Shown one piece after another: positions 1 through 64,000 of a DNA stretch of 64,000 nucleotides. The position numbers and the translations under genes were made by a program. The stretch lies in NCBI GenBank assembly GCA_963822445.1, contig CAWGHO010000003.1, positions 1,792,333 to 1,856,332 of the forward strand, given 5' to 3'. Source of the DNA: an uncultured Acidobacteriota bacterium (GTDB lineage: Bacteria; Acidobacteriota; Thermoanaerobaculia; Gp7-AA8). The notes under the pieces were generated by a model. It saw only the letters and a program-made list of their open reading frames with translations. It ran no database searches and was not told where the DNA came from. Numbering within the stretch: position 1 is the first letter of the stretch; the number at the start of each line of letters is the position of its first letter.

Positions 1-38
1 TGTGCTTCGGCGCGGCGGTTTCCGCTGTCCTGGCGCTG

Positions 39-353
39 GTGACCGCGATCCGGGGGCCGCGTCACGGTTCGAGACGTTCAACGGTGATGACGGTGTTCGC
101 CCTCGCGGCTGCAGCGGGCGTCAGCATCTGGTTCGCTCCATTCGTCCTCGGCGGCCGCTATGACCTGCTGCTCCTGCAGCGGGTGTTCTTCGGCAGCATC
201 GCGTTGCTGATCGCGATCATCGTGTTGCTCCTGATCGGAACGTGGCGGCACCCGCCCGCACCTCTCGCCGTTGCGGCGATCAACCTCGTCGTGTGCATCG
301 CGGCGTGGCAGCAGATCGAGGTCTACCGGCGTATCGCGATGACCGGTTTTTAA
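39..353 (+). CDS. hypothetical small membrane protein (2-3 predicted TM helices)
   Basis: ORF with hydrophobic stretches (VFALAAAAGVSIWFAPFVLGG; IALLIAIIVLLLIGTW); ends just before convergent tsaA; no recognisable motif. Confidence 0.35.
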   Translation: MTAIRGPRHGSRRSTVMTVFALAAAAGVSIWFAPFVLGGRYDLLLLQRVFFGSIALLIAIIVLLLIGTWRHPPAPLAVAAINLVVCIAAWQQIEVYRRIAMTGF

Positions 354-798
354 CGCTCGGTCGCGTCCAGCCAGCCGCGTCTGAGCTCTTCGGCCGGCAC
401 GCCCGACAGATACGGCTTGATGTCGAGCACGGGCGTCCCGTCGAGCATGTCCACGCCGCGCACGCGCAAACGCGAGCCGTCGCGACCCAGCAAGCGGACG
501 ACCGTAAGACCGATGGGGTTCGGACGGCGTGGCGAGCGCGTGGCGAACAGGCCATGCGGGAGCGGCTCGCCCGGCGGTGTGGTGAGCAGGTCGTATCCCT
601 CCGCGGAGCGATCGAACATCCAGATCACGAAGAGATGGGAGAACCCTTCGATGTCAGTGAGCCCTTCTTCGAGCTCCGGCAGGATCTCGATCGAGCCTTC
701 CTCGGTGTGGCTGGCGCCCCGCCCTTTCGGAATCTGCGAGGTGGATGTGTAGCCGCAACGAATGACGCCGATCGGTCGCATGGTGATTTCGTTGTTCA
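350..798 (-). CDS. tsaA: tRNA (N6-threonylcarbamoyladenosine) methyltransferase TsaA/YaeB family
   Basis: MRPIGVIRCGY...PRQ-type N-terminus, PNPIGLTVVRLLGRDGSRLRVRGVDMLDGTPVLDIKPY is the TsaA/YaeB (UPF0066) signature. Start chosen at the ATG at 798 (MNNEITMRPIG), which has GAGG/GAGAG immediately upstream; the ORF extends to 838. Confidence 0.75.
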
Positions 799-844
799 TC
801 TCTCTGTGTCCTCTGTGCCCCGCGAAGCTATCATTCACCGCTCG

Positions 845-2395
845 ATGCGCATGCGCGATCAGGTCGCCCGCGTTCTCGAGGCGCGGACCGGCACTCTCGA
901 AGAAACGCCGTACGCCGTCCTCCTGGTCGCGCTCGCCGCGAGCGGCGCCGACGCCGTCCTCGAGCTTCGCCGCAACGTCCTCCAGAAGACGGTCATCTTC
1001 GACGCCGGCGCGCCCGTCGATTGCCGCTCCAACATCGCCACGGAGATCCTCGGCCGCTTCCTCGTCACCGCCGGCAAAGTGAGCGAGGCCGACGCCACCG
1101 CCGCGTTCGCCGTTGCCGCATCGCGCGGTGTGCCGCTCGGCGAGATCCTCATCGAGCGCAAGCTCCTCACGCCCACCGAGCTCTATCGCGCGCTCCAGCA
1201 GAACCTCGGCCGCAAGCTGCTCGAGCCCTTCAGCTGGACCGACGGCACCTGGTCCATCGCCGACAATCCCCTGCCGCTCGCGTCTTCTCTTCGGGTGAAG
1301 GTCCCGCAGTTACTGGTCACGGGCATTCAGAAAGTCGAGCCGCAGGAGAACGCGGACGAAGCGGCCGCGGGCGCGGAAGGCCTCCATCTCGCCATCACGC
1401 CCGATCCGCTTTTCGAGCTCGATGAGCTTCGCCTCAGCGCGGCGCAGCAGAAGGTCGTCGACGCCGCGCGCAATGCCTGGAAGCTCGACCAACTCCGCGC
1501 CACTCCGGGCATCGACACGGACGAGATGAATCGCACGCTGTACGCGCTGCTCCTCCTCGGGATCGTCGAGCCGACCGTGCAGCCTCGTCGCGAAGCGCCG
1601 CGATTCGAGATGGCGAATCCGTTCGCGTCCGCGGAGGAGGAGACGCCGATCGAGGTCTCGCTCGCTACGATCGAACCTGAGGCCGAGCCTGAGCCCGAGC
1701 CGGAGCCTGCTCCGCCCGCGCACGCATCCGCCGAAGAGGTCGTGTCGGCCTACCTCTCCTTCCGCCGCAAAGACGCCTTCGATCTGCTCGGGGTCGAGGA
1801 GACCGCGGGGCCGGTGCCGATCATCAAGGCGTACCTGGCCATGGTCGAGCGCTTCCTCCCCTCGCGCTTTCCGGAGAAGACGCCGGACGGTCTGCGCGAT
1901 AAAGCGCAGGAAGTTTTCCTCGCCGCCGCGCGCGCGTACGCGGAGCTCGCCGATCCCGCGCGGCGCGAGGCGCTCGTGAAGAAACGGGCGAAGCTGCGCG
2001 AGGAAGCGGAAGCCGCGGCGAAAGCCGGACCGGCGGCGATGATCGATCCCGAAGTGCTCTGGAAGAGCGGCGTGAACCTCGCCGCCGGCGGCAAACTGCG
2101 CGAGGCCCTCGGTTCGTTCGAGCTCGCCGCGCAGTGCGATGCGCAGAACGGAACGTATGCCGCCGAGGTGGCGTGGTGCCGTTATCGGTTGGGGAACACG
2201 CCGGCCGCGAATGCGATCAAGCTGGTGAAGAACGCGCTGCGCATCGATCCCAACGCCGGCGTCGCCTACCTCTACGCCGGCCAGCTCCAGGCAGTCCTCG
2301 GCAAGACCGTCGAGGCCCAGGGTTACCTGCAGCGCGCGGCGAGCCTGCTGCCGGACGATCCGCGTCCGATCGAAGCGGCGAAACGGGTGCGCTAG
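845..2395 (+). CDS. multidomain protein: two T2SS-E N-terminal (GspE-N/MshEN)-like domains, a J-domain-like segment, and C-terminal TPR repeats
   Basis: VPLGEILIERKLLTPTELYRALQQNLGRKLLEPFSW is typical of the GspE N-terminal domain; YLSFRRKDAFDLLGVEETAG...IKAYLAMVERFLPSRF resembles a DnaJ J-domain; TPR-like C-terminus. The ORF extends upstream to 242 but that part is antisense to tsaA, so the start was set at the first ATG after tsaA. Confidence 0.55.
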   Translation: MRMRDQVARVLEARTGTLEETPYAVLLVALAASGADAVLELRRNVLQKTVIFDAGAPVDCRSNIATEILGRFLVTAGKVSEADATAAFAVAASRGVPLGEILIERKLLTPTELYRALQQNLGRKLLEPFSWTDGTWSIADNPLPLASSLRVKVPQLLVTGIQKVEPQENADEAAAGAEGLHLAITPDPLFELDELRLSAAQQKVVDAARNAWKLDQLRATPGIDTDEMNRTLYALLLLGIVEPTVQPRREAPRFEMANPFASAEEETPIEVSLATIEPEAEPEPEPEPAPPAHASAEEVVSAYLSFRRKDAFDLLGVEETAGPVPIIKAYLAMVERFLPSRFPEKTPDGLRDKAQEVFLAAARAYAELADPARREALVKKRAKLREEAEAAAKAGPAAMIDPEVLWKSGVNLAAGGKLREALGSFELAAQCDAQNGTYAAEVAWCRYRLGNTPAANAIKLVKNALRIDPNAGVAYLYAGQLQAVLGKTVEAQGYLQRAASLLPDDPRPIEAAKRVR

Positions 2396-2536
2396 CAATC
2401 GGCGCGGCAGAGATCGCGCCTCAGGGGACCCGCGCGTGCACTCTGCGGAGCGACCAACGCTGCCGGGCGTCCCGGCTTGCCCCGCGCGCTCTTTGCATGT
2501 AAAAAGCGCGCGCGTAACTAGGAGCTGAAGAATCCA

Positions 2537-3919
2537 ATGGCCCAAGACGTACTGATGCCCCAGATGGGTGAGTCCATCGCCGAAGGAACCGTGTCGAAAT
2601 GGCTGAAGAAAGTCGGCGACACGGTCGAGCGCGATGAGCCGCTGCTCGAGATCTCTACCGACAAAGTCGACGCGGAGATCCCCTCGCCCGCTGCCGGCGT
2701 CCTCACCGAGATCCTGGCGAAGGAAGGCGACACCGTTCCGGTGAACGCCGTCGTCGCCCGAATCGGCGGCGCCGGTGAAAAAGCCGCGGAGGCTCCTGCC
2801 GCGCCCGAGCCAAAACCGGAAGACAAGACCGTCGAAAGACCCGTGCCGCCACCGGAGACGAACGACCAGCCCGCCGCGGAAGCGCCGCAGGCCACCGAGT
2901 CGACGCCGCGCGTGGAAAGCACGCGCACACCGGAACCGGCCGCTCGCGAAGCGGATGACGCCGAAGTCACGTCGCTCGATGAGCGACGCCGCACGAAGTC
3001 CTCGCCTCTCGTTCGCAAGATCGCCCAGGAAAACAACGTCGACATCTCCCAGATCCCCGGCACCGGCGTCTCCGGCCGCGTGACGAAGAACGACATCCTC
3101 GATTTCATCCAGCAGCCGAAACCCGCCGCGGCCGCCGCATCAGCGCCTGCTGCCGCTCCGCGTCAGGCCGAAGCGCCCGCACCGCAGGCTCGTGCGGCCG
3201 GTCCGCAGTTCGGCGAAGGCGAGAACGTCCGCCTCGAACCGCTCTCGGTCATGCGCAAGCGCATCGCGCATCACATGACCCAGTCGAAGCAGACCTCCGC
3301 CCACGTGCACACCGTGTTCGAGGTCGACTTCACCAACATCGACAAGCTCCGCCGCCGGCACAAAGACGCCTACGGCGAGCGCGGCGTGAAGCTCACCTTC
3401 ATGCCGTTCGTCGTCCAGGCCGTCATCGCCGGACTGCGCGAGTTTCCGATCCTCAACGCGTCGATGGACGAGTCCAACGTCATCTATCACCGCGAGCACA
3501 ACATCGGCATCGCCGTGGCCCTCGACTGGGGCCTGATCGTTCCCGTGCTCAAACATGCCGACGAGCTGAACGTCCTCGGCGCCGCCCGCGCCATTAACGA
3601 CCTCGGCGACCGTGCCCGCCAGAAAAAACTCTCCCCCGACGACGTGCAGGGCGGAACGTTCACCATCACCAACCCCGGCGTGTTCGGCGGTCTGTTCGGA
3701 CTGCCGATCATCAATCAGCCCCAGGTCGCGATCCTCGGCGTCGGCGGCATCAAGAAACGTCCGGTGGTGATCGAGAGCAAGGACGGCGACTCGATCGCCA
3801 TCCGCTCGATGTGCTACCTCTCGCTCGGGTTCGATCACCGCCTGATCGACGGCGCGGTCGCGGATCAGTTCATGGCGAGGGTGAAGCAGATCATCGAGGC
3901 CGGGCAGTTCACGATGTAA
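2537..3919 (+). CDS. dihydrolipoamide acyltransferase (E2 component of a 2-oxo-acid dehydrogenase complex), single lipoyl domain
   Basis: Lipoyl domain (MPQMGESIAEGTVSKWLKKVGDTVERDEPLLEISTDKVDAEIPSP), Ala/Pro-rich linker, E3-binding segment, catalytic domain with the DHRLIDGA motif; AGGAG RBS about 8 nt upstream of the ATG. Confidence 0.9.
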   Translation: MAQDVLMPQMGESIAEGTVSKWLKKVGDTVERDEPLLEISTDKVDAEIPSPAAGVLTEILAKEGDTVPVNAVVARIGGAGEKAAEAPAAPEPKPEDKTVERPVPPPETNDQPAAEAPQATESTPRVESTRTPEPAAREADDAEVTSLDERRRTKSSPLVRKIAQENNVDISQIPGTGVSGRVTKNDILDFIQQPKPAAAAASAPAAAPRQAEAPAPQARAAGPQFGEGENVRLEPLSVMRKRIAHHMTQSKQTSAHVHTVFEVDFTNIDKLRRRHKDAYGERGVKLTFMPFVVQAVIAGLREFPILNASMDESNVIYHREHNIGIAVALDWGLIVPVLKHADELNVLGAARAINDLGDRARQKKLSPDDVQGGTFTITNPGVFGGLFGLPIINQPQVAILGVGGIKKRPVVIESKDGDSIAIRSMCYLSLGFDHRLIDGAVADQFMARVKQIIEAGQFTM

Positions 3920-6719
3920 CGCCGGCCGCAGGCACCGTCCGTGCGGCCACCGGCACCGAATACAGCGTCGCCACCTTGTCCGAATCCGGCTCGAGCAGTT
4001 CCGGATAACGGATGCCGTGCAGCACCTGCACGTCGAAGATCTCCTGCACCGATCCTTCGAACTTCAGGAAGGCCACGATGTTCCCGCTGCGGACGTCGAT
4101 CACCCACACACCGCATGCGCGATCGGACGGCGCGAGCCGTTTCGCCAGCGGGATGCCTTCGAACACGCTCTCGCGGACCTGCGAGAGCCCGACGAATGCG
4201 TACGGACCAGCGAACGCAAGGCCGCGCGTGAATCCCGGAAGCTCCGCGACGACGTGACCGCGGCCTTCAGCGAGATCGACAGTCGACAGCGTTCCTTTTC
4301 CCGATTCCAGAATCCACATCCGTCCCGCGTACCAGCGCGGCGAGTGCGGCATCGAGAGGCCGGTGAGGACGACCGATCCCGAATCGATCTCCATCAGCAC
4401 GCCGCCGCTGGCTTTCTTCTCGCGCCAGCCGTCGCGCTGATCGGAGATGCCGAGGGCTGTGACGAAGCGGGGGCGGCCGTCGATCATTGCCAATCCGTTG
4501 AGGTGACAACGATCCTCGGCCGCGAGTGCCGTGATGAACGAAGGCCGCCAGCGCGGCACGAAACTGTGCGCGCCGTCGAGCGTGCACAACGTCGAGAAGC
4601 GCGTGTTGACCAGCCACAGCTCGCCGGCCGAGTCGTACGCGATCTCGTGAATGCGGATGTCGCCGGTGATGTGCGTGCCGCGCGGCGCGAAACAGGCGTC
4701 GTGTTTTCCCGCCGGCTCGAGCTTCGACGCGAACGTTCCGGCGTTGCGATACGTGACCACTTGTCGCGCCGTGCCGATCGACAGCGTCTCCGGTCCGACG
4801 GCCATCCCCATCGGACTCGGCGCCGCGACCAGATGCGTGTTCAGCACTCCGCCATCCGCGCGCACCACCACCACCCGCCCGCTCTGGTATGTCGAGACCA
4901 GCAGCGATGCGCCGAGGCTGGAGAGGATTTCCGGGAAGGAGCTCGTGTGGATGCTGCGGAAGGAGATCTCGCTCTTCGGTTCTTCGGGAGGAGGCAGTGC
5001 CGGAACGAGGCGCACGCGCTGCAACGGCTCGCGCGCGAAGACATCGCGGGCGCGATCGGCCGTTTCGCGAACGCGATCGAACACCGCGTCGATCTCCGGA
5101 CCGTTGCGCTCCAGCTTCTGGATGCCCGGCGGCGTGAGCGTGTGCTTCGAAAGCGGCAGCGGCGCGGTAAGCGGCGTGTCCCAGCCGAATCCCACGAACG
5201 TGCAGAGCCGCTCGATCTCCTTCTGCGGATCGGCGACGAGCCGGTCGTAGCTGGCGACGCACCATGAGTCAGCCGGCAGCGCTTCAAGGTCGTCGAGCAT
5301 GATCCGCGTGGCCGTCTCCCACTGATGGGCGACCACTTCGTTCAGCGGCTGCTCGACGACGTCCCTCCAACCGGGAACGAGCAGCAGCGACCACTTCTGC
5401 GCGGGATACGTGACGAAGCGGCCCGACCGCCAGGCGTCCAGCATGCTGCTGATCGTGGCCCGCGGATCGCGATAGAGATAGATGAAGAACGCGTCGGGAA
5501 ACACGGCTTTGAGAAACGGAATGCGCAGCGCGTTCTTGGGCGTCTTCTCGAGCATGCGCACGCGGTCCGGTAGGCGCATGTCCCCTTTGCGATCGCGCAA
5601 TGAGTCGAGAAAGCGGCGCTCCAGCTTGGCGATGACTTCCGGCGTCGCATCAGCGGCCGTGAGACGGTTCGACTCCCACTCCTTCGCCGCGGGATGGAGT
5701 GCCTCGATGCCTTCGATGATGCCGTGACTCTCGCCGCCCGGCGAGAACACGCGCGGCGCCCGGGCCAGCGTTTCGAACAGCAGACTCGATCCCGACCGCG
5801 GCGAGGAGACGATGAAAACGGGCCTGTCAAAACGCCGCAAGGCGACGTGCGGCGCCGCCGCGGGCTCGGGCTCGGCCAGATCAGGATTCAACGCCGCGTG
5901 CACGAACATGTGCCGGGCGATCGTCGCCGCACGCGCATTGCCGCTCGCCGAAAGGGCGCGATCGAATTCATCCAGCAGCGCCCGATACTTCGGCCACCCG
6001 CTCTTCCCCTCACCGTGCGCATGCCAGACCTGACGCCAGTCGTCGAGAAAACGGTCGACTTCCGCGCGCAACGCACCGTCGAGCAGCGGAACGAGCGAGG
6101 CTTGCTCGTCAGGGGACATGACTACCGGATGATTGCGAGACTCAAACTCGACCTCGGAACCCCGCAACCCCGAAACCCCGTCCCCCTCCACCATCCCCCA
6201 GAACTCCGGCGACCCCTTCGTATCGATCACCAGATGAATCCGCCGTGTCGGATTCGGATTGATCACGTTGTGCGTCTTCGACGTGTCGAAGATCCACGTT
6301 TCGCCCGCGGTCATGTGCAGCTCTTTGTCGCCGCAGAGGAAGCGCACCGCCGGATCGGTGATGACCGGCACGTGCACGCGCGCGCGCTGCGTCCAGTAGT
6401 AATTCATGTCCATGTGCGGCGTGGCCTCGGCATTTCCGTCGATGCGCATCAGCCGCGTGCGGCCGATCGGCGCGCGAAGCGACGCGAGCACTTCCTGGAT
6501 GTACGGACAGCGCGCGAGATGGGGCGTGGGATGCATCGCCCCCTTCACGCCGTCGTTCGACGGATCGCCACCGACGCTCACCAGCGGCAGCGCCCAGTTC
6601 CCGCGATGCCCCTCGGGATGCGGACGCCAGTCAGCCTCTTCGAACTGCGCGACCTCCATCGCCAGACGCGCGGCGTCGAAGGTCAGCGGAAGGCGAATGA
6701 ACTCAGTCGGGAGACGCAA
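3909..6719 (-). CDS. three-domain fusion: aspartyl/asparaginyl beta-hydroxylase-like (cupin), sulfotransferase, and an uncharacterised ~400-aa C-terminal domain (TIGR03032-like; beta-propeller-like)
   Basis: N-terminus HMDMNYYWTQ...HVPVITDP...TWIFDTSKTHNVIN resembles the Asp/Asn beta-hydroxylase family; middle FIVSSPRSGSSLLFETLA ... RDPRATISSMLDAW are PAPS-binding sulfotransferase motifs; the C-terminus (ILSSLGASLLVSTYQSGRVVVVRADGG...) looks like a conserved hypothetical family I recall co-occurring with sulfotransferases (tentative). Confidence 0.7.
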   Translation of the reverse strand: MRLPTEFIRLPLTFDAARLAMEVAQFEEADWRPHPEGHRGNWALPLVSVGGDPSNDGVKGAMHPTPHLARCPYIQEVLASLRAPIGRTRLMRIDGNAEATPHMDMNYYWTQRARVHVPVITDPAVRFLCGDKELHMTAGETWIFDTSKTHNVINPNPTRRIHLVIDTKGSPEFWGMVEGDGVSGLRGSEVEFESRNHPVVMSPDEQASLVPLLDGALRAEVDRFLDDWRQVWHAHGEGKSGWPKYRALLDEFDRALSASGNARAATIARHMFVHAALNPDLAEPEPAAAPHVALRRFDRPVFIVSSPRSGSSLLFETLARAPRVFSPGGESHGIIEGIEALHPAAKEWESNRLTAADATPEVIAKLERRFLDSLRDRKGDMRLPDRVRMLEKTPKNALRIPFLKAVFPDAFFIYLYRDPRATISSMLDAWRSGRFVTYPAQKWSLLLVPGWRDVVEQPLNEVVAHQWETATRIMLDDLEALPADSWCVASYDRLVADPQKEIERLCTFVGFGWDTPLTAPLPLSKHTLTPPGIQKLERNGPEIDAVFDRVRETADRARDVFAREPLQRVRLVPALPPPEEPKSEISFRSIHTSSFPEILSSLGASLLVSTYQSGRVVVVRADGGVLNTHLVAAPSPMGMAVGPETLSIGTARQVVTYRNAGTFASKLEPAGKHDACFAPRGTHITGDIRIHEIAYDSAGELWLVNTRFSTLCTLDGAHSFVPRWRPSFITALAAEDRCHLNGLAMIDGRPRFVTALGISDQRDGWREKKASGGVLMEIDSGSVVLTGLSMPHSPRWYAGRMWILESGKGTLSTVDLAEGRGHVVAELPGFTRGLAFAGPYAFVGLSQVRESVFEGIPLAKRLAPSDRACGVWVIDVRSGNIVAFLKFEGSVQEIFDVQVLHGIRYPELLEPDSDKVATLYSVPVAARTVPAAGVTS

Positions 6720-6782
6720 GCGGCTTATACTCGCACGAGTCTTCGCTCCAAAAAATCCGGCTTCGCGCTAAGAGGTAAATGT

Positions 6783-9700
6783 ATGCAAAAGCGGAAGAAA
6801 ATCGCCACGGGAGCGGCATTGGCGATGGGCGCGGTCCTCGCGCCGGAGGCGGTCGAAGCTGCAGTGATCACCGTCAACAGCACTGCCGATACCGCGGCGG
6901 TCGACGCGCAGTGCACTCTGCGCGAGGCCATCACCAACGCCAACGCCAACGCGGCAACCGAAGTCGATTGCGCGGCCGGCACGGGCCTCGACACGATCGA
7001 CTTCGCGCTCACCCTTCCGGCCACGATCACGCTGTCGGGCACTTCCCTGTCGATCGTCGATCCGCTGATCATCGACGGCCCCGGCCAGACCGATCTCACC
7101 ATCGACGCGAACGACGCCTCCCGGATCTTCGAGATTGCGGACGGCGACTCCGGCACGTCGATGACGGTCGAGATCAACGACCTCACGCTTGCCAACGGCA
7201 ACGACGCCACCGAATCGTTTCCCGGTGGCGGCGCGATCCTCAGCGCCGAAACTCTCGTCATCACCAACGTGACCTTTTCGGGCAACGACGGTGCTGCCGG
7301 CGGTGCGATCTATCTGTACTCCCCCTCGAATCCGAACCTGACCGTGACCGGCTCGACCTTCACCGGAAACACTTCGGCTGCCGACGGCGGCGCGATCCTG
7401 GCGGTGGGCGGCGACGTCACGATCACCGGCTCCACACTGACGCTCAACACCGCCCTCTGCTGCGGCGGCGCGATCAAAAAGATCGAAGGGGCCTTCACCC
7501 TCACCGATTCGACCGTCACCGGGAACTCCGCGACCATCGGCGGCGGCATCGCGCTGTACTACACGGACACGACGACCATCACCAACTCCACCATCAGCGG
7601 CAACGAGGCGCTCCTTTCCGGCGGCGGTCTCTATTTCTATGGGCCGGCCGGGCTGGTCACCATCGAGGATTCGGTCATCAGCGCGAACGAGGCGGCCTAC
7701 GGCGGCGGCGTTTGGCTTTCGTATGCGGGCGAGAGCCCGGTCGTCATCCGCGACACCGAGATCAGCGGCAATACCGCCACTGATTCGGCCGGCGGCTTGT
7801 ACCTCTACGACGTCGACGACGTCACCCTCGAACGGGTCCGCCTGATCAACAACACCGCCGACGCGTACGACGGCGGCGGAGCGCTCTGGGATGCCAAAGT
7901 CACCATCATCGAGTCGCAGATCAGCGGCAATCAGGCGCCGATCGTCGGCGGGTTGTACGTGGCTTATGGCAGCTACCTGTATCTGATCAACTCCACGGTC
8001 GCGAACAACACCGCCAGTACCGGTTCGGTCGGCGGTCTCGGAATCAACTTTTCCTTCGCGGCCATCGACGTCTCGACCATCTCCGGCAACAGCGCACCAG
8101 CCGGCGCCGCCGGAAACATCTTCAGCTACGGCTCAGGTCTGTACATCACCAACTCCATCGTCGCCAACGGAATCGCGTTAGCGGGGCCCGACCTCGTGAC
8201 CGCGACGTCGACCGTCGAGATCAACTACTCGCTGATCGAGGACACCGCCGGCGCCTCGTTCACCGGCTCGAACAACATCACCGGCGTCGATCCGCAACTT
8301 GGACCGCTGCAGAACAACGGCGGGCCGACCGAGACCGTGAAGCCGGCGCCGGCGAGCCCCGTCGTGAACGCGGGCGATCCCCTGTACACCACGCCGCCCA
8401 ACGACCAGCGCGGCTTCCCCCGGCCGGTCGGCATCGTCGACATGGGCGCGGTGGAGCTCAGTCCCGGTGTCCTCGACATCTCCGCGGCGAATGCCGTCGG
8501 AGAAGGCGCGGGCTTCATCACCATCACCGTGACCCGCACCGGCGGATCGGACGGCGCGGCCTCGGTGAACTACACGACCAACAGCGGCACCGCCACCTCC
8601 GGCGCCGACTTCACCGCGACCGCGGGCACGCTGAACTGGGCCGACGGAGACGCGGCGCCGAAGTCGTTCAACGTCAACATCACCGACGACCTCATCTTCG
8701 AGGGCAACGAGCAATTCACGGTCACCCTGAGCGGCGCGACCGTCGCGACGCTCGGCGCGGACACGGCGCTCATCACCATCACCGACAACGACGCCGCACC
8801 GACGATCTCCATCAACGACACCGGCAATACCGAGGGCTCGAACGTCGTCTTCAACGTCACCCTCTCCAATCCGACCACGCAGACGGTGACGGTCGACTTC
8901 GCGACCGCCGGCGTCACGGCCGCGTCGGGCGTCGACTTCACGGCGAACAGCGGCACGATCACCTTCAACCCGCTCGTCACCAGCCAGCCGATCACCATCG
9001 TCACCACGCAGGACGCGATCGACGAGCCGAACGAGACCTTCAACGTCGTGCTGACCAATCCCAACGCCAACGCGACGATCTTCGACGGCACCGGCGTCGG
9101 CACGATCACCGACGACGATCCCACGCCGACGATCTCCATCAACGACGCCGGGCAGACCGAGGGGACGAATATCGTTTTCCAGGTCACGTTGTCGGGGGCG
9201 AGCTCGGAGACGATCACCGTCGACTTCGCGACCGCCGCCGTCACCGCAACGTCAGGGACCGATTTCACCGCGAACAGCGGCACCATCACCTTCACTCCGG
9301 GCGATACGAGCGAGCAGATCACGGTTGTCACCGCGCAGGACGCGGTCGACGAGGCCAACGAGACCTTCAACGTCAACCTCACCAATCCCAGCGCCGGCGC
9401 AACGATTCTCGACGGTACGGGCGTGGGAACGATTGGCGATGACGATCCGTCGCCGACGATCTCCATCGGCGATTCGGGGGCCCTCGAGGGTGCGAACGTC
9501 GTGTTCAACGTCACGCTGTCCGCGCCGACCGAGCAGGTCGTCACCGTCGACTTCGCGACAGCCGGCAACACCGCGACGTCGGGCGTCGACTTCACGCCGA
9601 ACAGCGGCACGCTGACCTTCAACCCGCTCGTCACCAGTCAACAGATCACCGTCGCGACCAGTCCGGACGGGTTCGACGAGCCGAACGAGACCTTCAACGT

Positions 9701-10571
9701 CGTGCTCACCAATCCGAACGCAAACGCGGTCCTCCTCGACGACACCGCCATCGGCACGATCACCGACGATGACGGCGCGCCTGCGCTGAGCATCGACGAC
9801 GTCACGCTCGCCGAAGGGAACGCCGGCACGACCAACTTCGTCTTCAACGTCACCCTCGCGCCGGCGAGCGGACAGACAGTCACCGTCGATTACACGACCA
9901 GCGGCGGCGACGCCACGGCCGGCAGCGACTACACGCCGACGTCCGGTACGCTCACGTTCACGCCCGGCGACACCAGCGAGACCATCACCGTAACGGTAGC
10001 CGGCGACACGAGCATCGAGCCGACCGAGACGTTCAACGTCGTGCTCTCGAATGCGCCGCTCGCTGCAATCACGGACGCCACCGGTCAGGGCACGATCACC
10101 AACGACGACGTCGCGCCGGTCGCTGACCTGAGCCTGACCAAAGCCGTCGTCGGCAGCGGACCGTTCGTCGTCGGCCAGAACGCGACGTTCACGATCACGC
10201 TTTCGAATGCCGGTCCCGACGCGGCCGCGAATGCGACCGTCACCGACATCCTCCCCGCCGGAACGACGTTCGTCTCGGCGACGCCAACCAGCGGAACGTG
10301 CAACGGAACGACGACCGTGATCTGCAACGTGGGAACGCTCGCCAACGGCGCGAACGCGACTGTCACGCTGACTGTGCAACTCAACACGCCCGGGACCATC
10401 ACCAACACGGCCACGGGCGCCTCCGAAGCCGGCGACCTCTCCCCCGCCCTCGGCACCGCCGCGATCAACGTGACCGCCGCCGCCGAAGGCGTTGCCATTC
10501 CGACGCTTTCGCAGTGGATGCTGATTGCCCTCGCCGCAGCCCTGGCTTGTTTAGGAGTGCGGCGGCCCTAG
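6783..10571 (+). CDS. giant secreted protein: signal peptide, CSLREA (choice-of-anchor Q) motif, right-handed parallel beta-helix repeats, 5 Calx-beta domains, DUF11-like domain, C-terminal IPTL-CTERM-type sorting signal
   Basis: Signal peptide MQKRKKIATGAALAMGAVLAPEAVEA; AAGAGG RBS upstream of the ATG at 6783. CTLREAITNANAN motif; GGAIY/GGAIL beta-helix repeats; five VDFATAG..ATSG.DFT..SGT.TF....TS..ITV...D...EPNETFNV repeats (Calx-beta); DUF11-like segment LSLTKAVVGSGPFVVGQNATFTITLSNAGPDAA; C-terminus IPTLSQWMLIALAAALACLGVRRP. The ORF extends upstream to 5694, but that part is antisense to the preceding gene. Confidence 0.8.
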   Translation: MQKRKKIATGAALAMGAVLAPEAVEAAVITVNSTADTAAVDAQCTLREAITNANANAATEVDCAAGTGLDTIDFALTLPATITLSGTSLSIVDPLIIDGPGQTDLTIDANDASRIFEIADGDSGTSMTVEINDLTLANGNDATESFPGGGAILSAETLVITNVTFSGNDGAAGGAIYLYSPSNPNLTVTGSTFTGNTSAADGGAILAVGGDVTITGSTLTLNTALCCGGAIKKIEGAFTLTDSTVTGNSATIGGGIALYYTDTTTITNSTISGNEALLSGGGLYFYGPAGLVTIEDSVISANEAAYGGGVWLSYAGESPVVIRDTEISGNTATDSAGGLYLYDVDDVTLERVRLINNTADAYDGGGALWDAKVTIIESQISGNQAPIVGGLYVAYGSYLYLINSTVANNTASTGSVGGLGINFSFAAIDVSTISGNSAPAGAAGNIFSYGSGLYITNSIVANGIALAGPDLVTATSTVEINYSLIEDTAGASFTGSNNITGVDPQLGPLQNNGGPTETVKPAPASPVVNAGDPLYTTPPNDQRGFPRPVGIVDMGAVELSPGVLDISAANAVGEGAGFITITVTRTGGSDGAASVNYTTNSGTATSGADFTATAGTLNWADGDAAPKSFNVNITDDLIFEGNEQFTVTLSGATVATLGADTALITITDNDAAPTISINDTGNTEGSNVVFNVTLSNPTTQTVTVDFATAGVTAASGVDFTANSGTITFNPLVTSQPITIVTTQDAIDEPNETFNVVLTNPNANATIFDGTGVGTITDDDPTPTISINDAGQTEGTNIVFQVTLSGASSETITVDFATAAVTATSGTDFTANSGTITFTPGDTSEQITVVTAQDAVDEANETFNVNLTNPSAGATILDGTGVGTIGDDDPSPTISIGDSGALEGANVVFNVTLSAPTEQVVTVDFATAGNTATSGVDFTPNSGTLTFNPLVTSQQITVATSPDGFDEPNETFNVVLTNPNANAVLLDDTAIGTITDDDGAPALSIDDVTLAEGNAGTTNFVFNVTLAPASGQTVTVDYTTSGGDATAGSDYTPTSGTLTFTPGDTSETITVTVAGDTSIEPTETFNVVLSNAPLAAITDATGQGTITNDDVAPVADLSLTKAVVGSGPFVVGQNATFTITLSNAGPDAAANATVTDILPAGTTFVSATPTSGTCNGTTTVICNVGTLANGANATVTLTVQLNTPGTITNTATGASEAGDLSPALGTAAINVTAAAEGVAIPTLSQWMLIALAAALACLGVRRP

Positions 10572-10625
10572 CCGCCGCTTTGCGATCCCTTCGCAAAGCG
10601 GCGGCTCTGCCGCCGCACTCCTATA
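10550..10625. repeat. palindromic repeat element, copy A (TTTAGGAGTGCGGCGGC...GCCGCCGCACTCCTATA); contains the stop codon and last ~7 codons of the upstream giant gene
   Basis: Nested inverted repeats GGAGT/ACTCC, GCGGCGGC/GCCGCCGC (twice), central CGCTTTG...CAAAGCG; shares its ends and internal stems with copies at 12586, 48136 and 56861. Confidence 0.8.
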
Positions 10626-10633
10626 CTTTCCCT

Positions 10634-11680
10634 ATGAAGCTTCTCTGCGCACTTCTCCTCACGTTCCCGCTCGCCGCCCAACTCCGCCCCGTCAACACCT
10701 ACTCGATCGTCGCCCGCGATCCGGCGAACGGCCAGATCGGCGTGGCCGTGCAATCGCACTGGTTCGCGGTCGGGCAGATCGTTCCCTGGGCGGAAGCCGG
10801 AGTCGGTGCGGTTGCGACGCAGAGCTTCGTCGATCCGTCGTACGGCAAGCTCGGACTCGATCTCCTCCGCGCCGGCAAGAGCGCACCTGACTCCTTGCGA
10901 GCGCTCCTCGGCGGCGACGCCGCCTGTGAAGTGCGCCAGGTCGCATTCGTCGACGCATCCGGCAACGTGGCCACGTTCACCGGCGCGCGGGACATCGTCG
11001 CCGCGGGCGGAATCGCATCGCAGGCCTCATCGACCCAGGAAACGAAATGCGGCACTCACGGCGGAACGCTGAGCATTGGCAAAGACTTCGCCGTGCAGGC
11101 CAATCTCATGGAGAACGACAAAGTCTGGCCGGCCATGGCCAGGGCTTACTCCGAATCGAAAGGCGATCTCGCCGAGCGCATGCTCGCCGCGCTCGATGCC
11201 GCGCAGGCCGTCGGCGGCGACATCCGCGGCAAGCAGTCCGCGGCGCTGGTCGTCGTCGGTGCGAAATCGACCGGACGCTCCTGGCAGGATCGTGTCTTCG
11301 ACCTTCGCGTCGACGACGCTCCCGATCCACTCGCCGAGCTCCGCCGCCTCGTCGCGTTGCAGCGCGCCTACAACCACATGAACGCCGGCGATCTCGCCGT
11401 CGAGCACAAGGACCATCAATCTGCGTTGCGCGAGTACAGCGCGGCCGAGACCATCGCCTCGACCACGCCCGGCATTCCCCAGAGCCGCCTCGCCGAGATG
11501 ACCTACTGGCACGCGGTGTCGCTGGTGAACATGGGCCGCGCGGACGAAGCGCTGCCTCTCTTCGCGCGGGTCTTCAAGCTCGAGCCCGCGTGGCGCGAAC
11601 TGACCCCGCGCCTGGTGAAGTCCGGCCTGCTACCCGACGACGCCAAGCTCACTGAGCGCATCGTCAAGGTCAAGCCCTGA
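10634..11680 (+). CDS. secreted DUF1028 (Ntn-hydrolase superfamily) protein with C-terminal TPR-like region
   Basis: Signal peptide MKLLCALLLTFPLAAQ; TYSIVARDPANGQIGVAVQSHWFAVGQIVPWAEAGVGAVATQS matches the DUF1028 signature; C-terminal TPR-like helices. Confidence 0.7.
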   Translation: MKLLCALLLTFPLAAQLRPVNTYSIVARDPANGQIGVAVQSHWFAVGQIVPWAEAGVGAVATQSFVDPSYGKLGLDLLRAGKSAPDSLRALLGGDAACEVRQVAFVDASGNVATFTGARDIVAAGGIASQASSTQETKCGTHGGTLSIGKDFAVQANLMENDKVWPAMARAYSESKGDLAERMLAALDAAQAVGGDIRGKQSAALVVVGAKSTGRSWQDRVFDLRVDDAPDPLAELRRLVALQRAYNHMNAGDLAVEHKDHQSALREYSAAETIASTTPGIPQSRLAEMTYWHAVSLVNMGRADEALPLFARVFKLEPAWRELTPRLVKSGLLPDDAKLTERIVKVKP

Positions 11681-11957
11681 AGGTTTCCATCCCCTTCAGC
11701 ACGAGCAGCGTGTTTCGGCGGTCCCATGCGCCGAGGGCGACCATGCCGATGATGACGATGGTGTAGGTGGCGATCGTCGAGAGAAAGAGCAGCACGTGCA
11801 GCCGCTGCGAGAAATCGGCGAGCAGCAGAAACGCCACGAGGAAGGCCAGCTCGATCAGCGCTGCCCCGAAGAACGCCAGTTTGTAGTGGCGCTCCGCGCG
11901 GTCGATGCGCTCGAGAGTGGAACGGCGGATCGTGTCGAGATCGGGATTCGTGTTCAT
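11670..11957 (-). CDS. small membrane protein (2 TM), downstream of the ECF sigma factor; candidate minimal anti-sigma/regulatory partner
   Basis: AAAGGAGAA RBS immediately upstream of the ATG; N-terminal 25 aa soluble, then two hydrophobic helices. Confidence 0.5.
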   Translation of the reverse strand: MNTNPDLDTIRRSTLERIDRAERHYKLAFFGAALIELAFLVAFLLLADFSQRLHVLLFLSTIATYTIVIIGMVALGAWDRRNTLLVLKGMETFRA

Positions 11958-11967
11958 GGTTCTCCTT

Positions 11968-12075
11968 TCACTTCCTGCACGCCAGGTAGATCACCAGAGG
12001 AATGAGCACGAGGGCCTCGATGACGACGTACGCCCAGACCATGGCCTTCTCGCTCATTCCTTTTTGTTCGCTCAT
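11968..12075 (-). CDS. 35-aa single-TM micro-protein translationally coupled to the sigma factor (start ATG overlaps the sigma stop as ATGA)
   Basis: MSEQKGMSEKAMVWAYVVIEALVLIPLVIYLACRK; start/stop overlap with the sigma-factor gene; no homology evidence. Confidence 0.35.
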   Translation of the reverse strand: MSEQKGMSEKAMVWAYVVIEALVLIPLVIYLACRK

Positions 12076-12581
12076 GACGGTTTGATCGCCGCGCGCAGGC
12101 AACGCAGGCCGTACGCGAGACGCGATTTGACGGTTCCGATGCTGATGCCGAGGACTTCGGCGATGTCGCTGAGGGTCATCGATTGCGTGTAATGCAGCGT
12201 GAGCACGGCCCGGCTCGCCGGTGAGAGCGCGTCGATGTGTGCCGGAAGCGCTTCGAGCAGAGGCTCGTGCTCGTCCGGGACGACTTCGGCGGGTAGATCG
12301 GGCGGCAACGGCTCTTCGTGCAATCGCCGCGTCTTCTTCAGCTTCCTGAATGCGGCCCGCGACGCGATGCGAAACGCCCACGGCTCGAACAGCGCCGGAT
12401 CGCGCAGCCAGTCGAGCTTGCGGTAGATCGTGAACAGCACCTCCTGCAGCACATCCTCGGCGAGCGTCGCGTCGCCGAGGACCGCGCGGAGGTAGCGGAA
12501 CAGCGGGCCCTGCATGCGGGTGAGGAGCGCGTCGAGCGCCTCCCGATCACCTGCCTGAGCCTTCAGAACGAGCCATTGCAT
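12072..12581 (-). CDS. RNA polymerase ECF-type sigma-70 factor
   Basis: Region 2 (EDVLQEVLFTIYRKLDWLRDPALFEPWAFRIASRAA) and region 4 HTH (SMTLSDIAEVLGISIGTVKSRLAYGLRCLR). Confidence 0.85.
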   Translation of the reverse strand: MQWLVLKAQAGDREALDALLTRMQGPLFRYLRAVLGDATLAEDVLQEVLFTIYRKLDWLRDPALFEPWAFRIASRAAFRKLKKTRRLHEEPLPPDLPAEVVPDEHEPLLEALPAHIDALSPASRAVLTLHYTQSMTLSDIAEVLGISIGTVKSRLAYGLRCLRAAIKPS

Positions 12582-12585
12582 AGTT

Positions 12586-12640
12586 GGAGTGCGGCGACTC
12601 TGTCGCCGCTTTCAAAGCGGTGGCAGAGCCACCGCACTCC
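12586..12640. repeat. palindromic repeat element, copy B, in the divergent promoter region between the sigma factor and the peptidase gene
   Basis: GGAGTGCGGCGAC-TCT-GTCGCCGC-TTTCAAA-GCGGTGGC-AGA-GCCACCGC-ACTCC; begins 5 nt upstream of the sigma-factor start codon. Confidence 0.8.
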
Positions 12641-12662
12641 ATTAGAGCCAGGAAGTAGCCAG

Positions 12663-14453
12663 GTGTTCGAATTGTTTTTGCGGCCGGTGCTACTCCTCGC
12701 CGCGTTCCTCGCCCTCGCCCAGGACGTCTTCGTGCCGCCCGTGCCCATCGGCGTCGCGCGCGAGGGCAAGGTCCGCACGGTCAAGCAGCCCATCCCCTTT
12801 CCGAAAGAGTCGCAGAAGTGGATCCGCGTCCGGACGCCGCGCTTCGACGTCCTCAGCAACGCTGACGAGGCTCGCACGCGCGACATTGCCGGCGACCTCG
12901 AATCGCTCGCCGCCGCGCTGGTCGAAGCGGCGCCACGGTTCGAGAACGCCCGCGTGCCGGCGACGGTGTTCGTCTTCGCCGATCGCGGCGAAAGCCAGCC
13001 GTACTTCGATCTCCTGACCGGGATGGAAGGCACGAACGTGTCCGGCCTTTACGTCCGGCACAGCGGCGGCGGAACGATGTTCATCGACGGCTCCCGGCGC
13101 CATTTCGAGCGCACGGCCACACATGAGCTGGTGCACGACCTCTTGCGACAGGGTGACGTCGTACCGCCGCTCTGGCTCGAAGAAGGGCTGGCCGAGTATG
13201 TCGCCAACGCGCAGGTCACGAAGAAAGGCGTGGCGGCCGGTCTGCCGATCGTTGCGCACGCGAAGATTCTCGAGTCGAAACCGAAGCGGACGATCGAGCA
13301 GATGCTGGAGATGAAAAACGAATCGCCCGAATCGGCATCGTCGTACTTTTACGCGCAGAGCTGGGCGGCCGTGCACTGGCTGATGAAGACCAATGCGAAA
13401 GCGTTCTGGCCCTTCCTGCGCGATCTCGAGCGAGACACGCCCGCCGTGGACGCGCTGAAGGCGCACTACCACCAGTCGCTGGAGGATTTGAATCGCGGTC
13501 TTCACGCGAACGTTCGCCGCAGCGCACCGGTCGATCTCGCCGGCCATGCGCCGGCCGTCACGACCGATGTCGCGACCATCGATCGCGCCACGGTTCTGTA
13601 CGAGCTCGGCGCCTTCCTTGGACACGTCGCCGGCGCCGAGACGGAATCGGACCGCCACTATCGCGAGGCGCTGCGGATCGAGCCGAAGCACGCTCGCACG
13701 CTCGCCGCAATCGGCGACTTCGAAGCGGCGCTCGCCGCCGATCCGCGCGACGCCGAGATTCCGCTGAAATACGCCGAAGTCCTCCTCGGCCCCGCCATCG
13801 GCGATTTCGCCGGCGTATTCGAGCCCGCCGATCCCGAGCGCTTCCGCAAGGCCCGCGAGATGGCCCTGCGCGCGCTGAGCCTCGGCGCGAGCGAAGCTCG
13901 CGCTCGCGGCGCGCTCGGCATCAGCTACCTCGCCGACGACGATTTCGCCTCCGGAATCACGGCGCTCGAACGTGCGCGTGCGCTCGCGCCCTGGCGGATG
14001 GACTACGCCATCCACCTCTACTCGATGTACCTCCAGACCGGCGAGCGCGCGAAAGCCGACGCGCTCTTCGCGGCCGCGTTCGAGAACGCGCGCGATAAGC
14101 AGGTGGCCTTCGCCGCGCGCAACGTGCTGCTGGATGCGGAAACGAATCGCGCGAACGCGCTTGCGCAGGAGGGGAAGCTGGAAGAGGCCGCGGCGCTCGT
14201 TCGGCAAATCGCCGCAACGATCCCCGATGTAAACGCGCGCGGCGACCTCGAGCGTCAGGCCGCGGAGATCGAGTCGCTGGTGCTCGTGAACCAGCACATC
14301 GGCTTGTACAACGAGGCGGTGACCCACTCGAACGCCGGCCGGAAGAAAGCCGCGCTGAAGATTCTCGATGATCTGATGAAGGTCGTTACCGACGCGAGAG
14401 TAAAGCGCGACGCCGAGAAACTGCGGCGCGAATTGCGAGGGCAGAAGCCTTAG
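12663..14453 (+). CDS. secreted HExxH zinc-metallopeptidase-like protein with C-terminal TPR repeats
   Basis: Signal-like N-terminus VFELFLRPVLLLAAFLALAQD (GTG start at 12663 inferred; the ORF extends to 12318, but that part is antisense to the sigma factor); TATHELVHDLL (HExxH); the C-terminal half is TPR-like. Confidence 0.55.
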   Translation: MFELFLRPVLLLAAFLALAQDVFVPPVPIGVAREGKVRTVKQPIPFPKESQKWIRVRTPRFDVLSNADEARTRDIAGDLESLAAALVEAAPRFENARVPATVFVFADRGESQPYFDLLTGMEGTNVSGLYVRHSGGGTMFIDGSRRHFERTATHELVHDLLRQGDVVPPLWLEEGLAEYVANAQVTKKGVAAGLPIVAHAKILESKPKRTIEQMLEMKNESPESASSYFYAQSWAAVHWLMKTNAKAFWPFLRDLERDTPAVDALKAHYHQSLEDLNRGLHANVRRSAPVDLAGHAPAVTTDVATIDRATVLYELGAFLGHVAGAETESDRHYREALRIEPKHARTLAAIGDFEAALAADPRDAEIPLKYAEVLLGPAIGDFAGVFEPADPERFRKAREMALRALSLGASEARARGALGISYLADDDFASGITALERARALAPWRMDYAIHLYSMYLQTGERAKADALFAAAFENARDKQVAFAARNVLLDAETNRANALAQEGKLEEAAALVRQIAATIPDVNARGDLERQAAEIESLVLVNQHIGLYNEAVTHSNAGRKKAALKILDDLMKVVTDARVKRDAEKLRRELRGQKP

Positions 14454-14459
14454 GCTATT

Positions 14460-15557
14460 TTGCCGAAGCCCACCATGCGTCCCTGCGAAATCCATCGTCT
14501 CCATCTCGTCACCTACGAAAACGGGATGAAGCTCCAGCAGAAACTGGTCGAGCTGCGGCAGCGCGAGGAGATCGCCGATCAACTGCTCCTCCTCGAACAT
14601 CCACCAGTGATCACCCTCGGCCGCGGCGGCGACACCACCAACCTGCTCGCGCCACCCCACGTCCTCGCCGAGCAGCGCGTGCGCTTCTTCGAGACCACCC
14701 GCGGCGGCGACATCACCTACCACGGCCCCGGCCAGATCGTCGGCTACCCCATCCTCCACCTCGGCGAAGGCAACCGCGACGTCCGCAAGTACGTCACCAA
14801 ACTCGAGGAAGTGCTCATCCGCACCGTCGCCGAATACGGCATCACCGCGGAGCGCTTCGAAGGCAAGCGCGGGATCTGGGTCGGCTCGAACAAGATCGCC
14901 GCGATCGGCGTCCGCATCGCGCGCTGGGTCACGTCCCATGGCTGGGCGCTCAACGTCAGCACGAACCTCGATCACTTCCGTCTGATCACCCCCTGCGGCA
15001 TCCGCGGCATGGGCGTCACCTCGATCGAACGGGAGATCGGCCGCCCCGTTCCTCTCGACGAAGTGCGCGAGACTCTCGCGGCGAAGTTCGCAGAGATCTT
15101 CGAGCGCGAGCTAGTGGCGCGTCCCGAAACGATCCGCCTGGTGAAGGTGCTCGTGCACGATGGCGATCGCGTGCTGCTCCTGCATCGCCGCGCCGAGCGG
15201 GGAAACTTCTGGCAACCCATCACCGGCTCGATCGAGGAAGGCGAGCTGCCGGTGGAGACCGCACGGCGGGAGCTGATCGAAGAGACCGGTCATCCCGGCG
15301 ATCCGCGCGCTCTGGATCTTCGCCAGTCGTTCCTCATCGAGTCCGCGTACCTCTCCGCGAAGTATTCAGGGCCGATCATCGCCAGCGAAGTCGGCTTCGC
15401 GGCGACGCTCGACTCCAGCCTGCCGATCGCGCTCGATGAGCAGGAACACGATGGGCATGGCTGGTTCACGTTTGCCGAGGCTTATGAAAAGATCCGGTGG
15501 ACCGACGATCGGGAGGCTTTGGAACGGTTGGAAGCCTCGCTGCCGGTGACCGCATGA
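14460..15557 (+). CDS. lipB: octanoyltransferase LipB fused to a C-terminal NUDIX hydrolase domain
   Basis: LipB core (HPPVITLGRGG, YHGPGQIVGYPI, RGIWVGSNKIAAIGVRI); C-terminal Nudix box GSIEEGELPVETARRELIEETG. Confidence 0.85.
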   Translation: MPKPTMRPCEIHRLHLVTYENGMKLQQKLVELRQREEIADQLLLLEHPPVITLGRGGDTTNLLAPPHVLAEQRVRFFETTRGGDITYHGPGQIVGYPILHLGEGNRDVRKYVTKLEEVLIRTVAEYGITAERFEGKRGIWVGSNKIAAIGVRIARWVTSHGWALNVSTNLDHFRLITPCGIRGMGVTSIEREIGRPVPLDEVRETLAAKFAEIFERELVARPETIRLVKVLVHDGDRVLLLHRRAERGNFWQPITGSIEEGELPVETARRELIEETGHPGDPRALDLRQSFLIESAYLSAKYSGPIIASEVGFAATLDSSLPIALDEQEHDGHGWFTFAEAYEKIRWTDDREALERLEASLPVTA

Positions 15558-16456
15558 CCCCCATCAATAAACGAGCTGGCGTCCGCCCGGAGTGGCTGAA
15601 GATCCGCGTGCCGGGCGACCTCGCTTCGCTCCCCGTGTCGCAGCTCATGAACGACCTGCGGCTGAACACTGTCTGCCAGGAAGCGCGCTGCCCGAACATC
15701 TTCGAATGCTGGACCGCGGGCACCGCGACGTTCATGGTCCTCGGCGAGATCTGCACGCGGCGCTGCACCTTCTGCGCGGTCGGCCGCGGCGAGCCGCTCG
15801 TTGCCGATGGCGACGAGCCGCGGCGCGTGGCCGAAGCGGTTGCGGCGATGGGCGTCAAACACGCGGTCATCACCATGGTCAATCGCGACGACATGGCGGA
15901 CGGCGGCGCGGAGCATGTCGCGGAGACTGTTCGCTCCGTGCGCGATCGCACGGGAGCTGCGGTGGAAGTGCTGATCTCCGACCTCGAAGGAAACCGCGAC
16001 GCGTTGCGCACCGTGATGGCTTCGCAGCCGGAAGTGCTCGCGCACAATGTCGAGACCGTGCCGCGGCTCTACGCGCAAGTGCGTCCCGTCGCGAAGTACC
16101 AGCGCTCGATCGAACTGCTCCGCTGGGCTCACGAAGAACGCGCCGAGGGAATGCTCACCAAGTCCAGCATCATGCTCGGCCTCGGCGAAACGGAAGAGGA
16201 GATCCTCGCCGTCGCCCGCGATCTCCGCGAAGCCGGGGTGGACATCTTCACCATGGGCCAATACCTCGCCCCGAGCGAGAAAAATCACCCCGTCCGCCGC
16301 TACTACACCCCCGACGAATTCGCGGAGCTCGGCCGCCAGGCCCGGGCCCTCGGCTTTCACCACGTGGAGAGCGCGCCGCTGGTGCGGAGCTCGTACATGG
16401 CGCACAGGGCAGTACGCGCGCCTGACGACGCGCTCGCAGTGGGCAGTGGGCAGTAG
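15554..16456 (+). CDS. lipA: lipoyl synthase LipA
   Basis: Radical-SAM and Fe-S cysteine motifs (CQEARCPNIFEC; CTRRCTFCAV); start ATG overlaps the lipB stop (ATGA). Confidence 0.9.
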   Translation: MTPINKRAGVRPEWLKIRVPGDLASLPVSQLMNDLRLNTVCQEARCPNIFECWTAGTATFMVLGEICTRRCTFCAVGRGEPLVADGDEPRRVAEAVAAMGVKHAVITMVNRDDMADGGAEHVAETVRSVRDRTGAAVEVLISDLEGNRDALRTVMASQPEVLAHNVETVPRLYAQVRPVAKYQRSIELLRWAHEERAEGMLTKSSIMLGLGETEEEILAVARDLREAGVDIFTMGQYLAPSEKNHPVRRYYTPDEFAELGRQARALGFHHVESAPLVRSSYMAHRAVRAPDDALAVGSGQ

Positions 16457-16531
16457 GCAGGCCCACCCGCCCGCGGGGAGAAGTGCAACGTGGTTGGGCG
16501 GTGGCCCACTGCCTACTGCCCACTGCCTGCT
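16436..16531. repeat. long imperfect hairpin built from GTGGGCA/GTAGGCA heptamers (family 2, copy 1); encodes the last residues and stop of lipA
   Basis: 5' arm GCAGTGGGCAGTGGGCAGTAGGCAGGCCCACC; 3' arm GGTGGCCCACTGCCTACTGCCCACTGCCTGC; ~24-nt loop. Confidence 0.7.
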
Positions 16532-16576
16532 GCGAGCGCCCGCAGGGCGCGTACTGACTGCTAGAATCCCGGCCCG

Positions 16577-16855
16577 ATGCCCCGAGTGACGTTCGCAGAC
16601 GAAGGTAAATCGGGCGAATTTCCCTCGGGCAAGTCGCTCCTCTCCATCGCCGGAGAGCTCGGCGTTCGCGTCAGCCAGGTCTGCGGCGGCGACGGCGCGT
16701 GCGGGACTTGCAGGATCGAGGTCATCGAGGGCTGGGACTGCCTCACCCCCCCCACCCCCGACGAGACGTACAAAGAGCTCGATCCGCCCCACCGGCTGAG
16801 CTGTCAGGCGAAGTTGATGGGTGATGTAGTGATCAAAGTAGCGAAGATCGAATGA
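16577..16855 (+). CDS. 2Fe-2S ferredoxin
   Basis: CGGDGACGTC ... C cysteine pattern of plant-type/adrenodoxin-like ferredoxins. Confidence 0.8.
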   Translation: MPRVTFADEGKSGEFPSGKSLLSIAGELGVRVSQVCGGDGACGTCRIEVIEGWDCLTPPTPDETYKELDPPHRLSCQAKLMGDVVIKVAKIE

Positions 16856-16862
16856 GGTACGA

Positions 16863-17372
16863 ATGACAGCCGTCGAAACGACAACCAGCTCGCTCTCCGA
16901 ACAGAACCTTGCCCTGTTCTTCCAGTACACCGTCGAGGCCTACAAGAGCTTCGAGAAACTGGCCGAGAACCTCCCCAACCCCATGACCCAGCTCATGTTC
17001 AAGCAGTTCGCAGCCGACGAGCGCGGCAACCGCGACCTGATCGAGATGAAGGTCGCCGCCACCGGCCGCGGCCGCGTGCGGGTCACGCTCGGCGCGGACA
17101 TGATCTTCAACGACATCCTCGAAGGCGAGCTCTCCTACCGCGCCGCGTCGGAGTTCCTCATCGCCCGCGAGCGGACCATGCAGAAGAAGCTGCGGGAGCT
17201 CCTCGCCACGGCCAGCCCGGCTGATCGCAACCTGCTCATCTACCTCGAGGCCGTCAAGCGCGCGCACATCGTCGAGCTCGAGCGCGATCTCGAGCTGATC
17301 AAAGGCGACTCGGACTGGTGGAAGCGCGAGGACGCCGAGTGGCGGGTCGTGCACGGCGCCCGCGAATCATGA
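16863..17372 (+). CDS. ferritin-like (di-iron ExxH) domain protein
   Basis: ExxH pairs (ADERGNRDLIEM ... VKRAHIVELE); TGAGGT RBS upstream. Confidence 0.5.
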   Translation: MTAVETTTSSLSEQNLALFFQYTVEAYKSFEKLAENLPNPMTQLMFKQFAADERGNRDLIEMKVAATGRGRVRVTLGADMIFNDILEGELSYRAASEFLIARERTMQKKLRELLATASPADRNLLIYLEAVKRAHIVELERDLELIKGDSDWWKREDAEWRVVHGARES

Positions 17373-17656
17373 ACCTCTCCCTCTCCCCCGAAGCGGCCTC
17401 GCACCTCGGCCACGATCTCGACGGCCGCATGCTCCGCATCGCCTTCACCACCGGCTGCGGCGGCTCGGGCTATCGGCTCAGCTACGCCACGGAACCGGTG
17501 GACGGTGATGAAGTCATTTCCGTCGACGGAGTGCAGGTCGCCCTCGACGCGATGTCCGCCTCGCGGCTCGAAGGGGCGGTGATCGAGTACAGCGAGGAAG
17601 AGGATGGCTATCTGCTCGATCACCCGGACGCGGTGACGGCTGTGTGGTGTGGCTAG
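17369..17656 (+). CDS. IscA/HesB-family iron-sulfur cluster insertion protein
   Basis: IAFTTGCGGSGYRL and C-terminal Cys; ATGA overlap with the upstream gene. Confidence 0.7.
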   Translation: MNLSLSPEAASHLGHDLDGRMLRIAFTTGCGGSGYRLSYATEPVDGDEVISVDGVQVALDAMSASRLEGAVIEYSEEEDGYLLDHPDAVTAVWCG

Positions 17657-17661
17657 GGCTC

Positions 17662-18342
17662 ATGGCTAACGGCAGCCGCACGTGCACCAGCGCAGCAACC
17701 AGCGCCGCCGGTCGTACCGGCATCCATGTCGTTTCTCTCGGCGACTCGCTCGCTTACGGTGCCGGCGACGAGTCCGGCAAAGGAATCGCCGGCCGTCTCG
17801 AATCGGAGTTGCGCGCACACGGCATCGCCGACGTCGAAACGGTGAATCTCGGCGTGAACGGCGCGCAGACCTCCGACCTGATGTCGCGCCTGAAACAGAA
17901 ACGCGTGCGCGACGAGATCGCCCGCGTAGACGCGATCGTGCTGTCCATCGGCGCGAACGACCTGTTCCGCACTCCGCATTCACGCGAGGAAACGCTCCGC
18001 GCGCCGCTGGCCGTGGCCGAGCGCATCCTCGGCCGCATCGAAACTATCGTCGCCGACCTGCACACGATCAACCCGCGCGCCCGCGTCCTGGTGCTCGGCG
18101 GCTACAACCCCGTTCCGCGGCACGAATGGGCGTCGACGATCAACCAGATGCTCGGCGTTTGGGACGCCGCGCTCGCCGCACGGTTCGAGCCCGACCAGCG
18201 CGTGGCGGTGGTGAAGATGTCCGACATCGTGACCGCGCAACGGCTCAGCCGCTACGACTCGTTTCACCCCGGCGCCGATGCGTATCGCGAAGCGGCGAAG
18301 CGCATCGCCGGCATGCTCGTGCGCGAGCTCAGCGCTGCGTGA
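17662..18342 (+). CDS. SGNH/GDSL hydrolase
   Basis: VVSLGDSLAYG (GDS block), GVNG, SIGANDLF (GxND); start ambiguous (GTG at 17644 or ATG at 17662). Confidence 0.7.
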   Translation: MANGSRTCTSAATSAAGRTGIHVVSLGDSLAYGAGDESGKGIAGRLESELRAHGIADVETVNLGVNGAQTSDLMSRLKQKRVRDEIARVDAIVLSIGANDLFRTPHSREETLRAPLAVAERILGRIETIVADLHTINPRARVLVLGGYNPVPRHEWASTINQMLGVWDAALAARFEPDQRVAVVKMSDIVTAQRLSRYDSFHPGADAYREAAKRIAGMLVRELSAA

Positions 18343-19357
18343 ACGAGGTCGCGAACTCCATGGCGTGATAGGTGATGATCAGATCGGCGCCGGCGCGCTT
18401 GATCGAGGTCAGGATCTCGTTCATGACCCGCGGCCCGTCAATCCATCCCTTCGCCGCCGCGGCTTTGACCATCGCGTACTCGCCGCTGACGTTGTACGCC
18501 GCGATCGGAAGCGCCACGCGGTCGCGCGCCTGGCGGATGACGTCGAGATACGACAAGGCCGGTTTGACCATGACGATGTCGGCCCCTTCGTCGACGTCGA
18601 TCTCGATCTCGCGCATGGCCTCGCGGCTGTTCGCCGGATCCATCTGATACGTGCGGCGATCGCCGAACTGCGGCGCGGACTCGGCAGCCTCGCGGAACGG
18701 GCCGTAGAAGCCCGAAGCGAATTTGGCGGAGTAGGCCATGATCCCGACCTCGCTCAATGACCGATCGTCGAGCGCGCGGCGGATGGCGCCGATGCGCCCA
18801 TCCATCATGTCGGACGGCGCGACGAAATCCGCGCCCGCCGCGGCGAAGGAAACGGCCTGCTTCATGAGCAGCGGCAGGGTCTGGTCGTTGTCGACGTCTT
18901 TGACTCCGTTGTGATCGACGATGACGCCGCAATGTCCATGGTCGGTGTACTCACACAGACAAACGTCGGCCATGACGGTCATCGCCGGCACACTGCGCTT
19001 GATGGCCTCGATCGCCAGCTGCACGGGCCCGGACGGATCCCACGAGGAGGACCCGATGCCATCTTTGGCTTCGGGAAGCCCGAAGAGAAGCACGGCCCGA
19101 ATCCCCGCTTCGTAAGCCCGCTGAGCGTCTTCGACCGCATCGCGAACGCGAAGCTGGAAAACGCCGGGCATGGAACCGATCTCGGTCTTCGATCGCGAGT
19201 TGGGAACGATGAAGAGCGGGTAGATGAGGTCTTCGGGACGAACGATGGTCTCCCGCACGAGCGAGCGGATGGATTCGCTCCGCCGCAGCCGTCGCGGGCG
19301 GTTGGTCAGGGCCGCGGGTGCGGCGGTCTCAGTCCGATTCAGGGTCCTGGTCGTCAT
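18329..19357 (-). CDS. hemB: porphobilinogen synthase (delta-aminolevulinate dehydratase)
   Basis: Full-length HemB signature incl. active-site lysines (VMVKPA..., AYSAKFASGFYGPFREA); start set at MTTRTLNRTE (19357); the 58 upstream codons of the ORF are a low-complexity extension. Confidence 0.9.
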   Translation of the reverse strand: MTTRTLNRTETAAPAALTNRPRRLRRSESIRSLVRETIVRPEDLIYPLFIVPNSRSKTEIGSMPGVFQLRVRDAVEDAQRAYEAGIRAVLLFGLPEAKDGIGSSSWDPSGPVQLAIEAIKRSVPAMTVMADVCLCEYTDHGHCGVIVDHNGVKDVDNDQTLPLLMKQAVSFAAAGADFVAPSDMMDGRIGAIRRALDDRSLSEVGIMAYSAKFASGFYGPFREAAESAPQFGDRRTYQMDPANSREAMREIEIDVDEGADIVMVKPALSYLDVIRQARDRVALPIAAYNVSGEYAMVKAAAAKGWIDGPRVMNEILTSIKRAGADLIITYHAMEFATSFTQR

Positions 19358-19535
19358 CGTTCTCTCCGGTGAAATAGTAGGCGCGGGCACAATCGGGCGA
19401 GCAGAACTTGCGGCCGTACCCTTTGTGGGCGCAGTCGGCACAGAAGTGCCGCTGGCAGATGGTGCAAAGCTCGAGCGGCGCGGCCTCCTGCGCCGCCCCG
19501 CAGCCCACACAGATCCGATCGTGGATCTCACTCAT
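19329..19535 (-). CDS. 68-aa cysteine-rich (4x CxxC) zinc-ribbon-like micro-protein overlapping the hemB start
   Basis: MSEIHDRICVGCGAAQEAAPLELCTICQRHFCADCAHKGYGRKFCSPDCARAYY...; regular CxxC spacing is unlikely by chance; no obvious SD. Confidence 0.4.
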   Translation of the reverse strand: MSEIHDRICVGCGAAQEAAPLELCTICQRHFCADCAHKGYGRKFCSPDCARAYYFTGENDDDQDPESD

Positions 19536-19586
19536 CGCTCGAAATATCCAGTCATTCGGGCTGTTAAGTCTAGTCCCGGCCGCTCC

Positions 19587-19616
19587 TTGACGGTCGGAAG
19601 CCGGGCCTCCTACAAT
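19587..19616 (+). promoter_or_regulatory. sigma-70-like promoter for the tRNA gene (TTGACG -18- TACAAT)
   Basis: TTGACG at 19587-19592 and TACAAT at 19611-19616, ~19 nt upstream of the mature tRNA 5' end. Confidence 0.45.
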
Positions 19617-19634
19617 CCCGGTCCCCTCGCACCT

Positions 19635-19711
19635 GGCGGTGTAGCTCAGATGGTTAGAGCGGGCGTCTCATAAGCGCTAGGTCATAGGTTCGATTCCTAT
19701 CACCGCCACCA
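19635..19711 (+). tRNA. tRNA with CAT anticodon (elongator Met or lysidine-modified Ile2; G1-C72 paired so not initiator)
   Basis: Cloverleaf: acceptor GGCGGTG/CACCGCC, D-arm GCTC AGATGGTTA GAGC, anticodon stem GGCGT/GCGCT with loop CTCATAA, T-arm ATAGG TTCGATT CCTAT, 3' CCA encoded. Confidence 0.85.
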
Positions 19712-19877
19712 ACTCCCCGCAACACGCGGACCTTCGGCCGCGGTTGCTCGCCGCGATGCAGCGGACGCTTCGCGCCGCTGATCGACGGCGTTGCATCTCG
19801 CCAACCGCGGCGCTCAGCCGCGCGATACGCGCCGGCTGCGGCGGCGCGAGCGACATGGGCGCGGAGCGTCCTCATGT

Positions 19878-19953
19878 CGCGCTATGTAGCCAGGTTTAGA
19901 GCGGGCGTCTCCTAGGCGCCAGGTCATAGGTTCGATTCCGATCACCGCCACCA
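19878..19953 (+). pseudogene. decayed duplicate of the adjacent tRNA (intact anticodon and T arms, anticodon now CCT, 5' acceptor strand destroyed, D-loop shortened)
   Basis: GAGCGGGCGTCTCCTAGGCGCCAGGTCATAGGTTCGATTCCGATCACCGCCACCA is near-identical to the 3' two-thirds of the tRNA at 19635; the 5' part GCGCTATGTAGCCAGGTTTAGAGC cannot pair with CACCGCC. Confidence 0.5.
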
Positions 19954-20226
19954 CGCACCCTCCCGCGGCTCCTGTCGTCCTCGATCCCATCACCTGCCGC
20001 GCCGCGCGGCCCTTCGGCCGGTCGCTCGCCGCGATGCAGCGGACGCTTCGCGCAGGTCATCGGCGAGCATTCGCGCGCGACTTCGCGAGAAGAGGGGCGG
20101 CTCCGCGGATAGCGCCGATCGAGGGGGCTTGCTGTAAGGGGGCGGCCGCTCGCCGCGCTGTAGCGGAGCGCTGGACTCCAGCGGCTGTCGATGGGGAGGG
20201 TGTCGGGAAGGGATTTCTCGTACCCG

Positions 20227-23061
20227 TTATTCGCGGCGAAAGATCATCAGCCGGACATTGGAGGGCAGCGCGTTGTTTTCGGAATCGCGCGCCTTGATGA
20301 ACGCACGGCCCGACGCCACGCCCACACGGGAGTACACCGCTCCCCCTCCGCTCGAGAGAGTGAAGCTGTCGGTCACGCCATTCGCCGGATCCCTGGTATC
20401 CAGCTCATACGCGCACGAGCAACCCGCGCCCGGGTCGTAGTCGAGATTCTGGAAGATCTCGCGGAACTTCCAGCTCGGTTGCGTGAACTGCGCCGCCACC
20501 CCCGTCGTAGCGTCGTCGCTGTACGTCGCGAGCGCGAAGTCGGCGATCCACGGTTCCGCATCCGCTCCGAGATTCGTCTCGAGATTGGTCAGGCCGGTCT
20601 GTTGTGTATTGACCAATCCCTGCCAGAACGAAGTTTCTGTACTGCCGCGGCGATCCGACGCGTAGCGGAGGAACGCCCACGCCTCACCGCGCGTAGCGTC
20701 ATCGTCATCCTCCTGGGTAAGGCCGCTGGCATGCGGCGACAACAGCCAGTCACGCAACCGTGCGAAGTTCGGCTCTCCATATCGGAAGAACGCGTCGACC
20801 GCGCCGCCCACCTGGCCGACGCCGAGATTCGATCGCGGTGAAAGCGCAGCGGCCTGGTAGAACACCAGTTCCTCCGCGACCAGCGCCAGCCCTTCGTCGA
20901 GCCAGACCTCTTCGAGCTCGACGAACGGCGTGTTGACATGCATGCGCCGCGACGCGTTGAGCAGATGCTCGAGCTCGTGCGCGAGCGTGCGGAGCGTCCT
21001 CTCCTTCACGAAGGAAACGCTCCGCGCGTTTCCGTTGATCGAGCCGGCCGGATCGGCCATCAGCGTGTAAATCATCTCGCCGACGTTGCTCGTCGTACAG
21101 CTCGCCGCGGGAGACAGATCGCGCGAGAAGAAGAAGCCGTCGACGAGAGGCGCGCTCGTCGGGGTGAGCTGATTGACGGCTGATGTGTAGAACGCGATGA
21201 CACGCAGGTTGCTGTCGATGTCCGCCGGTTGTCCGAACGCCGTGGTCACCGCGGGCCAGATCGTGTCGTCGAACTCGGCGGCGATCTCCTGGTAGTCCGC
21301 GGTCGTCAGCCCGTTCGCAATGACCGGAGATCCGCCGCTGACCTCCTGCATGACGATGATGTGCGTACCGACGACCTCCACGCGCGCCTGCCGGTTGTCG
21401 AACGTGCTGCAGGAGTTGTCGGTCTCCACGTTGATCGTCATCAGCGCGCCGACCGAAGGGACGCCGGGCGTGATCGCATTCCACTGCACTCCGTCATGGT
21501 GGGTCTGGAGACGCTTCTTCATCTCCCGGCGCTCGCGCACGCGGAGTTGCGACTCGAACGCGCGGTCCTCGACCAGGCTCCGGCTCGCATCAGGAGAGGG
21601 GCGGAGCCGGCTCGCCAGTGGCAGCGGCGGACCACTCACCGCCACGATTCCGGTCGCCGTCAACTCGACACCGACGGAACTTTCAGAAGATGCATTGACC
21701 GGCACGATGGTGTACTCGGCAGTGCTCGAGAGACAGAGCGTCGGCGGCACCGGCGTCGCCGACGTGAAGACGCCGCCTACAGACAGCGAGACGCATGTCA
21801 TCTGGGTCACTGTGATCGAAAGCGTTTGCACGGCCGTCCCGCCGGAACTGCTTGCGGTCACGTCGATGACGTAGACGTTGTTCCCGTCCGAGTCCGCGGG
21901 AGCAAGAAAATCAGGTGGGACGCTGAACGAGAGCGCGCCGTTGCCGGCGATCGACAGGTCGCCCTGATCCGCGCCGCCGGTGATCGTGAAGGTGACCGGA
22001 TCGCCTTCGGGATCGGGGGCGACGGCGGTATGGAACACGCCGTCCGCCTGTTCCGTCGTGCTGATTGCACTCGAGCTCGTGAACGACGGCCCCTCGTTGA
22101 CGTTCGTCACCGTCACCGCGATGGCCTCGGCAGCTACGTTTCCCTGTCCATCGCTGGCGGCGACGATGACCTCGTACACGTTGTTGGCACCGCCGTCGGT
22201 TGGCGATTCGAAGTTCGGCGCCGCGTTGAACGTCAGCGCACCCACCGTGGGATGGATCGAGAACTTCGCCGCGTCCGCGCCGCCGAAGATCGAATAGGTG
22301 CGCGGATTCGCTTCCGGGTCCGTGGTCGTCACGGTCATCACCGCCGTGGCGTTCTCGGCGGCGGCCGGCACCGTCGATGATGTAAAGACAGGGGGGCCGT
22401 TCAACGGCGCACCCGTCGTCGACGCCTGCCGCGCACCGCTTCTCAGCTCGTGGACGTGCGCGGACTTGACCGTCGTGACGCCGGCCGTGAGCGAGCTGTC
22501 GGTGAACGTGATCGTGGCCATGCCCAATGCGGTCCGGGCAGCGTTCAACGCCGAACGCAGCTCCGAAATGTGAACGGCGCGGATCGTCGTCGAGGTCGTC
22601 AGCGTCGGATCGGTGAACGACGTAGCCCCAAGTCCGCCGAACACGCGCATCGCGTTCACGTCGGTGCGAAGCTGCGAAATGTGGGTGGTTTTTACGGGTG
22701 TCGCGCCGGCGACGAGAGGATCGTCGGTGAATGAGAACGTGCCGGCGTAAACGGCCGTGCTGCTCGAGCCTCCTGCCACCCGCACCTGGTAGCGGTAGGT
22801 CGTGTTCGCCGCCGCGGTCGTATCAGTGAATCTCGTCGACGAGGAGGAACCGATCTGTACGGGCAGGCCGCCGGTCGACCGGAGCACCTCGTAGGTCTGC
22901 GCGCCGGCAACGGCGTTCCATGTGATCGTCACCGACGTCGTGCTGTTCACCGTCGCCTGCAGGTTGGCCGGAGGGGTGTCGGTGACGGCGGTCGGGTGAG
23001 CTAGCGCCCCTGTCGCCGCGAGGGCAAACGAAAAGACGACGACGAACCGGCGGCGCCCCAT
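20227..23061 (-). CDS. secreted zinc metalloprotease (HExxH) with N-terminal FN3-like domain, three ~45-aa TFTD...HISELR repeats and two cadherin-like domains
   Basis: Signal peptide MGRRRFVVVFSFALAATGALA; cadherin-like NVYEVIVAASDGQGNVAAEAIAVTVTNVNEGPSF; C-terminal TLAHELEHLLN ... WLDEGLA. Confidence 0.7.
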   Translation of the reverse strand: MGRRRFVVVFSFALAATGALAHPTAVTDTPPANLQATVNSTTSVTITWNAVAGAQTYEVLRSTGGLPVQIGSSSSTRFTDTTAAANTTYRYQVRVAGGSSSTAVYAGTFSFTDDPLVAGATPVKTTHISQLRTDVNAMRVFGGLGATSFTDPTLTTSTTIRAVHISELRSALNAARTALGMATITFTDSSLTAGVTTVKSAHVHELRSGARQASTTGAPLNGPPVFTSSTVPAAAENATAVMTVTTTDPEANPRTYSIFGGADAAKFSIHPTVGALTFNAAPNFESPTDGGANNVYEVIVAASDGQGNVAAEAIAVTVTNVNEGPSFTSSSAISTTEQADGVFHTAVAPDPEGDPVTFTITGGADQGDLSIAGNGALSFSVPPDFLAPADSDGNNVYVIDVTASSSGGTAVQTLSITVTQMTCVSLSVGGVFTSATPVPPTLCLSSTAEYTIVPVNASSESSVGVELTATGIVAVSGPPLPLASRLRPSPDASRSLVEDRAFESQLRVRERREMKKRLQTHHDGVQWNAITPGVPSVGALMTINVETDNSCSTFDNRQARVEVVGTHIIVMQEVSGGSPVIANGLTTADYQEIAAEFDDTIWPAVTTAFGQPADIDSNLRVIAFYTSAVNQLTPTSAPLVDGFFFSRDLSPAASCTTSNVGEMIYTLMADPAGSINGNARSVSFVKERTLRTLAHELEHLLNASRRMHVNTPFVELEEVWLDEGLALVAEELVFYQAAALSPRSNLGVGQVGGAVDAFFRYGEPNFARLRDWLLSPHASGLTQEDDDDATRGEAWAFLRYASDRRGSTETSFWQGLVNTQQTGLTNLETNLGADAEPWIADFALATYSDDATTGVAAQFTQPSWKFREIFQNLDYDPGAGCSCAYELDTRDPANGVTDSFTLSSGGGAVYSRVGVASGRAFIKARDSENNALPSNVRLMIFRRE

Positions 23062-23193
23062 AGGAATCTCAGCTAACGGGATTACGGGAATTGTACGTCA
23101 GCAATCGCCGAAGTGAGGCGCTCAGCCGCGCGTAATCGGCTGCGGCGGCGCGAGCGACCGTGGGGAAGGTCCGCGCGTCGCTACAATCTACGC

Positions 23194-23622
23194 ATGCCGT
23201 TCGTACAGACCTTCTTCAACGACACCCCCTACCCGTCCGCGATGATCGTGGAAGCCCTGGATGGATGGGCTCTCTTCGCCTCGCCGGGACAGTACGGCGC
23301 GGACAACATCGGGGGCCGCCGTTGGTTCAATGACGGAGCGGCGTACATCTGGTTTTACGCGCCCGGCGCGCCACCATTCGGCGCGCCGCAGGTCGTCTGC
23401 CGTGATCGTGAACAACACCGACGACGACGTCGCTTTGCTCCAGATGAACGACACGCCCGGATACGGAACGTTCCGCTGCCCTGCGAACAGCACCACCAGT
23501 ACTGATGCCGGCGAGGGCGGAGTACAGATCAACCGAGCGCCGGCCCTCACCTGGCTGCTCCTCGGTCGCGGCGCTTTCATGATGTGGGACAACGGGCAAC
23601 ACCAGATCGAGGCAGCCTGATT
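23194..23622 (+). pseudogene. small conserved-looking gene interrupted by an apparent +1 frameshift near 23395-23410 (or sequencing indel)
   Basis: Frame A MPFVQTFFNDTPYPSAMIVEALDGWALFASPGQYGADNIGGRRWFNDGAAYIWFYAPGAPPFGAPQ then degenerates into Arg-rich junk; frame B continues protein-like (AVIVNNTDDDVALLQMNDTPGYGTFRCPANSTT...WDNGQHQIEAA) to a stop at 23622. Confidence 0.35.
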
Positions 23623-23985
23623 CGGCGCCGCGGGCGGCGGAGATTTCCGCACTCCTCGACGTCTCGCGCGGGCGGAGGCCGAAATGCCTCTCAGGCGTCG
23701 AGAATCTCGACCTTTCGGGACACGATCTGCGAAGGATCGACTTTCGCGGGCTTTCGATCGAAGGAGCGGACCTGCGGCGCGACGATCGCCGACGTCGAAG
23801 AAAACGGGCTCGCCAACGCGGCGCGCTTCGAGGTCAGCCGCGGAAACGTCAGAGGCGTGAAGTTCGACCGCAAGGCCATTCGCTACCTCACCGACGTCGT
23901 GAACGGGGAGTTCGGAGGCCAGCTTCGCGTCGTCCCGATGGAAAAACTCGCGGCGTCGACCCGATCCTCGACCAGGATTGAGCGC

Positions 23986-24480
23986 TTAATCCGTCTGGGT
24001 CACATCCGGATAAATGATGAAACTCCCGTTTGCCCAGACGATGTCGCAGTCGAAGTCGCTCGTGATTCCGTTCACGTACGTCGCGTCGAAGTTGCCGTCG
24101 CGGCCTGCCGAGCGGATCGCGTAGCCGCCCGAGTCCGAGCCGCTCACCTCCGGCGTCACGGCGAACTGCAGCGGGCGGAGCCAGCCGTCGACGCTGGGAA
24201 TGTCGCGGAGGTACGTCGGGCGGAGCGCGGTCACCAACGCGTCGTATGTCACCGGCGCCGCCGACGGGAACGTGTAGCCGGACAGCATGTAACTCTGCGT
24301 GTCCGTGGCGCGGGCTTCCCAGGCATGGGCGATGATGCGGATGTCGTTCACGGTCCGTTTCTGGCGCGCGCGGTTGATCGCGTTCATGTAGTTCACGATG
24401 CCGATGGCCACGAGAATGGCGATGATCGCGCCGATGATGAGAAGCTCGAGGACCGAGAAACCAGCCTGCCGTCTGCGCAT
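23986..24480 (-). CDS. type IV pilin / type II secretion pseudopilin (prepilin-type N-terminal cleavage/methylation domain)
   Basis: MRRRQAGFSVLELLIIGAIIAILVAIGI N-terminus; AAAGGAG RBS. Confidence 0.8.
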   Translation of the reverse strand: MRRRQAGFSVLELLIIGAIIAILVAIGIVNYMNAINRARQKRTVNDIRIIAHAWEARATDTQSYMLSGYTFPSAAPVTYDALVTALRPTYLRDIPSVDGWLRPLQFAVTPEVSGSDSGGYAIRSAGRDGNFDATYVNGITSDFDCDIVWANGSFIIYPDVTQTD

Positions 24481-24530
24481 ACCCGGACTCCTTTTGACGT
24501 ACTTTTGGCAAAGTTACGCCAGGGACCTCA

Positions 24531-25856
24531 ATGCTCCTTAGTGCCGTTCGTCAGTTTTTCGTCAAACAGAACATCGGACCGCGTGCCATCGTCGCCGCGG
24601 TGTCGGGAGGCACTGACTCCACGGCGCTGTTGCTCGCCCTCGCCGATCTCCGCGACGAAGGCTTCGACCTCGCCGCCGTTCACGTCAACCATCATCTTCG
24701 CGGCGCGGAGTCCGATGGCGATGAAGCATTCGTTCGCGATCTCTGCGCGCAATTGGGCGTGCCGCTCGATGTCGTCGACGGAACGCTCGATACCGAAGCG
24801 ATCAGGCGGCGCGGGATCGAAGCCGCGGCTCGCGAGGTGCGTTACGCGAAGTTGCGCGAAAAAGGCGGCGATCGTCTCGTCGCCACCGCCCATCAGAAGA
24901 ACGATCAGGCCGAAACGGTGCTCATGCGGCTGCTCACCGGCAGCGGCATCGCCGGCCTTCGCGGCGTGCATCCCGTGCGGGCCGACGGCTTCATTCGCCC
25001 GTTGCTCGACCTCACCCGCGAAGAGATCGAAGCGTTTCTGCGTGAACGCGGCGTCACGGCGCGGATCGACAGGTCCAACGAAGATCCCCGCTTCCTGCGC
25101 AATCGCGTCCGCGCGATCGTGCGCGAGCTGAACGCCGTCGACAACCTCGTCGCCGTCGCCGCGCAGGCTCGCGAGCAATGGCCGATGCTCGAACAGGCCA
25201 TCGACGCGGCGGAGCCGGCGGCGCTGCAAGGACACTGGCCCCCCGAACTCTGGTTGCGCCAGGCGCTCCTCCAGCGACTGGTTCGGCGGCTCGATCCCGA
25301 CGCTCGCGATTTCGACGCGCGGCGGCTCGCCGAAGAGCTGGATGGAGTGATGCGCGTCAGCGTTTCCAGGTCGGTCGAACTGGTCCGGCGCCGCGGCGCA
25401 CTTCTTCTCGAGCGCAAGCGCGAGGAAGCCGCCGAGTTCGCGGTGAGCGTCGCCGCCGGAGCCGCGGTCTACATCCCCGAGCTCGATCTGACGCTCGGCA
25501 TCAGCGAAGGCGTGACCGGCCGTGGCCAGCGCTTCCAGCTCCCCTCCGGCGCGGCGGCCAGGTTCATCGTCCGCAACCGTCGCAACGGCGACCGCTTTCA
25601 GCCTCTTGGACTTACGAGCCCGAAAAAGCTGAAGGATTTTCTGATTGATCGTAAAATCGCCGCGGACGTCCGAGACCGCCTACCCCTGCTGCTGTGGAAC
25701 GACGAGATCGTCTGGATCGGTGGGGTGGAGGTTTCCGAACGCTTCAAGGTGACCACGGCCCCGGGGGGAATGCTCTACGAAGTGTGGATGGAGGGCTTGG
25801 GTGCAGAACATCACTCCCGTCTTCACCGAGGAACAGATCAGGGGGCGGATCCGTGA
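24531..25856 (+). CDS. tilS: tRNA(Ile)-lysidine synthetase
   Basis: PP-loop SGGTDSTALL and TilS core; canonical position upstream of hpt-ftsH; the 3' end overlaps hpt by ~56 nt. Confidence 0.85.
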   Translation: MLLSAVRQFFVKQNIGPRAIVAAVSGGTDSTALLLALADLRDEGFDLAAVHVNHHLRGAESDGDEAFVRDLCAQLGVPLDVVDGTLDTEAIRRRGIEAAAREVRYAKLREKGGDRLVATAHQKNDQAETVLMRLLTGSGIAGLRGVHPVRADGFIRPLLDLTREEIEAFLRERGVTARIDRSNEDPRFLRNRVRAIVRELNAVDNLVAVAAQAREQWPMLEQAIDAAEPAALQGHWPPELWLRQALLQRLVRRLDPDARDFDARRLAEELDGVMRVSVSRSVELVRRRGALLLERKREEAAEFAVSVAAGAAVYIPELDLTLGISEGVTGRGQRFQLPSGAAARFIVRNRRNGDRFQPLGLTSPKKLKDFLIDRKIAADVRDRLPLLLWNDEIVWIGGVEVSERFKVTTAPGGMLYEVWMEGLGAEHHSRLHRGTDQGADP

Positions 25857-26316
25857 GCTGGGAGCTGCGATCCGCGCCGACGCCGGCGACGCCGAAGTGT
25901 TCCTCCTCGGCATCCTCAAAGGCGCCTCCTGTTTCCTGAGCGATCTCCTGCGCGCCATCCCCGGCGATGTCAGTTATGGCTTCATCGACGTCGTCCGCGA
26001 CGCCGCTGACAGCCAGATCGCCGACGCCATCGAGATCGACTTTCTCAGCTACACCGACATCCGCGAGCGCCGGGTCTACGTCCTGAAGGATGTGGTCGCC
26101 ACCGGCGTGATCGAGAACTACCTCCTCAGCCAGCTGCGCGTGCACGGCCCGGCCACGCTCCGCCTTGTGGCCCTCCTAGACCGCCCCGACGCCCGAACGT
26201 CCGATGTAACCACCCATTTTCACTGCTTCACCATCAGCGACGGCATCTACGCCGGCTACGGCCTCGAGCACGAGCGGAGGCATGGGAATCTGCCGTTTAT
26301 TGGGAGGGTGGGCTAG
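25801..26316 (+). CDS. hpt: hypoxanthine-guanine phosphoribosyltransferase
   Basis: PRPP-binding VYVLKDVVATG, typical HPRT N-terminus; conserved tilS-hpt-ftsH order. Confidence 0.85.
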   Translation: MQNITPVFTEEQIRGRIRELGAAIRADAGDAEVFLLGILKGASCFLSDLLRAIPGDVSYGFIDVVRDAADSQIADAIEIDFLSYTDIRERRVYVLKDVVATGVIENYLLSQLRVHGPATLRLVALLDRPDARTSDVTTHFHCFTISDGIYAGYGLEHERRHGNLPFIGRVG

Positions 26317-26504
26317 CGCCGCTGCGCGGCGCGTTACGCGGTTTCGAGGTTGCGGGGTTACGAGGAAGACGGATCCAAACCTCGTAACCTCCAAACCCCG
26401 TAACCCCGTAACCCGCAACAGAATATCGACCCGGCAGACCTCGTTACGTCCGTGAGTAGATGGCATGGGCGAAGCATCGCCCAGCCCTCGTTGGAGGCAA
26501 TCCG

Positions 26505-28439
26505 TTGAATTCGACCGTCAAAACTGCACTCCTGTGGGTCGTGATCATCGTGCTGGTCTTCCTCCTCTGGAGCCTGTTCAACACGGCCAAGGGAGCGAGT
26601 GACCCCATTGAATACAGCACGTTTCGCGATCGCGTTACGCAGGGGCATGTAGAGAAGATCACCGTCCGCGGCGATGAAATCCGCGGCGAGACCAAGACCA
26701 CCGCACCCGGTGGGAAGAAGCAGTTCCACACCACCGGTCCCACCCCCCTTCCCGACGACTTTCACAACCTGCTCAACGACCAGAAAGTGGTCGTCACGTT
26801 CGAGCCGCAGCGCGATGCGCCGTTCGTCACCGCGCTCATCACCTGGGCCCCGTTCCTGTTCCTGATCGGCCTCTGGATCTTCTTCATGCGCCAGATGCAG
26901 GCCGGCGGCAACAAGGCCCTTTCCTTCGGCAAGTCGAAGGCGAAGCTCCTCTCCGGCAGCGCGAAGAAAGTCACGTTCAAGGACGTGGCCGGCGTCGACG
27001 AGGCCAAGGTCGAGCTGCACGAGATCATCGAGTTCCTCAAAGAGCCGCAGAAGTTCACCAAGCTCGGCGGCAAGATCCCCAAGGGCGTTCTGCTCATGGG
27101 TCCTCCGGGAACCGGCAAGACCCTTCTCGCCCGCGCAATCGCCGGCGAGGCCAACGTTCCCTTCTTCTCGATCTCCGGGTCGGACTTCGTGGAGATGTTC
27201 GTCGGCGTCGGAGCGTCTCGTGTCAGAGATCTGTTCGAGCAGGGCAAGAAGAACGCGCCCTGCATCATCTTCATCGATGAGATCGACGCCGTCGGCCGTC
27301 ACCGCGGCGCAGGCCTCGGCGGCGGACACGACGAGCGCGAGCAGACCCTCAACCAGCTCCTCGTGGAGATGGACGGCTTCGAATCGAATGACGGCGTGAT
27401 CCTCATCGCCGGCACGAACCGTCCCGACGTGCTCGACCCCGCCCTGCTTCGCCCGGGCCGCTTCGACCGTCGCGTGGTCGTCGATCTTCCCGATCTCAAG
27501 GGCCGCGAGGGCATCCTCCGCGTGCACACCCGCAACATCCCGCTGGCCGAGGATGTGGACATGGCTGTGATCGCGCGGGGCACGCCTGGATTCTCCGGGG
27601 CCGATCTCGCGAATCTCGTCAACGAGTCCGCGCTGAACGCCGCCCGTTACGACAAGAAGAAAGTCCAGATGGTCGACTTCGAGTACGCGAAGGACAAGGT
27701 CATCATGGGCGTCGAGCGGAAGTCGATGATGATGTCCGATCGCGAGAAGCGGAACACCGCGTATCACGAGTCCGGTCACACCATCGTCGCGGCCATGCTG
27801 CCGGCCGCCGATCCGCTGCACAAAGTCACGATCATTCCGCGCGGCCGCGCGCTGGGACTCACCCAGCAGCTGCCGGTCGAGGACAAGTACTCGTACTCGA
27901 AGAAGTACCTCGAGGCCATGCTGGCCGTGCTGATGGGCGGCCGCATCGCCGAAGAGGTGTTCCTCAACGAGATCACCACCGGCGCCGGAAACGACATCGA
28001 GCGCGCCACGGGCATGGCCCGCAAGATGGTCTGCGAGTGGGGCATGTCCGATCTCGGCCCCGTCACCTACGGCAAGAAAGAAGAAGCGATCTTCCTCGGC
28101 CGCGAGTTCGCGCAGCACCAGGACTTCTCCGAATCGACCGCGGTCGAGATCGACAAGGAAGTCCGCCGCATTCTCGACAAGGCCTACAAGGCCGCGCACG
28201 AGATCATCAGCGGCAACAAAGGCTCGCTCGATCGCATCGCGCGCAAGCTGCTCGAGCGCGAGACTCTCGAAGGCTGGGAAGTGAACCAGATCCTGACCGA
28301 AGAAACCGGAACGGATTACCTGAAGCTCAAGGAGTACTACCCCGAGCAAAGCCCCGGCGAGGCCATGACCATCGCGCCGGGATCGGGCCCGTCCACCGAC
28401 GTGACCACACCGGTGGTGCAACCCGATCGAACGACGTAG
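26505..28439 (+). CDS. ftsH: ATP-dependent zinc metalloprotease FtsH
   Basis: Walker A GPPGTGKT, Walker [18 protein letters not shown] (HESGHTIV). Start chosen at the TTG at 26505 (GGAGG 7 nt upstream, giving [11 protein letters not shown]); the ORF extends to the ATG at 26460. Confidence 0.9.
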
Positions 28440-28456
28440 TCCACGATGACAACGAC

Positions 28457-28490
28457 GAAAAACGCCGGCCGCGAGGTCGGCGTTTTTCGT
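28457..28490 (+). terminator. rho-independent terminator after ftsH
   Basis: AAAAACGCCGGCC-gcgag-GTCGGCGTTTTTCG hairpin followed by a T-run. Confidence 0.55.
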
Positions 28491-28557
28491 TGGGGGCGCC
28501 GACCCCGTAACGGCGATTCGTAACCTCGTTAAGATGCGTACCTTCGGAGGTCAGCTC

Positions 28558-29409
28558 ATGTCCACAACGTTGCAGCTTGCCGGACGTCTGTCCGCGGTCG
28601 TGCAGACGCAGCATGAAGTCCTCGCGGCCATCACCGATCTGGAGAGAGTGATGGCGCTCGTCGTCGAGCGCACACCGGAGGTGACCAGCGGCGACGGCGC
28701 GGTCATCGAGATCGTGGAAGGAGACCAGCTCGTCTACCGCGCCGCGTCAGGCGCCGCGCGCGAACACGTCGGCCTGCGCCTCCCGTTCAAAGGCAGCCTC
28801 TCCGGCCTGGCCGTCACGGAGAAGTCGATCATGCAATGCGACGACGTCGAAGACGATCCGCGCGTCGATCGCGACGCCTGTCGCGCGATCGGAATCCGGT
28901 CGATGCTGATCGCCCCGCTGCTCGAAGGGGACGTCGCCGTCGGCGCGCTCAAGACCTTCTCCTCCCGGGCTCGCGCATTCGGCGATCTCGACGTGTATGC
29001 GCTGCAACTCCTCGCGGGAATGGCCTCGGGCGGTCTGACTCAGGCGCAAACGTTCCGCGCGCTCCAAACCTCCGACACCCGCTACCGAATGCTCTTCGAC
29101 CGCAACGTCGCCGGCGTGTTCCGCACCACGTTCGAAGGAGCCATCCTCGACTGCAACAACGCCCTGGTCCACTTCCTTGGATACGACTCGCGCGACGACC
29201 TGCTGGCCCACACGGCCTGGGACTTCTACCACGAGCGCTCCATGCGCGAAGAAGTTCTTCGCCTCGTGCAGGAGAATCGGATGATGCTCAACATCCGCAT
29301 CCCGATGAAGCGGAAAGACGGCACCTCGCTCCTGGCGCTGATGACAGCGAGTCTGGTCCCCGGCGAGCGTGACGAGCCGAACCTGCTGGGGACGATCGTG
29401 GAGGCCTGA
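28558..29409 (+). CDS. GAF + PAS domain protein (sensor module with no output domain)
   Basis: GAF-like N-terminal half, PAS-like C-terminal half; GGAGG RBS upstream of the ATG at 28558. Confidence 0.65.
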   Translation: MSTTLQLAGRLSAVVQTQHEVLAAITDLERVMALVVERTPEVTSGDGAVIEIVEGDQLVYRAASGAAREHVGLRLPFKGSLSGLAVTEKSIMQCDDVEDDPRVDRDACRAIGIRSMLIAPLLEGDVAVGALKTFSSRARAFGDLDVYALQLLAGMASGGLTQAQTFRALQTSDTRYRMLFDRNVAGVFRTTFEGAILDCNNALVHFLGYDSRDDLLAHTAWDFYHERSMREEVLRLVQENRMMLNIRIPMKRKDGTSLLALMTASLVPGERDEPNLLGTIVEA

Positions 29410-29457
29410 GGCCTCGGGTTCCTCACGTTTCGTTTCGGACGGACTTACGTTGAGCAC

Positions 29458-30900
29458 ATGCTCACGTTCGTTTTCGCCCTCGCCATCGCGGCCGAGCCGG
29501 CCATTCGATGGGAGCCGTTCCTGGTTCCCTTTCCCTCAGCGCTGCGGGCCCAACTCGGACGACTGACCGTCCCTCTGCGCCGCGCGCAACCCGACGCGGG
29601 CTCGGTGGATCTCGCGTTCGTTCGTCTTTCAACGGCAGGTGAGAAACGCGGCGCGCCGATCGTCTACCTCGCCGGCGGTCCCGGCACATCGGGGATCGCC
29701 GCGGCGCGCAATCCTTTTGCGATCGCGAACCTCACCCGCCTCGCCGAATCGGCCGACGTCATCCTGCTCGATCAGCGCGGCATCGGCCTCTCCACTCCCC
29801 GACCTGTCTGTGGACCGAGGACCGTCGAGCCGCAAGCGCGGTTCGCGTCGACGCCTGAGGTTCTGCCGCGCGTGGTCGCCGCCGCGCGCGCGTGCGCCGA
29901 GGAGTGGGCGGCGAAGGGCATCGACGTCACTGGATTCAACGTCGCCGAAAGCGCCGCCGATCTCGACGACCTCCGCAAAGCCCTCGGCGTCCCGAAGATC
30001 AGTCTCCTCGGCCACAGCTACGGAACCTACCTCGCGCTGACTGCCATCCGTGCGTACGGCGGCACGATCGAGCGCGCTGCGCTGATCGGCACCGCCGGAC
30101 CGAATCACATGCGCAAGCTTCCGCTCATGCTCGATGCGCAACTGGCGAAGCTGTCGATGCTCGCGAAGGACGATCCGTCGATCGGCAGCGAGGTGCCGGA
30201 CATGACCGTGCTTCTCCGCAGGGTTCTCGCGAAGCTCGAGCGCGAGCCGATGGCCGTGACCATCACCGATCGCGCGCGGAAGGAGAAGGTGCAGCTGCGC
30301 ATCGGACCGGATGCACTTCGCAGGATCCTCATTCTCGACATCGGCGATGGCAACGATTTCCCCTTCTTCCCTGCCCTGCTGCTCACGATCGAGCGCGGCG
30401 ATCCTTCGATCCTCGCCTGGTTCGTGGAGAAGCGGTTCAACCAGGCTGCCGGCACTGATCTGATGACCTACGGAATGCGTTGTTCGGCGGGCGCGAGTGC
30501 GAGCCGCGATCGCGAGATCGTTCTGCAGGCGCAGACCTCGATCCTGGGAAACGCGTTGAACACGCCGTATCCAGATGTCTGCGCGGCACTGCCGTCGATC
30601 GAAGGCGCCGACGCGCTACGCGCTCCGATCCACTCCGACCTCCCCGTGCTTTTCATCAGCGGCACGCTGGACAGCAACACGCCGCCGCATCAGGCCGAGG
30701 AGGTGCGCTGGGGGATGCCGCGTGCGATGCATCTCATCGTGCCGAATGCCGGCCACGAAGATCTCGAACCGAACGCGGAAGTGCAGGCCGTCATCGCCGA
30801 CTACTTCGCCGGCAAAGACGTTTCGGCGCGGCGTGTCGTGCTGCCGGTGCCCGATTTCAAGAGCGTCGAGGAAGCGAAGAAAGAGCGCCGCGTCGAATGA
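29458..30900 (+). CDS. alpha/beta hydrolase, S33 (proline iminopeptidase/tripeptidyl aminopeptidase-like) family
   Basis: GGPGTSG oxyanion region, nucleophile elbow GHSYGT, C-terminal His region. Confidence 0.7.
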   Translation: MLTFVFALAIAAEPAIRWEPFLVPFPSALRAQLGRLTVPLRRAQPDAGSVDLAFVRLSTAGEKRGAPIVYLAGGPGTSGIAAARNPFAIANLTRLAESADVILLDQRGIGLSTPRPVCGPRTVEPQARFASTPEVLPRVVAAARACAEEWAAKGIDVTGFNVAESAADLDDLRKALGVPKISLLGHSYGTYLALTAIRAYGGTIERAALIGTAGPNHMRKLPLMLDAQLAKLSMLAKDDPSIGSEVPDMTVLLRRVLAKLEREPMAVTITDRARKEKVQLRIGPDALRRILILDIGDGNDFPFFPALLLTIERGDPSILAWFVEKRFNQAAGTDLMTYGMRCSAGASASRDREIVLQAQTSILGNALNTPYPDVCAALPSIEGADALRAPIHSDLPVLFISGTLDSNTPPHQAEEVRWGMPRAMHLIVPNAGHEDLEPNAEVQAVIADYFAGKDVSARRVVLPVPDFKSVEEAKKERRVE

Positions 30901-30918
30901 CGCGGCGCTCACTCTCGA

Positions 30919-33444
30919 CTACTTGAGATGATGCAGGTTCGCCTGGACCGCGGCCAGCGCGTAATCGCCACGGGTGATGCCGGACTGGGGCTGGAACACC
31001 GCCTTGATCTTCGGCAACAGCGGGTTGGTGTTGTCGACGTAGAACGTCGCGTTGAGGATGCCGAGATCGAGGGCCAGCTGCACGTAGCCGCGGAGCTCGG
31101 GCCGGATCCGGTTCTCGTCGGAGAGCACGATGCGCGCGCCTTCGTACGGCGCTGTCACCGAGCCAGTGGTCTCCTCCGCTGTCTTCTGCAGGCCGAGCGC
31201 CTGGATGAGCGCATACGCGAGCTCCTGGCGCTCCATGTCGGCGTTCGGCTTGAACATGCCGCGGCTGCGGTCGACGAGCGAGACCGGCTTCGCATCGTGA
31301 TTGAGATCGAAGAGCAGCGTGCCGTTCGCGGTGACCATCTGCGCGAAGACTTCCGCGGCCGGGTTGTCGTTGGTCAGGTCCGCGAACAGCCGCCGGCCGA
31401 ACAGGTCCAGGCGTTGGCGGATGCCGAAACCGGAGACCAGATACTCGGCGGCGGCAATGCGATCGATCTTGCGGTCCGGACTGAACGTTCCGTTCGTCAA
31501 CGAATCGACGAGCCGGTTGCTGGCGGCAAACTCGATCACGCCGCGCATCGGGTGCGCGGCAATGTCGTTGAGTCCTGTGAAGCCTTGCGTGATGTAGGTC
31601 CGCACCGTGACGTTGGCGGTTCCCGGCCCGGCGATGCCGTTCGTCAGCTGCAGCGGATCCACCGCGACTCCCGATACTCCGCCGATGCCGCGCATGGTGA
31701 CGGTCCAGCGGCCCGGCTTGCCCGGCGCCGCCGCCGAGACGATCGGCGCGAGCACCGGCTGCGCGATCCCCGAGCCATACGACTTGCCGTCCGGATCGAT
31801 GAGCAGGACCGCGCAGGTACACGGGCTGCCCGTCGGCTGCGACCACCGCGCCGTCACCACCGCGACCTCGGGACCGATCTCAAACTCTGCGAATCCGGTC
31901 TGCCCGCGCGGCGCCGGCATGAACGCGATGCTGTAGGTATTGACCACCGGGCTTTCGACGACGGTGGCGTTCGCGTTGAAACCGCCGGGACGCGTGAGGT
32001 TGTTGGCGAGGCCGAAATCGGTGCGCCTGCCGAGAGCCATCGCCACGGCCGCCTCGACGTTCGCGTGACCGGCGCCGACTTCCCACGGCTCGTAGCCGGA
32101 CATGTTCGTCGCCGTCGCTTTGAGAATCGACTTCACTTCACGCCAGCCGAGGTTCGGGTTCGCTTCGAGGATGATGGCCACCAGGCCGGCCACGTGCGGC
32201 GCGGCCATCGAGGTGCCCGTCTTGATCGAGTAGAACGGAGCGAGCGTCGGGCCGAGGACTTCGAGATCGGTCTGGAAGCCGATGTTGCCGGTGGCGTCGG
32301 CGGTGGCGAGCGCGCGCGGCGCCGCGATGGACGTGCCCGGAGCGACGACCGTCGGACGATCCTCCACCGTGAACGTCTCGCTGCCGATCGTCACCTGATA
32401 GACGCCGCCTGAGATCTGACCGCGCGACGACGACGGCGCGAGCGTCCCCTTCTTCGTGCCGTTGCCCGCCAGGATGACCCACGGCGACTTCTTGTACGGG
32501 CCGGTGATCGTGTCCGGGCCGGAGCCGCTGTTGCCGGCGGAGAAGACGGTGATCACGCCGACGTCCGCGAGCAGCTTGGAGGCGATGACCGTCGGATCGT
32601 TGGGGTTGAACGGCTGGCCGATCGTGCTCGGACCGCCGAACGAATTGGTGATGATGCGGATGTTGTATCGCGCGTGGTTGGCGAGCGCGTAGTCGAACGC
32701 ACCTGCCGTGTTCAGGATGGAGATCGCCGCGCCGGAGCCGTAGCCGATGATGTGCGCTCCTCGCGCTGCTCCCGCGTAAACGCCGTTGGACATCGTTCCG
32801 AGACCGGCGGCGATGCCGGCGACGTGGGTTCCGTGCGAGCCGGCGACGTCGGTGTTGGGCACGTTCTCGATGTTGAGGAACGGCTCCAGCGTGCCGGCGT
32901 TGACCGGGCCGCCGGCGTGTCCGAGGACGTTCTGGACGACCTTCGTGCCGAAGAGGAGGTCGGGATGGGTACCGTCGACCCCGGAGTCATTGACGAGGAT
33001 GCCGATGCCGCGGCCTGTGAATGGGAGGCCGACCGCCGTCCGCAGCTGCTGGTTCGCGGCGAGCTGATCGACGGAGCTGAGCGTGCGCGCCTGCGACATC
33101 TCGTACTCGAGCCGGTCGTTGAGCCAGACCGAGCGCACGTCCGGCATCGCGGCGATAGCTTGCACCTGCGCGGGCGTGGCCAGCACGCCGGCCATCGGAA
33201 GTCTCTGAAAATAAAGGCCTCCCACGCCGATCGTGCGGAGTGCGTCGAGCTGGGCCGCGGTGACCGGTCCGCTGCCGTGGTAGGTGACGATGACCTCAAT
33301 GAGGTCGGCCGGCGCCGCCGATTGCAGCCGCTGGACGAGCGTCGGGCCGAGATCGGCCTTCGCCGTGGCGGAAAGCGCAGGCAAGAGGCTGAGAAGGACG
33401 AGGGCGATGAGGCCGGCACGAAGCCGCGAGGTTGAAGCTGCCAT
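30919..33444 (-). CDS. secreted subtilisin-like serine protease (S8) with C-terminal SLH-like domains
   Basis: Signal peptide; catalytic D (VNDSGVD), H (HGTHVAG), S (GTSMAAPHVAG); C-terminal repeats resembling S-layer-homology domains; AGGAGGA RBS. Confidence 0.85.
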   Translation of the reverse strand: MAASTSRLRAGLIALVLLSLLPALSATAKADLGPTLVQRLQSAAPADLIEVIVTYHGSGPVTAAQLDALRTIGVGGLYFQRLPMAGVLATPAQVQAIAAMPDVRSVWLNDRLEYEMSQARTLSSVDQLAANQQLRTAVGLPFTGRGIGILVNDSGVDGTHPDLLFGTKVVQNVLGHAGGPVNAGTLEPFLNIENVPNTDVAGSHGTHVAGIAAGLGTMSNGVYAGAARGAHIIGYGSGAAISILNTAGAFDYALANHARYNIRIITNSFGGPSTIGQPFNPNDPTVIASKLLADVGVITVFSAGNSGSGPDTITGPYKKSPWVILAGNGTKKGTLAPSSSRGQISGGVYQVTIGSETFTVEDRPTVVAPGTSIAAPRALATADATGNIGFQTDLEVLGPTLAPFYSIKTGTSMAAPHVAGLVAIILEANPNLGWREVKSILKATATNMSGYEPWEVGAGHANVEAAVAMALGRRTDFGLANNLTRPGGFNANATVVESPVVNTYSIAFMPAPRGQTGFAEFEIGPEVAVVTARWSQPTGSPCTCAVLLIDPDGKSYGSGIAQPVLAPIVSAAAPGKPGRWTVTMRGIGGVSGVAVDPLQLTNGIAGPGTANVTVRTYITQGFTGLNDIAAHPMRGVIEFAASNRLVDSLTNGTFSPDRKIDRIAAAEYLVSGFGIRQRLDLFGRRLFADLTNDNPAAEVFAQMVTANGTLLFDLNHDAKPVSLVDRSRGMFKPNADMERQELAYALIQALGLQKTAEETTGSVTAPYEGARIVLSDENRIRPELRGYVQLALDLGILNATFYVDNTNPLLPKIKAVFQPQSGITRGDYALAAVQANLHHLK

Positions 33445-33624
33445 TGGTGAACATCCTCCTGATTTGCTGAAGCGGGCACCACTTTCGTGGTAGTCGTAAT
33501 ACTACCATGATGCGTGCCAAGGCAGCTCAGCCGGTGATCCGCGTCACTGGCCGCCACACTCGCAGCCGAGCTGGCTCAGCGCGGCACCCGTCGTGCTCTA
33601 CGCAGGGCAGGAGGCCCGAAAATT

Positions 33625-34128
33625 ATGAGAAAAATCTTTCTGGCAGTGACATTGGTATTGATGACGGTGGTGGTGGTCGGTTGTGGCCGCGACGAGACGG
33701 CCGAGCCGCCGGCGACGACGACGACTGTCGAACAGGCCGGGACCAGCAGCCCCTCGGACGTCGCGCCGATCACGGCGCAGACCTGGCTGGATGACTTCAC
33801 CCTCGGCCACGAGCTCGCTCCGGACGGCACGATGGTCGCGGGCAAGGGCGGCGACGATTTCGCACCCGGCCAGCCGGTCAACCTGTCGATGGAAGTCGGC
33901 GACGCTCCCCCGAACTCGACCGTCAAGGTCGTCTGGTACGGCCCGAACGAGACCAAGATCGGCGAAGAGAACAAGCCGGTCGTGGCCGGTCAGAAGTACC
34001 TCGCCTTCACCTCAGCCGACACGAAGTCGTGGGCGAAAGGCGACTATCGCGCCGAGGTCTGGATCGGCGACGAGAAGGTCAACACGCAGCAGTTCCAGAT
34101 CGTCGACCCCGCCGGCGCCGGCAAATAA
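33625..34128 (+). CDS. lipoprotein of unknown function
   Basis: Lipobox LMTVVVVGCG; GGAGG RBS; followed by a strong terminator. Confidence 0.6.
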   Translation: MRKIFLAVTLVLMTVVVVGCGRDETAEPPATTTTVEQAGTSSPSDVAPITAQTWLDDFTLGHELAPDGTMVAGKGGDDFAPGQPVNLSMEVGDAPPNSTVKVVWYGPNETKIGEENKPVVAGQKYLAFTSADTKSWAKGDYRAEVWIGDEKVNTQQFQIVDPAGAGK

Positions 34129-34146
34129 CGAGCGCACCCGCAGTGA

Positions 34147-34180
34147 GGGGCTCCGCAAGCGCGGAGCCCCTCTTTTTTTT
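34147..34180 (+). terminator. rho-independent terminator (GGGGCTCCGC-aagc-GCGGAGCCCC-TTTTTTTT)
   Basis: Perfect 10-bp GC-rich stem, 4-nt loop, T8 run. Confidence 0.85.
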
Positions 34181-34185
34181 GCGAG

Positions 34186-37100
34186 TTACGGAGTGCAGGC
34201 CGCGGTCTCACCGACCAGGGCCGTGAACGGAGTGTTCGCGAGTCCGGAGACGGTGATGTTGTCGATCTCCCATCCCGGCGCGCCGGTGGAGTCGTCGGCG
34301 CCGACGCGGAAGCGGATCATCACGGTCTGGTTCGCGTAGGTAGTGCCGAGGTTGCGGGTCACGGTGGCGAAGTTCGGCCAGCCCACCATGCGGTTGACGA
34401 AGGCCGGGCGGCTCGCGCCGATCGGAGCGTTGGTGGCCGCGCTGGTCACGCCGTTGTACGAGCCGACGCCGATGTCGGTCCAGCTGGCGCCGCCGTTCGT
34501 GCTGAGCTCGATCACGCCGCCATCCCAGTTACCGGCCTCGAATGCGAAGCGATGCTGGAAGGTGATCACCAGCGGCCCGCTGCCGACCTGCATCGCCGGC
34601 GAGATCAGCGACTGCTGATCGGGCAGGCTCGGGTTGATGTCGTCGATCTGCCCGTTGTTGTCCGGTCCCCACCAGACGTGCTGCGTCGGCGTGATCGCAC
34701 GCCGCTGCCAGCGGTCGATGTTCGGCGCGGTAGTGGCGTTGCCGGCCACGGTCCAGCCGGGATTTCCGGCCTCGACCGACTCCGTCGCGGATGCCGCGGC
34801 CTGCTCGTCGTAATTCACGCGATGAGTCGAGACGATGTTCAGCGGACCGGGCAGACCGAGCTCCGGTGATGCGACGGACACCTTGAAATCAGCAGTCTCG
34901 AGTCCGGCGGCGCCGTTGACCGCGACGCGGATCGAACCGGTGCTGGTGCCGTTCTTCTGCACGGGCGGGAACGAGACCGTGTTGCCGTCGGGGAAGCTGA
35001 CGTTGGCGTTGGTCGAGGTGACGGTCAGCGTCACATGGTTCACGTTGTTCGGACCCTGGTTCATCAGCGTGACCGTCAGATTTCCGGTCTCGCCGTTGTC
35101 GATGACGCCGTCGGCGTCGCACGAGGCCACGTCATCCGCGAGCGTGGCGTCGACGAGCTCGAGCTGCGCCAGCTCCCAGATTCCGCGGCCGTACGTGGCG
35201 ATGCGGAGGAAGCCCCCGTCCGGCGGCATGTAGATGTCGTTGACGCGCACGGTCGGCAGGCCGTTGCCGTACGGCGACCAGTTCGCTCCCCCATCGGTCG
35301 TTCTGTAAATCCCGACGTGGGTCGCCGCGTAGATCGTGTTGCGCGACGCGTCGCGCGGGTCGAAGTAGACGCGCGTGACCGGCAGATCGGGAAGACCGTT
35401 CTGCATCGGCGTCCAGGTCGCGGTTGCCCAGCTCGCGCTCGGGCTGGCGATCGTCCCTTTGATAACGCGCACCGAGCCCGGTGCCTGCGCGACGGCGGTG
35501 ACCCAGAGATTCTGATTGTCCTGCCAGGTCAGGTTCGACACGAAGCCCTGATAGCCCGGGACCAGCGCGATCAGATTGACGTCCGTCCAGCTCGCGCCGT
35601 TGTTGGTGGTGATGTCGATGAAGCCGCCGCCGGCGCCGACGGCGATCCGGCCCAGATCGAGCGGGCTGACGCCGAGGTTGTAGGGGCTGGAGCGGAAGCG
35701 GCGCGTCGGCGGAAGGCCAGGCGAAACCGGCGGAGTGGCTGAGCCGAGCAACACAAAGCTCAAGCCGCCGTCGTTGGTCCGCCAGACGCGCGACGCGGTG
35801 AAGTGGAAGAACACCTTCCCCGTCGCATCGAGGCTCGCCTCGGGCGCAATGATCGCGGTGAAGAAGCCGGCGCCCGCGGTGTCAGTCAATCCGCCGCGAG
35901 AGACCCAGTTCTGAAAGACGTTCGGATTGCTGATCAGGCTCGTGCGGATGCCGGAGCCCTGCGAGCTGCCGAGGAGCGCGTTGGTGTTGGCCTGGCTGTG
36001 GGCGGTGCCCATGCCGTCGCCGCCGATCACCTGATCGTGGATGCCGCTGTTGTCGGTGCGCAGGCGCGTGCCGTTGTCCTGCGTGCCGCCGATGACCAGG
36101 TTCGGGAAGCCGGGGCTGCCGGCGACCGTGTAGTAGAGGTGCGAGACGAGCCCGTTGTTCTTGTCGCTGCTGAACGTCACCCCGTCATCGGTGCTGATGT
36201 TCAAGCCGCCGTCGTTGCCGAGGATGATCGTCGGCGTGCCGGTCGTCTTGAAGGCCGCGGCATGGTGATCGGCGTGCGCGTACGGAAGGGTCGGGAACTG
36301 GCTATACAGCCACCAGGTCTTGACCGACCAGCTCGTGCCGCCGTTCGTGGTCTGTGCGGTGGCGAGGTCGCCGCCGATCCAGACCGTGTTCCGCGCGGGG
36401 TCGCGCGGATCTACGAGGATCATCTGGTTGTACCAGCACTGGCCGTGGCAGATGTTCATGTTGGTCATGCCGGCGACCGGGTTGAGCGGCACTTTCGTCG
36501 AATTGACGCCGTTCGCGACCCAGGTCTGGCCGCCGTCCGCGGAGCGATAGACGTCGCGGAGCTGGGTGTCGTTCTGCACGTTCGCATAGGCGTACACGAC
36601 GCTGTCGCCGGGAAGCGCGACACCGAGCGTCGTCCGGCCGTTGGCCGAGAAAACGGTGCCGGCGTTCGAGATCGGCGCCCAGGTCGCGCCTTTGTCGGTA
36701 GAGAGATAAAGCGTCGTTGCCAATCCGCACTGCAGACCGTTGTTCACCGCGGGACACGGCTGCGCCGAGGCCAGCCATCCCGCGCTGGTGCGCACGATGT
36801 TCCAGACGGACATGCCGTTGAATGTGGCAACCGCCGAGTACGTGTCGCCTTCATTGGCCGAGCGATATAGACCGTCATTCGTCGCCACGAGGACGATGTC
36901 GCGGTTCGTGCTGGTGTCGACTTTCACGTCGCGAACGGCGATCGAGCTGCCCAGCTCGATCACGTCCGACCAGGTGTTGCCGCCGTTGGTCGACTTGACC
37001 ATCGAGCCGCCGACGAGGATCTGGTCGACGAAGTCGCCGAGGCCGAGGTAGAGCGTGTTGGGATTCTTTCCGAAGGCTACCGAGCCGCCGCCCGTCGTCG

Positions 37101-37602
37101 GCAGGTCGTCCGTCAGCGGGGTCCACTCCGTATTCGGCGAGCTCCAGTTGTTGGTGCGCCACAGGCCGCCGCCCGAGGTCAGGAAGTAGACCACTTCCGG
37201 ATTCGTCGGATGCGGCAGGACCGTGCGAGCGCGTCCGCTGTCGCGAACGTGACCGGTGAAGCTGCCGTTCTGCTCGAAGTTCGCGCCCATCGGTCCGATG
37301 TTCACCCACTTCGGTCCGGGTGCGTTCTTCTTCGCCGAGTGGTTCTTCCCTTCCTTCATCGCATTGCTGCGGAATTCGGGAGTCACGACGCCCCAGGCCG
37401 CGCGCTGCCATTCGAGCCGCGCCGTCGGGTTGTCCTGTTCGGGAAGGCTTGCTTTCGCTTCCGCGTCCGCTTCTTCGGTCAGCGCGACGTACGGAGTCTC
37501 GTCGACGGGGACGCTTTCCTGGGCGAGAGCCGGCAGCATCATCGCCAGCGAGACGACCAGGACGAGGGAAAGCCGTGGCCAGAGAAACTTCGTTTTCTTC
37601 AT
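34186..37602 (-). CDS. secreted BNR/Asp-box repeat (sialidase/sortilin-like beta-propeller) protein with C-terminal beta-sandwich domains
   Basis: Signal peptide MKKTKFLWPRLSLVLVVSLAMMLPALAQ with GGAGGA RBS; many SxDxGxTW Asp-box repeats (STDKGATW, SADGGQTW, TNGGTSW, STNGGASW, TTDGGANW). The ORF extends upstream to 37764. Confidence 0.75.
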   Translation of the reverse strand: MKKTKFLWPRLSLVLVVSLAMMLPALAQESVPVDETPYVALTEEADAEAKASLPEQDNPTARLEWQRAAWGVVTPEFRSNAMKEGKNHSAKKNAPGPKWVNIGPMGANFEQNGSFTGHVRDSGRARTVLPHPTNPEVVYFLTSGGGLWRTNNWSSPNTEWTPLTDDLPTTGGGSVAFGKNPNTLYLGLGDFVDQILVGGSMVKSTNGGNTWSDVIELGSSIAVRDVKVDTSTNRDIVLVATNDGLYRSANEGDTYSAVATFNGMSVWNIVRTSAGWLASAQPCPAVNNGLQCGLATTLYLSTDKGATWAPISNAGTVFSANGRTTLGVALPGDSVVYAYANVQNDTQLRDVYRSADGGQTWVANGVNSTKVPLNPVAGMTNMNICHGQCWYNQMILVDPRDPARNTVWIGGDLATAQTTNGGTSWSVKTWWLYSQFPTLPYAHADHHAAAFKTTGTPTIILGNDGGLNISTDDGVTFSSDKNNGLVSHLYYTVAGSPGFPNLVIGGTQDNGTRLRTDNSGIHDQVIGGDGMGTAHSQANTNALLGSSQGSGIRTSLISNPNVFQNWVSRGGLTDTAGAGFFTAIIAPEASLDATGKVFFHFTASRVWRTNDGGLSFVLLGSATPPVSPGLPPTRRFRSSPYNLGVSPLDLGRIAVGAGGGFIDITTNNGASWTDVNLIALVPGYQGFVSNLTWQDNQNLWVTAVAQAPGSVRVIKGTIASPSASWATATWTPMQNGLPDLPVTRVYFDPRDASRNTIYAATHVGIYRTTDGGANWSPYGNGLPTVRVNDIYMPPDGGFLRIATYGRGIWELAQLELVDATLADDVASCDADGVIDNGETGNLTVTLMNQGPNNVNHVTLTVTSTNANVSFPDGNTVSFPPVQKNGTSTGSIRVAVNGAAGLETADFKVSVASPELGLPGPLNIVSTHRVNYDEQAAASATESVEAGNPGWTVAGNATTAPNIDRWQRRAITPTQHVWWGPDNNGQIDDINPSLPDQQSLISPAMQVGSGPLVITFQHRFAFEAGNWDGGVIELSTNGGASWTDIGVGSYNGVTSAATNAPIGASRPAFVNRMVGWPNFATVTRNLGTTYANQTVMIRFRVGADDSTGAPGWEIDNITVSGLANTPFTALVGETAACTP

Positions 37603-37794
37603 GAATCCTCCACCAAAGTTGGTTCGAGAACGGAGTAAGAGGGACTGCGAGCCGGGGAAGAAAACCGAACGTTGGTGGCCGCGCGCATGCAGCTGCGGAG
37701 AGAGGCCGCGAGCCGAATGAGCGTCACCCTGCACACCCGAAGTAGCGATGAAGAGAGGCGCCAATAGTACCAGTGACGGAAGGAAATCGTGCTG

Positions 37795-38928
37795 TCAGAC
37801 GTACCTCAGCCAGCCGTCGGTCCGGCGCGCTTTGAGATCCGCGAACCGGCGGCACGGGAGGTAAAGCAGCGCGACAGCCACGATCCACACGAGGTAGAGC
37901 AGCCAGAGGCTCCATCGATACCCCTCGGGCGCCGGCGGAACCATGGCCGGATGATCGGCGAAGAGCCACGGCGTGACCGTTCCGAAGCGCACCAGCGAGA
38001 CGACGATCGCGGCGATGTGAATCAGCGGAATGTGCAGCAGGTAGTAGAACAGCGGCACTCGTCCGAAGATCTCGAGGACTCGCGCGATCGGACCACGTGC
38101 GCGCTCGAGCAGCGGGATCACCGCGATGGTTGGGCCGAGGGTCATCAGGAGAAAGTCGAGCGAGGCCGGGTACTTCGCTGGATTCAGGAACGACAGCCAG
38201 GCCGGTTGCCACTCGGCGTTCCATGGACTGGGATTGCCGTAACGGTTGATCGCCCGCAAAACGATAAACAGCGCCGTGGCTCCGAGTCCGATCGCGAAAC
38301 AGAGTCGGCGGCGCCGAGCCGGTTCCATGAGCATCACCGCGCCGAAGGCATACCCCGCGGCCATGACGCCGATCCACGGAATCAGCGAGTAGAGAACGAA
38401 GCCATTGCCGACCGGTCCTCCGAAATAGAGCACTTTCCAGAGCGCGCTCCAGTCGCGATCGTGCAGACCGGGGATGAGATCGGTGACGTTGTGCGCGGCG
38501 ATGATCACCAGTCCGAACATGGCGATGGCCACGACCGGCAGACGCACCAGCAGCGCGAGCACGATCATGCTCCACCCGATCACCCAGATCACACCTGCCA
38601 GCAGATGGCTGATCTGGAAGTTGAACGTCCAGAAGAAGCGGATGACCGTGAGCTCGAGGAGGATCAGCCACGCACCGCGGATCAGCAGAAACCGCGACAG
38701 CTTCCCGACGTCGCCCAGCTTGCGCGCGAGGAAGTACGCGGATGTGCCGGCGAGAAACACGAATGCGGGCGCGCAGAAATGCGTGACCCAGCGCGTGAAG
38801 AACACTCCCGGAGTCGGGCCGCCCGCGGGAACTCCCGAATAGACGCGGACATGGTCGATAGCCATGAGCACCATGACCGCGCCGCGGACGATGTCGATGG
38901 ACGCCGCGCGTGGCGAAGCCGCTTGCAT
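37795..38928 (-). CDS. DUF1624 / heparan-alpha-glucosaminide N-acetyltransferase-like polytopic membrane protein
   Basis: IDIVRGAVMVLMAIDH N-terminal motif and ~10 TM helices. Confidence 0.6.
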   Translation of the reverse strand: MQAASPRAASIDIVRGAVMVLMAIDHVRVYSGVPAGGPTPGVFFTRWVTHFCAPAFVFLAGTSAYFLARKLGDVGKLSRFLLIRGAWLILLELTVIRFFWTFNFQISHLLAGVIWVIGWSMIVLALLVRLPVVAIAMFGLVIIAAHNVTDLIPGLHDRDWSALWKVLYFGGPVGNGFVLYSLIPWIGVMAAGYAFGAVMLMEPARRRRLCFAIGLGATALFIVLRAINRYGNPSPWNAEWQPAWLSFLNPAKYPASLDFLLMTLGPTIAVIPLLERARGPIARVLEIFGRVPLFYYLLHIPLIHIAAIVVSLVRFGTVTPWLFADHPAMVPPAPEGYRWSLWLLYLVWIVAVALLYLPCRRFADLKARRTDGWLRYV

Positions 38929-39205
38929 TCAGTTGAGCTCGGGATGCGGATGCTAGCAGTTCCCCGGCGGAATGCGCCCCGCTCATGCCGCCGTTTGACG
39001 CGGCGTGGACGAACCGATCGAGCCGCGCGCGGAGGAGGAAGTACCGCCGCCCCAACCTCCGCAATGCGAGCACGCGCCCCCCGAGCCGCGCTGGCGCCCC
39101 GCGTCGGAACCGACGTGCTGCGGATCGCTGTGTGAGGATTGCCCGTTTTAGCGGGCAGGTAGGGAAATCCCCCAGTCCGCCTCTCCTTCTCCAGAGAGGT
39201 GAGGA

Positions 39206-42169
39206 ATGTCCGAGTGCGATGATCTCGATTTCACGGAACGGATCCGCTTTGATGACGTCCTGAGTCGCGAGTACGTGGAGGTCGAGCACCGGCGTAGCCG
39301 CGCGGCCGGATTGCCGGACGCGCCGCCATCAGGAACGCGTCCCGCGCGCCTGACCGGTCTGTCACTCTCCGGTGGAGGCATCCGCAGCGCGACCTTCAAT
39401 CTGGGCGTTCTTCAGGCCCTCGCCGAGAAACTGAAGCTGGGCACGTTCGACTACCTGTCCACCGTTTCCGGCGGCGGCTACACCGGCGGCTGGTGGAGCG
39501 CCTGGCTCGCGCGCGACGAGCAGAACGGCGATCCGCCGCGGCTCTTCCCGCCGCGGGAGAACATCGTCACCGAGCGCGATAACCGCCGCGCGTCGATGGA
39601 ACAGGCCGGCTACAAAGGCGGCGTCGACCGCCAGCAGGTCCAGGACAGCGCCCTCACCGCTGCCGACGATCCCATTCACCACCTTCGCCTGTTCTCGAAT
39701 TTCATCACGCCGCGCAAGGGACTGCTCAGCGCCGACACCTGGCGGGCAATCGCCATCACCCTTCGCAACATCGTCCTGACCTGGCTGATCCTCCTGCCGA
39801 TCATCCTCGCGGCGATCATCATCGGCCAGGCCGCCTTCGTCCTCGCCCTCGGCGACTCGAAAGACCTCGCAAAACGCCTTCTGTTCGCGCTGGCCGCGCC
39901 CGGTCTTCTCGCGGCGGGAAACGCGGCGGCCGTAGCGATCTGGATCCTGGCCACACGACGGCTGAAAACCTGGGGCGACAAGATCGTGGTCACCCTCGGC
40001 GGCGTCGTCTTCGTGACCCTCACCGCGATCGGACTCTCCGTGCTCGACGTTTCCGACGGCGTGATCATCGGCCTGGCCGCGCTGTTCATCCTCTGGTTCA
40101 TCTACGTCTTCGTGCGGCTGTTCTGGTGGCAGTACGTCAGCAAGTCGAAATTCACCGACGCCGATTACTGGCGCAACCGCCTGGTCGTGATCCAGACCAA
40201 GACCCTCGCGTACGCGGTCTTCGCCGCGGTCATCCTCCTCTTCGCGGGCTTCGGACATGTGCTCTTCAACTTTCTGCTAGACAAGACAACGCACGCCGCG
40301 ACGCAGGCTGGCGGCTTCGGTGCGCTGGCGCTGTCGCTCCTCGGCGCCGCGTACACGGCGTACAAGGCCTCGCCCACCGGCGGCGCGGATCAGAAGTCGA
40401 AAGCGAAGCCGTCGCTCGTGCACCGCGTCGCATTTGCCGTCGCGCCATTCCTGCTGATCCTCACGCTCGGCATCGTGCTGTCGTGGGTCGGCAATGAGTT
40501 GTACGAGATCATCCACAGGTCACCGCATCGTCTCCATCTCGTCAGCCGCGGCGCGATCGTGGCCGCGTTCCTCTTTCTCATCTTCGGCCTCTACGAATTC
40601 CGCCCGCGGCAGAAAGGCCCGACGCTGATCGCATTGAGCCTGGTCTGGATCGCGATCGTCGTGGGAGCGCTGCGCTTCAAGCTCGAGCCGTCGCGCCTCC
40701 TGTCGCTCAGCGTGATCATCCTGGCCATCCTCGCGGTGGTGCTGATCGGCCGCTCGATTCTCCGGCGCCGCCGCTGGATCGCTTTTTACGCCGCGGTCCT
40801 CGGACTCGTGGCCTGGTGGTTCTCCACGCTCGACGCCAGCGCGGTCACGCTGTGGGGCCTCGGGCTTTCGCAGATCGTCGTCGCGGGCACGCTGGCCACA
40901 CTGGCGCTGCTCGTCCTCGAACTGGCCGCGGGCCGCGGCGCGAATACGCGCTGCATCGCCTTGACGATCATCGCCTGCAGCATCTTCGTGCTCGTCGGCG
41001 CGTCCGCGTCCGTTCATGGACTGATCGGCCAGCGCGCCCTGACGATCATCAGCCTGATCGCGATCATCCTCGGCTGGGTCCTGGCCCTGGGATGGCTCGC
41101 CGATCCGAACTCGCTGACCATCCACGCCTTCTACAAAGCACGTCTCGTCCGCGCGTACATGGGCGCGTCGAACCCGCAACGCGCTCAGGCGACCGAGGCG
41201 GACATCACGGATGCGGTGCCTGGCGATGATGTGTTGCTCACACAGCTCCGCAACACCGACCGCGGCGCGCCCTACCACCTCGTCAACACGATGCTGAACC
41301 TCGTCGGCGGCGGCGATCTGGCCACGCAGGCGCGTGCGTCCGAGCTGTTCCTGATGTCGAAGCATTTCTGCGGATCGATGCGCACCGGATACCGACGGAC
41401 CTCCGAATACGCGTGCGGCGCGATCTCGCTCGGCACCGCGGTGGCGGTCTCCGGCGCGGCCGCGAGCCCGACGATGGGCGCGCAGACGCCGTCAGCCGCG
41501 CTGTCCGCATTGATGACGCTGTTCAACGTCCGCACGGGGTACTGGGCTCCGACGCCGAGTCTCAGCTACTGGCGCAGCGGTTCCACGCGACTCTGGCCGG
41601 TGTACACACTGCAGGAGCTCGTGTCGCAAACGACCGATCTACTTCCCTACTGCTACCTCACCGACGGCGGCCATTACGAGAACACCGGCGCGTATTCGCT
41701 CGTGCAACGCGGCTGCAATCTCATCGTCATCGGTGAATGCGGCGCGGATCCCGACACGACGCTCGACGACCTCGGGAATCTCATCCGCAAAGTGCGCATC
41801 GATTTCGGCGCGGAGATCACCTTCGACGATCCCGACATCAAGAAGCTGCGCACGCGTCCTCCCGGCGAGCGAATCATCGTCGGCAAGATCCGCTACGGCG
41901 ACAAGCACAGCGAAGCCCTCGGCCTTCCCGACTCGGAACGCGTCGGCACGATCATCATCATGAAGCCGAACCTCTCCGGCAGCGAGCCGGTCGACGTGCA
42001 GCAGTACGGCTTCCTCAACACCGACTTCCCGCAGCAGCAGACCTTCGACCTCTTTTACGACGAGGCCCAGTTCGAGAGCTATCGGCGGCTCGGCCAGCTG
42101 TCCGGTGAGCTTGCCGCGGCGCGGATGACGATGTGGGAAGCAGAGGTGAACCGGCCGCCGGCGACGTGA
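39206..42169 (+). CDS. patatin-like phospholipase whose catalytic domain is interrupted by a ~550-aa multi-pass membrane domain
   Basis: N-terminus LSLSGGGIRSATFNLGVLQAL (GGGxR oxyanion) and FDYLSTVSGGGYTGG (nucleophile-elbow position); >12 hydrophobic helices in the middle; C-terminus LLPYCYLTDGGHYENTGAYSLV (catalytic Asp DGG motif). Confidence 0.65.
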   Translation: MSECDDLDFTERIRFDDVLSREYVEVEHRRSRAAGLPDAPPSGTRPARLTGLSLSGGGIRSATFNLGVLQALAEKLKLGTFDYLSTVSGGGYTGGWWSAWLARDEQNGDPPRLFPPRENIVTERDNRRASMEQAGYKGGVDRQQVQDSALTAADDPIHHLRLFSNFITPRKGLLSADTWRAIAITLRNIVLTWLILLPIILAAIIIGQAAFVLALGDSKDLAKRLLFALAAPGLLAAGNAAAVAIWILATRRLKTWGDKIVVTLGGVVFVTLTAIGLSVLDVSDGVIIGLAALFILWFIYVFVRLFWWQYVSKSKFTDADYWRNRLVVIQTKTLAYAVFAAVILLFAGFGHVLFNFLLDKTTHAATQAGGFGALALSLLGAAYTAYKASPTGGADQKSKAKPSLVHRVAFAVAPFLLILTLGIVLSWVGNELYEIIHRSPHRLHLVSRGAIVAAFLFLIFGLYEFRPRQKGPTLIALSLVWIAIVVGALRFKLEPSRLLSLSVIILAILAVVLIGRSILRRRRWIAFYAAVLGLVAWWFSTLDASAVTLWGLGLSQIVVAGTLATLALLVLELAAGRGANTRCIALTIIACSIFVLVGASASVHGLIGQRALTIISLIAIILGWVLALGWLADPNSLTIHAFYKARLVRAYMGASNPQRAQATEADITDAVPGDDVLLTQLRNTDRGAPYHLVNTMLNLVGGGDLATQARASELFLMSKHFCGSMRTGYRRTSEYACGAISLGTAVAVSGAAASPTMGAQTPSAALSALMTLFNVRTGYWAPTPSLSYWRSGSTRLWPVYTLQELVSQTTDLLPYCYLTDGGHYENTGAYSLVQRGCNLIVIGECGADPDTTLDDLGNLIRKVRIDFGAEITFDDPDIKKLRTRPPGERIIVGKIRYGDKHSEALGLPDSERVGTIIIMKPNLSGSEPVDVQQYGFLNTDFPQQQTFDLFYDEAQFESYRRLGQLSGELAAARMTMWEAEVNRPPAT

Positions 42170-42342
42170 TTCAATCGCGCCCCGTGACATTCGAGATCCT
42201 GCTGCGCGATGGAATGTCCGCGCTCGATCGCGGCGGCTACCGGAGCGCTGGCGTTCCCGCCGGCTGGACCGCAGGCGTCCCCGCCGGCCAAGCCGCCGGG
42301 ACGGCGGCGCAACAGCCGCCGAGCCGGCGGCGCTCCAAAGCG

Positions 42343-43122
42343 CTAGCGCTTGAGCAACCCCACCCACCGCTTCCACGCTTCCTCGTACGCCTTGCGATTC
42401 GCTTCGATCGCGTCGGGCATTTCGCCGAGGCGCATGAAGGCGTGGCCGGCGCCCTCGTAGATCACCGGCTCGAAGGTCTTGCCGGCGGCTTTCATCAGCT
42501 CTTCCGTCTTCGGAATGCTCGCGTTCACGCGGGCGTCGTTGCCGCCGTAGAAGCCGTACACCGGCGCTTCGATCCCGGCGACACCCGACGCTTCCTGCGG
42601 ACCGCCGCCGTAAAACGGATACGCCGCGGTGATGCCGTCGATATTGTTCGCCACGTCCCAGGTCCGCGACCCGCCCCAGCAGAAACCGGCGACCGACACT
42701 TTCCCGTTCGCGGCGGGGATCTTCCGCGCGTAGTCGACGACGGCGCGCAGGTCTTCGATCACCTTCGCGCGATCGAGCTTGCCGATCGCCTCGCGGGCCG
42801 CGTCTTCGGTCGGAAAGTCTTTCGTGTTCCCGCCGTTCGGCGCGGTGCCGGAAAGCAGGTCCGGCGCAACGGCGATGTATCCCTCTTCGGCAAGACGATC
42901 CGCAACGGTGCGGACCCAATCGGTGAGCCCGCGGTTCTCGTGAATGACCACGATGGCGGGCGCGCGATTCGACAACTGCGGATAGACGACATACGTGCGC
43001 ACCTTGCCGACGTCGACCCACTCATCGTGACGGGGCGTGGCTTCGAGTCGCGAGGTCGTGGGCGCGGTGGTCGTGGTCTGGCAGGCAACGAGGAACAGGA
43101 GACCGATCAGCATCTTTCGCAT
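42343..43122 (-). CDS. dienelactone hydrolase family lipoprotein
   Basis: MRKMLIGLLFLVACQ lipobox; DLH-family alpha/beta fold (GFCWGG nucleophile region, HAF); start ATG overlaps the upstream stop as TGATG. Confidence 0.75.
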   Translation of the reverse strand: MRKMLIGLLFLVACQTTTTAPTTSRLEATPRHDEWVDVGKVRTYVVYPQLSNRAPAIVVIHENRGLTDWVRTVADRLAEEGYIAVAPDLLSGTAPNGGNTKDFPTEDAAREAIGKLDRAKVIEDLRAVVDYARKIPAANGKVSVAGFCWGGSRTWDVANNIDGITAAYPFYGGGPQEASGVAGIEAPVYGFYGGNDARVNASIPKTEELMKAAGKTFEPVIYEGAGHAFMRLGEMPDAIEANRKAYEEAWKRWVGLLKR

Positions 43123-43494
43123 CAGGCACTCTCCAGCAGTTTCACCAGTTTTTTCGGGGCGATGGCGCGGTAGCTTTCGTCGATCCACGACTTCAGCAGA
43201 TCGAGCGGCACGTCGGCGACCTTGGTGAAGCTCGCCGTCACCCAGCCGCTCTTGCCGAGACCGTACCCGGTCGGCTCCGCGAACGGCAGATCGACGGCCA
43301 TGTCCCGCGAAGCAGGGCAGCTTCACCGACAGGCTGAGCTCCTTCGCGTTCTTGTCGCCGCCGAGGAAGACGAACGATTTGCCCTTCACCTTCATCGCCC
43401 GGTGGCCCCACGGATGATCCTCGGTGACCTCGGGGAAAGTCAGGGCGTAATCGCGTAACTGCAGCTCCAGTGATTCGAGAGTCTTCTTTGGCAT
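43122..43494 (-). pseudogene. MmcQ/YjbR-family gene with an internal frameshift near 43290
   Basis: N-terminal 65 aa in one frame (MPKKTLESLELQLRDYALTFPEVTEDHPWGHRAMKVKGKSFVFLGG...SVKLP) and the conserved C-terminal half (PFAEPTGYGLGKSGWVTASFTKVADVPLDLLKSWIDESYRAIAPKKLVKLLESA) in another; the six-frame ORF joins it artificially to the DLH gene via Arg-rich junk. Confidence 0.5.
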
Positions 43495-44537
43495 GGCCGG
43501 GTATTATCGCGCCGCGATGCGCAAGAAGCGTCTACATCGTTTACACCGGCGGCACGATCGGCATGGAGCGGACCCGCTCCGGCTACCGGCCCCGCTCCGG
43601 ATCGCTTCAGGCGCAGATGGCGGAGATGCCTGAGTTGAAGCACGCCTCCATGCCCTCGTACACGATTCACGAGTACGACCCGCTGCTCGACTCGTCGAAC
43701 ATGACCCCGCGCGAGTGGATCGAGATCGCGCGCGACATCGAAACGAACTACGACCGCTACGACGGCTTCATCGTGCTGCACGGCACTGACACGATGGCCT
43801 ACACCGCGTCGGCCCTCCCCTTTCTCCTCAGCGGCCTGCGCAAGCCGGTCATCATCACCGGATCGCAGATTCCGCTCTGCGAGATCCGCAACGACGCGCG
43901 CGAGAACCTCATCACCTCGCTGATGCTCGCCGCGTCGTATGACATCCCCGAGGTCTGCCTCTACTTCGGGGGAAAACTGCTGCGCGGTTGCCGGTCGACG
44001 AAAGTCAGCGCGGACGGCTTCGCCGCATTCGACTCCCCGAACTTCCCGCCGCTGGGCACCGTCGGAATCGACATCGAGATCGACTTCGATCGCGTTCGCC
44101 GGGTGAAAGGGAAACGGTTGAAGGTGAAGGAGATTACGCGGCCCATCGTGAGTGCGCTACGGCTCTTTCCCGGGATCTCTCCCGAGCTCGTCCGCAACGT
44201 TCTGCGGCCGCCGCTGCAGGGCCTCGTGCTGGAGGCGTACGGTGTCGGCAACGGTCCCGACCAGGATCGCGAGTTCATCGCCGCGATTGCCGATGCCACC
44301 GAGCGCGGCGTCGTCGTCGTCGACTGCACGCAGTGCCTCGAAGGGACCGTCGATCTCGGCGAATACGCCGCCGGTTCCGCGCTCGCCCAGGCCGGCGTGA
44401 TCAGCGGGTACGACATGACCGTCGAAGCCGCGCTGGCCAAACTGTACTGCCTCCTCGGCCGCCGCCTGAGTCCCGCCCGCGTGCGCGAGGAAATGCAGCG
44501 CGACCTCTGCGGCGAGATGACCATTCGGGTAGCATAG
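43470..44537 (+). CDS. ansA: L-asparaginase type I
   Basis: VYIVYTGGTIGM, HGTDTMAYTAS; a canonical MRKKS start exists in the +1 frame 1 nt off, so the true start is uncertain. Confidence 0.8.
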   Translation: MIRESSLAWPGIIAPRCARSVYIVYTGGTIGMERTRSGYRPRSGSLQAQMAEMPELKHASMPSYTIHEYDPLLDSSNMTPREWIEIARDIETNYDRYDGFIVLHGTDTMAYTASALPFLLSGLRKPVIITGSQIPLCEIRNDARENLITSLMLAASYDIPEVCLYFGGKLLRGCRSTKVSADGFAAFDSPNFPPLGTVGIDIEIDFDRVRRVKGKRLKVKEITRPIVSALRLFPGISPELVRNVLRPPLQGLVLEAYGVGNGPDQDREFIAAIADATERGVVVVDCTQCLEGTVDLGEYAAGSALAQAGVISGYDMTVEAALAKLYCLLGRRLSPARVREEMQRDLCGEMTIRVA

Positions 44538-44559
44538 ACACCCGAAAGGAAATCCCTCC

Positions 44560-45474
44560 ATGGCACGTTTATTCTTCGCTCGCGGGGCGCGCGGCGCGAT
44601 CATTCAGCGCATTCAGGAGAAGCTCACCGCGTCGGGTTGCGACACGAAAGGCCACGACGGGATCTACGGCGGCGATACCGTCGCGGCTGTGAAGGCGTTT
44701 CAGAAGCTGTATGACCTGCCGGAAACCGGATCCGTCGACGAGGACACCTGGAAGACGCTGATGGAAGAGCCGGTGCCGCCGGTCCTCGATCGCTGTCTCG
44801 GTCTCACCTCGACCTTCGAAGGCCACGGCTTCACGCTCGCCCAGGGCAACTTCGACGGCGCGGGGATCACCTGGGGAATCATCGGCTTCACCCTCAAGCA
44901 CGGCGAGCTCACCAAGATATTGAAATCGGCGTTTGCAGAGGATGAAGCGCTGGTGCGCGAGTGCTTCGGCGACAAGACCGACGAGATCCTGCACATGCTC
45001 GACGAGCCATGGGAGAAGCAGAAATCGTGGGCCGACGCAATCAGCCTCGGCTCATCGAAAGCGACGCTCGCCGAGCCTTACAAAAGCGGCTTCGCGAAGT
45101 TCGGTGAGACGGCGCTCGCGCAGCGCCTGCAGCTCGAGCGGGTGCGCGACGCTTACTACACGCCGGCCCTGCAGACCGCGCAGAAGTTCGGGATCAAGAC
45201 CGAAGTCGGAACCGCGCTCTGCTTCGACATCCACGTGCAGAACGGCGGCGTGAAAGCGGCTGCCGAAACCGCGGTCAAATCCAAGCTCCAGCCGGGCATG
45301 GCCGAGGCCGAGATCCGGCTGCTGATCGCGAATGCCGTCGCCGACAACGCGTTGCCGGAATGGCGCGAAGACGTTCGCAACCGCAAGGTGACCATTGCCA
45401 AAGGCAGCGGCAGCGTGCATGGCCTGAAGGCCGAGCTGAAAAACTGGGGACTGGACGAATTCAGCGTGAGCTAG
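44560..45474 (+). CDS. peptidoglycan-binding domain + glycoside hydrolase family 46 (chitosanase)-like domain protein
   Basis: PG_binding_1-like GHDGIYGGDTVAAVKAFQKLYDLPETGSVDEDTWKTL; TSTFEGHGFTLAQGNFDGAGITWGIIGFT resembles the GH46 catalytic region; no signal peptide. Confidence 0.5.
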   Translation: MARLFFARGARGAIIQRIQEKLTASGCDTKGHDGIYGGDTVAAVKAFQKLYDLPETGSVDEDTWKTLMEEPVPPVLDRCLGLTSTFEGHGFTLAQGNFDGAGITWGIIGFTLKHGELTKILKSAFAEDEALVRECFGDKTDEILHMLDEPWEKQKSWADAISLGSSKATLAEPYKSGFAKFGETALAQRLQLERVRDAYYTPALQTAQKFGIKTEVGTALCFDIHVQNGGVKAAAETAVKSKLQPGMAEAEIRLLIANAVADNALPEWREDVRNRKVTIAKGSGSVHGLKAELKNWGLDEFSVS

Positions 45475-45963
45475 ATGAGCGGCCGGGCGCTGTTGACGCT
45501 GTGGGTGATCGCCGTCGCCATGACGGTCGCGATCGTTCTCGCGGTTTACGGCGCGGGCGAGGAAGGCATCGGCGCCGCCGTTCGCGCGACAGCACGCCTT
45601 TCGACGTTTGCGATCGCCTGCGCATTCGCCGGAATCCGCACTCGTGCGGCACTCATCGCCCTGCCGATCTCGCACGCCGCGCACTACGCTTTGATCGCGA
45701 AGCGCGCCGCGATCACCAGTGCGGAACACGTGGGAATGAACGCCGAGACGCTAATCGTCGGCACGCTGATTTACTCGCTCATGGTCTTCGCCGCCTTTCG
45801 CGCGCCGCGCTGGGCGATCTACGTCCTGTGGATGATCTTCCTCTACGCGATCCTCGTCCGGGTGCACACTTCCTGGATCTACCCGCCAATCGTGCTGCTG
45901 TTGCTCGCCGCGGCGGCGGTCCGCTTCACTCCACGCCGGGTAGAGACCCGTTCGACAACGTAG
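45475..45963 (+). CDS. hypothetical polytopic membrane protein
   Basis: 4-5 hydrophobic helices; ATG immediately follows the upstream stop. Confidence 0.45.
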   Translation: MSGRALLTLWVIAVAMTVAIVLAVYGAGEEGIGAAVRATARLSTFAIACAFAGIRTRAALIALPISHAAHYALIAKRAAITSAEHVGMNAETLIVGTLIYSLMVFAAFRAPRWAIYVLWMIFLYAILVRVHTSWIYPPIVLLLLAAAAVRFTPRRVETRSTT

Positions 45964-45975
45964 AATCGCCTCCGA

Positions 45976-47328
45976 GTGGCGAAAAAAGCGGTCGTCTTTT
46001 CCTGTACTGAATGCGGCGCCCAGGCGTCCAAGTGGCTCGGCCGCTGTCCCGACTGCAACGCCTGGAACTCGTACGCGCAGGACGAGGCGCCCGCCACCAG
46101 TCATGCGCACCCTGCCGCGATGAGTGGTGCCGCCGCGCCGATGTCGATCGGCGCGATCGACGCCGACCGCGCGCCGCGGATCTCCACGCACATCCCCAGT
46201 CTCGATCGCGTGCTCGGCGGCGGTCTGGTCATCGGCGCGGTCACGCTGGTTGGCGGCGAGCCGGGCATCGGCAAGTCGACACTCTTGCTGCAGGTCGCGA
46301 ATGAGCTGGCCGAGGATGGACCCGTGCTTTACGTGTCCGGCGAGGAGTCGCCGCGGCAGATCGCATTGCGGGCCCGGCGCCTCGGCACAGCCAACGACAA
46401 CATCCGCCTCTTCACCGAAACCTCGGTCGAGCGGATTCTGGCCGAGGTCGAGAAGATGAAGCCGGTCGCGGTCATCGTCGACTCCATCCAGACCGTGCAC
46501 ACCTCCGCGAACGCGTCGACGCCCGGCTCAGTCGGGCAGGTTCGCGATTCCGCGGGAACCCTGATGTCCGCCGCGAAGAGCCTGTCCGTGCCGATCTTCC
46601 TCATCGGCCACATCACCAAGGAAGGGACGATCGCCGGCCCGAAGACTCTCGAGCACATCGTCGACACCGTCCTCTACTTCGAGGGCGAGAAGTTTCAGAA
46701 CTACCGGGTCGTCCGGGCCTACAAGAACCGCTTCGGCCCGGTGAACGAGGTCGCGATCTTCGAGATGCACGACAACGGTCTCGAGGAAGTGCCGAACCCC
46801 TCGGCCGCGCTCATCTCCCAGCGCAGCCAGTCGCCCGGCTCGGCGATTCTCGCGGCCGTCGAGGGCACCCGGCCGCTGCTGATCGAAGTGCAGGCGCTGG
46901 TCTCACCGACGCACTTTCCGTCACCGCGGCGGATGGCCATGGGGATCGACGCGAACCGCGTCTCGCTCCTGCTGGCCGTGCTGGAGCGCAAAGGCGGCGC
47001 GACCTTCGTCCAGCACGACATCTACGTGAATGTCGCCGGCGGCCTGGAGATCGACGAGCCGGCCCTCGACCTCGGCGTGATCGCGGCCATCCTCTCCTCC
47101 CAGCGCAACGTGCCGATCGCCCACGATCTGGCCCTTTTCGGCGAGGTCGGCCTGCTCGGCGAGATCCGCAGCGTGTCCCAGCCCGACCTCCGGGCTCGCG
47201 AGGCCGTGGCCCTCGGATTCCGGAAGCTGGTCGTACCGCAGTCCAACGCCGCGGAGATCCGCGCGGACATCCAGGTCCTCCCGGTGAGGCGGGTCGAGGA
47301 CGTCGCCGAGGCCCTTTTCCGGGCTTAA
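45976..47328 (+). CDS. radA: DNA repair protein RadA/Sms
   Basis: Zn-ribbon CTECGAQASKWLGRCPDCNAWNS, Walker A GEPGIGKST, KNRFG motif, Lon-like C-terminal domain. Confidence 0.9.
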   Translation: MAKKAVVFSCTECGAQASKWLGRCPDCNAWNSYAQDEAPATSHAHPAAMSGAAAPMSIGAIDADRAPRISTHIPSLDRVLGGGLVIGAVTLVGGEPGIGKSTLLLQVANELAEDGPVLYVSGEESPRQIALRARRLGTANDNIRLFTETSVERILAEVEKMKPVAVIVDSIQTVHTSANASTPGSVGQVRDSAGTLMSAAKSLSVPIFLIGHITKEGTIAGPKTLEHIVDTVLYFEGEKFQNYRVVRAYKNRFGPVNEVAIFEMHDNGLEEVPNPSAALISQRSQSPGSAILAAVEGTRPLLIEVQALVSPTHFPSPRRMAMGIDANRVSLLLAVLERKGGATFVQHDIYVNVAGGLEIDEPALDLGVIAAILSSQRNVPIAHDLALFGEVGLLGEIRSVSQPDLRAREAVALGFRKLVVPQSNAAEIRADIQVLPVRRVEDVAEALFRA

Positions 47329-47382
47329 TTCTTTACAAGCTCGGCTGTCACCCTTAAACTCGACCGGTTCATTCCGGTAACC

Positions 47383-48138
47383 ATGAAGACCACAATGCCT
47401 CGTGTCGGGTGGGTTGGCAGGCTGATGGCCTTGCCTATCCTCCTTTCCCTCCTCACCGCCTGTTCCACGACCACGGTCGTGGCCACGCCGCCCGTGCCGG
47501 TCTCGGATGACGAAGATTTCAGCGATCTCATCGCCCAGATGCGGGCCGATCTGACCCGCCGCAAGAGCCGCGAGGTGGTCCAGACCGCGACGACGACGCC
47601 GACGGTCGACACGAAGAAGCAGCGCGACAAAGAGTTCGCCGCCCGGGCCCAGGAGCTGTGCGCGCCTCTCTCCCGCGCTTCCCTGGCCATGCCGGTCGTC
47701 GGCGTGCAGCCGTACGACCTCTACAACAGCTGGGGGCAACCGCGCGACGGCGGCCGCCGGAAACACCGCGGTATCGACATCTTCGCGCCGAAAGGCACGG
47801 GCGTCGTCGCAGTCGCGGACGGAATCATCAGCTTCATCGGCGAGCAGCCGAAAGGCGGCCAGTGCATCTGGCTGACCACCGAAGCCGGTGCCTCGTTCTA
47901 CTACGCGCATCTCGATCGCTGGGCACCCGGCCTCTACGAAGGCATGGAAGTCCGCACCGGCGATCTTCTCGGCTACGTCGGCAACACCGGCAACGCCAAG
48001 ACCACCCCTCCGCATCTCCATTTCGGGATCAACGACAACGACGAAATGGTGAACCCCTACCCTGTCCTCGCGAAGGCAACGCCGGTCAAGCGCGCGCGGG
48101 TGATGGTGGAAGCGGGCGGCTCAATGGGCACGCGGTAG
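47383..48138 (+). CDS. M23 family metallopeptidase lipoprotein
   Basis: Lipobox LLTACS; HRGIDIFAP..., YAHL, TGNAKTTPPHLHF. Confidence 0.85.
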   Translation: MKTTMPRVGWVGRLMALPILLSLLTACSTTTVVATPPVPVSDDEDFSDLIAQMRADLTRRKSREVVQTATTTPTVDTKKQRDKEFAARAQELCAPLSRASLAMPVVGVQPYDLYNSWGQPRDGGRRKHRGIDIFAPKGTGVVAVADGIISFIGEQPKGGQCIWLTTEAGASFYYAHLDRWAPGLYEGMEVRTGDLLGYVGNTGNAKTTPPHLHFGINDNDEMVNPYPVLAKATPVKRARVMVEAGGSMGTR

Positions 48139-48226
48139 TGGAGTGCGGCGGCTCTGCCGCCGCTTTCACATCGCGCGGAGCGCGGCTCCGCCGCGTCTCA
48201 AAGCGGTGGCAGAGCCACCGCACTCC
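48136..48226. repeat. palindromic repeat element, copy C (expanded central loop), between convergent M23 peptidase and folK; supplies the folK stop and last ~9 codons
   Basis: TAGTGGAGTGCGGCGGC-TCT-GCCGCCGC-TTTCACA...TCTCAAA-GCGGTGGC-AGA-GCCACCGC-ACTCC. Confidence 0.8.
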
Positions 48227-48722
48227 AAACCTCGGCTAACGGCTCGATCACGAACGACCTCTCACGCGCCCGCGGATGCGGCAACGTCAGCGTCTTCGTC
48301 CGCAGACGATGACCGCCGTGCAGGATCAGATCGAGATCGATGACCCGCGGCTCGTTTTTCCCACCGCGGCGTTTGCGTCCGAGGCGGCTCTCGATCTCGA
48401 GAAGCGCATCCATCAACGCCTCCGGGTCGAGCGACGTGTACCCGCTCAAGACCATGTTCAGAAACGGCGGGGGCGGCGCGTCGACCGGCTCGGTCTCGTG
48501 AATCGAGCTGAGTCGCACGACTCGCACGATATCGCCTAGAGCGTGAACGGCACGAAGCAGGTTGTAGCGGCGGTCGCCGAGGTTCGAGCCGAGGGCGATG
48601 ACAACAGAGCTAGTGATGCTCGATGTTGATGTCGTTGGTGAGCTCGTTGACGTCGGCGTGCGCGCGCGGGAAGTAGTGCCGGAGCTCTTCCCCCGCGCTG
48701 TGAATGGCTTCGACGATGCCAT
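48198..48722 (-). CDS. folK: 2-amino-4-hydroxy-6-hydroxymethyldihydropteridine pyrophosphokinase
   Basis: VVIALGSNLGDR...PFLNMVL...PRVIDLDLIL signature. No ATG/GTG/TTG between the Ser/Thr-rich 38-aa N-terminal extension and the conserved core, so the start is uncertain and the ORF overlaps the upstream TPM gene by 112 nt. Confidence 0.7.
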   Translation of the reverse strand: MASSKPFTARGKSSGTTSRARTPTSTSSPTTSTSSITSSVVIALGSNLGDRRYNLLRAVHALGDIVRVVRLSSIHETEPVDAPPPPFLNMVLSGYTSLDPEALMDALLEIESRLGRKRRGGKNEPRVIDLDLILHGGHRLRTKTLTLPHPRARERSFVIEPLAEVWSAVALPPL

Positions 48723-49050
48723 CGGTGAACTCTCCGTTCTTGAAGCGGATGGTCAGCTTCGCCGCGATCTCGTCCCAGAACCCGGCCGGCACTTTCTCGT
48801 CGATGCCCTTGTCGCCGAGGATCACGAAGCGCTGTTCCTCGGAGGCGATGAAGAGCAGGACACCGTTGCGAAGATCGGTCTTGGTCATCCCCAGCCGCTC
48901 GAACGTGCGCTCGGCAACCTCGCGGATCTCGCCGCGCGCCTTCGGCTCGATGTGCACGCGAATCTCGCCCGAGGTCATCTCCTCGGCCGTGCAGATCGCC
49001 TTGACCACCCGGTCCTGATCGACCGCGTCGATGAATGTCTTGTGGTTCAT
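48610..49050 (-). CDS. TPM-domain protein (cytoplasmic, second of pair)
   Basis: NGVLLFIASEEQRFVILGDKGIDEKVP...DGIVEAI parallels the TPM core of the upstream gene; TGATG stop/start overlap. Confidence 0.55.
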   Translation of the reverse strand: MNHKTFIDAVDQDRVVKAICTAEEMTSGEIRVHIEPKARGEIREVAERTFERLGMTKTDLRNGVLLFIASEEQRFVILGDKGIDEKVPAGFWDEIAAKLTIRFKNGEFTDGIVEAIHSAGEELRHYFPRAHADVNELTNDINIEHH

Positions 49051-49820
49051 CACCAGCCCCCTGTCGCGCCACCGCCACCGAAGCTGCCCCCGCCACCCGA
49101 AAACCCGCCGCCCCCGCCAAAACCACCGCCGCCGCCGAATCCGCCGCCGCCGAACGTCACCCCTCCGCCGCCGAACGGGATAAACAGCGGGATGCATCCG
49201 CCGCAACCACCGCCACCGCGTCGGCGGCTGAGCATCGGCAGGATGAAGAACACGACGATGACCACGATGAAGATGAGCAGCTGGACGTCGATGCCCTCTT
49301 CGCGCGCAGGCTGTCCCGATGGTTGCAGCGGCTCGACCGGTTTCTCGCCGGTGCGGATGCGCCGCATGATCTCGTCGGCCGCGGCGTTGAGGCCGGCGGC
49401 GTAGGCGCCGTTCCGGAAGTGCGGGCCGATCTGCTCCTCGATCACGCGCCGCGAGACGGCATCGGTGATCGTCCCTTCGAGACCGTAGCCGACCTCGACG
49501 CGAACCTTGCGCTCCTGGATGAAGACGAAGAGCACCAGGCCGTTGTCGTACTTCTTCTGGCCGACCTTCCACTTCTCCACGCAGCGGATGGTGAAGTCCT
49601 CGATGGACTCCCCTCCCACGGTCGGGAAGATGTAGATGATGAATTGAGCGCCGCTCTCCTGCTCGAAGTTCTTCAGCTTCGTGTCGAGGATCGCCGCTTC
49701 GGTTGTCGGCACGACGCCGGCCGTGTCAGTGAACCAGCGATCGGGCGGCGGAGGGACCTCCAGCGCATGAAGCGACTGCGCGAAGAGGAAAAGAAAAAGA
49801 AGAAGACGGATGGGGCGCAC
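49050..49820 (-). CDS. TPM-domain (TLP18.3/Psb32/MOLO-1-like) protein with TM helix and Gly-rich C-terminal tail
   Basis: Signal/TM N-terminus, NGLVLFVFIQERKVRVEVGYGLEG TPM core, TM segment, GGGGFGGGGG tail. Confidence 0.75.
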   Translation of the reverse strand: MRPIRLLLFLFLFAQSLHALEVPPPPDRWFTDTAGVVPTTEAAILDTKLKNFEQESGAQFIIYIFPTVGGESIEDFTIRCVEKWKVGQKKYDNGLVLFVFIQERKVRVEVGYGLEGTITDAVSRRVIEEQIGPHFRNGAYAAGLNAAADEIMRRIRTGEKPVEPLQPSGQPAREEGIDVQLLIFIVVIVVFFILPMLSRRRGGGGCGGCIPLFIPFGGGGVTFGGGGFGGGGGFGGGGGFSGGGGSFGGGGATGGW

Positions 49821-49833
49821 CGAGTGTGCGCCC

Positions 49834-50460
49834 CTAGAAGTTGAACTGGACGTTCGGAGCCTGGCTGCTGCCTGCAGCGCCCTTGAAGTAAGCCTTCGGT
49901 TTGAATCCGCTCATGCTCGCGACGAGGCTCGCCGGGAACTTGCGGATGGCGATGTTGTACGTCGACGCCACCTGGTTGAAGCGCTGCCGCTCGACGGCAA
50001 TGCGGTTCTCGGTTCCTTCGAGTTGCGACTGCAACTCGAGGAAGTTCTTGTTCGACTTGAGGTCGGGATACTGCTCGACGACGACGAGCAGTCGCGAGAG
50101 CGCACCGGAAAGGCCGGCCTGGGCCTGCTCGAACTCGGCGAGCTTCGCCGGATCGTTCGGAATGGCGGTACCGGACCCCGGAGGACCACTCGGCGCGGCA
50201 ACCTGTCCGACGCGCGCACGGGCATTGACGACCGCTTCGAGCGTCGACTTCTCGAAATTCGCCGCGCCCTGAACGGTGCGCACGAGATTCGGGATGAGGT
50301 CGTAGCGCCGCTGGTACTGGCTCTCGACCTGCGCCCATTGCGAGTTGACCTGCTCGTCGAGGCCGACCAGGTTGTTGCGGACACCGACGAAATATCCGCC
50401 GAAAATGAGGACCGCGAGAATCAGCGCTCCGACACAACCCAGCAGTCCAAGATTTTTCAT
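49834..50460 (-). CDS. lemA: LemA family protein
   Basis: N-terminal TM plus LemA core (NNLVGLDEQVNSQWAQVESQYQRRYDLIPNLV); canonical LemA-TPM-TPM operon. Confidence 0.8.
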   Translation of the reverse strand: MKNLGLLGCVGALILAVLIFGGYFVGVRNNLVGLDEQVNSQWAQVESQYQRRYDLIPNLVRTVQGAANFEKSTLEAVVNARARVGQVAAPSGPPGSGTAIPNDPAKLAEFEQAQAGLSGALSRLLVVVEQYPDLKSNKNFLELQSQLEGTENRIAVERQRFNQVASTYNIAIRKFPASLVASMSGFKPKAYFKGAAGSSQAPNVQFNF

Positions 50461-50461
50461 A

Positions 50462-50773
50462 TCAGTACTCTTCTTCTTCCTCTTCCGGCTCTTCTTCGCG
50501 GGTATCGACCGCGAAATCCTCTTCTTCTTCGCCTTCCGCAGCTTCGCTGCTGGGCGCCGCCGGAGTGAAATCCTCGTCCTCGGCCGGCTCGTCTACGACC
50601 GCGGCCGCGGCTGCACGCGAAGCGGCAGCGCGCCGGGAGGTCGTGTAAACCGGGGTGTCATCCGCGTCCCGCTGATCCGCGCCGCACTTCGGGCAAAGCG
50701 GAACGGGCTTGCCGAGGTCGTAGAACTTCGTGTGGCAGCTATAGCAGGTGTACTTTCTTCCCAGCTCAGGCAT
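50462..50773 (-). CDS. zinc-ribbon domain protein with acidic C-terminal tail
   Basis: YTCYSCHTKFYDLGKPVPLCPKCGA (CxxC...CxxC); poly-Glu tail. Confidence 0.6.
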   Translation of the reverse strand: MPELGRKYTCYSCHTKFYDLGKPVPLCPKCGADQRDADDTPVYTTSRRAAASRAAAAAVVDEPAEDEDFTPAAPSSEAAEGEEEEDFAVDTREEEPEEEEEEY

Positions 50774-50823
50774 GTGTGTGTGGATCCCCTTCCAAAAAAC
50801 GGGCGAAGGCTAGCATAAAAGAC

Positions 50824-50909
50824 AGTAGGCGGTAGGCAGTAGGCGGCAGGCGGGGGAACGGGGCCGTTGAGTCTCCCGCCTACCGCCTACCGCAAACCGC
50901 CTACTCGTC
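50824..50909. repeat. long imperfect hairpin built from GTAGGCR heptamers (family 2, copy 2), between the ctp gene 3' end and the Zn-ribbon/lemA operon 5' end
   Basis: 5' arm AGTAGGCGGTAGGCAGTAGGCGGCAGGCGGGGG; 3' arm CCCGCCTACCGCCTACCGCAAACCGCCTACTCGTCTGCCTACT. Confidence 0.7.
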
Positions 50910-50912
50910 TGC

Positions 50913-52583
50913 CTACTCCGTCTTGGGATTAGCCTGTGCGGCCCTCGTGCCTGCCTGACCGGACTGGCTCTCGGAGCCGCGCGAGCGTGCGTCCGCGGCC
51001 ACGGTGGCGAGCTTCTGGGCCTCGGGGAAGAGCTCCAGGGCCTTTTCGACCTGGGCGTCGCCCTGGAGGCGGTAGGGGTAAGAGGCGTCGAAGCCGTATT
51101 TCGCGGCGACGATCTCCGCTTTGAGGGCGCGCTCGATGTACTTGCGGTCGTCGGGCTTGGTCAGCGCCTCGCGGATGTCGTGCTCGGGCGCGACTTCCTT
51201 GTCGACGGCGAAGCGAACGAACTGCTCGACGATGGCCGGCGTGATCGCGATCTCTTTGCTGAGATCCGGGTTCTTCGCCGCGTATTCGACGGCGTAATTG
51301 AAGATCGTGCTGCGGACTTCGAGAAGCTGCGTGGTGCGCGAGAGCGTCGGCTGCTTGACGATCGCATCCGGCGTGATGCCGCCACCGCCGTAAACGATCC
51401 GGCCCGTGTCGGTGCGGAACTTCTCCCGCTGCTCGAGCGGCACTTCCGGCCCGTTCTCGGTCTCGTCGGCCATGTAGTAGTCGTAGACCGAGGTGAAGTC
51501 GCGCTGGATGTTGCGGCCGGCGGGGGTGAAGTACTTCGACGTCGTGAGCGCGAGGCCCGCGCCGTACTGCAGCGTGTAGACGCTCTGTACGAGACCCTTG
51601 CCCCAGCTGGTCTCGCCGACGACGAGACCGCGGTCGTGGTCCTGAATCGCGCCGGCGACGATCTCGGATGCCGAGGCGCTGCCGCGGTTGACGAGGACGA
51701 CCAGCGGCTTGTCGAACTTCTCCTGCTTGCCCGGCGCCGTGTACTCCTGCGCCGAATCCGCGGTGCGGCCCTTGGTGTAGACGACCATCTGCCCCTTGTC
51801 GAGGAAGTGATCGGAAACGCCGACGGCCGCGTCGAGCAGGCCGCCCGGGTTCATGCGCAGGTCGAGGACGAGCTTCTGCATGCCCTGCTCTTCGAGCTTG
51901 TCGATCGCGTCGGCGAGCTCGCGGACGGTCGTCGAGGTGAAGTCCTTGAGGCGGATGTAGCCGACGCCCGGACGGATCATCAGGACGTTGGAGATCGAGT
52001 TGGTGGGGATCGCGGCGCGGACGATCGTGAGCGGAATCGGCTCTTTCATCCCGACGCGCTTGATCTTGATGTTGACCGTGGTGCCTTTCGGCCCCTTCAG
52101 GCGCTTGACCGTTTCGTCGAGGGTGAGGTCTTCCGTGGCCACGCCTTCGACTTCGGAGATGACGTCCCCGGCGCGGATGCCCAGGCGGGCGGCCGGGGTG
52201 CCTTCGAGCGGCGTGATGACCGTGACCTGGTCGTTCCGCTTCGTCACCAGGATGCCCAGGCCGTAGAACGTGCCCTTCTGGCGATCCTGCATGTCCGAGT
52301 ACTCCTTCGGCTCGAGGAAGGAGGTGTGCGGATCGAGCGTGCGCAGCATGCCGTCGATCGAGGCGTAGACGAACTTGTCCGAGCCGATGTCCTCGGCCGA
52401 GTAGGTCGTCACCGCGCTGAGCAGATCGGTGTACTCCCGCATCCGCTTCTGCACTTCCGAGTTCTGCATCGGAGCGCCGAACAGGCGGTTGCCGTAGAAA
52501 CCGCCCATGAGCGTCGCACCGGCGATCGCGACGAGCAGCGTGAGCGAGAACGTCCACTTCTCAGTCTTTTGCACTTTGGCCAT
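50913..52583 (-). CDS. ctpA: carboxyl-terminal processing protease (S41 family, PDZ domain)
   Basis: N-terminal TM, PDZ, S41 catalytic region (GSASASEIVAGA ... TSWGKGLVQ). Confidence 0.88.
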   Translation of the reverse strand: MAKVQKTEKWTFSLTLLVAIAGATLMGGFYGNRLFGAPMQNSEVQKRMREYTDLLSAVTTYSAEDIGSDKFVYASIDGMLRTLDPHTSFLEPKEYSDMQDRQKGTFYGLGILVTKRNDQVTVITPLEGTPAARLGIRAGDVISEVEGVATEDLTLDETVKRLKGPKGTTVNIKIKRVGMKEPIPLTIVRAAIPTNSISNVLMIRPGVGYIRLKDFTSTTVRELADAIDKLEEQGMQKLVLDLRMNPGGLLDAAVGVSDHFLDKGQMVVYTKGRTADSAQEYTAPGKQEKFDKPLVVLVNRGSASASEIVAGAIQDHDRGLVVGETSWGKGLVQSVYTLQYGAGLALTTSKYFTPAGRNIQRDFTSVYDYYMADETENGPEVPLEQREKFRTDTGRIVYGGGGITPDAIVKQPTLSRTTQLLEVRSTIFNYAVEYAAKNPDLSKEIAITPAIVEQFVRFAVDKEVAPEHDIREALTKPDDRKYIERALKAEIVAAKYGFDASYPYRLQGDAQVEKALELFPEAQKLATVAADARSRGSESQSGQAGTRAAQANPKTE

Positions 52584-52708
52584 AGTCTCAGCGCCCTACG
52601 ATAAACTTTGCGATGGTAACGCGTTTAGTGAGACGGAGTATTCATCGGAAGGTTGCTGTTCACGCCGCCGTCACACCGTTCCAATCGTTCGCGAAAGTCC
52701 TCACATAA

Positions 52709-53053
52709 ATGTTCGGCTCACTCGGAGTTCCCGAGCTACTGCTCATCTTCGTCGTCATCCTGATCGTGTTCGGGCCGCGGAGGATTCCGGAGATCGGCCG
52801 CACCCTCGGCAAGGCCCTCGGCGAGTTCCGCAAAGCCACCGACGACCTCAAGAGCACCATCGAGCGCGAGGTACGGCTCGAAGAGCTCAAGAAGATCACC
52901 CCTCCGACGCTGGAATCGATCATTACGCCTTTCGAATCGGTATCAAGGAATGAGCCATCGGAGGTTCCGCCCGCCGAGGCCGCGCCCGAGCCCGCTCCTG
53001 TCGCCGAAACCGTGCCGGAGTCCGTCACGCCCGCAGCGTCGCGCGCCGAGTAA
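52709..53053 (+). CDS. tatA: twin-arginine translocase TatA/TatB family protein
   Basis: MFGSLGVPELLLIFVVILIVFGPRRIPEIGRTLGKALGEFRKA. Confidence 0.8.
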   Translation: MFGSLGVPELLLIFVVILIVFGPRRIPEIGRTLGKALGEFRKATDDLKSTIEREVRLEELKKITPPTLESIITPFESVSRNEPSEVPPAEAAPEPAPVAETVPESVTPAASRAE

Positions 53054-53056
53054 CGA

Positions 53057-53818
53057 ATGGCCGCCGATCCCACCATCGATACGCAGGATCCCGATGCCGA
53101 GCTCCCCAAGATGGGGTTCCTCGATCACCTCGAGGAGCTTCGCAAGCGCCTGATGATCTCGCTGATCGCGGTTGCGGTCGGCTTCCTGGCGTGCTGGGCC
53201 TTTGCGGAGGAGATCTTCGGCTACCTGCAGGCGCCGCTGACCCGGTTCCTGCCGCCCGGCGACAAGCTCGCCTTCACCCGCCTGACCGCGCCGTTTTTCC
53301 TATACATGAAGGTGGCTTTCTTCGCGGGCCTCTTCGTCGCCGCGCCGGTGATCCTGCTGCAGCTCTGGCTCTTCATCGCGCCCGGCCTGTACAAGAAGGA
53401 GCGCCGCCTGGCCGCGCCGTTCATCATCTTCGGCTCGGTCTTCTTCATCGCCGGCGGCTACTTCGGCTATCGCTACCTGCTCCCGGCGACGTGCAGCTTC
53501 TTCGTCGAGACCGGCAAGCAGTTCAAGCAGATGGTGACCGTCGACGATTACTTCGGCTTTGCCAGCGTGATCATCCTCGCCACCGGCGTGGTCTTCGAGA
53601 CCCCGATCCTGATCTTCTTCCTGGCCCGCCTGGGCATCGTGACGCCGGCGTTCCTGATGCAGAAGTTCAAATACGCGATCGTGCTGGCGTTCGTGATCTC
53701 CGCGGTCATCACCCCGACGCCGGACATGGTGACTCAGGCCGCGCTGGCCATCCCGATGATCCTGCTCTACCTGCTGGGCGTGGGCGTGGCGTACCTGTTC
53801 GCGAAGCCGATCGAGTGA
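53057..53818 (+). CDS. tatC: twin-arginine translocase subunit TatC
   Basis: LDHLEELRKRL, 6-TM TatC core. Confidence 0.88.
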   Translation: MAADPTIDTQDPDAELPKMGFLDHLEELRKRLMISLIAVAVGFLACWAFAEEIFGYLQAPLTRFLPPGDKLAFTRLTAPFFLYMKVAFFAGLFVAAPVILLQLWLFIAPGLYKKERRLAAPFIIFGSVFFIAGGYFGYRYLLPATCSFFVETGKQFKQMVTVDDYFGFASVIILATGVVFETPILIFFLARLGIVTPAFLMQKFKYAIVLAFVISAVITPTPDMVTQAALAIPMILLYLLGVGVAYLFAKPIE

Positions 53819-53822
53819 CCGG

Positions 53823-54322
53823 CTACCAGCTTCGTTCCCACTGCCACCAGCGGGGATGAATGCGGCGATAGGTGTCCTCGCCGATTCTCGGCGGCTCACT
53901 CTGGCTGAACACGACCCCGCAGTCGTCGAACATGCACTCGGTGGTGATCAGCCGAACGACGCCGCTGGACACGCGCTCTGTCTCCAACACCTTGAAAAGC
54001 GCGACGCGCCGCGGCTCGCGATTCGCGACGGCACTGGCGACGTATTGCTCCAGAGCCGGCCGGCTGACAAGAAATCGAACGCGAAATGGGGCGCCGGTCA
54101 GAATGAGTCCGAGGATTAGCAGGACCACGGTTGGCTCGAGCCAGATCCGGCTGAGGCGCTCGTGCCGGTAGCGGAGTGTGCTCGAGGCGATGACCCAGCC
54201 AAGGAGCATGGCGAAGCCGCCATAAAGAACCAGGAGTAAGGCCAGGACGGACAACCCCGCGTCGCTGCCGAGCCAGAGACTGGTTGCGCCCCAGACGGTG
54301 ACGATCGCGACGCGAAGGGCGC
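53823..54322 (-). CDS. hypothetical membrane protein (3 TM + soluble C-terminal domain)
   Basis: Protein-like C-terminal ~165 aa of ORF 53823..54569; GTG start inferred after the upstream small ORF; the N-terminal part of the long ORF is low-complexity. Confidence 0.35.
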
Positions 54323-54334
54323 GGATCACTGCCC

Positions 54335-54550
54335 TCAGCGTTCGACTTCGAAATCCGCCGAAACCGCGGGCAGGGCCTCGTTGAAGATGATTACCGTCTC
54401 CGCGATCGGAAACAGGACCGTGTGGTTCCGCGACTGCACTTCCAGCACGATCTCGTAGTAGCCGCTGTCGCTGATCGCGATCAGCGTGCCGGGCTTCCCC
54501 TTCACTTCGAGCGTGCGGTTGAAAATCGAAACCTTGGACGGAATCTCCAT
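54335..54550 (-). CDS. hypothetical 71-aa protein
   Basis: Compositionally protein-like (MEIPSKVSIFNRTLEVKGKPGTLIAISDSGYYEIVLEV...), lower Arg/Ala content than surrounding antisense ORFs. Confidence 0.35.
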   Translation of the reverse strand: MEIPSKVSIFNRTLEVKGKPGTLIAISDSGYYEIVLEVQSRNHTVLFPIAETVIIFNEALPAVSADFEVER

Positions 54551-54573
54551 GCGCGACGAACTCTAGCACGACG

Positions 54574-56364
54574 CTACGGGCGTCGTGGACCCCACACCAG
54601 CATGGTCAGTTTGAGGACCTGTTCGCGCGGCGGATCGACGTCGATGCGCAGCAGATTGGCCGGCCGTCCCTGCACGTCGTAGTCGCGATCGACGAAGCCG
54701 GGAGCACGCGCGATCCGGTCGATGACCTGGCCGTTGAAGGTGATGGTCACGTTCGCGTTGTCGTGCACGTTGAACGCGAGACGGAGCTTGGCGTCCCCTT
54801 CGACTCGCGGGAGTTGGATGGCCGACGTTCCCGACATCCATCGCCATTCGAATCGCCCCGAGCGCTCCGGCGCACTCCAGCCGCTCACGAATCGCGGTCG
54901 CGCGATCAGAGGCCGCAAGGCAACGTCGTAGTAGTAGTGACGGGTGATGTTCCAGAGGTTGCCCCGCTCCCGCGCGAAGAGCGTCCCGCCACTTCCCCCT
55001 CCCCGCGCCTCGGCAAGCACGATGGCCCGATGCCCGTTCGTCGTCAGCGGCATGGCCCTCTCCTCGGCCACCTGCAGAAACCCCAGTTGCGGCGCAAGGT
55101 ACTCGACGAACGGCACCATGCTGAAGCCGACATACAACTGATCGCGCACCGGATGAATTTGCGCGGCCGCAGCCTCGATCGCGCGCACCGGCGGCGATTT
55201 TTCGTTGCGCACCGGCGTGAGCGCGGGCCAGGTCCAGAGCACGAATGCGGCGATGAGCGCCGCGGCGACGACGCTCTCGTACTTGCGCGCCGCGCGTGAG
55301 ATGCCGTACGCGGCGAGGATCGCAAACAACGGCGCGTAGCCGATCGAGAAGCGGTTGACGCTGAAGCGGTCGAGCATCAGCCAGGTCATGACCGCCACCG
55401 GCGCAAAGGTCAGCGCCGCGTACAACACCGGTTTCTCGCGCGATCGAATGGCCGCCACGACGCCGAACAGCACGAAGATCGAGGTGATGATGCTCAGCGG
55501 CCGCGATTGGTACTGCAGCAGAAAAAAGCGATCGAAAAGACGCCAGAGCGGCGGGCGGTCGGGACTGCGGAACGAATCGACGCGGGCGATGTAGTCGCCA
55601 TGCTCGCGAACGGCGCGCATGTAGCGATCGATCCCGCCGGTCGCTTCGGCGGCGAACCAGAATGCGCCGCCGGCGATGGTGATGCCGAGGATCGCGGCGA
55701 GGGCGACGTCGCGCCAGTCCTTTCGGGCGCGATACCAGGTCGCGAAAAGGCCCGGCGCCAGTCCGATGAGGATGTTCTGCGGACGGATCCCGATGGCGAT
55801 GGCCAGCAGGAATGTGCCGAGGAGGTACCACTCTGAGCCGCGGCAGCCGCGGAAGAGAAGCGCGGCAGCCAGCGACGCGATGACGATCCCCGGGACGTCG
55901 CTCAGCGCCGTGCCGCCGAAGAACCAGACGTTCGGGAAGAACGCGCAGAGCGTCGCCGCCGTCGCCGCAACGGCGAAGCGGAAGCGGAGCTCGCGCGCGA
56001 GGAGGAAGATCGAGGGAAAAAGGAAGACGCCCGCCGTCAGACTGATCGACTGCAGCGCGCGGAAGTCGCTGCCCACGATCAAGCGCGCGACTTTGGCCAT
56101 GGCCATGAACGCGGGGAATCCCGGCGGATGGGGATGATGGCTGCTGACGTCGTACGCGCGCATCCCCAGGCAGAAAAGCGCTTCGTCCCAGCCCCAGATG
56201 GATCGGGCCATGGCCGCGAAGCGCGTGGCCGCGCAGAGCACGGCCAGGACCCAGAGGATGGTCCATTGGCGGCGCGTCAATGGGTCGGGAGGCTGAAGCA
56301 GATTCAAACGGGGGCGAATGTTACGCTGCCGGTCAATGCTCCGACGCGTGGTCATCCTGGCCAT
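54574..56364 (-). CDS. membrane glycosyltransferase of the ArnT/PMT (GT39/GT83-like, GT-C fold) family
   Basis: TM1 followed by the WGWDEALF loop motif, >10 TM helices, soluble C-terminal domain; start uncertain (ATG 56364 overlaps the divergent gene; an in-frame TTG lies at 56280). Confidence 0.7.
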   Translation of the reverse strand: MARMTTRRSIDRQRNIRPRLNLLQPPDPLTRRQWTILWVLAVLCAATRFAAMARSIWGWDEALFCLGMRAYDVSSHHPHPPGFPAFMAMAKVARLIVGSDFRALQSISLTAGVFLFPSIFLLARELRFRFAVAATAATLCAFFPNVWFFGGTALSDVPGIVIASLAAALLFRGCRGSEWYLLGTFLLAIAIGIRPQNILIGLAPGLFATWYRARKDWRDVALAAILGITIAGGAFWFAAEATGGIDRYMRAVREHGDYIARVDSFRSPDRPPLWRLFDRFFLLQYQSRPLSIITSIFVLFGVVAAIRSREKPVLYAALTFAPVAVMTWLMLDRFSVNRFSIGYAPLFAILAAYGISRAARKYESVVAAALIAAFVLWTWPALTPVRNEKSPPVRAIEAAAAQIHPVRDQLYVGFSMVPFVEYLAPQLGFLQVAEERAMPLTTNGHRAIVLAEARGGGSGGTLFARERGNLWNITRHYYYDVALRPLIARPRFVSGWSAPERSGRFEWRWMSGTSAIQLPRVEGDAKLRLAFNVHDNANVTITFNGQVIDRIARAPGFVDRDYDVQGRPANLLRIDVDPPREQVLKLTMLVWGPRRP

Positions 56365-57655
56365 CCTGTCGACCGCCGTGCGCGTCTGGCTCGCCCACCA
56401 CTACTACGGGTTCGAGACCGGTGACGACGTGGAGATCGCGCAGGAAGCGTTCCGCGCCGCGCTGGGGCTCGATTACGCGCCCTGGAACATCCGCAATCTC
56501 TTCGTCTCGAACGCGCTCGTCGCGCCGCTGCTGCAGATCGCGTCGCTCTTCGGCGTCACCGATCCCTTCGCGCTGGCGACGCTGGCCCGCTATCCGTTCA
56601 TCCTGTTCGCCGGAGTGAACGTCCTCCTGGTCTACTTCCTCGGCCGCCAGTGGTTTTCGGAGGAAGCGGGCTTTCTCGCCGCGGCGCTCTATTCGATTCA
56701 CTGGCTGCCGCTGGTGTTCGGGAGCTCGCTCTATCCGCGGATTCCGGGGACGACGTTTCTTTTGCTGGCGGCGCTGGCCGGACATTTCCCCGCCGGCTGG
56801 CTCGCTTCGCTCGCGTTCGCGATGAGGTACAGCGAGATCGTGTTTCTGCTTCCGTTGCTGTTTAGGAGTGCGGCGGCAGGGCCGCCGCTTTCCTACCAAA
56901 GCGGCGACTGGCGCCGCCGCACTCCTAAACTGGTCGGCGGCTTCGCACTGGGCGTCCTCCTCTTCGTCGGCCTCTACGACTGGCTCTCTTGGGGCCGCCC
57001 GTTCGCGAGCCTCATCGAGTTCGCGCGCTACACGCTCATCGCCCGCGAGTCCTCATCGCTCGTCAAAGCGCAGCCGCCCTGGTGGTACATCGCCGCGCTA
57101 CCGCAGTGGCTCGCGCCACCGCTTTGGCCGTTCCTTTGGCGTGAGAAAAAGAAAGCGCTCGCGTTCATCGTCCTGCCCGTGATCGCCCTCAGCCTCATCC
57201 ATCACAAGGAGCTGCGCTATCTGCAGGCGGTCATTCCCTTCGCCATGATCCTCGCCGCGGCAGGCGCGCTGGCCTGGTGGAAGGAGGGCCGGCGCAAGCT
57301 GGTGATCGTGCTGCTGATCCTCGCCCTGCCCCTTCAGCTCGCGCGCATTCGCTCGATCGAAAAGCGGACCATGGCCGCCGTCGATGCCGCCCGCTCCATG
57401 CAATCCGCGAATCGCGTCGCTTTGTCGCAAGAGTGGGCGTACGGGGGAAGACTCTTTCTGCACAACGTCGAGGAGCTGGGGATTCCGCCGGATGTGGCGC
57501 GGCTGCGCGAGGCTGCGCCGCGAGTCGATTGCGTGGCGATGTATCGGAGTCAGATCACGCCGGAGATGCGGGCGATCGTCGCGGAGGCAGGATTGACGAC
57601 TGCGCGCGGCTTCGAGCGCGCGCGCAGTCGTCCGGTGGACGTCTTCTGCCGGTGA
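56318..57655 (+). CDS. polytopic membrane protein, GT-C-type glycosyltransferase-like, carrying an in-frame 69-nt palindromic-element insertion
   Basis: ~10 TM helices, HHYYGFETGDDVE loop; continuous ORF through repeat copy D (56861-56929), which encodes LFRSAAAGPPLSYQSGDWRRRTPK. Confidence 0.5.
   Translation: MLRCRSMLRRVVILAILSTAVRVWLAHHYYGFETGDDVEIAQEAFRAALGLDYAPWNIRNLFVSNALVAPLLQIASLFGVTDPFALATLARYPFILFAGVNVLLVYFLGRQWFSEEAGFLAAALYSIHWLPLVFGSSLYPRIPGTTFLLLAALAGHFPAGWLASLAFAMRYSEIVFLLPLLFRSAAAGPPLSYQSGDWRRRTPKLVGGFALGVLLFVGLYDWLSWGRPFASLIEFARYTLIARESSSLVKAQPPWWYIAALPQWLAPPLWPFLWREKKKALAFIVLPVIALSLIHHKELRYLQAVIPFAMILAAAGALAWWKEGRRKLVIVLLILALPLQLARIRSIEKRTMAAVDAARSMQSANRVALSQEWAYGGRLFLHNVEELGIPPDVARLREAAPRVDCVAMYRSQITPEMRAIVAEAGLTTARGFERARSRPVDVFCR
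56861..56929. repeat. palindromic repeat element, copy D, inserted in-frame (69 nt = 23 codons) inside a coding sequence
   Basis: TTTAGGAGTGCGGCGGC-AGG-GCCGCCGC-TTTCCTACCAAA-GCGGCGAC-TGGC-GCCGCCGC-ACTCCTAAA; flanked by CTG on both sides. Confidence 0.8.
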
Positions 57656-60600
57656 TTACTTCCTCGCGTGAACGTTCATCGATCCTCCGTCGAGTGCCTG
57701 CTGGGAGGCCTTCAGACCGTTCCAGTTCGTGCTGAGCCAGAGGGCTCCGTCGGCGCTCCAGACCGTGGCCGCGAACGTGTCCGCATTGCCGGCATCCTTC
57801 AGGGACACGTGCAGACGGGCCGCCGGGTCGACGAGCACCGCCGCGTCGGCGTTGGTGACGTCTTCGATCCGCGCCGTGGCCAGCACTTCCGCCGACCCAC
57901 CACTCGGATTGACCTGAATGGCGGCGGCCTGCAACTCGGTGGTGGTGATGCGATAGGTGCGGACGACACCGCCGGCAGTGCGCTTCAGTTCGATTCGCAC
58001 CGATCCGGAGGCGCTCCGCTCGACGTTCTTCGCGTCGATGTTGATGTGAATCTTCGACCCCACGTCAGCCCCAAGGCGCCCGGCGCTCCGCGTGGCGACG
58101 AGGAATCCGGCTCCGGTGGTGAAGTCGCGTGTGGCCCGCTCGATGACGATGGTCACGTCGTCCGCCGCGGCGTTTCGAATGTAGTGCCCGCTCACGACGG
58201 TGCCAACGCCGATTGACGCGCGCGACGCCACATCGACCGTCGCCGTGCAGGTTGCGGTCGCGATGCGTGCATCGCTCGGGTCGAGCAACGCCAGGGCCGC
58301 GGTGCACAGCGCAGTGCCGGACAACCGATCGACGAACGTCACCGTGGCGTTCGCGACGTCGCCCGCGGCCGCGTCACCCGCCGCATCGGGAGTCGCGCTG
58401 ATGTCGGCGATCGTCGCGGCCAGGAGCAGCGTGGCAGTGGTGGATGTTTGACCGGACGGAGCCGCCACCGTGAGGCCGGTGTAAGCCGCCCGCGCATCCT
58501 CGGGCGTCACGGTGAGCGTGCCGGAAACGAAGGTGATGACGTAGTTGGTGCTGGTGAGGCCGGAGACCGAGACGGTGTAGGAGCCGGGTGCGCTCAGCGC
58601 GGTCGCGCTGGTCGCGAACAGCGGCAGGCCGCCGAGAACGGCCGGAGTCTCGCCGAGGACCAACCCGTCAACTGCGACGATGAACGGCGGCAGCGCGTCA
58701 CTGTACTGCTTCGCGCTGTCCACCACGCGTACCACCAGCGGCGACGGCAGCACCGCCAGCGTGGCCGGAACGATGGTCACGTTGTAGTTCGGCAAGCGGT
58801 TGGACGGATCGTTCAGAGAGGCGTTGATGGCATAGCTGCCGGTCGCGCTGGCGGCAGTCGCCGTGGTCGAGTACGAGGCGGTGACCGGGTCGCCGTTGAC
58901 GACGCCCGTCACTACGCCGGTGAGCGGCGGCAGCGGCGCGCCGTAGAGTTTCGACGCGGCGTTCACCGCGACGTGCAACGGAGCGCGAGTGACCATGATC
59001 GAAACGCTTGCACCGGCGGCAAGGTAGTTGTCAGTCGCGGCGGCCGTGACTTGCAGGACGTGCTGGCCGGCGTCGAGAACCGTTCCCACGGCAGGCGTGT
59101 ACGTCAGCAGTCCATGCGGTGCCGGTCCGGCGACGGAGACAGTCGCGTTGAGCTGCGCCGCGCCGAGGGCGGTGCCGTAGACGACGGAGGAGGGATTACT
59201 CCAGGCGATCGACTGAGCCGCCTTTTCGACAGTGACCTGCACTGCGGCTTCGGCGGCGTTGTAATTGGCGCCATCGGACGGCGCGAAGCGGACGCGCAGC
59301 GTGTGCGTGCCGGCGTCGAGGATCGTTCCGGCCGCGGGCGTGTAGACGAAGGCGCCCGCGACGTCGGCGGTCGCGTTGAGCTGCGCCGTGGAGAGCGCTC
59401 CGCCGTAGACGAATGCCGCCGGAGCCGGCCAGGTCAGAACCGGATCGGCTTTGCGCACGGTCAGCTCGACGGAGAGTGACGCGGCGGTGTAGTTGCCGGT
59501 TTCCGCCGCGTCGACGGTGAGGACGTGCGTACCGGCCGGGAGAAGCGTTCCGGCCACGGGGTTGTAGGTCAGCGCGCCGGCCGGGGAAGGTCCGGCGACG
59601 GAAACGGTCGCGTTGAGCTGCTGCGCGTCGAGACGCGTGCCGTAGACGATGGCGGCGGGATCGCTCCAGGCCAGCACCTGCGGCGCTTTGGTCACGACCA
59701 CCGTCACCGTCGCAGCGGCTGAGTTGTAGTTCGCCGGATCAGTCGGGGTGAAAGCGGCGCTGAGCATGTGCGCGCCGGCGTCGAGGACGGCCCCGGCTGC
59801 GGGTGTGTAGACGAACGTGCCGGACACGTCGGCCGTGGCGTTGAGCTGCGCCGATGACAGCGCGGTGCTGTAGACGATGTTCGCCGGATCGGCCCAGGTC
59901 AGGACCGGGGTCGCTTTGTTGACGGTGATGCTCACGCTCGAGGCCGCGGCGTTGTAATTCCCCCCGTCGTTCGGAGTGAACGTCGCATGGAGGGCGTGCG
60001 TCCCGGCGCTCAACACCGTTCCCGACGCGGGCGAGTACACAAACGTGCCCGGAACCGACGCGGTCGCGTTCAACTGCGACGCGGAGAGCGCGGTGCCATA
60101 GACGATCGCGGAGGGAGTGGCCCAACTGATCGACGGCGTGGCCTTGTTCACGACCAGCGACACCGTTGAGGTGGCGCCGTTGTAGTTCGCGGCGTCACTC
60201 GGGGTGAAGGTCGCGCTCAGCGAATGGGTGCCGGCGCTCAACACCGTTCCCGACGCGGGCGAGTACACGAACGTGCCCGGAACCGACGCGGTCGCGTTCA
60301 ACTGCGACGCGGAGAGCGCGGTGCCATAGACGATCGCGGAGGGAGTGGCCCAACTGATCGACGGCGTGGCCTTGTTCACGACCAGCGACATCGTTGAGGT
60401 GGCGCCGTTGTAGTTCGCGGCGTCACTCGGTGTGAAGGTCGCGCTCAGCGAATGGGTGCCGGCGCTCAGCACCGTTCCCGACGCGGGCGAGTAGGCGAAC
60501 GTCCCCGGAACCGACGCGGTCGCGTTCAACTGCGACGCGGAGAGCGGAGTGCCGTAAACGATCGCCGCGGGATTCGGCCAGGTGATCGACGGCGTGGCCT

Positions 60601-63600
60601 TGTTCACGAGCAGGCTCACCGTGGCAGTTGCCGCCTCGTAATTCGCGGTAGCCGCGGCGTTGGCGGTCAGCGTGTGCGTTCCGGCCGGGAGCACCGTTCC
60701 GGCCGCGGGGCTATACGTCAGCGCGCCGAGCGCGGTCGCGTTGAGCTGCGCGGTGCCGAGCGCCGTGCCGTATGGAATCGCTGCCGGTTGGGGCCAGGTG
60801 ATTTGCTGGGAGGCCTTGGAGACGACCAGCTGGACGGCGGCAGTGCCGCCGGTGTACGACGGATCGGCCGGCGTGAAAGTCGCTGTCAGCGTGTGCGTGC
60901 CGGCAGGCAGCACCGTTCCGGCCGCGGGCGTGTAGGTGAACGTGCCGGCGATGTCGGCGGTCGCGTCGAGTTGCGCCGCACCGAGGGGCGTGCCGTATGC
61001 AATCGACGCGGGAGGAGCCCACGCGATCGTCGCCGTGGCGCCACGAACGGTGATGAGGCGTGTCATCGTCGCCGTCGCGTAGTTGGTGGTGTTCGACGGA
61101 GTGAAGACCGCCTGCAGCGAATGCTCGCCGACCGGCAAAACCGTTCCGGACGGCGGGGCGTAGACGAACGATCCAGGCACGTCGGCGGTGGCGTTGAGTT
61201 GTGTGCTGCCGAGGGGCGTGCCGGCCACGATGCTTGCTGGATGGGGCCACGACAGAACCGGCACACCCTTGGTGATGGTGAGCGTTCCGGCGCGCGAGGC
61301 CGCAGGGTACGTGGTATCACCGGCGAAGCTGGCCACGACCGGATAGCTCCCGGCGTTGTACGTCCCGGCCACGGTGATCGAAGCGAAGCCGCCGCCGTCG
61401 GTCAGCGCGCTGCCGGCGGCGGCGCTGTTGATCTTGAAGGTGATCGTGCGGCCGGCGATCCCCTCCCCGTCCGAGGTGAGCTGCGCGTAGAGCGTGATCG
61501 ACGTTCCGTACGCGGCGGTGGCGTTCTGGAGGGTGACGCCCGACAGCGTCGGGGGCGCTTCCGGGGTTCCGCTTCCGCCCTGAATGGCCAGAGTCGGCTC
61601 GAGCTGTACCAGCGTCACGCTCGACTCCACCACGGTGTTGTTCATCACATCGATGCGCGTGCTGCCGTTGCTGCTCTGCCACAGCAGGTCGGGCTTGCCG
61701 TCGCCGCTGTAATCCTGCACGCCGACGATCGACCAGGACAGATCGTCATCGGTGGCGATGACCGCCTCGGTGCCGATGCGGCGCGCCGACAGCGGATCGT
61801 CGCCGCCGATCCGCGCCATCGACTGCACGTGCATGTGGTTCATGTACCAGACCTGGTTCTCGCCGCTGGCGCGGTTGCGCCAGACGAGGTCCGGGTCCTG
61901 ATCGCCGTCGAAGTCCTCGCTGCCGACGAGCTGCCACGATGAATTCATGGTCGGCAGCACGTACGCATTGTCCTCGCGCGCCGAATTGAGCGTGCGGACG
62001 AGCGTCTCGCCGGTGGCATAGTTGCGAACCACGAGATCGTCCTCGCCGTCGTTGTCGAAGTCGCCGACAGCGCCGATCTGCTCGTTTGGATCAGCGTGAA
62101 CCTCGATCGGCTGCTCGAGGGTCTTGACACCGTTCGACATCAGCCAGGCCTTGGTCTGGCCGGTGTTGCGATCGCGGAAGATGAGGTCGGGGTTGCCGTC
62201 GTTGTCGATGTCGCCGACGCCCTGGATCTGCTGGTTGGCGTCGGAAGGCTCCAGGGTCCACGTCGACGCGGTCCTGGTCTTGTCCATCATCCAGAGCGTT
62301 CCGTCGCCGGTTGCTGTCTCACGAATGATGACGTCCGACGAGCCGTCGTTGTTGAAGTCATGGCGCACGCTGCGCCGGCGTCCGGGATTGGCGTGGCGGA
62401 TGGTGATCATGGCGGTGCGGCTGTTGACCGTGCCGCAACTGTTGCCGACCTCCACCCAGTATTCGGTGGTCTCGTTCGGCCGGACGAAGAACGACCCGCC
62501 GGTGAGGCCCCAGAGACGCTGCGTGCGGTCGCCGGCCTTGCCGATGTACCAGACGTAGGTCGAGGCGTTGTCGGCGGAGACGCCGATGGTGGTCCCCTGG
62601 CCGCGCCGGAGCGTGGCCGAGCTGGGGTGATAGATGATGCGCGGCTTGCAGGACGGTCCGATGCCGAACGTCTCGCGCGCCGTGGTCAAGTCGGAGTCGG
62701 CCGTGATCGGACCGCCGGCGGGATCGCTGGAGGCAGCCCAATACTTGCCGTTCGCGGCCTCGATGACCACGCGGAATCCGTCGTGGATCGTCGCGCCGGG
62801 AACGATCCGTCCGGCGAAGGACATGAAGTGGACCGTGAACGTCGTCGCCGACGACGGCGAGCCGACGATGGAGAGCGTTCCGTCGGCCGCGGCCGAGAAG
62901 TAGCCGCCGTTGTCGTTCTGGATGTAGACCAGGTCGCCGCCGACGAGGGCGCCGGCATTGAAGTCGGTGAAGATCAGAGTCTGCGACGGGCCGAGGTTCG
63001 AAGAGGTCGCGGTGGCGGTGCCGGAGACGTAGTGATCGTTGTAGGTCTCGAGCGCGTAGTCGAGCTGGTTGTCGCCGACGACGCTCACCCGGGCCCGCGC
63101 TTCGACCTCGCCGCATGGCGTCGAGACGACCACGATGTATTCACGGGTGGCGGTCGGAGAGACCACCAGACCGGGCTCCGGTCCGTCCTGGATGGGCACG
63201 TGTCCGCTGGTCTGCCCGCCGACCGGTACCTCGTACCACTTGTAATTCATCACACCGCGGCCGGAGGCATCGACCATGAGGGTGGCCGGATCGCCGCGGT
63301 TGACCGTCTGCCACTCCGGAGCCTTGTTGATGCGTGGCGCCGCGCACGTCACCGTCACCAGCGCGTGCTGGCTGCGGACGCTCGTGCAGGCGTTGCTGAC
63401 CTTGACCCAGTAGTAGCCGGACTCGTTCGGCGCGCGGATGCGGAGCTGAGGGCCGGTCTGGCCGGTGATCGGTCCGGACTCGTCTTCTTCCTGTCCGTCG
63501 TACCACTGATAGGTGACGCCGGCCGATGAAGTGACGTCGACGTCGAGGGTGAAAAAGTCGCCCGCGTCGGCAACGACCGGGTCCGGATGGTCGCGGATCA

Positions 63601-64000
63601 GGATGGAGGGACAGGCCGTCGCGGACGCGCAGCCGGCGCCGCATTCGACCGGCGGATAAGGCAGTTTCTGCAGCCAGTCGGTAATGGCTTTCTTCGGCGC
63701 GGTGAAGCCCGCCCGCCAGATGCCCGTCGAGTCTTCGAAGTCTGCGATTCTGTAGATGAAGGCCTTGGTGATGTTCCAGTTCGCCCACTCGTCACAGCCG
63801 TCGTCGTGCGCGCCGGACATCACCTCCACGGAGCGGCGCAGCCGCTCCATCTGCAGTTTTTCGTCCTCGTGCTCGCTGTTCGGGAGGGTGAAGCGCCAGA
63901 AGCTGTTCTTGACCTCGGAGAGATATCCGAACTCGCTGATCCACAGCTCTTTTCCGGCCAGTGCGGGAGCCTGGCGCCGCATCGCGCGGACGGCGGAGTT
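57656..64000 (-). CDS. giant (>2100 aa) cell-surface protein, 5' end outside the window: GH5-like remnant, Ig-like domains, 5 FG-GAP/VCBS repeats, >=12 tandem ~78-aa Ig-like (MBG/YDG-type) repeats, C-terminal beta-rich domains
   Basis: FG-GAP repeats (DFNNDGSSDVIIR, DIDNDGNPDLIFR, DFDNDGEDDLVVR, DFDGDQDPDLVWR, DYSGDGKPDLLW); repeated AIVYGTALSASQLNATASVPGTFVYSPASGTVLSAGTHSLSATFTPSDAANYNGAT units; the frame stays open upstream of the ATG at 63982 to the window edge. Confidence 0.8.
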   Translation of the reverse strand, partial: NSAVRAMRRQAPALAGKELWISEFGYLSEVKNSFWRFTLPNSEHEDEKLQMERLRRSVEVMSGAHDDGCDEWANWNITKAFIYRIADFEDSTGIWRAGFTAPKKAITDWLQKLPYPPVECGAGCASATACPSILIRDHPDPVVADAGDFFTLDVDVTSSAGVTYQWYDGQEEDESGPITGQTGPQLRIRAPNESGYYWVKVSNACTSVRSQHALVTVTCAAPRINKAPEWQTVNRGDPATLMVDASGRGVMNYKWYEVPVGGQTSGHVPIQDGPEPGLVVSPTATREYIVVVSTPCGEVEARARVSVVGDNQLDYALETYNDHYVSGTATATSSNLGPSQTLIFTDFNAGALVGGDLVYIQNDNGGYFSAAADGTLSIVGSPSSATTFTVHFMSFAGRIVPGATIHDGFRVVIEAANGKYWAASSDPAGGPITADSDLTTARETFGIGPSCKPRIIYHPSSATLRRGQGTTIGVSADNASTYVWYIGKAGDRTQRLWGLTGGSFFVRPNETTEYWVEVGNSCGTVNSRTAMITIRHANPGRRRSVRHDFNNDGSSDVIIRETATGDGTLWMMDKTRTASTWTLEPSDANQQIQGVGDIDNDGNPDLIFRDRNTGQTKAWLMSNGVKTLEQPIEVHADPNEQIGAVGDFDNDGEDDLVVRNYATGETLVRTLNSAREDNAYVLPTMNSSWQLVGSEDFDGDQDPDLVWRNRASGENQVWYMNHMHVQSMARIGGDDPLSARRIGTEAVIATDDDLSWSIVGVQDYSGDGKPDLLWQSSNGSTRIDVMNNTVVESSVTLVQLEPTLAIQGGSGTPEAPPTLSGVTLQNATAAYGTSITLYAQLTSDGEGIAGRTITFKINSAAAGSALTDGGGFASITVAGTYNAGSYPVVASFAGDTTYPAASRAGTLTITKGVPVLSWPHPASIVAGTPLGSTQLNATADVPGSFVYAPPSGTVLPVGEHSLQAVFTPSNTTNYATATMTRLITVRGATATIAWAPPASIAYGTPLGAAQLDATADIAGTFTYTPAAGTVLPAGTHTLTATFTPADPSYTGGTAAVQLVVSKASQQITWPQPAAIPYGTALGTAQLNATALGALTYSPAAGTVLPAGTHTLTANAAATANYEAATATVSLLVNKATPSITWPNPAAIVYGTPLSASQLNATASVPGTFAYSPASGTVLSAGTHSLSATFTPSDAANYNGATSTMSLVVNKATPSISWATPSAIVYGTALSASQLNATASVPGTFVYSPASGTVLSAGTHSLSATFTPSDAANYNGATSTVSLVVNKATPSISWATPSAIVYGTALSASQLNATASVPGTFVYSPASGTVLSAGTHALHATFTPNDGGNYNAAASSVSITVNKATPVLTWADPANIVYSTALSSAQLNATADVSGTFVYTPAAGAVLDAGAHMLSAAFTPTDPANYNSAAATVTVVVTKAPQVLAWSDPAAIVYGTRLDAQQLNATVSVAGPSPAGALTYNPVAGTLLPAGTHVLTVDAAETGNYTAASLSVELTVRKADPVLTWPAPAAFVYGGALSTAQLNATADVAGAFVYTPAAGTILDAGTHTLRVRFAPSDGANYNAAEAAVQVTVEKAAQSIAWSNPSSVVYGTALGAAQLNATVSVAGPAPHGLLTYTPAVGTVLDAGQHVLQVTAAATDNYLAAGASVSIMVTRAPLHVAVNAASKLYGAPLPPLTGVVTGVVNGDPVTASYSTTATAASATGSYAINASLNDPSNRLPNYNVTIVPATLAVLPSPLVVRVVDSAKQYSDALPPFIVAVDGLVLGETPAVLGGLPLFATSATALSAPGSYTVSVSGLTSTNYVITFVSGTLTVTPEDARAAYTGLTVAAPSGQTSTTATLLLAATIADISATPDAAGDAAAGDVANATVTFVDRLSGTALCTAALALLDPSDARIATATCTATVDVASRASIGVGTVVSGHYIRNAAADDVTIVIERATRDFTTGAGFLVATRSAGRLGADVGSKIHINIDAKNVERSASGSVRIELKRTAGGVVRTYRITTTELQAAAIQVNPSGGSAEVLATARIEDVTNADAAVLVDPAARLHVSLKDAGNADTFAATVWSADGALWLSTNWNGLKASQQALDGGSMNVHARK
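60003..60700. repeat. three near-identical 234-bp tandem DNA repeats (coding Ig-like repeat units) inside the giant gene
   Basis: Units 60003-60236, 60237-60470, 60471-~60700 differ by only a few substitutions. Confidence 0.8.

Follow-up and report, generated by a model that had tools for sequence, protein, structure and literature searches.

The TibC/Aah-type heptosyltransferases modify the β-helical passenger domain of their clients in the cytoplasm, and the genes of enzyme and client are adjacent. These enzymes are GT9-like, GT9 being the family of the LPS heptosyltransferases, yet they act on proteins. The sulfotransferase of CurM (CurM ST) lies within a PKS module, where it sulfates an enzyme-made secondary hydroxyl on an ACP-bound β-hydroxyacyl chain, and is followed by a thioesterase. 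TibC serves as a heptosyltransferase for two autotransporters, TibA and AIDA-I (PMC4358343). RaxST has been reported to sulfate RaxX and Omp1X (PMC4892823, PMC6637879); this is the precedent found, and the original prediction was fair in calling sulfated bacterial proteins nearly undescribed.

The window, that is, the whole 64-kb stretch of DNA analysed here, contains a gene pair that may work like the BAHT modules (TibC, Aah), yet is not a member of that group. The likeness lies in a two-gene module, in which the gene of a putative cytoplasmic modifier adjoins the gene of a secreted β-helix protein and the pairing is kept across genomes; in addition, a sister architecture of the enzyme's DUF4915 domain has TPR repeats and a GT9-like domain. 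In contrast to the BAHT enzymes, the window enzyme is without a glycosyltransferase domain and combines a β-propeller with an Fe/2OG oxygenase and a PAPS sulfotransferase. The partner is not an autotransporter; it belongs to the CSLREA/choice-of-anchor-Q proteins and bears an IPTL-CTERM signal.

The enzyme and its three domains

The enzyme gene (3909–6719, minus strand; 936 aa, TTG start at 6719, stop at 3909–3911) and the partner gene (6783–10571, plus strand; 1262 aa) are divergently transcribed from a common intergenic region of 63 bp (6720–6782), with positions, spacing, and orientation just as first described. The corresponding gaps at homologous loci are 85–222 bp. A promoter and terminator scan of 6500–7000 gave no promoter-like site, with no sigma-70 consensus match in the 63-bp gap, and Rfam and tRNA scans gave no matches near the gene pair. 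An AAGAGG ribosome-binding site lies upstream of the partner's start codon. The TTG start of the enzyme is supported by the N-terminal consensus of a 29-sequence alignment (28 homologues), which opens MRLDTEFIRLPL exactly there; the database version P0001 (916 aa, start at M21) therefore looks truncated. Reading the 936-aa translation by eye, we saw no signal-peptide-like N-terminal stretch, and the enzyme is taken to be cytoplasmic. All three of its domains exceed curated Pfam and NCBIfam cut-offs, so the earlier calls of a cupin, a sulfotransferase, and TIGR03032 in one fusion stand.

The N-terminal domain is an Fe(II)/2-oxoglutarate dioxygenase cupin (6165–6719, minus strand; aa 1–185), matched by PF05118 Asp_Arg_Hydrox over aa 65–167 with 52.1 bits against a cut-off of 22.6. 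H102-x-D104 and H150 are candidate iron ligands, and R160 is the candidate 2OG-binding arginine. These four residues align with the His/Asp/His/Arg columns of 4p7w and 1e5r and do not vary across 29 homologues. Among solved structures, the nearest are the L-proline cis-4-hydroxylase 4p7w (E = 5e-9), the proline 3-hydroxylase 1e5r, and the β-hydroxylase 7v4f. The proline 3- and 4-hydroxylases act on free amino acids, not on proteins. Of the original description as an Asp/Asn β-hydroxylase-like cupin, the PF05118 assignment is sound, but filing the domain as an Asp/Asn hydroxylase is not, because the partner has no EGF family and human AspH is absent from the PDB sequence matches of the cupin, even at E ≤ 1. 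An EGF-domain Asp/Asn β-hydroxylase was rejected as its identity, there being no EGF client and the solved relatives being proline hydroxylases. The cupin is accompanied by a conserved linker (5835–6164, minus strand; aa 186–295) with no Pfam match. A custom profile, the LINK HMM, matches every cupin-containing homologue, including a cupin+linker+DUF4915 protein of Wenzhouxiangella marina, which lacks a sulfotransferase.

The PAPS-type sulfotransferase domain (5040–5834, minus strand; aa 296–560) scores 97.7 bits with PF13469 Sulfotransfer_3 (cut-off 27; aa 300–514) and 30.7 bits with PF00685. Its 5′-PSB loop, SSPRSGSS (aa 305–312), and 3′-PB motif, YRDPRATISS (aa 416–425), are intact, and E330-S-H332 is the candidate catalytic motif; all motif residues are invariant in the 29-sequence alignment. 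Profile matches are to CurM ST (4gbm, 2e-11), to 4gox (2e-9), a chain deposited under the title “Polyketide synthase”, and to TPST1/2 (2e-9). PRSGSS and YRDPRATISS align with the motifs of both TPST1 and CurM ST. E330-S-H332 aligns with E-L-H of CurM ST, whereas against GEE, the corresponding motif of TPST, E330 falls one residue ahead of the second Glu, which is the catalytic Glu99 of TPST2; the candidate E-x-H fits CurM ST better. With RaxST and TPST1/2, the locus would share PAPS-dependent sulfation of a ribosomal, exported polypeptide. It differs from them in that the partner is a large β-helix surface protein rather than a short peptide and that the polypeptide with the sulfotransferase also has an oxygenase and a propeller. 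CurM ST provides the best solved sequence matches, and its sulfation of a secondary hydroxyl fits a “hydroxylate, then sulfate” logic; however, no ACP, PKS, or thioesterase is present in the window enzyme or the pair.

The C-terminal domain, DUF4915/TIGR03032 (3960–4967, minus strand; aa 585–920), is matched over aa 591–918 by PF16261 (403.8 bits, cut-off 35) and TIGR03032 (412.4 bits, cut-off 251.5) and models as a six-bladed β-propeller. The near-invariant residues include T610-YQ, H691, D736-RCHLNG, M790-PHSPR, R832, R849, and E893. Across all architectures seen, 59 propeller positions are near-invariant, among them three His, several Arg, Asp, and one Cys, and these His, Arg, Asp, and Cys residues sit at the starts of the inner strands. 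Because the propeller holds such residues, DUF4915 is itself probably catalytic. The architectures seen are DUF4915 alone, ST+DUF4915, cupin+linker+DUF4915, cupin+ST+DUF4915, and DUF4915+TPR+GT9-like; DUF4915 has been fused repeatedly and independently to different tailoring enzymes. The GT9-like call rests on a threshold-level Pfam score (22.0–22.2 bits against 22), and when the C-terminal extension of a DUF4915+TPR+GT protein was searched against PDB sequences, the matches were TPR proteins only.

The best structural neighbours of the propeller are the ligand-binding YWTD and NHL propellers, and some DUF4915 genes that adjoin partner genes stand alone, with no tailoring domain. Both observations would suit DUF4915 as a non-catalytic cytoplasmic binder (a chaperone, export-competence factor, or regulator) of an aggregation-prone β-helix precursor, with the fused hydroxylase and sulfotransferase acting elsewhere or on the enzyme itself. 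We consider such a role improbable. The 59 near-invariant positions suggest an active site or metal site more than a surface for binding, and the repeated independent fusions are most simply understood if the propeller brings tailoring enzymes to a common client.

The partner protein and its linkage to DUF4915

The partner is a Sec-exported surface protein whose signal peptide, MQKRKKIATGAALAMGAVLAPEAVEA (6783–6860, plus strand; aa 1–26), precedes an A, with cleavage predicted, on reading the sequence, after VEA. The signal peptide is conserved in partner homologues; among the homologues compared, the DUF4915 proteins have none and the partners always have one. A CSLREA N-terminal cap and a right-handed parallel β-helix with rungs of the form SGNxA...GGG[ILV][YF]xY follow (6864–8282, plus strand). 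The cap itself (6867–6944, plus strand; aa 29–54) scores 31 bits with CSLREA_Nterm, TIGR04214 (cut-off 25). The choice-of-anchor Q domain, DPQLGPLQNNGGPT...DQRGFPR...DMGAVE (8289–8459, plus strand; aa 503–559), scores 67.9 bits with NF041518 (cut-off 25) and was found in all six homologous partners scanned. Two variable modules come next, also on the plus strand: five Calx-β domains (8478–10115; PF03160, 250 bits in five stretches), with boundaries taken from a self-search of the partner, and a DUF11 domain (10125–10445; PF01345, 92.4 bits; TIGR01451). The IPTL-CTERM sorting signal, IPTLSQWMLIALAAALACLGVRRP (10494–10565, plus strand), scores 30.3 bits with PF18203 (cut-off 20.8) and 26.1 bits with TIGR04174 (cut-off 20.5), so that the profiles of all three classes, CSLREA, choice-of-anchor Q, and IPTL-CTERM, are exceeded. 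A Pfam scan of the partner gave no EGF or autotransporter domain. The protein is distinct from Rhombotarget A (RbtA), with 39.2 bits against the TIGR04212 equivalog cut-off of 295 and an IPTL-CTERM rather than a GlyGly-CTERM. What is conserved among partners is the core of CSLREA cap, β-helix, and choice-of-anchor Q; the Calx-β/DUF11/IPTL tail varies, and an Acidovorax partner of 515 aa has no Calx-β match.

Co-occurrence of the fusion enzyme with a CSLREA-class surface protein in other genomes, as the original prediction would have it, was found. Among 17 non-redundant cupin+ST+DUF4915 loci, one was uninformative, and 14 of the remaining 16 have a partner within 1.5 kb: upstream and divergent at 11, downstream on the same strand at two, and convergent at one. 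These loci include Acidobacteriota and cultured Acidovorax, and wherever examined, their remaining flanking genes vary. The other two, L001 and L013, have no partner gene despite at least 2.7 kb of sequence on both sides. In the reverse direction, starting from partner-core homologues of 32–36% identity, a DUF4915 enzyme lies within about 1 kb at all three informative loci, one of them in cultured Wenzhouxiangella marina. More broadly, a core-type ORF occurs within 3 kb at 44 of 88 DUF4915 loci (328 kb scanned), against about 4–6 such ORFs in the 406 kb beyond 3 kb, an enrichment of about 13-fold over the local background. In the window, the adjacent copy is the sole core-type ORF.

The partner linkage tracks DUF4915 through all the architectures seen, including DUF4915 alone, in which neither hydroxylase nor sulfotransferase is present; about one quarter of the informative stand-alone loci are without an adjacent partner. 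The constant link is that between DUF4915 and the β-helix core. Coincidence, or shared regulation alone without any biochemical link, is a highly improbable explanation of the adjacency: two fusion-enzyme loci lack a partner, and the intergenic regions of seven loci, compared by eye, have no common motif, but an enrichment of about 13-fold, and a linkage that spans Acidobacteriota, Betaproteobacteria, and Gammaproteobacteria in three gene orders and both search directions, speak strongly the other way. Given that the domain calls pass their thresholds and that the fusion enzyme co-occurs with the partner in other genomes, a dedicated functional pairing of the two proteins is well supported.

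A fold search with the partner returned Vag8, pertactin, EtpA, and RbtA interleaved with alginate epimerases, polysaccharide lyases, and phage depolymerases and tailspikes. The latter resemblance would suit an enzyme that makes or tailors something other than a protein, for example a glycan, lipid, or amino-acid derivative that is sulfated or hydroxylated, which the partner would bind, anchor to, or process outside the cell; the two would then be linked in function, with the partner not the substrate. The solved proteins nearest the cupin are hydroxylases of free proline, the best solved match of the sulfotransferase is CurM ST, and NoeE, an annotated nodulation protein, matches weakly (29 bits, cut-off 500); other lineages carry DUF4915 joined to a GT9-like glycosyltransferase. 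Near some loci there are also genes for a glycosyltransferase, UbiA, or DegT. Nevertheless, we regard a non-protein product as unlikely. Around the pair, genes for the synthesis or export of a glycan or lipid are not conserved, and the pair remains a module of two genes in changing contexts. In partner aa 120–500, the invariant columns of 28 homologues are Gly, Asn, and Thr only, and the helix groove has no invariant acid, base, or His, a pattern that argues against the partner as a glycan-cleaving enzyme. The GT9 fusion fits a protein substrate equally well, since TibC/Aah-type enzymes are GT9-like and act on proteins.

Candidate targets and a proposed mechanism

The original prediction saw in the arrangement a dedicated modification enzyme for a surface protein dominated by Asp/Asn/Thr-rich Calx-β and DUF11 modules. 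The conserved gene pairing supports a dedicated functional link, but these modules and the IPTL-CTERM are not the conserved part of the protein. The Calx-β/DUF11 tail was rejected as primary target, not being conserved among partners. Since this tail and the IPTL signal vary, with Acidovorax lacking Calx-β, any target is probably in the N-terminal ~560 aa.

The 14 partners of cupin+ST enzymes were compared with 29 whose DUF4915 stands alone. Among the rung motifs, GG[GA]x[YFW]xY occurs 28 times in 11 of the former and twice, in two proteins, in the latter, and Tyr occupies rung position +4 in 41% against 16%. The two groups differ in phylogeny as well, and three of the 14 lack the motif. We treat this excess as a lead only to the residues that might be targeted.

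It is attractive to propose the following sequence of events. The 936-aa protein would be a cytoplasmic tailoring enzyme, as its lack of a signal peptide and its need for the cytoplasmic co-substrates Fe(II)/2-oxoglutarate and PAPS suggest. The DUF4915 propeller would be the constant element, specific for the CSLREA/β-helix/choice-of-anchor-Q core of its neighbour, to which two more activities have been joined in the present clade. The Fe/2OG dioxygenase would install a hydroxyl, and the sulfotransferase would place sulfate on the new hydroxyl or on exposed Tyr, Ser, or Thr of the helix rungs. The precursor, so modified in the cytoplasm, would then undergo Sec export and IPTL-CTERM sorting, comparable to the action of TibC/Aah on AIDA-I/TibA. 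We hold at roughly even confidence that the enzyme modifies the partner before export and that the gene pair makes up a self-contained modifier–client module that is horizontally mobile. Counting against it, modification would have to reach a Sec substrate that is still unfolded or only partly folded; further points are the free-amino-acid hydroxylase relatives, the ACP-acting CurM ST relative, the loci L001 and L013 together with the stand-alone DUF4915 loci that likewise lack a partner, and the lyase/epimerase-like fold of the partner.

A more elaborate version, which would amount to chemistry not so far known for bacterial proteins, gives the propeller the last step: a β-helix side chain would be hydroxylated, this hydroxyl or a rung Tyr sulfated in the manner of CurM, and a metallo-propeller would then carry out elimination, cleavage, or cross-linking at the activated or hydroxylated residue. 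DUF4915 would be a new enzyme class that matures CSLREA β-helix proteins, with add-ons (sulfate, hydroxyl, sugar) differing by lineage. This install–activate–convert logic may be likened to the CurM ST and thioesterase pair or to peptidylglycine α-amidating monooxygenase, in which the PHM hydroxylase is joined to PAL, a six-bladed propeller lyase. However, DUF4915 shares about 11% identity with PAL, and some twenty other propellers rank at least as high; the window hydroxylase is Fe/2OG-dependent rather than copper-dependent, and most DUF4915 proteins have no fused hydroxylase. We offer this version as a speculation that is unlikely to hold as a whole.

Implications for the DUF4915 family

The pairing of a cytoplasmic enzyme with a secreted β-helix protein, here and in many unrelated bacteria, suggests an undescribed system that decorates a surface protein ahead of export, and it gives a strong lead, drawn from genomes, to a family not yet characterised. 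This family, DUF4915/TIGR03032, is large, with 5,659 clusters at 50% identity matched by a custom profile, and we found no mention of it in the literature searched; it now gains a concrete, testable context. Direct experiments are possible, since the module is present in cultured, workable strains: Wenzhouxiangella marina and the plant-associated Acidovorax sp. Leaf76, Leaf78, LjRoot117, and LjRoot194.

DUF4915 seems to form the common centre of a set of modular tailoring enzymes in the cytoplasm, each of them linked with a particular class of secreted β-helix surface protein. Should the partner prove to be the substrate, it would be the first adhesin-like surface protein of a bacterium to be enzymatically hydroxylated and/or O-sulfated, and the principle of modification in the cytoplasm followed by export would reach beyond autotransporter glycosylation. 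Sulfated surface proteins could alter charge, adhesion, mineral or metal binding, and host recognition.

The fusion enzyme and its putative catalytic domains

The enzyme gene (3909-6719, minus strand) encodes 936 residues. Pfam and NCBIfam HMMs, applied at their curated cut-offs to the enzyme and its partner, place PF05118 Asp_Arg_Hydrox at residues 65-167 (52.1 bits, cut-off 22.6), PF13469 Sulfotransfer_3 at 300-514 (97.7 bits, cut-off 27), PF16261 DUF4915 at 594-909 (403.8 bits, cut-off 35), and TIGR03032 at 591-918 (412.4 bits, cut-off 251.5). The original prediction of a fusion of a cupin, a sulfotransferase (ST) and a domain of about 400 residues thus holds, the last being DUF4915/TIGR03032, and every assignment lies above its curated cut-off. 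Translation starts at a TTG codon at 6719. Because the consensus N-terminus in a 29-sequence alignment, MRLDTEFIRLPL, falls exactly on this codon, the database entry P0001, which has 916 residues and begins at M21 of the enzyme, looks truncated. The sequence GAGTATAAGCCGC directly precedes the TTG (window 6720-6740, minus-strand reading). The intergenic regions of three other loci, L006, L009, and L010, also contain GAGTATAA or GTAGTATA, at varying distances from the start; upstream of enzyme starts, these might be a -10-like element.

Residue conservation was taken from an alignment of 29 full-length homologues with 58-85% identity. Invariant residues include H102, D104, H150, R160, and H162 in the cupin and P307, R308, G310, E330, H332, R417, R420, and S425 in the ST. 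The nearest solved relatives of the cupin are L-proline cis-4-hydroxylase (4p7w), proline 3-hydroxylase (1e5r), and the beta-hydroxylase 7v4f, with whose columns the HxD...H iron triad and a candidate 2OG-binding Arg align. A sequence match from the cupin to human AspH was not found. The domain had been described as an Asp/Asn beta-hydroxylase-like cupin; the Fe/2OG cupin stands, through PF05118, but the Asp/Asn label was dropped, and we call the domain an Fe/2OG hydroxylase because AspH goes undetected by sequence. For the ST, the closest solved relatives are the CurM ST (4gbm, 2e-11), 4gox, and TPST1/2 (2e-9). Its PAPS motifs are a 5'-PSB loop, PRSGSS, and a 3'-PB, RDPRATISS, and in the alignment E330-S-H332 falls opposite the E-L-H of the CurM ST. 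Judged by their sequences, both domains look catalytically competent.

The partner protein and its surroundings

The partner gene (6783-10571, plus strand; ribosome-binding site AAGAGG) lies on the opposite strand from the enzyme gene across a 63-bp gap. Its 1262 residues comprise, in order, a Sec signal peptide, a CSLREA N-terminal domain, a long repeat region with a terminal choice-of-anchor-Q domain, five Calx-beta domains, a DUF11 domain, and IPTL-CTERM. ORF coordinates and domains agree with the predicted divergent pair, 63 bp apart, with a secreted 1262-residue Calx-beta/DUF11 protein. Partner alignments give a conserved core consisting of the signal peptide, the motif AATFTV..D..SLR[EQD]A..AN..G.DTI.F, rungs of the form SGN[TS]A..GGG, and the choice-of-anchor-Q domain, with the consensus DPQLGPL.NNGGPT.T...DQRG.PR...D.GAVE. 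Without its signal peptide, the core of the window protein spans residues 27-565. Across 28 homologues, the invariant columns of the helix (residues 120-500) are solely Gly, Asn, and Thr, which argues against a conserved catalytic groove. This bears on an alternative in which the enzyme would tailor a glycan, a lipid or a small molecule and the secreted helix protein would bind or process the product. The fold search of the partner leaves that alternative standing, but a helix without catalytic residues weakens it, as does the lack of any glycan or lipid gene conserved around the pair; we consider it unlikely.

Several partner homologues (L006 7741-9876, L009 7720-9888, and L010 7595-9796, all minus strand) have a mid-protein IPTL-like motif and a transmembrane helix, followed by a conserved tail of about 130 residues. 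They score 17-31 bits against NF033207, "midcut-by-XrtH", below the cut-off of 45, and may undergo exosortase-type cleavage mid-protein rather than carry a C-terminal signal.

The flanking genes in the window are unrelated to the pair. A convergent 2-oxoacid dehydrogenase E2 gene (2537-3919, plus strand) overlaps the 3' end of the enzyme gene by 11 bp, and a DUF1028 gene comes after the partner gene. About 10 kb from the E2 gene lies an unusual fusion of an LplA-B_cat lipoate-protein ligase catalytic domain with a NUDIX hydrolase (14460-15557, plus strand). For a 944-residue ORF (20227-23061, minus strand), no Pfam family matched; a tRNA-Val is predicted within it, also on the minus strand (22702-22785), and in sequence of 65% GC the ORF is probably spurious. 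Three further large proteins, apparently extracytoplasmic, are encoded on the minus strand at 57656-63982, 30919-33444, and 34186-37764; they comprise a 2,108-residue FG-GAP/Ig-like/MBG protein, an SLH-domain S8 subtilase, and a Sortilin/BNR-repeat protein. The partner-core HMM matches none of these three and, in the 64-kb window, finds the adjacent copy alone.

Linkage across genomes and the constancy of DUF4915

The three-domain architecture is widespread: among the matches listed in the homologue search, it is found in 120 of 120 clusters. Those with names are mostly Thermoanaerobaculia or Acidobacteriota, and one comprises the cultured Acidovorax strains Leaf76, Leaf78, LjRoot117, and LjRoot194. 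In Leaf76/Leaf78 the enzyme is WP_082486137.1 / WP_082516848.1, and its IPTL-CTERM partner has 515 residues. In six gene-context look-ups, a divergent secreted beta-helix/choice-of-anchor-Q protein of 515 to 2,355 residues faces the enzyme across about 85-220 bp; tblastn showed the same arrangement at a further locus, L002. The remaining neighbours vary between loci.

A wider survey applied our own HMMs for four enzyme segments and the partner core to six-frame ORFs at 92 loci; a metagenome scan, for which a DUF4915 alignment was the seed, supplied 80 of these. A partner lies within 1.5 kb of the three-domain enzyme at 14 of 17 non-redundant loci, and one of the 17 is uninformative. At the other two, L001 and L013, the core HMM found no adjacent partner despite ample flanks; for the orphan enzyme of L001, a partner-like protein, P0170, is reported from a contig of identical length (1,979,381 bp), which is probably the same one. 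Core-type ORFs occur within 3 kb of a DUF4915 gene at 44 loci (328 kb scanned), against a background of about four to six lying farther than 3 kb from such a gene in 406 kb. Mere chance as the source of the adjacency appears very improbable.

The reverse search, seeded from partner-core homologues of 32-36% identity, found the enzyme at all three informative loci, so that co-occurrence with this class of surface protein, the test named in the original prediction, is seen in both directions. L095 has a three-domain gene divergent from the partner, and L093 a frameshifted one, divergent and about 180 bp away. The latter (L093 2873-5840, minus strand, beside partner P0136) is in about ten frame-shifted pieces and represents either a pseudogene or long-read assembly errors. 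In the cultured Wenzhouxiangella marina (L094; JACHIC010000005.1, 1158-14475), three tandem partner genes adjoin a cupin-linker-DUF4915 protein without a sulfotransferase domain. A separate TPR-Sulfotransfer_3 gene is nearby, and here the sulfotransferase may act in trans. An MFS transporter gene and an Exo_endo_phos gene lie alongside.

On the enzyme side, DUF4915 is the constant element, found in five forms: alone (about 360-390 residues), with the ST only, with cupin and linker only, with all three N-terminal segments, and with a C-terminal TPR and GT9-like extension; partner-type genes adjoin DUF4915 genes of all five classes. When a DUF4915 profile was run against 1.84 billion representative proteins, 5,659 matched at E <= 1e-3, and the best 150 of these include all architecture size classes. 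The N-termini of stand-alone DUF4915 proteins are short and hydrophilic and lack a signal peptide. Typically, such a gene shares a strand with the partner gene and is found 170-380 bp upstream of it. Downstream of such genes, two giant partners were seen: L046 1976-8638 (plus strand), whose nine core-HMM matches are consistent with several concatenated beta-helix units, and L037 11066-21013 (plus strand), of at least 3,316 residues, which extends past the locus end. Tandem duplicates also occur, of ST-DUF4915 (L039 44-4325, plus strand) and of DUF4915 (L069 1458-3541, plus strand). At L016, a 461-residue ORF (1941-3326, plus strand) between the partner and a stand-alone DUF4915 gene has a marginal AMP-binding match (31.1 versus 29.9 bits) and could be a further tailoring activity.

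Across 87 DUF4915 domains, covering every architecture, conservation is 97% or higher at 59 positions, including T610-YQ, H691, D736-RCHLNG, M790-PHSPR, R832, R849, and E893. The strand map of the model puts three His at the inner-strand start of three consecutive blades, the usual place of a propeller's active or metal site; the trio would mark such a site, and DUF4915 probably has a catalytic step of its own. That DUF4915 instead serves its client as a chaperone or regulator, without catalysis, seems to us quite improbable.

A proposed modifier-and-client module

A lead on the target residues comes from the partners of ST-bearing enzymes, in which rungs read GGG[ILV][YF][LF]Y, frequently with Asp next. 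Tyr occupies rung position +4 in 41% of cases, versus 16% in partners of stand-alone DUF4915, in which Asn is the usual residue at +3. GG[GA]x[YFW]xY is present in 11 of 14 partners of ST-bearing enzymes, against 2 of 29 partners of stand-alone DUF4915. In the window partner, 3.5% of the core residues are Tyr, versus 0.4% in the Calx-beta/DUF11 tail. The pattern would be compatible with a ladder of sulfated tyrosines, but it is confounded by phylogeny and is not universal.

We propose that the two genes form a modifier-and-client module, in which a cytoplasmic enzyme without a signal peptide, dependent on Fe/2OG and PAPS, would act on the beta-helix partner precursor before Sec export and IPTL-CTERM sorting. 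DUF4915 would confer client specificity; in the window clade, the fused cupin would install a hydroxyl group and the fused sulfotransferase would add a sulfate ester. Enzyme and partner are very probably coupled in function. Whether the partner is the direct substrate we judge to be evenly balanced, and hydroxylation plus O-sulfation as the putative chemistry is offered tentatively, as a somewhat doubtful assignment. Among precedents, the TibC/Aah heptosyltransferase family fits best, its targets being the autotransporters TibA and AIDA-I (PMC4358343); the sister architecture of DUF4915 with TPR and a GT9-like extension agrees with this parallel. For sulfated bacterial proteins, there is the precedent of RaxST, which acts on RaxX and Omp1X (PMC6637879, PMC4892823). 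No mention of DUF4915/TIGR03032 was found in the literature searched. Cytoplasmic modifiers dedicated to a beta-helix surface protein are already known; what is new here is the putative chemistry and an apparent new hub domain, DUF4915.

Follow-up and report, generated by a model that had tools for sequence, protein, structure and literature searches.

Four inverted doublets of a probable GGAGT-footed REP family in a 64-kb Thermoanaerobaculia sequence

The window, i.e., the whole 64-kb stretch of DNA that was analysed, carries four copies (A to D) of a palindromic element, lying beside or within genes for a Calx-beta/DUF11/IPTL-CTERM protein, a DUF1028 protein, an ECF sigma factor, a DUF1570/TPR protein, an M23 peptidase, HPPK/folK, and a GT22 mannosyltransferase. 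A covariance model of the half-unit (R1) was run on both window strands with filters off and gave eight full-length matches of 42.8 to 48.4 bits (E ~1e-8 to 1e-9). The next-best matches reached at most 20 bits and mostly represented the reverse strand of hairpins already counted; a fifth copy, intact or degenerate, was not found on either strand. Exact matches to GGAGTGCGGYG in the window are solely the eight arm ends. The four nested-palindrome copies described in the initial annotation are confirmed in place, the eight half-units forming four inverted doublets with nothing else comparable. The elements and the adjoining gene features are as follows.

10550-10625: copy A; half-units 10554-10581 (+) and 10595-10621 (-), 13-nt spacer, TTTA/TATA flanks; R1 matches 10548-10584 (+) and 10592-10627 (-)
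12072-12581, minus strand: ECF sigma gene; ATG complement at 12579-12581, 4 nt from the GGAGT of copy B
12583-12643: copy B; half-units 12586-12612 (+) and 12614-12640 (-), 1-nt spacer; R1 matches 12580-12615 (+) and 12611-12646 (-)
12663-14453, plus strand: DUF1570/TPR gene, GTG start at 12663
48136-48138: TAG stop of the M23 peptidase gene, inside the left flank of copy C
48137-48229: copy C; half-units 48140-48166 (+) and 48200-48226 (-), 33-nt spacer; R1 matches 48134-48169 (+) and 48197-48232 (-)
48198-48200, minus strand: TGA stop of HPPK/folK
56336-57655, plus strand: GT22 mannosyltransferase gene
56861-56929: copy D; half-units 56865-56891 (+) and 56898-56925 (-), 6-nt spacer; R1 matches 56859-56894 (+) and 56895-56931 (-)

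The contexts of A, B, C, and D bear out the earlier statement that every copy lies at a gene boundary or inside a gene, and the individual proposals for copies A to C hold as well. The start of copy A supplies the final codons (...GVRRP) and the TAG stop of the Calx-beta/DUF11/IPTL-CTERM protein, and its end lies 9 nt from the ATG of the DUF1028 gene. Copy B, beside the ECF sigma start, occupies the 81-nt divergent gap between this gene and the DUF1570/TPR gene; an insertion of this type crowds a divergent promoter. Copy C is located between the convergent M23 peptidase and folK genes, 0 to 2 nt from both stops, with its right arm forming the last 10 codons (VWSAVALPPL) and the stop of folK, and its spacer contains a GC hairpin of its own. 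Copy D, 69 nt in length, is in frame within the GT22 gene and encodes FRSAAAGPPLSYQSGDWRRRTPK, adding 23 amino acids to the protein in a loop between hydrophobic segments. For annotation, this means that the repeats make or change gene ends (the stop and Arg-rich tail of the IPTL-CTERM protein, ten folK codons, the 23-residue GT22 loop), and both gene calling and comparative work on Thermoanaerobaculia and related MAGs should allow for them. The fold check called for in the initial annotation gave one long hairpin per doublet (-46 to -79 kcal/mol; z scores of -7.7 to -12.6), with 0 of 200 shuffles as stable. The four copies are mutually nonidentical, and no master sequence is evident.

The half-unit has the consensus [TTT/TA/TAT]-GGAGT-GCGGYGRC-loop(3-6)-GYCRCCGC-TTT and a size of 27 to 30 nt; an 8-bp GC stem with a loop of 3 to 6 nt is preceded by the GGAGT foot, itself following a T-rich triplet, and succeeded by a conserved TTT. 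The logo of 277 half-units from the window and the collected loci reads TTT-GGAGT-hairpin-TTT, and an alignment of 108 units from many phyla shows no variation in GGAG and almost none in the following T. The two end-motif subtypes distinguished among the window copies exist, and in the larger sample they are part of three recurrent types, TTT-, TA- (TTTA), and TAT-GGAGT. The canonical GT[AG]G foot is absent, GTAG being present by chance alone in the flank of copy C; the GGAGT foot in its place was counted against a REP assignment. Some RAYT subclasses are recorded with noncanonical feet (PMC6006769). Stem pairs are standard in 98.5% of cases, with 87 double-change cells, which 0 of 500 shuffles equalled. 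Two stem positions were unconstrained in the search pattern; at each of them, 177 of 183 units have a Watson-Crick pair (Fisher p ~1e-41, the copies not being independent), and G-T/wobble pairs (4 to 5 of 183) and A-C pairs (1 to 2 of 183) are present in similar numbers.

In the loci, the GGAGT-footed units form 67 convergent doublets with spacers of 1 to 147 nt (1 to 33 nt in the four window doublets), and doublets of the same genome have identical arms and differing spacers. About 19 "double-foot" single hairpins (GGAGT-hairpin-ACTCC) were found, and unpaired single units also occur. The doublet flanks are inverted rather than direct (TTT/AAA, TAT/ATA, TTTA/TAAA) and therefore represent no target-site duplication, nor were duplicated bases seen at the empty sites described below.

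Presence and absence at orthologous sites support the view that the window elements have been mobile. Site B is cleanly empty in L128 and L129, both of which are syntenic. Site D is empty in P0004/L001, where the protein is 92% identical, and filled in P0002, P0003, and P0005; copy D is common to four lineages and old enough for that. At site C, the relative L122 carries an unrelated palindrome instead, and upstream of the DUF1028 gene relatives have other, unrelated palindromes; L100, syntenic with the window at 14.4 to 17.4 kb, has neither the sigma gene nor the DUF1028 gene. Between filled and empty sites, ~12 to 21 nt are replaced and the insertion is not a clean one, for which simple cut-and-paste does not account. 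The initial annotation had proposed a small, nonautonomous element that is active or recently active. Its mobility is supported by abundance elsewhere and by filled and empty orthologous sites, and the alternative of conserved gene ends does not agree with sites B and D being empty and site C holding another element; recent activity in this genome is not borne out, as the copies differ and copy D is shared by four lineages.

GGAGT-footed units with compensatory stem changes were present in ~48 MAG assemblies among the matches listed, most of them Thermoanaerobaculia, with further hosts in other Acidobacteriota, Planctomycetota, Verrucomicrobiota, Lentisphaerota, Chlamydiota, Methylomirabilota, and Chloroflexota. 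The 27-nt consensus is nearly alike in at least eight phyla, namely, these seven and Hydrogenedentota, genomes of 47 to 48% GC included, and the GGAGT end motif is unusually widespread across phyla. Several MAGs have more than 10 separate loci each among the matches listed; the density in the window is 4 copies per 64 kb. A crude ORF test, which deserves little weight since it misclassified window copies B and D, placed ~55 of 60 doublets outside long ORFs. Carriage by phages or viruses was rejected: 2.9 million viral contigs contained two pattern matches and no RAYT of the clade associated with GGAGT.

This RAYT clade was recognised outside the window; profile and motif searches of the 64 kb itself showed no RAYT gene. 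A first search of 0.9 Mb of genome-derived loci, using approximate E. coli RayT and IS608 TnpA seeds, was negative, as were HuH...Y regular expressions applied to the same 0.9 Mb, a pattern that demanded N-P and therefore passed over the N-A variant. A marginal RayT match in L026 was rejected as tandem repeats rather than a gene, and the ORFs between distant repeat pairs and the families recurring near repeats were all ordinary housekeeping genes. The first RAYT matches came from a metagenome scan, in which the genes are accompanied by the repeat. The RAYT gene of L168/L250 (Hydrogenedentes; 850-1359) has GGAGT-footed REPs at 504-836 and 1493-1529, that of L252 (Verrucomicrobia; 1917-2486) has REPs at 1857-1901 and 2500-2702, and that of L253 (Lentisphaerae; 4001-4534) has TGGAGTGCGG...CGCACTCCATA doublets on both sides. 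An HMM of 120 homologues, searched on the loci, revealed in addition a decayed RAYT of the same clade among REP doublets in a Thermoanaerobaculia MAG (L082); this pseudogene is the sole Thermoanaerobaculia RAYT seen, which counts against a REP-RAYT reading of the window copies. The GGAGT-footed REP and this RAYT clade are thus physically associated in several phyla.

The enzymes of the clade comprise ~189 residues, with HYH (NHYH) as the HuH motif, YVHQN[PA]VKHGLV as the Y motif, and a conserved C-terminal extension, WCSAxWFER...DDF. In NCBIfam, they hit NF047646 ("REP-associated tyrosine transposase") with 62 to 75 bits (E values of 1e-17 to 1e-21), just under the curated cut-off of 80 bits. 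The shortened L168 copy, the only one tested against Pfam, remained under the Y1_Tnp cut-off, and the sole PDB match of these RAYTs is E. coli TnpA_REP (4ER8).

REPs and REPINs are short hairpin DNAs spread in bacterial genomes by a dedicated tyrosine transposase. The window copies belong to a repeat family with a covarying hairpin and a doublet architecture, lacking target duplication, and very probably they constitute inverted doublets (REPINs or BIME-like units) of a REP family mobilised by a RAYT. Of the composite label "REP/RPE/MITE-like" in the initial annotation, we retain REP/REPIN in view of the missing target duplication, the variable spacers, the occurrence of single units, and the cognate RAYT; RPE and MITE do not fit these features. 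In the proposed mechanism, the genome would carry, at some other place, a single gene for a RAYT, a type of HUH/Y1 enzyme within the IS200/IS605 superfamily. This RAYT would read the hairpin and foot on single-stranded DNA and cut beside them, as suggested by analogy with E. coli TnpA_REP; its predicted substrate is single-stranded TTTGGAGT-hairpin-TTT. It would transfer or copy units or doublets to other sites without duplicating the target, and insertions would survive where harm is low, i.e., at gene ends, in intergenic gaps, and in tolerant protein loops, where they may secondarily turn into stop codons, C-terminal tails, or loop peptides. We infer present or former activity of a RAYT of the GGAGT-associated clade in the genome from which the window comes, and the window elements would have been processed by the same kind of single-strand cleavage.

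The element is of an ordinary kind, and each behaviour seen in the window has already been described for other REP families. E. coli REP/BIME elements likewise are short, imperfect, GC-rich palindromes whose 5' foot, directly at the stem, is conserved; they too are located at gene ends and form inverted doublets with variable linkers, and a Y1/HUH transposase gene is flanked by its own REPs. The E. coli foot, however, is GTAG rather than GGAGT with a conserved TTT 3' of the hairpin, E. coli TnpA_REP differs from the ~189-residue clade with its C-terminal extension, and the hosts are Enterobacteria instead of Acidobacteriota, PVC phyla, and others. In Pseudomonas fluorescens, two inverted REPs in one long hairpin likewise constitute the replicating unit, and the RAYT partner typically occurs in about one copy per genome (Bertels and Rainey 2011, PMC3116915); here, in contrast, the spacer within a genome is very variable (1 to 147 nt), and there is no sign of a dominant master sequence.

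The closest published sequences are GGAGTGCGGCAGCCATGCTGCCG and GGCGTGCGGCAGCCATGCTGCCG, which flank the subclass 2.2 TnpA_REP "CaurA01 ABY36092.1" (Quentin et al. 2018, PMC6006769, Additional file 2), the host being, from code and accession, presumably Chloroflexus aurantiacus. These REPs (GGAGTG/GGCGTG-CGGCAGC-CAT-GCTGCCG) resemble GGAGT-GCGGCAGC-nnn-GCTGCCGC of several loci here, with an essentially identical foot and stem, in what is a single table entry from another phylum; the doublet architecture, TTT tail, wide distribution, and Thermoanaerobaculia copies are not discussed there. A text search of the literature with the repeat sequence string retrieved primers and unrelated matches only. 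The same study describes hairpins of class 3 TnpA_Y1 in Planctomycetes and Acidobacteria (~600 in Solibacter usitatus). These share host phyla and high copy number with the present family and were rejected on foot and enzyme motifs, having a CnGA foot and an NHVH / Y----Q enzyme as opposed to GGAGT and NHYH / YVHQNPVKHG, which is class 2 (TnpA_REP)-like. Di Nocera et al. (2013, PMC3733652) report dimers with variable spacers, REPs donating stop codons, REPs at most 20 bp from the ends of both genes of a convergent pair, and dimers within genes that encode 20 to 30 amino acids. The behaviour of copies D, A, and C is that of the intragenic REPs of Opitutus terrae and the RPEs of Rickettsia conorii, which insert in frame, donate stop codons, and overlap ORF ends, and which are tagged GTAG (or GTGG) and CGTC, respectively, rather than GGAGT (PMC3733652). 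An RPE/CGTC assignment was rejected, as the ends are GGAGT and TTT without a CGTC tag; the resemblance is confined to behaviour, namely, the in-frame insertion of copy D, and RPE/CGTC repeats have no associated transposase (PMC3733652).

Besides a RAYT-mobilised REP family, we considered that the copies are host-selected signals (bidirectional terminators, mRNA 3'-end stabilisers, or protein-binding sites), which is compatible with a REP origin. The exact location of copies A and C at 3' gene ends, C being next to two convergent stops, the TTT after each hairpin on the strand of arriving transcription, and the unrelated palindromes at site C and upstream of DUF1028 in relatives, as if some hairpin were wanted there, agree with this idea, and REPs elsewhere are reported to stabilise mRNA and terminate transcription (PMC6006769). 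Nevertheless, we regard it as unlikely: copy B in a divergent promoter/5' region and copy D within an ORF are unexpected for terminators, the empty sites B and D in close relatives with the same gene order mean that the hairpin is dispensable there, and the conserved GGAGT foot plays no part in termination. A canonical intrinsic terminator was rejected, since at least 5 T in 8 are required and just three follow the stem, and the terminator scan called none of the four copies. A terminator or mRNA-stability role of the window copies is only weakly suggested.

The likelihood is smaller still that the copies are MITEs, i.e., deletion derivatives of a DDE-type IS moved in trans, with the GGAGTGCGG... 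arms as terminal inverted repeats. The elements are small and dispersed, their terminal inverted repeats look perfect, and TA stands on both sides of some copies (A, D), but the flanking 3 to 5 nt are inverted, and neither they nor the empty sites reveal a direct target duplication. Moreover, the interior ranges from 1 to 147 nt, and its sequence is unrelated between copies even though the arms in the same genome are identical, single arms and double-foot forms are common, and in 1.66 Mb of loci no longer element has the same ends in "+ ... -" orientation; the genes that are bracketed by these ends encode RAYTs and not DDE transposases. A structured noncoding RNA family (sRNA or cis-regulatory RNA) conserved across phyla is hardly credible, in spite of the strong hairpin covariation and conserved flanks in many phyla: the palindrome renders both strands equivalent, copies occur in any orientation and context, ORF interiors included, in several copies per genome and with presence/absence polymorphism, wobble pairs are rare, like A-C, so that DNA-level pairing fits as well as RNA-level pairing, and Rfam gave no family beyond generic long-hairpin (miRNA-like) noise, either for the whole window at the gathering threshold or in E-value searches of copies A and B and six loci from other phyla, where generic matches were far under threshold.

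What is new here is a REP family in the little-studied Thermoanaerobaculia with an end motif that crosses phyla. It is conceivable, though we hold it only tentatively, that the GGAGT-footed unit and the ~189-residue RAYT clade make up a distinct REP superfamily beside the GTAG- and CGTC-tagged ones. If so, either the enzyme-DNA recognition code has been kept over very long times or REPtrons have repeatedly crossed phyla. The usual view is that REPIN-RAYT systems are inherited vertically only, which repeated movement between phyla would contradict. The unusual constancy of the recognition motif across distant phyla provides a convenient case for studying how RAYTs read hairpins, and the GGAGT REP-RAYT pair is also convenient for asking whether REPtrons ever transfer horizontally. 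Many of the repeat matches lie at contig ends, and the repeats therefore probably break short-read assemblies.

Each of the four elements in the window consists of two inverted units, and each unit comprises a T-rich triplet, the foot GGAGT, an 8-bp GC stem (GCGGYGRC), a loop of 3 to 6 nt, the complementary stem (GYCRCCGC), and TTT; in short form, the unit ends can be written as TTTGGAGT-hairpin-TTT. The spacer between the paired units measures 13 nt in copy A, 1 nt in copy B, 33 nt in copy C, and 6 nt in copy D. A covariance model of the unit (R1) was built on 108 unit examples and run filter-free over both strands of the window. It returned exactly eight full-length matches (43 to 48 bits), corresponding to the eight arms; apart from the reverse strands of those hairpins, all other matches scored approximately 20 bits or less. 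The window therefore contains four elements and no decayed extras, confirming the four nested-palindrome copies and the sequences described in the initial annotation. Folding, which had been proposed there as a check, showed that every doublet forms one extended hairpin (-46 to -79 kcal/mol), well beyond shuffled controls. A marginal R1 match (18.7 bits) at 57103 to 57128, within the GT22 gene and approximately 180 nt downstream of copy D, comprises a hairpin and TTT without the foot and is probably a chance GC hairpin. The copies and their gene contexts are as follows.

Copy A, window 10550 to 10625: ends the gene of a Calx-beta/DUF11/IPTL-CTERM protein as ...GVRRP-stop.
Copy B, window 12583 to 12643: lies between two divergent genes, ECF sigma and DUF1570/TPR, and takes up the gap that separates them.
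Copy C, window 48137 to 48229: adjoins the stop of an M23 peptidase gene and encodes the final ten codons and stop of HPPK (folK).
Copy D, window 56861 to 56929: inserted within the coding sequence of a GT22 mannosyltransferase, where its 69 nt preserve the reading frame.

The gene contexts given in the initial annotation were correct. The IPTL-CTERM protein also carries, at 8569 to 10118, five or six 327-nt tandem repeats, which represent its Calx-beta domains.

Orthologous sites in relatives were compared at the protein and DNA levels. At site D, a 23-residue insertion aligned only in the window GT22 protein and three homologues (P0002, P0003, and P0005); the majority of GT22 relatives have no long insertion, and two (P0006 and P0007) have longer, different ones. 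The homologue P0004, which at 92% aligned identity is the closest apart from the window's own entry (P0001), retains the ancestral ...GGAI-RVVAGF. The DNA shows the element retained in place in three loci from other genomes or metagenomes (L122, L123, and L124) and missing from two others (L001 and L002), which have approximately 21 nt versus 69 nt in the filled site. Around site B, the gene order of locus L128 is that of the window (DUF1570, sigma, two small open reading frames [ORFs], and DUF1028). Both L128 and L129 read CTCTTATCGTAYGGACATG, compared with CTCTAAT[GGAGT...ACTCC]AACTATG in the window, and represent a clean empty site. At site C, L122 (2179 to 2270) has an unrelated palindrome, GTGTAGCGTGGGCCTCTGGCCTACC...GGTAGGCCGGAGGCCCACACTACAC, in the gap between its M23 and HPPK genes, and this palindrome extends into the HPPK reading frame; the occupant of this convergent gap therefore differs among lineages. 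At site A, the neighboring gene differs in relatives. With sites B and D empty in some relatives and a different palindrome at C, the comparison of orthologous loci suggested in the initial annotation indicates that the elements have been mobile rather than being conserved gene ends.

Two further features of these neighborhoods were observed. Upstream of the DUF1028 orthologue in L128 (5790 to 5970), at a position matching copy A, lies an extended inverted repeat, each arm approximately 45 nt long (GACGACGTGGGCGCCTCCGGCGGGGGCCG... and its complement); it too is an unrelated palindromic element. Immediately following the GT22 gene, the window encodes a 2108-aa ORF (57656 to 63982, minus strand) with tandem 228-nt repeats at approximately 59.0 to 61.3 kb; L001, L122, and L123 have a PpiC-type rotamase in its place, indicating that this neighborhood has been rearranged.

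No direct target duplication was found at any copy. The 3 to 5 bases outside GGAGT are inverted with respect to each other and fall into three types that recur (TTT, TA, and TAT). Comparison of filled and empty sites B and D showed that the element replaces 12 to 21 nt of the empty site, rather than being a plain insertion. The empty site B (L128, 3811 to 3849; L129, 438 to 485) includes TATGGAC, which is similar to TATGGAG at the element end, and the empty site D (L001, approximately 935 to 960) contains a small GC palindrome, GATCGC-GGGCGGG-GCGATC; both could be due to chance.

BLAST, motif, and HMM searches of the 64-kb window detected no Y1 transposase, and the genes beside copies elsewhere are ordinary. 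In the literature, GGAGTGCGGCAGCCATGCTGCCG is listed as a REP flanking the subclass 2.2 TnpA_REP "CaurA01 ABY36092.1" (Quentin et al. 2018, Additional file 2, PMC6006769). In the metagenomic locus L168 (Hydrogenedentes), three tandem unit doublets immediately precede an ORF that carries the HuH (HYH) and Y (YVHQNAVKHGLV) motifs. This ORF matched the NCBIfam model "REP-associated tyrosine transposase" (RAYT) with an E value of 6e-17, below the curated cut-off, and its sole match among solved structures was E. coli TnpA_REP. Its homologues, approximately 189 aa in length, number more than 5,000, and some are labeled at source as REP-associated tyrosine transposase. As an independent test, three RAYT homologues were picked on protein similarity alone, and their flanking DNA was then examined with R1. 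The Hydrogenedentes and Verrucomicrobia genes had R1 matches of 32 to 44 bits on both sides, and the Lentisphaerae gene lay between doublets that had longer stems and the same TGGAGTGCGG...CGCACTCCATA ends. An HMM built from 120 RAYT homologues and run over 1.66 Mb of DNA also found the following locus.

L082, 3578 to 4112 (minus strand): RAYT relic or pseudogene in the Thermoanaerobaculia MAG SMAG_U3224.

The relic is set among REP doublets and retains SNHYHLV (HuH) and a C-terminal WCSASWFER...DDY; it is frameshifted, has lost the tyrosine motif region, and its N terminus is overrun by REP-like hairpins. The flanked RAYT genes and this relic therefore identify a RAYT clade whose cognate REP is the unit, and show that Thermoanaerobaculia have hosted this clade.

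Scanning one genome per species for the unit pattern yielded at least 119 loci from approximately 48 assemblies. Among the loci listed from species genomes, the majority belonged to Thermoanaerobaculia, to which the naming of its protein homologues would also assign the window. The other hosts were Acidoferrales, Blastocatellia, several Planctomycetota, Opitutia, Udaeobacter, Victivallales, Methylomirabilota, and Sphaerobacter, together with a Chlamydiia contig (47% GC) and a Pirellulales contig (48% GC). Metagenomes gave at least 120 loci and viral contigs two matches. Across all three sources, the GGAGT foot, the GCGG/CCGC stem base, and TTT are kept, and the upper stem varies in a compensatory fashion. 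Convergent doublets have spacers of 1 to 147 nt, which differ within one genome even where the arms are identical and often contain extra small hairpins; the unit is also found in "double-foot" single hairpins, in tandem arrays, and on its own. This architecture is typical of REPs. A notable share of the pattern matches lies within tens of bases of contig ends (e.g., L009, L015, L025, L032, L034, and L057), suggesting that these repeats break short-read assemblies.

The GTAG- and CGTC-tagged REPs are described as having variable dimer spacers, donating stop codons, sitting a few bases from both convergent gene ends, and, as in-frame dimers, adding 20 to 30 aa (PMC3733652). The units described here differ from canonical REPs in having the foot GGAGT where those have GT[AG]G, in the conserved TTT, and in how wide a range of phyla shares an almost identical unit; their RAYT clade differs in a C-terminal extension and in scores just below the curated family thresholds. 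Judged by membership criteria, MITEs, RPEs, class 3 TnpA_Y1 hairpins, and Rfam families were all rejected for the window elements. Of the initial designation as a REP/RPE/MITE-like mobile family, REP and mobility are retained, based on the orthologous sites and the RAYT partner, and RPE and MITE are dropped; the data support a REP/REPIN family whose partner is an identified RAYT clade. That the GGAGT unit stays so constant across phyla is the single aspect that might repay more work.

By analogy with IS200/IS605 TnpA and E. coli TnpA_REP (summarized in PMC6006769), the RAYT would bind the unit hairpin on single-stranded DNA, the foot bases would position cleavage, and the unit would be joined to single-stranded DNA at a new target site, with no duplication; the conserved GGAGT and TTT are the obvious candidates for the guide and cleavage sequences. 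The replacement of 12 to 21 nt is not explained by this model. In a terminator scan, none of the four window copies qualified as a canonical terminator; copies A and C may have a terminator or RNA-stability role, but none is required.

The window contains further palindromic repeats, as follows.

Window 16430 to 16539 and 50824 to 50905: two long hairpins of a second palindromic family.
Window 26329 to 26416: a third hairpin type, with short GGGGTTAC/GAGGTTGC-like repeats and their complements.

In the former, tandem heptamers (GGCAGTG/GGCAGTA and GGCGGTA) face their reverse complements across 14 to 48 nt, and this family is unrelated to the GGAGT units. A related half copy of the third type is located at 6152 to 6181, within the listed ORF 5694 to 10571 and upstream of the probable true start of that ORF.

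Follow-up and report, generated by a model that had tools for sequence, protein, structure and literature searches.

A predicted patatin/cPLA2-type lipase with its catalytic domain split by a transmembrane helix bundle

The locus and the catalytic motifs

The gene for the membrane-split cPLA2/patatin-type lipase occupies positions 39206..42169 (+) of the window, i.e., the whole 64,000-nucleotide stretch of DNA that was analysed, and is a 987-aa ORF whose coordinates include the stop codon. A prior reading of the letters (the sequence-only reading) had described a patatin-like phospholipase in this ORF, and all of the motifs that it listed are present where it placed them. The N-terminus of the query aligns with those of its homologs from residue 1 onward in an alignment of 69 homologs (40-77% identity), and the GC content of the gene is that of its surroundings. 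The flanking genes are divergent and convergent and unrelated to the lipase gene. Per Pfam, the neighbours are an HGSNAT_cat/DUF1624 protein (E 1.3e-15) and a DLH protein (E 1.2e-44), so that the identities previously proposed for them hold. A conserved partnership does not: DUF1624 and DLH were rejected as operon partners because they do not recur outside close relatives, where they reflect ordinary synteny.

The N-terminal catalytic segment (residues 1-175; 39206..39730, +) runs through a strand, the oxyanion loop, a second strand, the nucleophile elbow, and helices. The motifs SGGGIR (55-60), STVSGGG (85-91), and DGGH (820-823) are invariant in 69/69 homologs. The first of these, the oxyanion-hole/phosphate-binding motif S55-G-G-G-I-R60 (39368..39385, +), in which S55, G56, G57, G58, and R60 were each invariant in the 69 sequences, matches GGGAR of cPLA2-delta and GGGAK of VipD, and in the AF2 model its GGG loop comes after strand E50-54. 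The nucleophile elbow S85-T-V-S88-G-G-G91 (39458..39478, +) contains the putative nucleophile Ser88 (codon 39467-39469), which lines up with the Ser in G-I-S-G-S of cPLA2-delta and in G-A-S-A-G of VipD and sits at a strand-to-helix turn between E83-86 and H89-102 (AF2/DSSP). Both strands, E50-54 and E83-86, are modelled at a pLDDT of about 90. As had been noticed from the letters, the nucleophile pentapeptide is T-V-S-G-G, with the first Gly of G-x-S-x-G replaced by T; the pattern S[TSC]VSGG is present in all 78 readable loci, which come from many phyla. The segment closes with a conserved junction motif, D155-PIHHLRLFSNFITPRKGLLSADTWRA-181 (39668..39748, +), which runs straight into TM1 and in which D155, P156, H158, H159, R161, F163, T168, P169, G172, S175, D177, W179, and A181 are invariant.

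The C-terminal catalytic segment (residues 636-987; 41111..42166, +), with a mean column conservation of 0.76, is predicted to supply the catalytic Asp and the larger part of the beta-sheet. The motif containing the predicted catalytic Asp820, D820-G-G-H823 (41663..41674, +), aligns to IGDGGLFDN of an insert-free patatin (hhalign E 0.004) and, below threshold but co-linearly, to LVDAAYFINT of cPLA2-delta, at a position which we take to be the catalytic Asp of that enzyme. Running into Asp820 is a stretch (residues 752-793 and 808-821; 41459..41668, +) that we consider a candidate lid or switch region: its two parts have conservation values of 0.84 and 0.91, versus 0.64 overall, and a pLDDT below 50 in both the full-length and the insert-deleted models. 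The Asp820 loop likewise has a pLDDT below 50 in both models, and the Ser-Asp dyad is accordingly a predicted one.

A second, weak set of catalytic motifs (GGGD...VSGAA) had been suspected next to the C-terminal Asp motif. The literal strings do exist (GGGD at 701-704 and VSGAA at 748-752), though not as a second active site. The third G of GGG varies, the consensus being NLVGGxDLAT, and VSGAA is co-linear with block III of patatins. This block III-like motif, A745-VAVSGAAASP-755 (41438..41470, +), has S749, G750, A751, and A752 invariant; its conserved AVSGAAASP (747-755) aligns weakly (hhalign E 0.44) but co-linearly with block III of an insert-free, Pfam-validated patatin (ATSASFPP; SLGVATSASFPP).

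The membrane insert and its predicted topology

Between the two segments lies a polytopic membrane insert (residues 176-635; 39731..41110, +) with 14 predicted TM helices. Hydropathy analysis marks 13-14 segments as hydrophobic between residues 181 and 635, and AF2/DSSP gives 14 long helices (H176-631). The sequence-only reading was thus right in placing more than 12 hydrophobic helices between Ser and Asp and too generous with a length of ~550 aa, the insert being about 460 aa long. The separation of Ser88 from Asp820 is likewise real, at 732 aa, whereas the ~180-aa patatin baseline against which it had been set overstates the contribution of the insert, because the spacing without the insert is still 269 aa.

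The insert is always present in the family members examined, and its bundle ranges from ~6 to 15 helices in relatives, a twofold range within the family. The bundle contains conserved cytoplasmic loops (YTAxKASPTGG, YEFRP, and ELxxGxGxNxR) and conserved polar residues (R187, N188, E464, E572, N580, and R582). A weak internal duplication relates H2-H4 to H7-H9 (hhalign self-match E 2e-4, prob 47%), and a YE[MF]xW..R repeat motif was not kept as a clean regex across homologs. Several identities for the bundle were considered and rejected as sub-threshold hydrophobic matches: MASE10 reached 16-17 bits against a Pfam cut-off of 27, Piezo2 (E 0.3) and SID1 (E >=2) came up in profile searches against PDB, and the transporter folds MFS, MurJ, GltPh, and ABC all had Foldseek probabilities below 0.2. 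A search for stand-alone homologs of the membrane module found none, the matches being family members or apparent contig-edge fragments.

By sequence rules, the N- and C-terminal segments are predicted to lie on the same side of the membrane. The absence of a signal peptide, the even number of helices, and the positive-inside analysis put the lipase domain on the cytoplasmic face of the inner membrane: the K+R total is 16.0 on the side of the catalytic domain versus 9.0 on the opposite side, where 4.2 of the 9.0 falls in one long acidic loop.

Fold and superfamily assignment

The full-length AF2 model has a pLDDT of 81 and a pTM of 0.75. For the insert-deleted model, the spliced query served as row 1 of the alignment, with exact full-length homologs as the other rows. 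This N+C construct yields a single globular domain (AlphaFold, pTM 0.84), and a Foldseek search with it returned 1cjy_A with a whole-length alignment (E 9e-7, prob 1.0, TMq 0.47). All 40 of the 40 best PDB matches belong to the patatin/cPLA2 superfamily, with whole-length fold matches to cPLA2 alpha and delta, PlpD, patatin-17, VipD, ExoU, CapE/CapV, and iPLA2-beta. Because the insert-deleted model is one domain that aligns end to end with cPLA2, the two halves are predicted to co-fold. The central claim of the sequence-only reading, a patatin-type fold whose Ser and Asp halves are parted by a polytopic membrane domain, is thereby borne out at the level of the model, in which the two segments assemble into one domain.

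Sequence profiles see less of this domain. The N-terminal fragment alone scores 32.1 bits against Pfam Patatin (PF01734; GA 27.7) and the spliced query 31.6 bits, both over profile positions 1-49 of 191 only, while homologs score 26-30 bits. The full-length query has no match to Pfam Patatin at E<=1, and the C-terminal fragment (352 aa) has no Pfam match. A patatin signal in the separate halves was accordingly recovered for the N-terminal part and not for the C-terminal part, whose assignment rests on structure and weak co-linear profile matches. In profile searches against PDB, the best sequence match was cPLA2-delta at GGGxR and the nucleophile (E 0.018), and the profile matches both cPLA2-delta and VipD across GGGxR..Ser. 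PF01735 (PLA2_B) gave no match at E<=1 for the full-length protein or the fragments. Pfam also detected no C2 domain, no cNMP-binding domains, and no POTRA or Omp85, the membrane part being all-helical and internal. NCBIfam, PADLOC, and PHROGs returned no match for the protein. The architecture is under-annotated, since a standard Pfam scan of the full-length query passes over the domain and its C-terminal half goes unrecognised throughout.

Distribution and gene context

Of 8000 candidates scored, 5975 were counted as homologs (E<=1e-3). The family, insert included, is found across many phyla in at least 586 species genomes, and its members carry the database name "patatin-like phospholipase family protein". 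Cultivable carriers include Luteimonas, Massilia, Spirosoma, Hymenobacter, Chromobacterium, Azospirillum, and rhizobia. No member turned up in 50,697 phage records, and members are present on 39 of 72,556 plasmids, nearly all large replicons among the matches listed. An extra N-terminal domain varies between lineages. In the literature searched, we found neither an account of a patatin/cPLA2 domain interrupted by TM helices nor an enzymatic or genetic study of any family member.

A 70%-identical relative keeps synteny with DLH, YjbR, and asparaginase genes, and the Azospirillum member has metabolic neighbours. No conserved operon partner was found across 84 loci, the best neighbour cluster occurring in 9 of them, and no CD-NTase or other signal-generating partner was seen at this locus or at those of relatives. 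Individual loci hold other genes: one has a WYL regulator and a faint match to an nSTAND-like NTPase, another a second patatin, a PGAP1-like lipase, and a peptidase M15, and Nitrospira loci have a HerA/DUF87 ATPase nearby. In Nitrospira, an insert-free patatin, probably exported given its lipoprotein-like signal, is encoded immediately upstream of the family member.

Proposed mechanism and alternative readings

We read the protein as an integral inner-membrane acyl hydrolase of the phospholipase A/lysophospholipase type in the patatin/cPLA2 superfamily, with membrane-lipid turnover or remodelling as its likeliest role, and we give this reading a probability of roughly 0.6. The first two core strands, the GGGxR oxyanion/phosphate-binding loop, and Ser88 as nucleophile would come from residues 1-175, and the remaining strands of the sheet, block III, and Asp820 as catalytic residue from residues 636-987. 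Both segments would fold into a single cPLA2-like domain on the cytoplasmic side. The 14-helix bundle would leave and re-enter this domain through short, invariant junctions, which would clamp the active-site region against the inner leaflet. A membrane glycerolipid may be the substrate, entering sideways from the bilayer to meet the Ser-Asp dyad. The bundle would take the place of the soluble cap and lid of cPLA2, anchoring the enzyme and controlling substrate access, and the conserved, unmodelled stretch by Asp820 could be mobile and complete the active site only once the membrane or the substrate is in the right state. The substrate and the physiological role are proposals on our part, as is hydrolase rather than transacylase activity.

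Housekeeping membrane-lipid turnover or remodelling is the most likely role, rather than that of a toxin or a mobile defence module. This is indicated by the local GC content, the synteny, the lack of a PADLOC, PHROGs, or NCBIfam match, the absence of phage copies, the few plasmid copies, the metabolic neighbours in Azospirillum, and the presence in at least 586 species genomes. The protein could instead be a self-contained sensor-effector for regulated suicide or defence, in which the bundle senses a perturbation (phage damage, depolarisation, or envelope stress) and the lipase destroys the inner membrane. Patatin-fold lipases do serve as abortive-infection effectors, CapV of CBASS attacking the inner membrane after activation by cyclic nucleotides, and CapV/CapE are among the fold matches. 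The predicted orientation toward the cell's own inner leaflet fits this reading equally well, a cytoplasm-facing phospholipase being potentially lethal, and the unmodelled stretch by Asp820 is compatible with an off-state. The insert length and the extra N-terminal domain vary by lineage, as in diversifying conflict systems, and some relatives lie near defence-like genes (WYL, nSTAND-like, a second patatin with a PGAP1-like lipase and an M15 peptidase, and HerA/DUF87). These neighbours are anecdotal, however, no partner gene is conserved at more than 9 of 84 loci, PADLOC has no match, the family is missing from phage records and nearly so from plasmids, and the gene has the local GC content and is syntenic with housekeeping genes in close relatives. 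We consider a suicide or defence function unlikely.

We consider it about equally improbable that the protein remodels lipids as a transacylase, or that its hydrolysis is coupled to lipid translocation. The Ser-Asp domain would then pass acyl chains on instead of releasing them, or would work on lysolipids, and the bundle would flip or deliver the lipid between leaflets, with labour divided between a membrane module and a cytoplasmic catalytic module as in MprF. A bundle of 14 helices with conserved loops and polar residues exceeds what a simple anchor needs, cPLA2/PNPLA enzymes have known lysophospholipase and transacylase activities which may by analogy extend to this family, and the probably exported patatin upstream in Nitrospira suggests a two-compartment lipid pathway. 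Against this, Foldseek gave no confident transporter or flippase match (all prob <0.2), and a twofold variation in bundle length would be unusual for a defined transport pathway.

Far less probable is a membrane protein that has lost catalysis and whose patatin-like scaffold persists for the sake of structure or binding. The non-canonical T-V-S-G-G, the poorly modelled Asp loop, and the marginal Pfam matches would fit such a protein, but no variation across phyla is seen at Ser88, Asp820, Arg60, or the GGG loop, and S-x-V-S-G-G also occurs in a full-length, Pfam-validated patatin (59 bits). A last reading makes the ORF an annotation or assembly artefact, two or three genes joined by a sequencing error: a patatin fragment at the N-terminus, then a membrane protein, then an unrelated protein at the C-terminus. 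Apart from the odd layout nothing favours it, and it is already refuted by the homolog counts, the species spread, and the co-folding model. The ORF recurs without interruption in thousands of assemblies made independently of one another, among them complete genomes of cultured strains; neither the N nor the C part is a complete fold by itself, and the two co-fold in the model; and chance is excluded by the thousands of full-length homologs with the same layout.

It is possible, if rather doubtful, that the bundle is not an anchor and acts as a sensor of inner-membrane state (packing, tension, curvature, potential, or phage or toxin damage), with the junctions signalling to the stretch by Asp820 so that the dyad forms only on demand. 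The sequence-only reading had likewise entertained a possible gating of the lipase by its membrane domain. If true, this would be a one-protein, membrane-state-gated phospholipase in hundreds of bacterial species and a new regulatory principle for the superfamily. Patatin/cPLA2 lipases are known as soluble enzymes, and their recruitment to the membrane by C2 domains, host cofactors, cyclic nucleotides, or beta-barrels is the main control point. In the present family, the phospholipase would never leave the inner face of the cell membrane, and its control must then differ from recruitment, since the enzyme would always sit on its substrate. The family offers a tractable entry point to bacterial inner-membrane lipid turnover, or to a new self-contained membrane-damage effector.

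Comparison with known systems

CapV and CapE are patatin-fold lipases directed against the inner membrane of their own producer, and cyclic nucleotides made by a neighbouring CD-NTase activate them (PMC12480259). Both are fold matches to the insert-deleted domain (prob 0.75-0.92), but they are soluble proteins of about 300-350 aa, while the present lipase is predicted to be membrane-embedded and has neither a CD-NTase neighbour nor a PADLOC match.

NTE/PNPLA6 is a membrane-anchored patatin lipid hydrolase with a cytoplasm-facing catalytic domain, and its TM segment is N-terminal to a contiguous patatin domain. In the present lipase, by contrast, the bundle lies inside the catalytic domain and no cNMP-binding domains are detected. 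PlpD (5FQU/5FYA) has the same superfamily fold (TMt 0.48-0.53), as do Pat17 (1OXW), VipD, and ExoU (prob 0.66-0.96). The membrane link is an Omp85 beta-barrel in PlpD and a C-terminal helical bundle in ExoU, a separate domain in each case. Type Vd autotransporters such as PlpD and FplA consist of a patatin passenger, POTRA, and a 16-strand Omp85 barrel; Pfam finds neither POTRA nor Omp85 in the present lipase.

The insert-free patatin encoded beside Nitrospira/Desulfobacterales members (e.g., L041:1854-3293) shares the S-x-V-S-G-G motif, with an hhalign probability of 96.5% for the GGG-Ser block and with blocks III and IV co-linear. It differs in being a contiguous 479-aa domain with a full-length PF01734 match, and its C-terminal half is similar at the motif level only. 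Classic patatins likewise have a contiguous domain, with Ser and Asp ~140-180 aa apart, and we know of none with TM helices inside the catalytic domain. Relative to them, blocks I, II, and IV are present here and block III is weakly recognisable.

According to the model, the catalytic domain resembles cPLA2 more than a classic patatin. Its best matches are cPLA2 alpha (1CJY) and delta (5IXC/5IZ5), with E 9e-7 to 4e-6, prob 1.0, and TMq 0.45-0.49 at an identity of only 12-14%. The Ser-Asp spacing is long in both, 269 aa here without the insert versus 286 in cPLA2-delta, and in both an extra module between the catalytic residues is placed to cover the active site. cPLA2 is a soluble eukaryotic enzyme, recruited to the membrane by a C2 domain and covered by a soluble cap with a lid, whereas the module predicted here is a 14-helix transmembrane bundle and there is no C2. 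The split-catalytic-domain lipase is a real variant within the known patatin/cPLA2 superfamily, and we know of no earlier account of the design itself, a catalytic domain divided by a transmembrane bundle and spread over hundreds of species.

The gene and the split between its catalytic residues

The lipase is encoded by an uninterrupted forward-strand ORF of 987 codons (window positions 39206-42169), with a GC content like that of its surroundings. Its translation contains an oxyanion motif (S55-GGG-I-R60), a nucleophile motif (S85-T-V-S88-GGG91) and an Asp motif (D820-GG-H823), and by hydropathy the stretch between the motifs comprises 13-14 hydrophobic segments. AlphaFold2 placed 14 long helices over residues 176-631 of the full-length protein (mean pLDDT 81.2, pTM 0.75). 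The sequence-only reading had described the ORF, its motifs and its hydrophobic stretch accurately, and a polytopic stretch does lie between the predicted catalytic Ser and Asp, but the insert measures about 460 aa rather than the 550 aa proposed, within a Ser88-Asp820 separation of 732 residues.

Predicted co-folding of the two catalytic segments

We predicted the structure of an insert-deleted construct from an alignment whose first row was the query minus residues 173-635 (residues 40-172 fused directly to 636-975), with full-length homologs in the remaining rows. The construct was modelled as a single globular unit (pLDDT 79.1, pTM 0.84), and Foldseek aligned it end-to-end with human cPLA2-alpha (1cjy_A, E 9e-7, probability 1.00, TM-score 0.47 on the query over 543 columns) and with cPLA2-delta (TM 0.49). 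These were followed by PlpD (TM 0.50-0.53 on the target), patatin-17, VipD, ExoU, CapE, CapV and iPLA2-beta; every one of the top 40 matches is a patatin/cPLA2 superfamily member, with unrelated folds appearing only at E>1. The full-length model retrieved the same top match, diluted by the helix bundle. Because the insert-deleted model is one unit that matches cPLA2/patatin structures end to end, the N- and C-terminal segments are predicted to co-fold, and together with the motifs this supports the earlier proposal of a patatin-type fold split by a membrane domain.

The closest relative in shape among these matches is cPLA2. This agrees with the Ser-Asp spacing, which without the insert is 269 aa, compared with 286 in cPLA2-delta (PDB chain numbering). 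Since 269 aa remain, the insert accounts for only part of the unusual separation.

Detection of the patatin domain by sequence

The full-length query gave no match to Pfam Patatin even at E<=1, and its homologs scored 26-30 bits, either side of the 27.7-bit cutoff, over profile positions 1 to ~55 of 191. Once the insert is removed the query rises to 31.6-32.1 bits, with coverage still confined to positions 1-49, and residues 1-175 taken alone (32.1 bits) pass the gathering cutoff; the missing full-length match is thus an annotation artefact that the long hydrophobic insert appears to cause. The C-terminal fragment (352 aa) matched no Pfam family, so that of the two parts suggested for this check only the N-terminal one is recognisable as Patatin. 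When the family profile was compared with PDB sequences, the best matches, both spanning the GGGxR-to-Ser block, were cPLA2-delta at E 0.018 and VipD at E 0.022. The insert-deleted profile added a second, sub-threshold, co-linear segment, LTDGGHfdNT against LVDAAYFINT of cPLA2-delta, the latter being presumably the site of its catalytic Asp.

We also used hhalign to compare the insert-deleted family profile with an insert-free patatin that adjoins Nitrospira family members and is validated by Pfam, with 59 bits over profile positions 1-190 of 191. Three co-linear segments were aligned: the GGG-Ser block (probability 96.5%, E 9e-10), a weak segment pairing SLGTAVAVSGAAASP with SLGVATSASFPP (E 0.44), and the DGG block (E 0.004). 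By this sequence comparison, AVSGAAASP (residues 747-755) would be the counterpart of patatin block III, while GGGD (701-704) falls within NLVGGxDLAT, a conserved strand-loop with a variable third G. A second weak motif set, GGGD...VSGAA, had been noted in the C-terminal half; with these two assignments a second active site there was rejected, and no evidence of one was found.

Directly upstream of the split lipase, with stop and start abutting, an insert-free patatin of ~480 aa is encoded at seven loci of Nitrospira and one of Desulfobacterales (L041:1854-3293, L042, L047, L054, L057, L061, L063 and L064). It has a lipoprotein-type signal, matches PF01734 over its full length (59 bits) and shares the S-x-V-S-G-G nucleophile motif of the split lipase. 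This arrangement suggests a lineage-specific pair, one member probably exported and the other cytoplasm-facing.

Family conservation and distribution

The split lipase family is real and conserved. Among 8000 candidates scored, 5975 proteins were homologs at E<=1e-3. The full-length homologs at 40-77% identity, several of which NCBI annotates as 'patatin-like phospholipase family protein', derive largely from MAGs of Thermoanaerobaculia and Pyrinomonadaceae. Alignment of 69 members showed the three catalytic motifs to be invariant, along with the junctions ahead of TM1 (DPIHHLRLF.N..TPRKG..S.DTWRA) and past TM14 (GW..DPN....H.FYK.RL.RAY.GASN). When one genome per species was scanned for the family pattern, a count that gives a lower bound, carriers were found in at least 586 species genomes. 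The phyla include Acidobacteriota, Beta/Gammaproteobacteria, Bacteroidota, Nitrospirota and Verrucomicrobiota, with further carriers in Desulfobacterota, Gemmatimonadota, Rokubacteria and Planctomycetota; cultured examples include Luteimonas sp. R10, Spirosoma fluviale (e.g., DSM 29961), Massilia spp., Caballeronia choica, Chromobacterium alkanivorans, Hymenobacter citatus and Rhodanobacter sp. Across 78 loci with a readable gene the nucleophile motif is S[TSC]VSGG, and the GGG-to-DGG distance varies from 474 to 1168 aa (roughly 6-15 hydrophobic helices), so the insert defines the family although its size is plastic. A Desulfobacteraceae member (L029) is at the short end, with ~6 helices.

Seven Pyrinomonadaceae-type relatives (P0104, P0106, P0110, P0111, P0115, P0116 and P0118) carry an additional conserved N-terminal domain of ~230 aa with the patterns ..VVVL.S.., ..VLFGYE.G..M.GL.APARRVG.F.. 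and W.LFDAA..WA. No Pfam match was found for this domain, which could be a regulatory or sensor module.

Topology and the membrane insert

No signal peptide or TM segment was found ahead of residue 176, and the number of helices is even, a condition for the two segments to co-fold. Averaged over the 69 aligned sequences, Lys+Arg in the short loops sums to 16.0 on the catalytic-domain side and to 9.0 on the opposite side; of the latter, 4.2 comes from a single loop that is long, acidic and variable. The positive-inside rule would therefore put the lipase domain on the cytoplasmic side of the cytoplasmic membrane, facing its inner leaflet.

Within the insert (window positions 39731-41110), conservation is highest in TM1 (0.76) and the junction around TM14 (0.74), compared with 0.56 for the whole. 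Several cytoplasmic loops are conserved in the 69-member alignment (YTAxKASPTGG, YEFRP and ELxxGxGxNxR), which suggests that they contact the catalytic domain.

A phmmer search with the insert alone against 1.84 billion representatives found no stand-alone version, the matches being only carriers of the lipase motifs or apparent contig-edge fragments of such proteins. As to the bundle's identity, MASE10 was rejected at 16-17 bits against a Pfam cutoff of 27, Piezo2 and SID1 gave no confident match (E 0.3 and E 2 or worse, respectively), and transporter folds reached Foldseek probabilities below 0.2. Weak evidence that the insert arose by internal duplication comes from the similarity of H2-H4 to H7-H9 (E 2e-4, probability 47%) and from the pattern L.[KH]R..FA.AP.LL, which occurs twice in the insert; such duplication could also be the source of helix-number expansion in other lineages.

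A conserved stretch beside Asp820

Residues 752-821 (window positions 41459-41668) lead directly into Asp820. Here pLDDT falls below 50 at residues 752-793 and 808-821, the latter extending into Asp820 itself, in the full-length and insert-deleted models alike, whereas column conservation is 0.84 and 0.91, respectively, against 0.64 overall, among the highest in the lipase. A sequence that is strongly conserved, lacks a confident static structure and adjoins a catalytic residue fits the expectation for a lid or switch, and this stretch is a candidate for one. In cPLA2, ExoU and VipD, members of the superfamily, activation commonly involves the ordering of lid or switch elements.

Genomic context and possible role

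The upstream neighbour (37795-38928) is divergent and the downstream one convergent, so the lipase gene is transcriptionally on its own. Their earlier identification as DUF1624 (HGSNAT_cat/DUF1624, E 1.3e-15) and DLH (E 1.2e-44) proteins was right, but they are not conserved partners: they recur in close relatives only, through ordinary synteny that also takes in YjbR, asparaginase and RadA. When the flanking ORFs of 84 loci were clustered all against all, no gene partner proved to be conserved, the commonest neighbour being a PAS histidine kinase (9 of 84).

Several other features of the neighbourhood were recorded. Gene calls on an identical contig divide the mechanically listed 383-aa ORF at 42343-43494 (reverse strand) into two genes, the DLH hydrolase (~42343-43122) and a YjbR-family protein (~43122-43493), the Pfam matches of which fall in separate halves. 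The second gene upstream of the lipase (34186-37764, reverse strand) encodes a Sortilin/Vps10-BNR repeat protein of large size (1192 aa); a similar protein (L003:2484-5834) also lies directly upstream of the 49%-identical homolog P0080, and this proximity probably reflects synteny rather than a functional link. The gene at 44560-45474 (forward strand) fuses a PG_binding_1 peptidoglycan-binding domain to a GH46 chitosanase-like domain, and is followed by a 162-aa hydrophobic protein without a Pfam match and then RadA. At L002:9250-12632 another homolog, P0059, has as neighbours a canonical patatin of 345 aa, a lipase of Palm_thioest/PGAP1-like type and a peptidase M15, so that enzymes hydrolysing lipids and cell wall are grouped there.

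The lipase had no matches in PADLOC, PHROGs or NCBIfam, and its C-terminal domain was not found in phage records. That domain occurs on 39 of 72,556 plasmids; among the matches listed, nearly all are 0.18-2.8 Mb in size, mostly from rhizobia and Burkholderia relatives. A 1020-aa copy in Azospirillum ramasamyi (WP_111069335.1) is surrounded by metabolic genes. We therefore favour a chromosomal, vertically inherited housekeeping role, e.g., inner-leaflet lipid turnover or remodelling. A less likely alternative is a self-contained suicide lipase triggered by stress or phage. The catalytic domain may act as a hydrolase or as a transacylase, and its activity may be coupled to the flipping of lipids. 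A mobile defence module is argued against by the lack of a conserved partner, a PADLOC match or phage copies and by so low a plasmid count.

Comparison with known systems

From its fold and motifs, the protein is predicted to act as a cPLA2/patatin-like Ser-Asp acyl hydrolase. Searches of open-access full texts found no description of a patatin/cPLA2 domain interrupted by TM helices. The architecture raises the question of what restrains a permanently membrane-embedded phospholipase, which is directly testable in cultivable carriers. The split lipase falls outside cPLA2/PLA2_B proper, having no PF01735 match, no C2 domain and only 12-14% identity. It differs from CapV-type CBASS effectors in having neither a partner gene nor a PADLOC match, and from type Vd autotransporters in having no POTRA or Omp85. 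In NTE an N-terminal TM segment accompanies an unbroken patatin domain, a layout absent from the split lipase. The split lipase is a new architecture within a known kind of enzyme, one that is widespread, uncharacterised and under-annotated.
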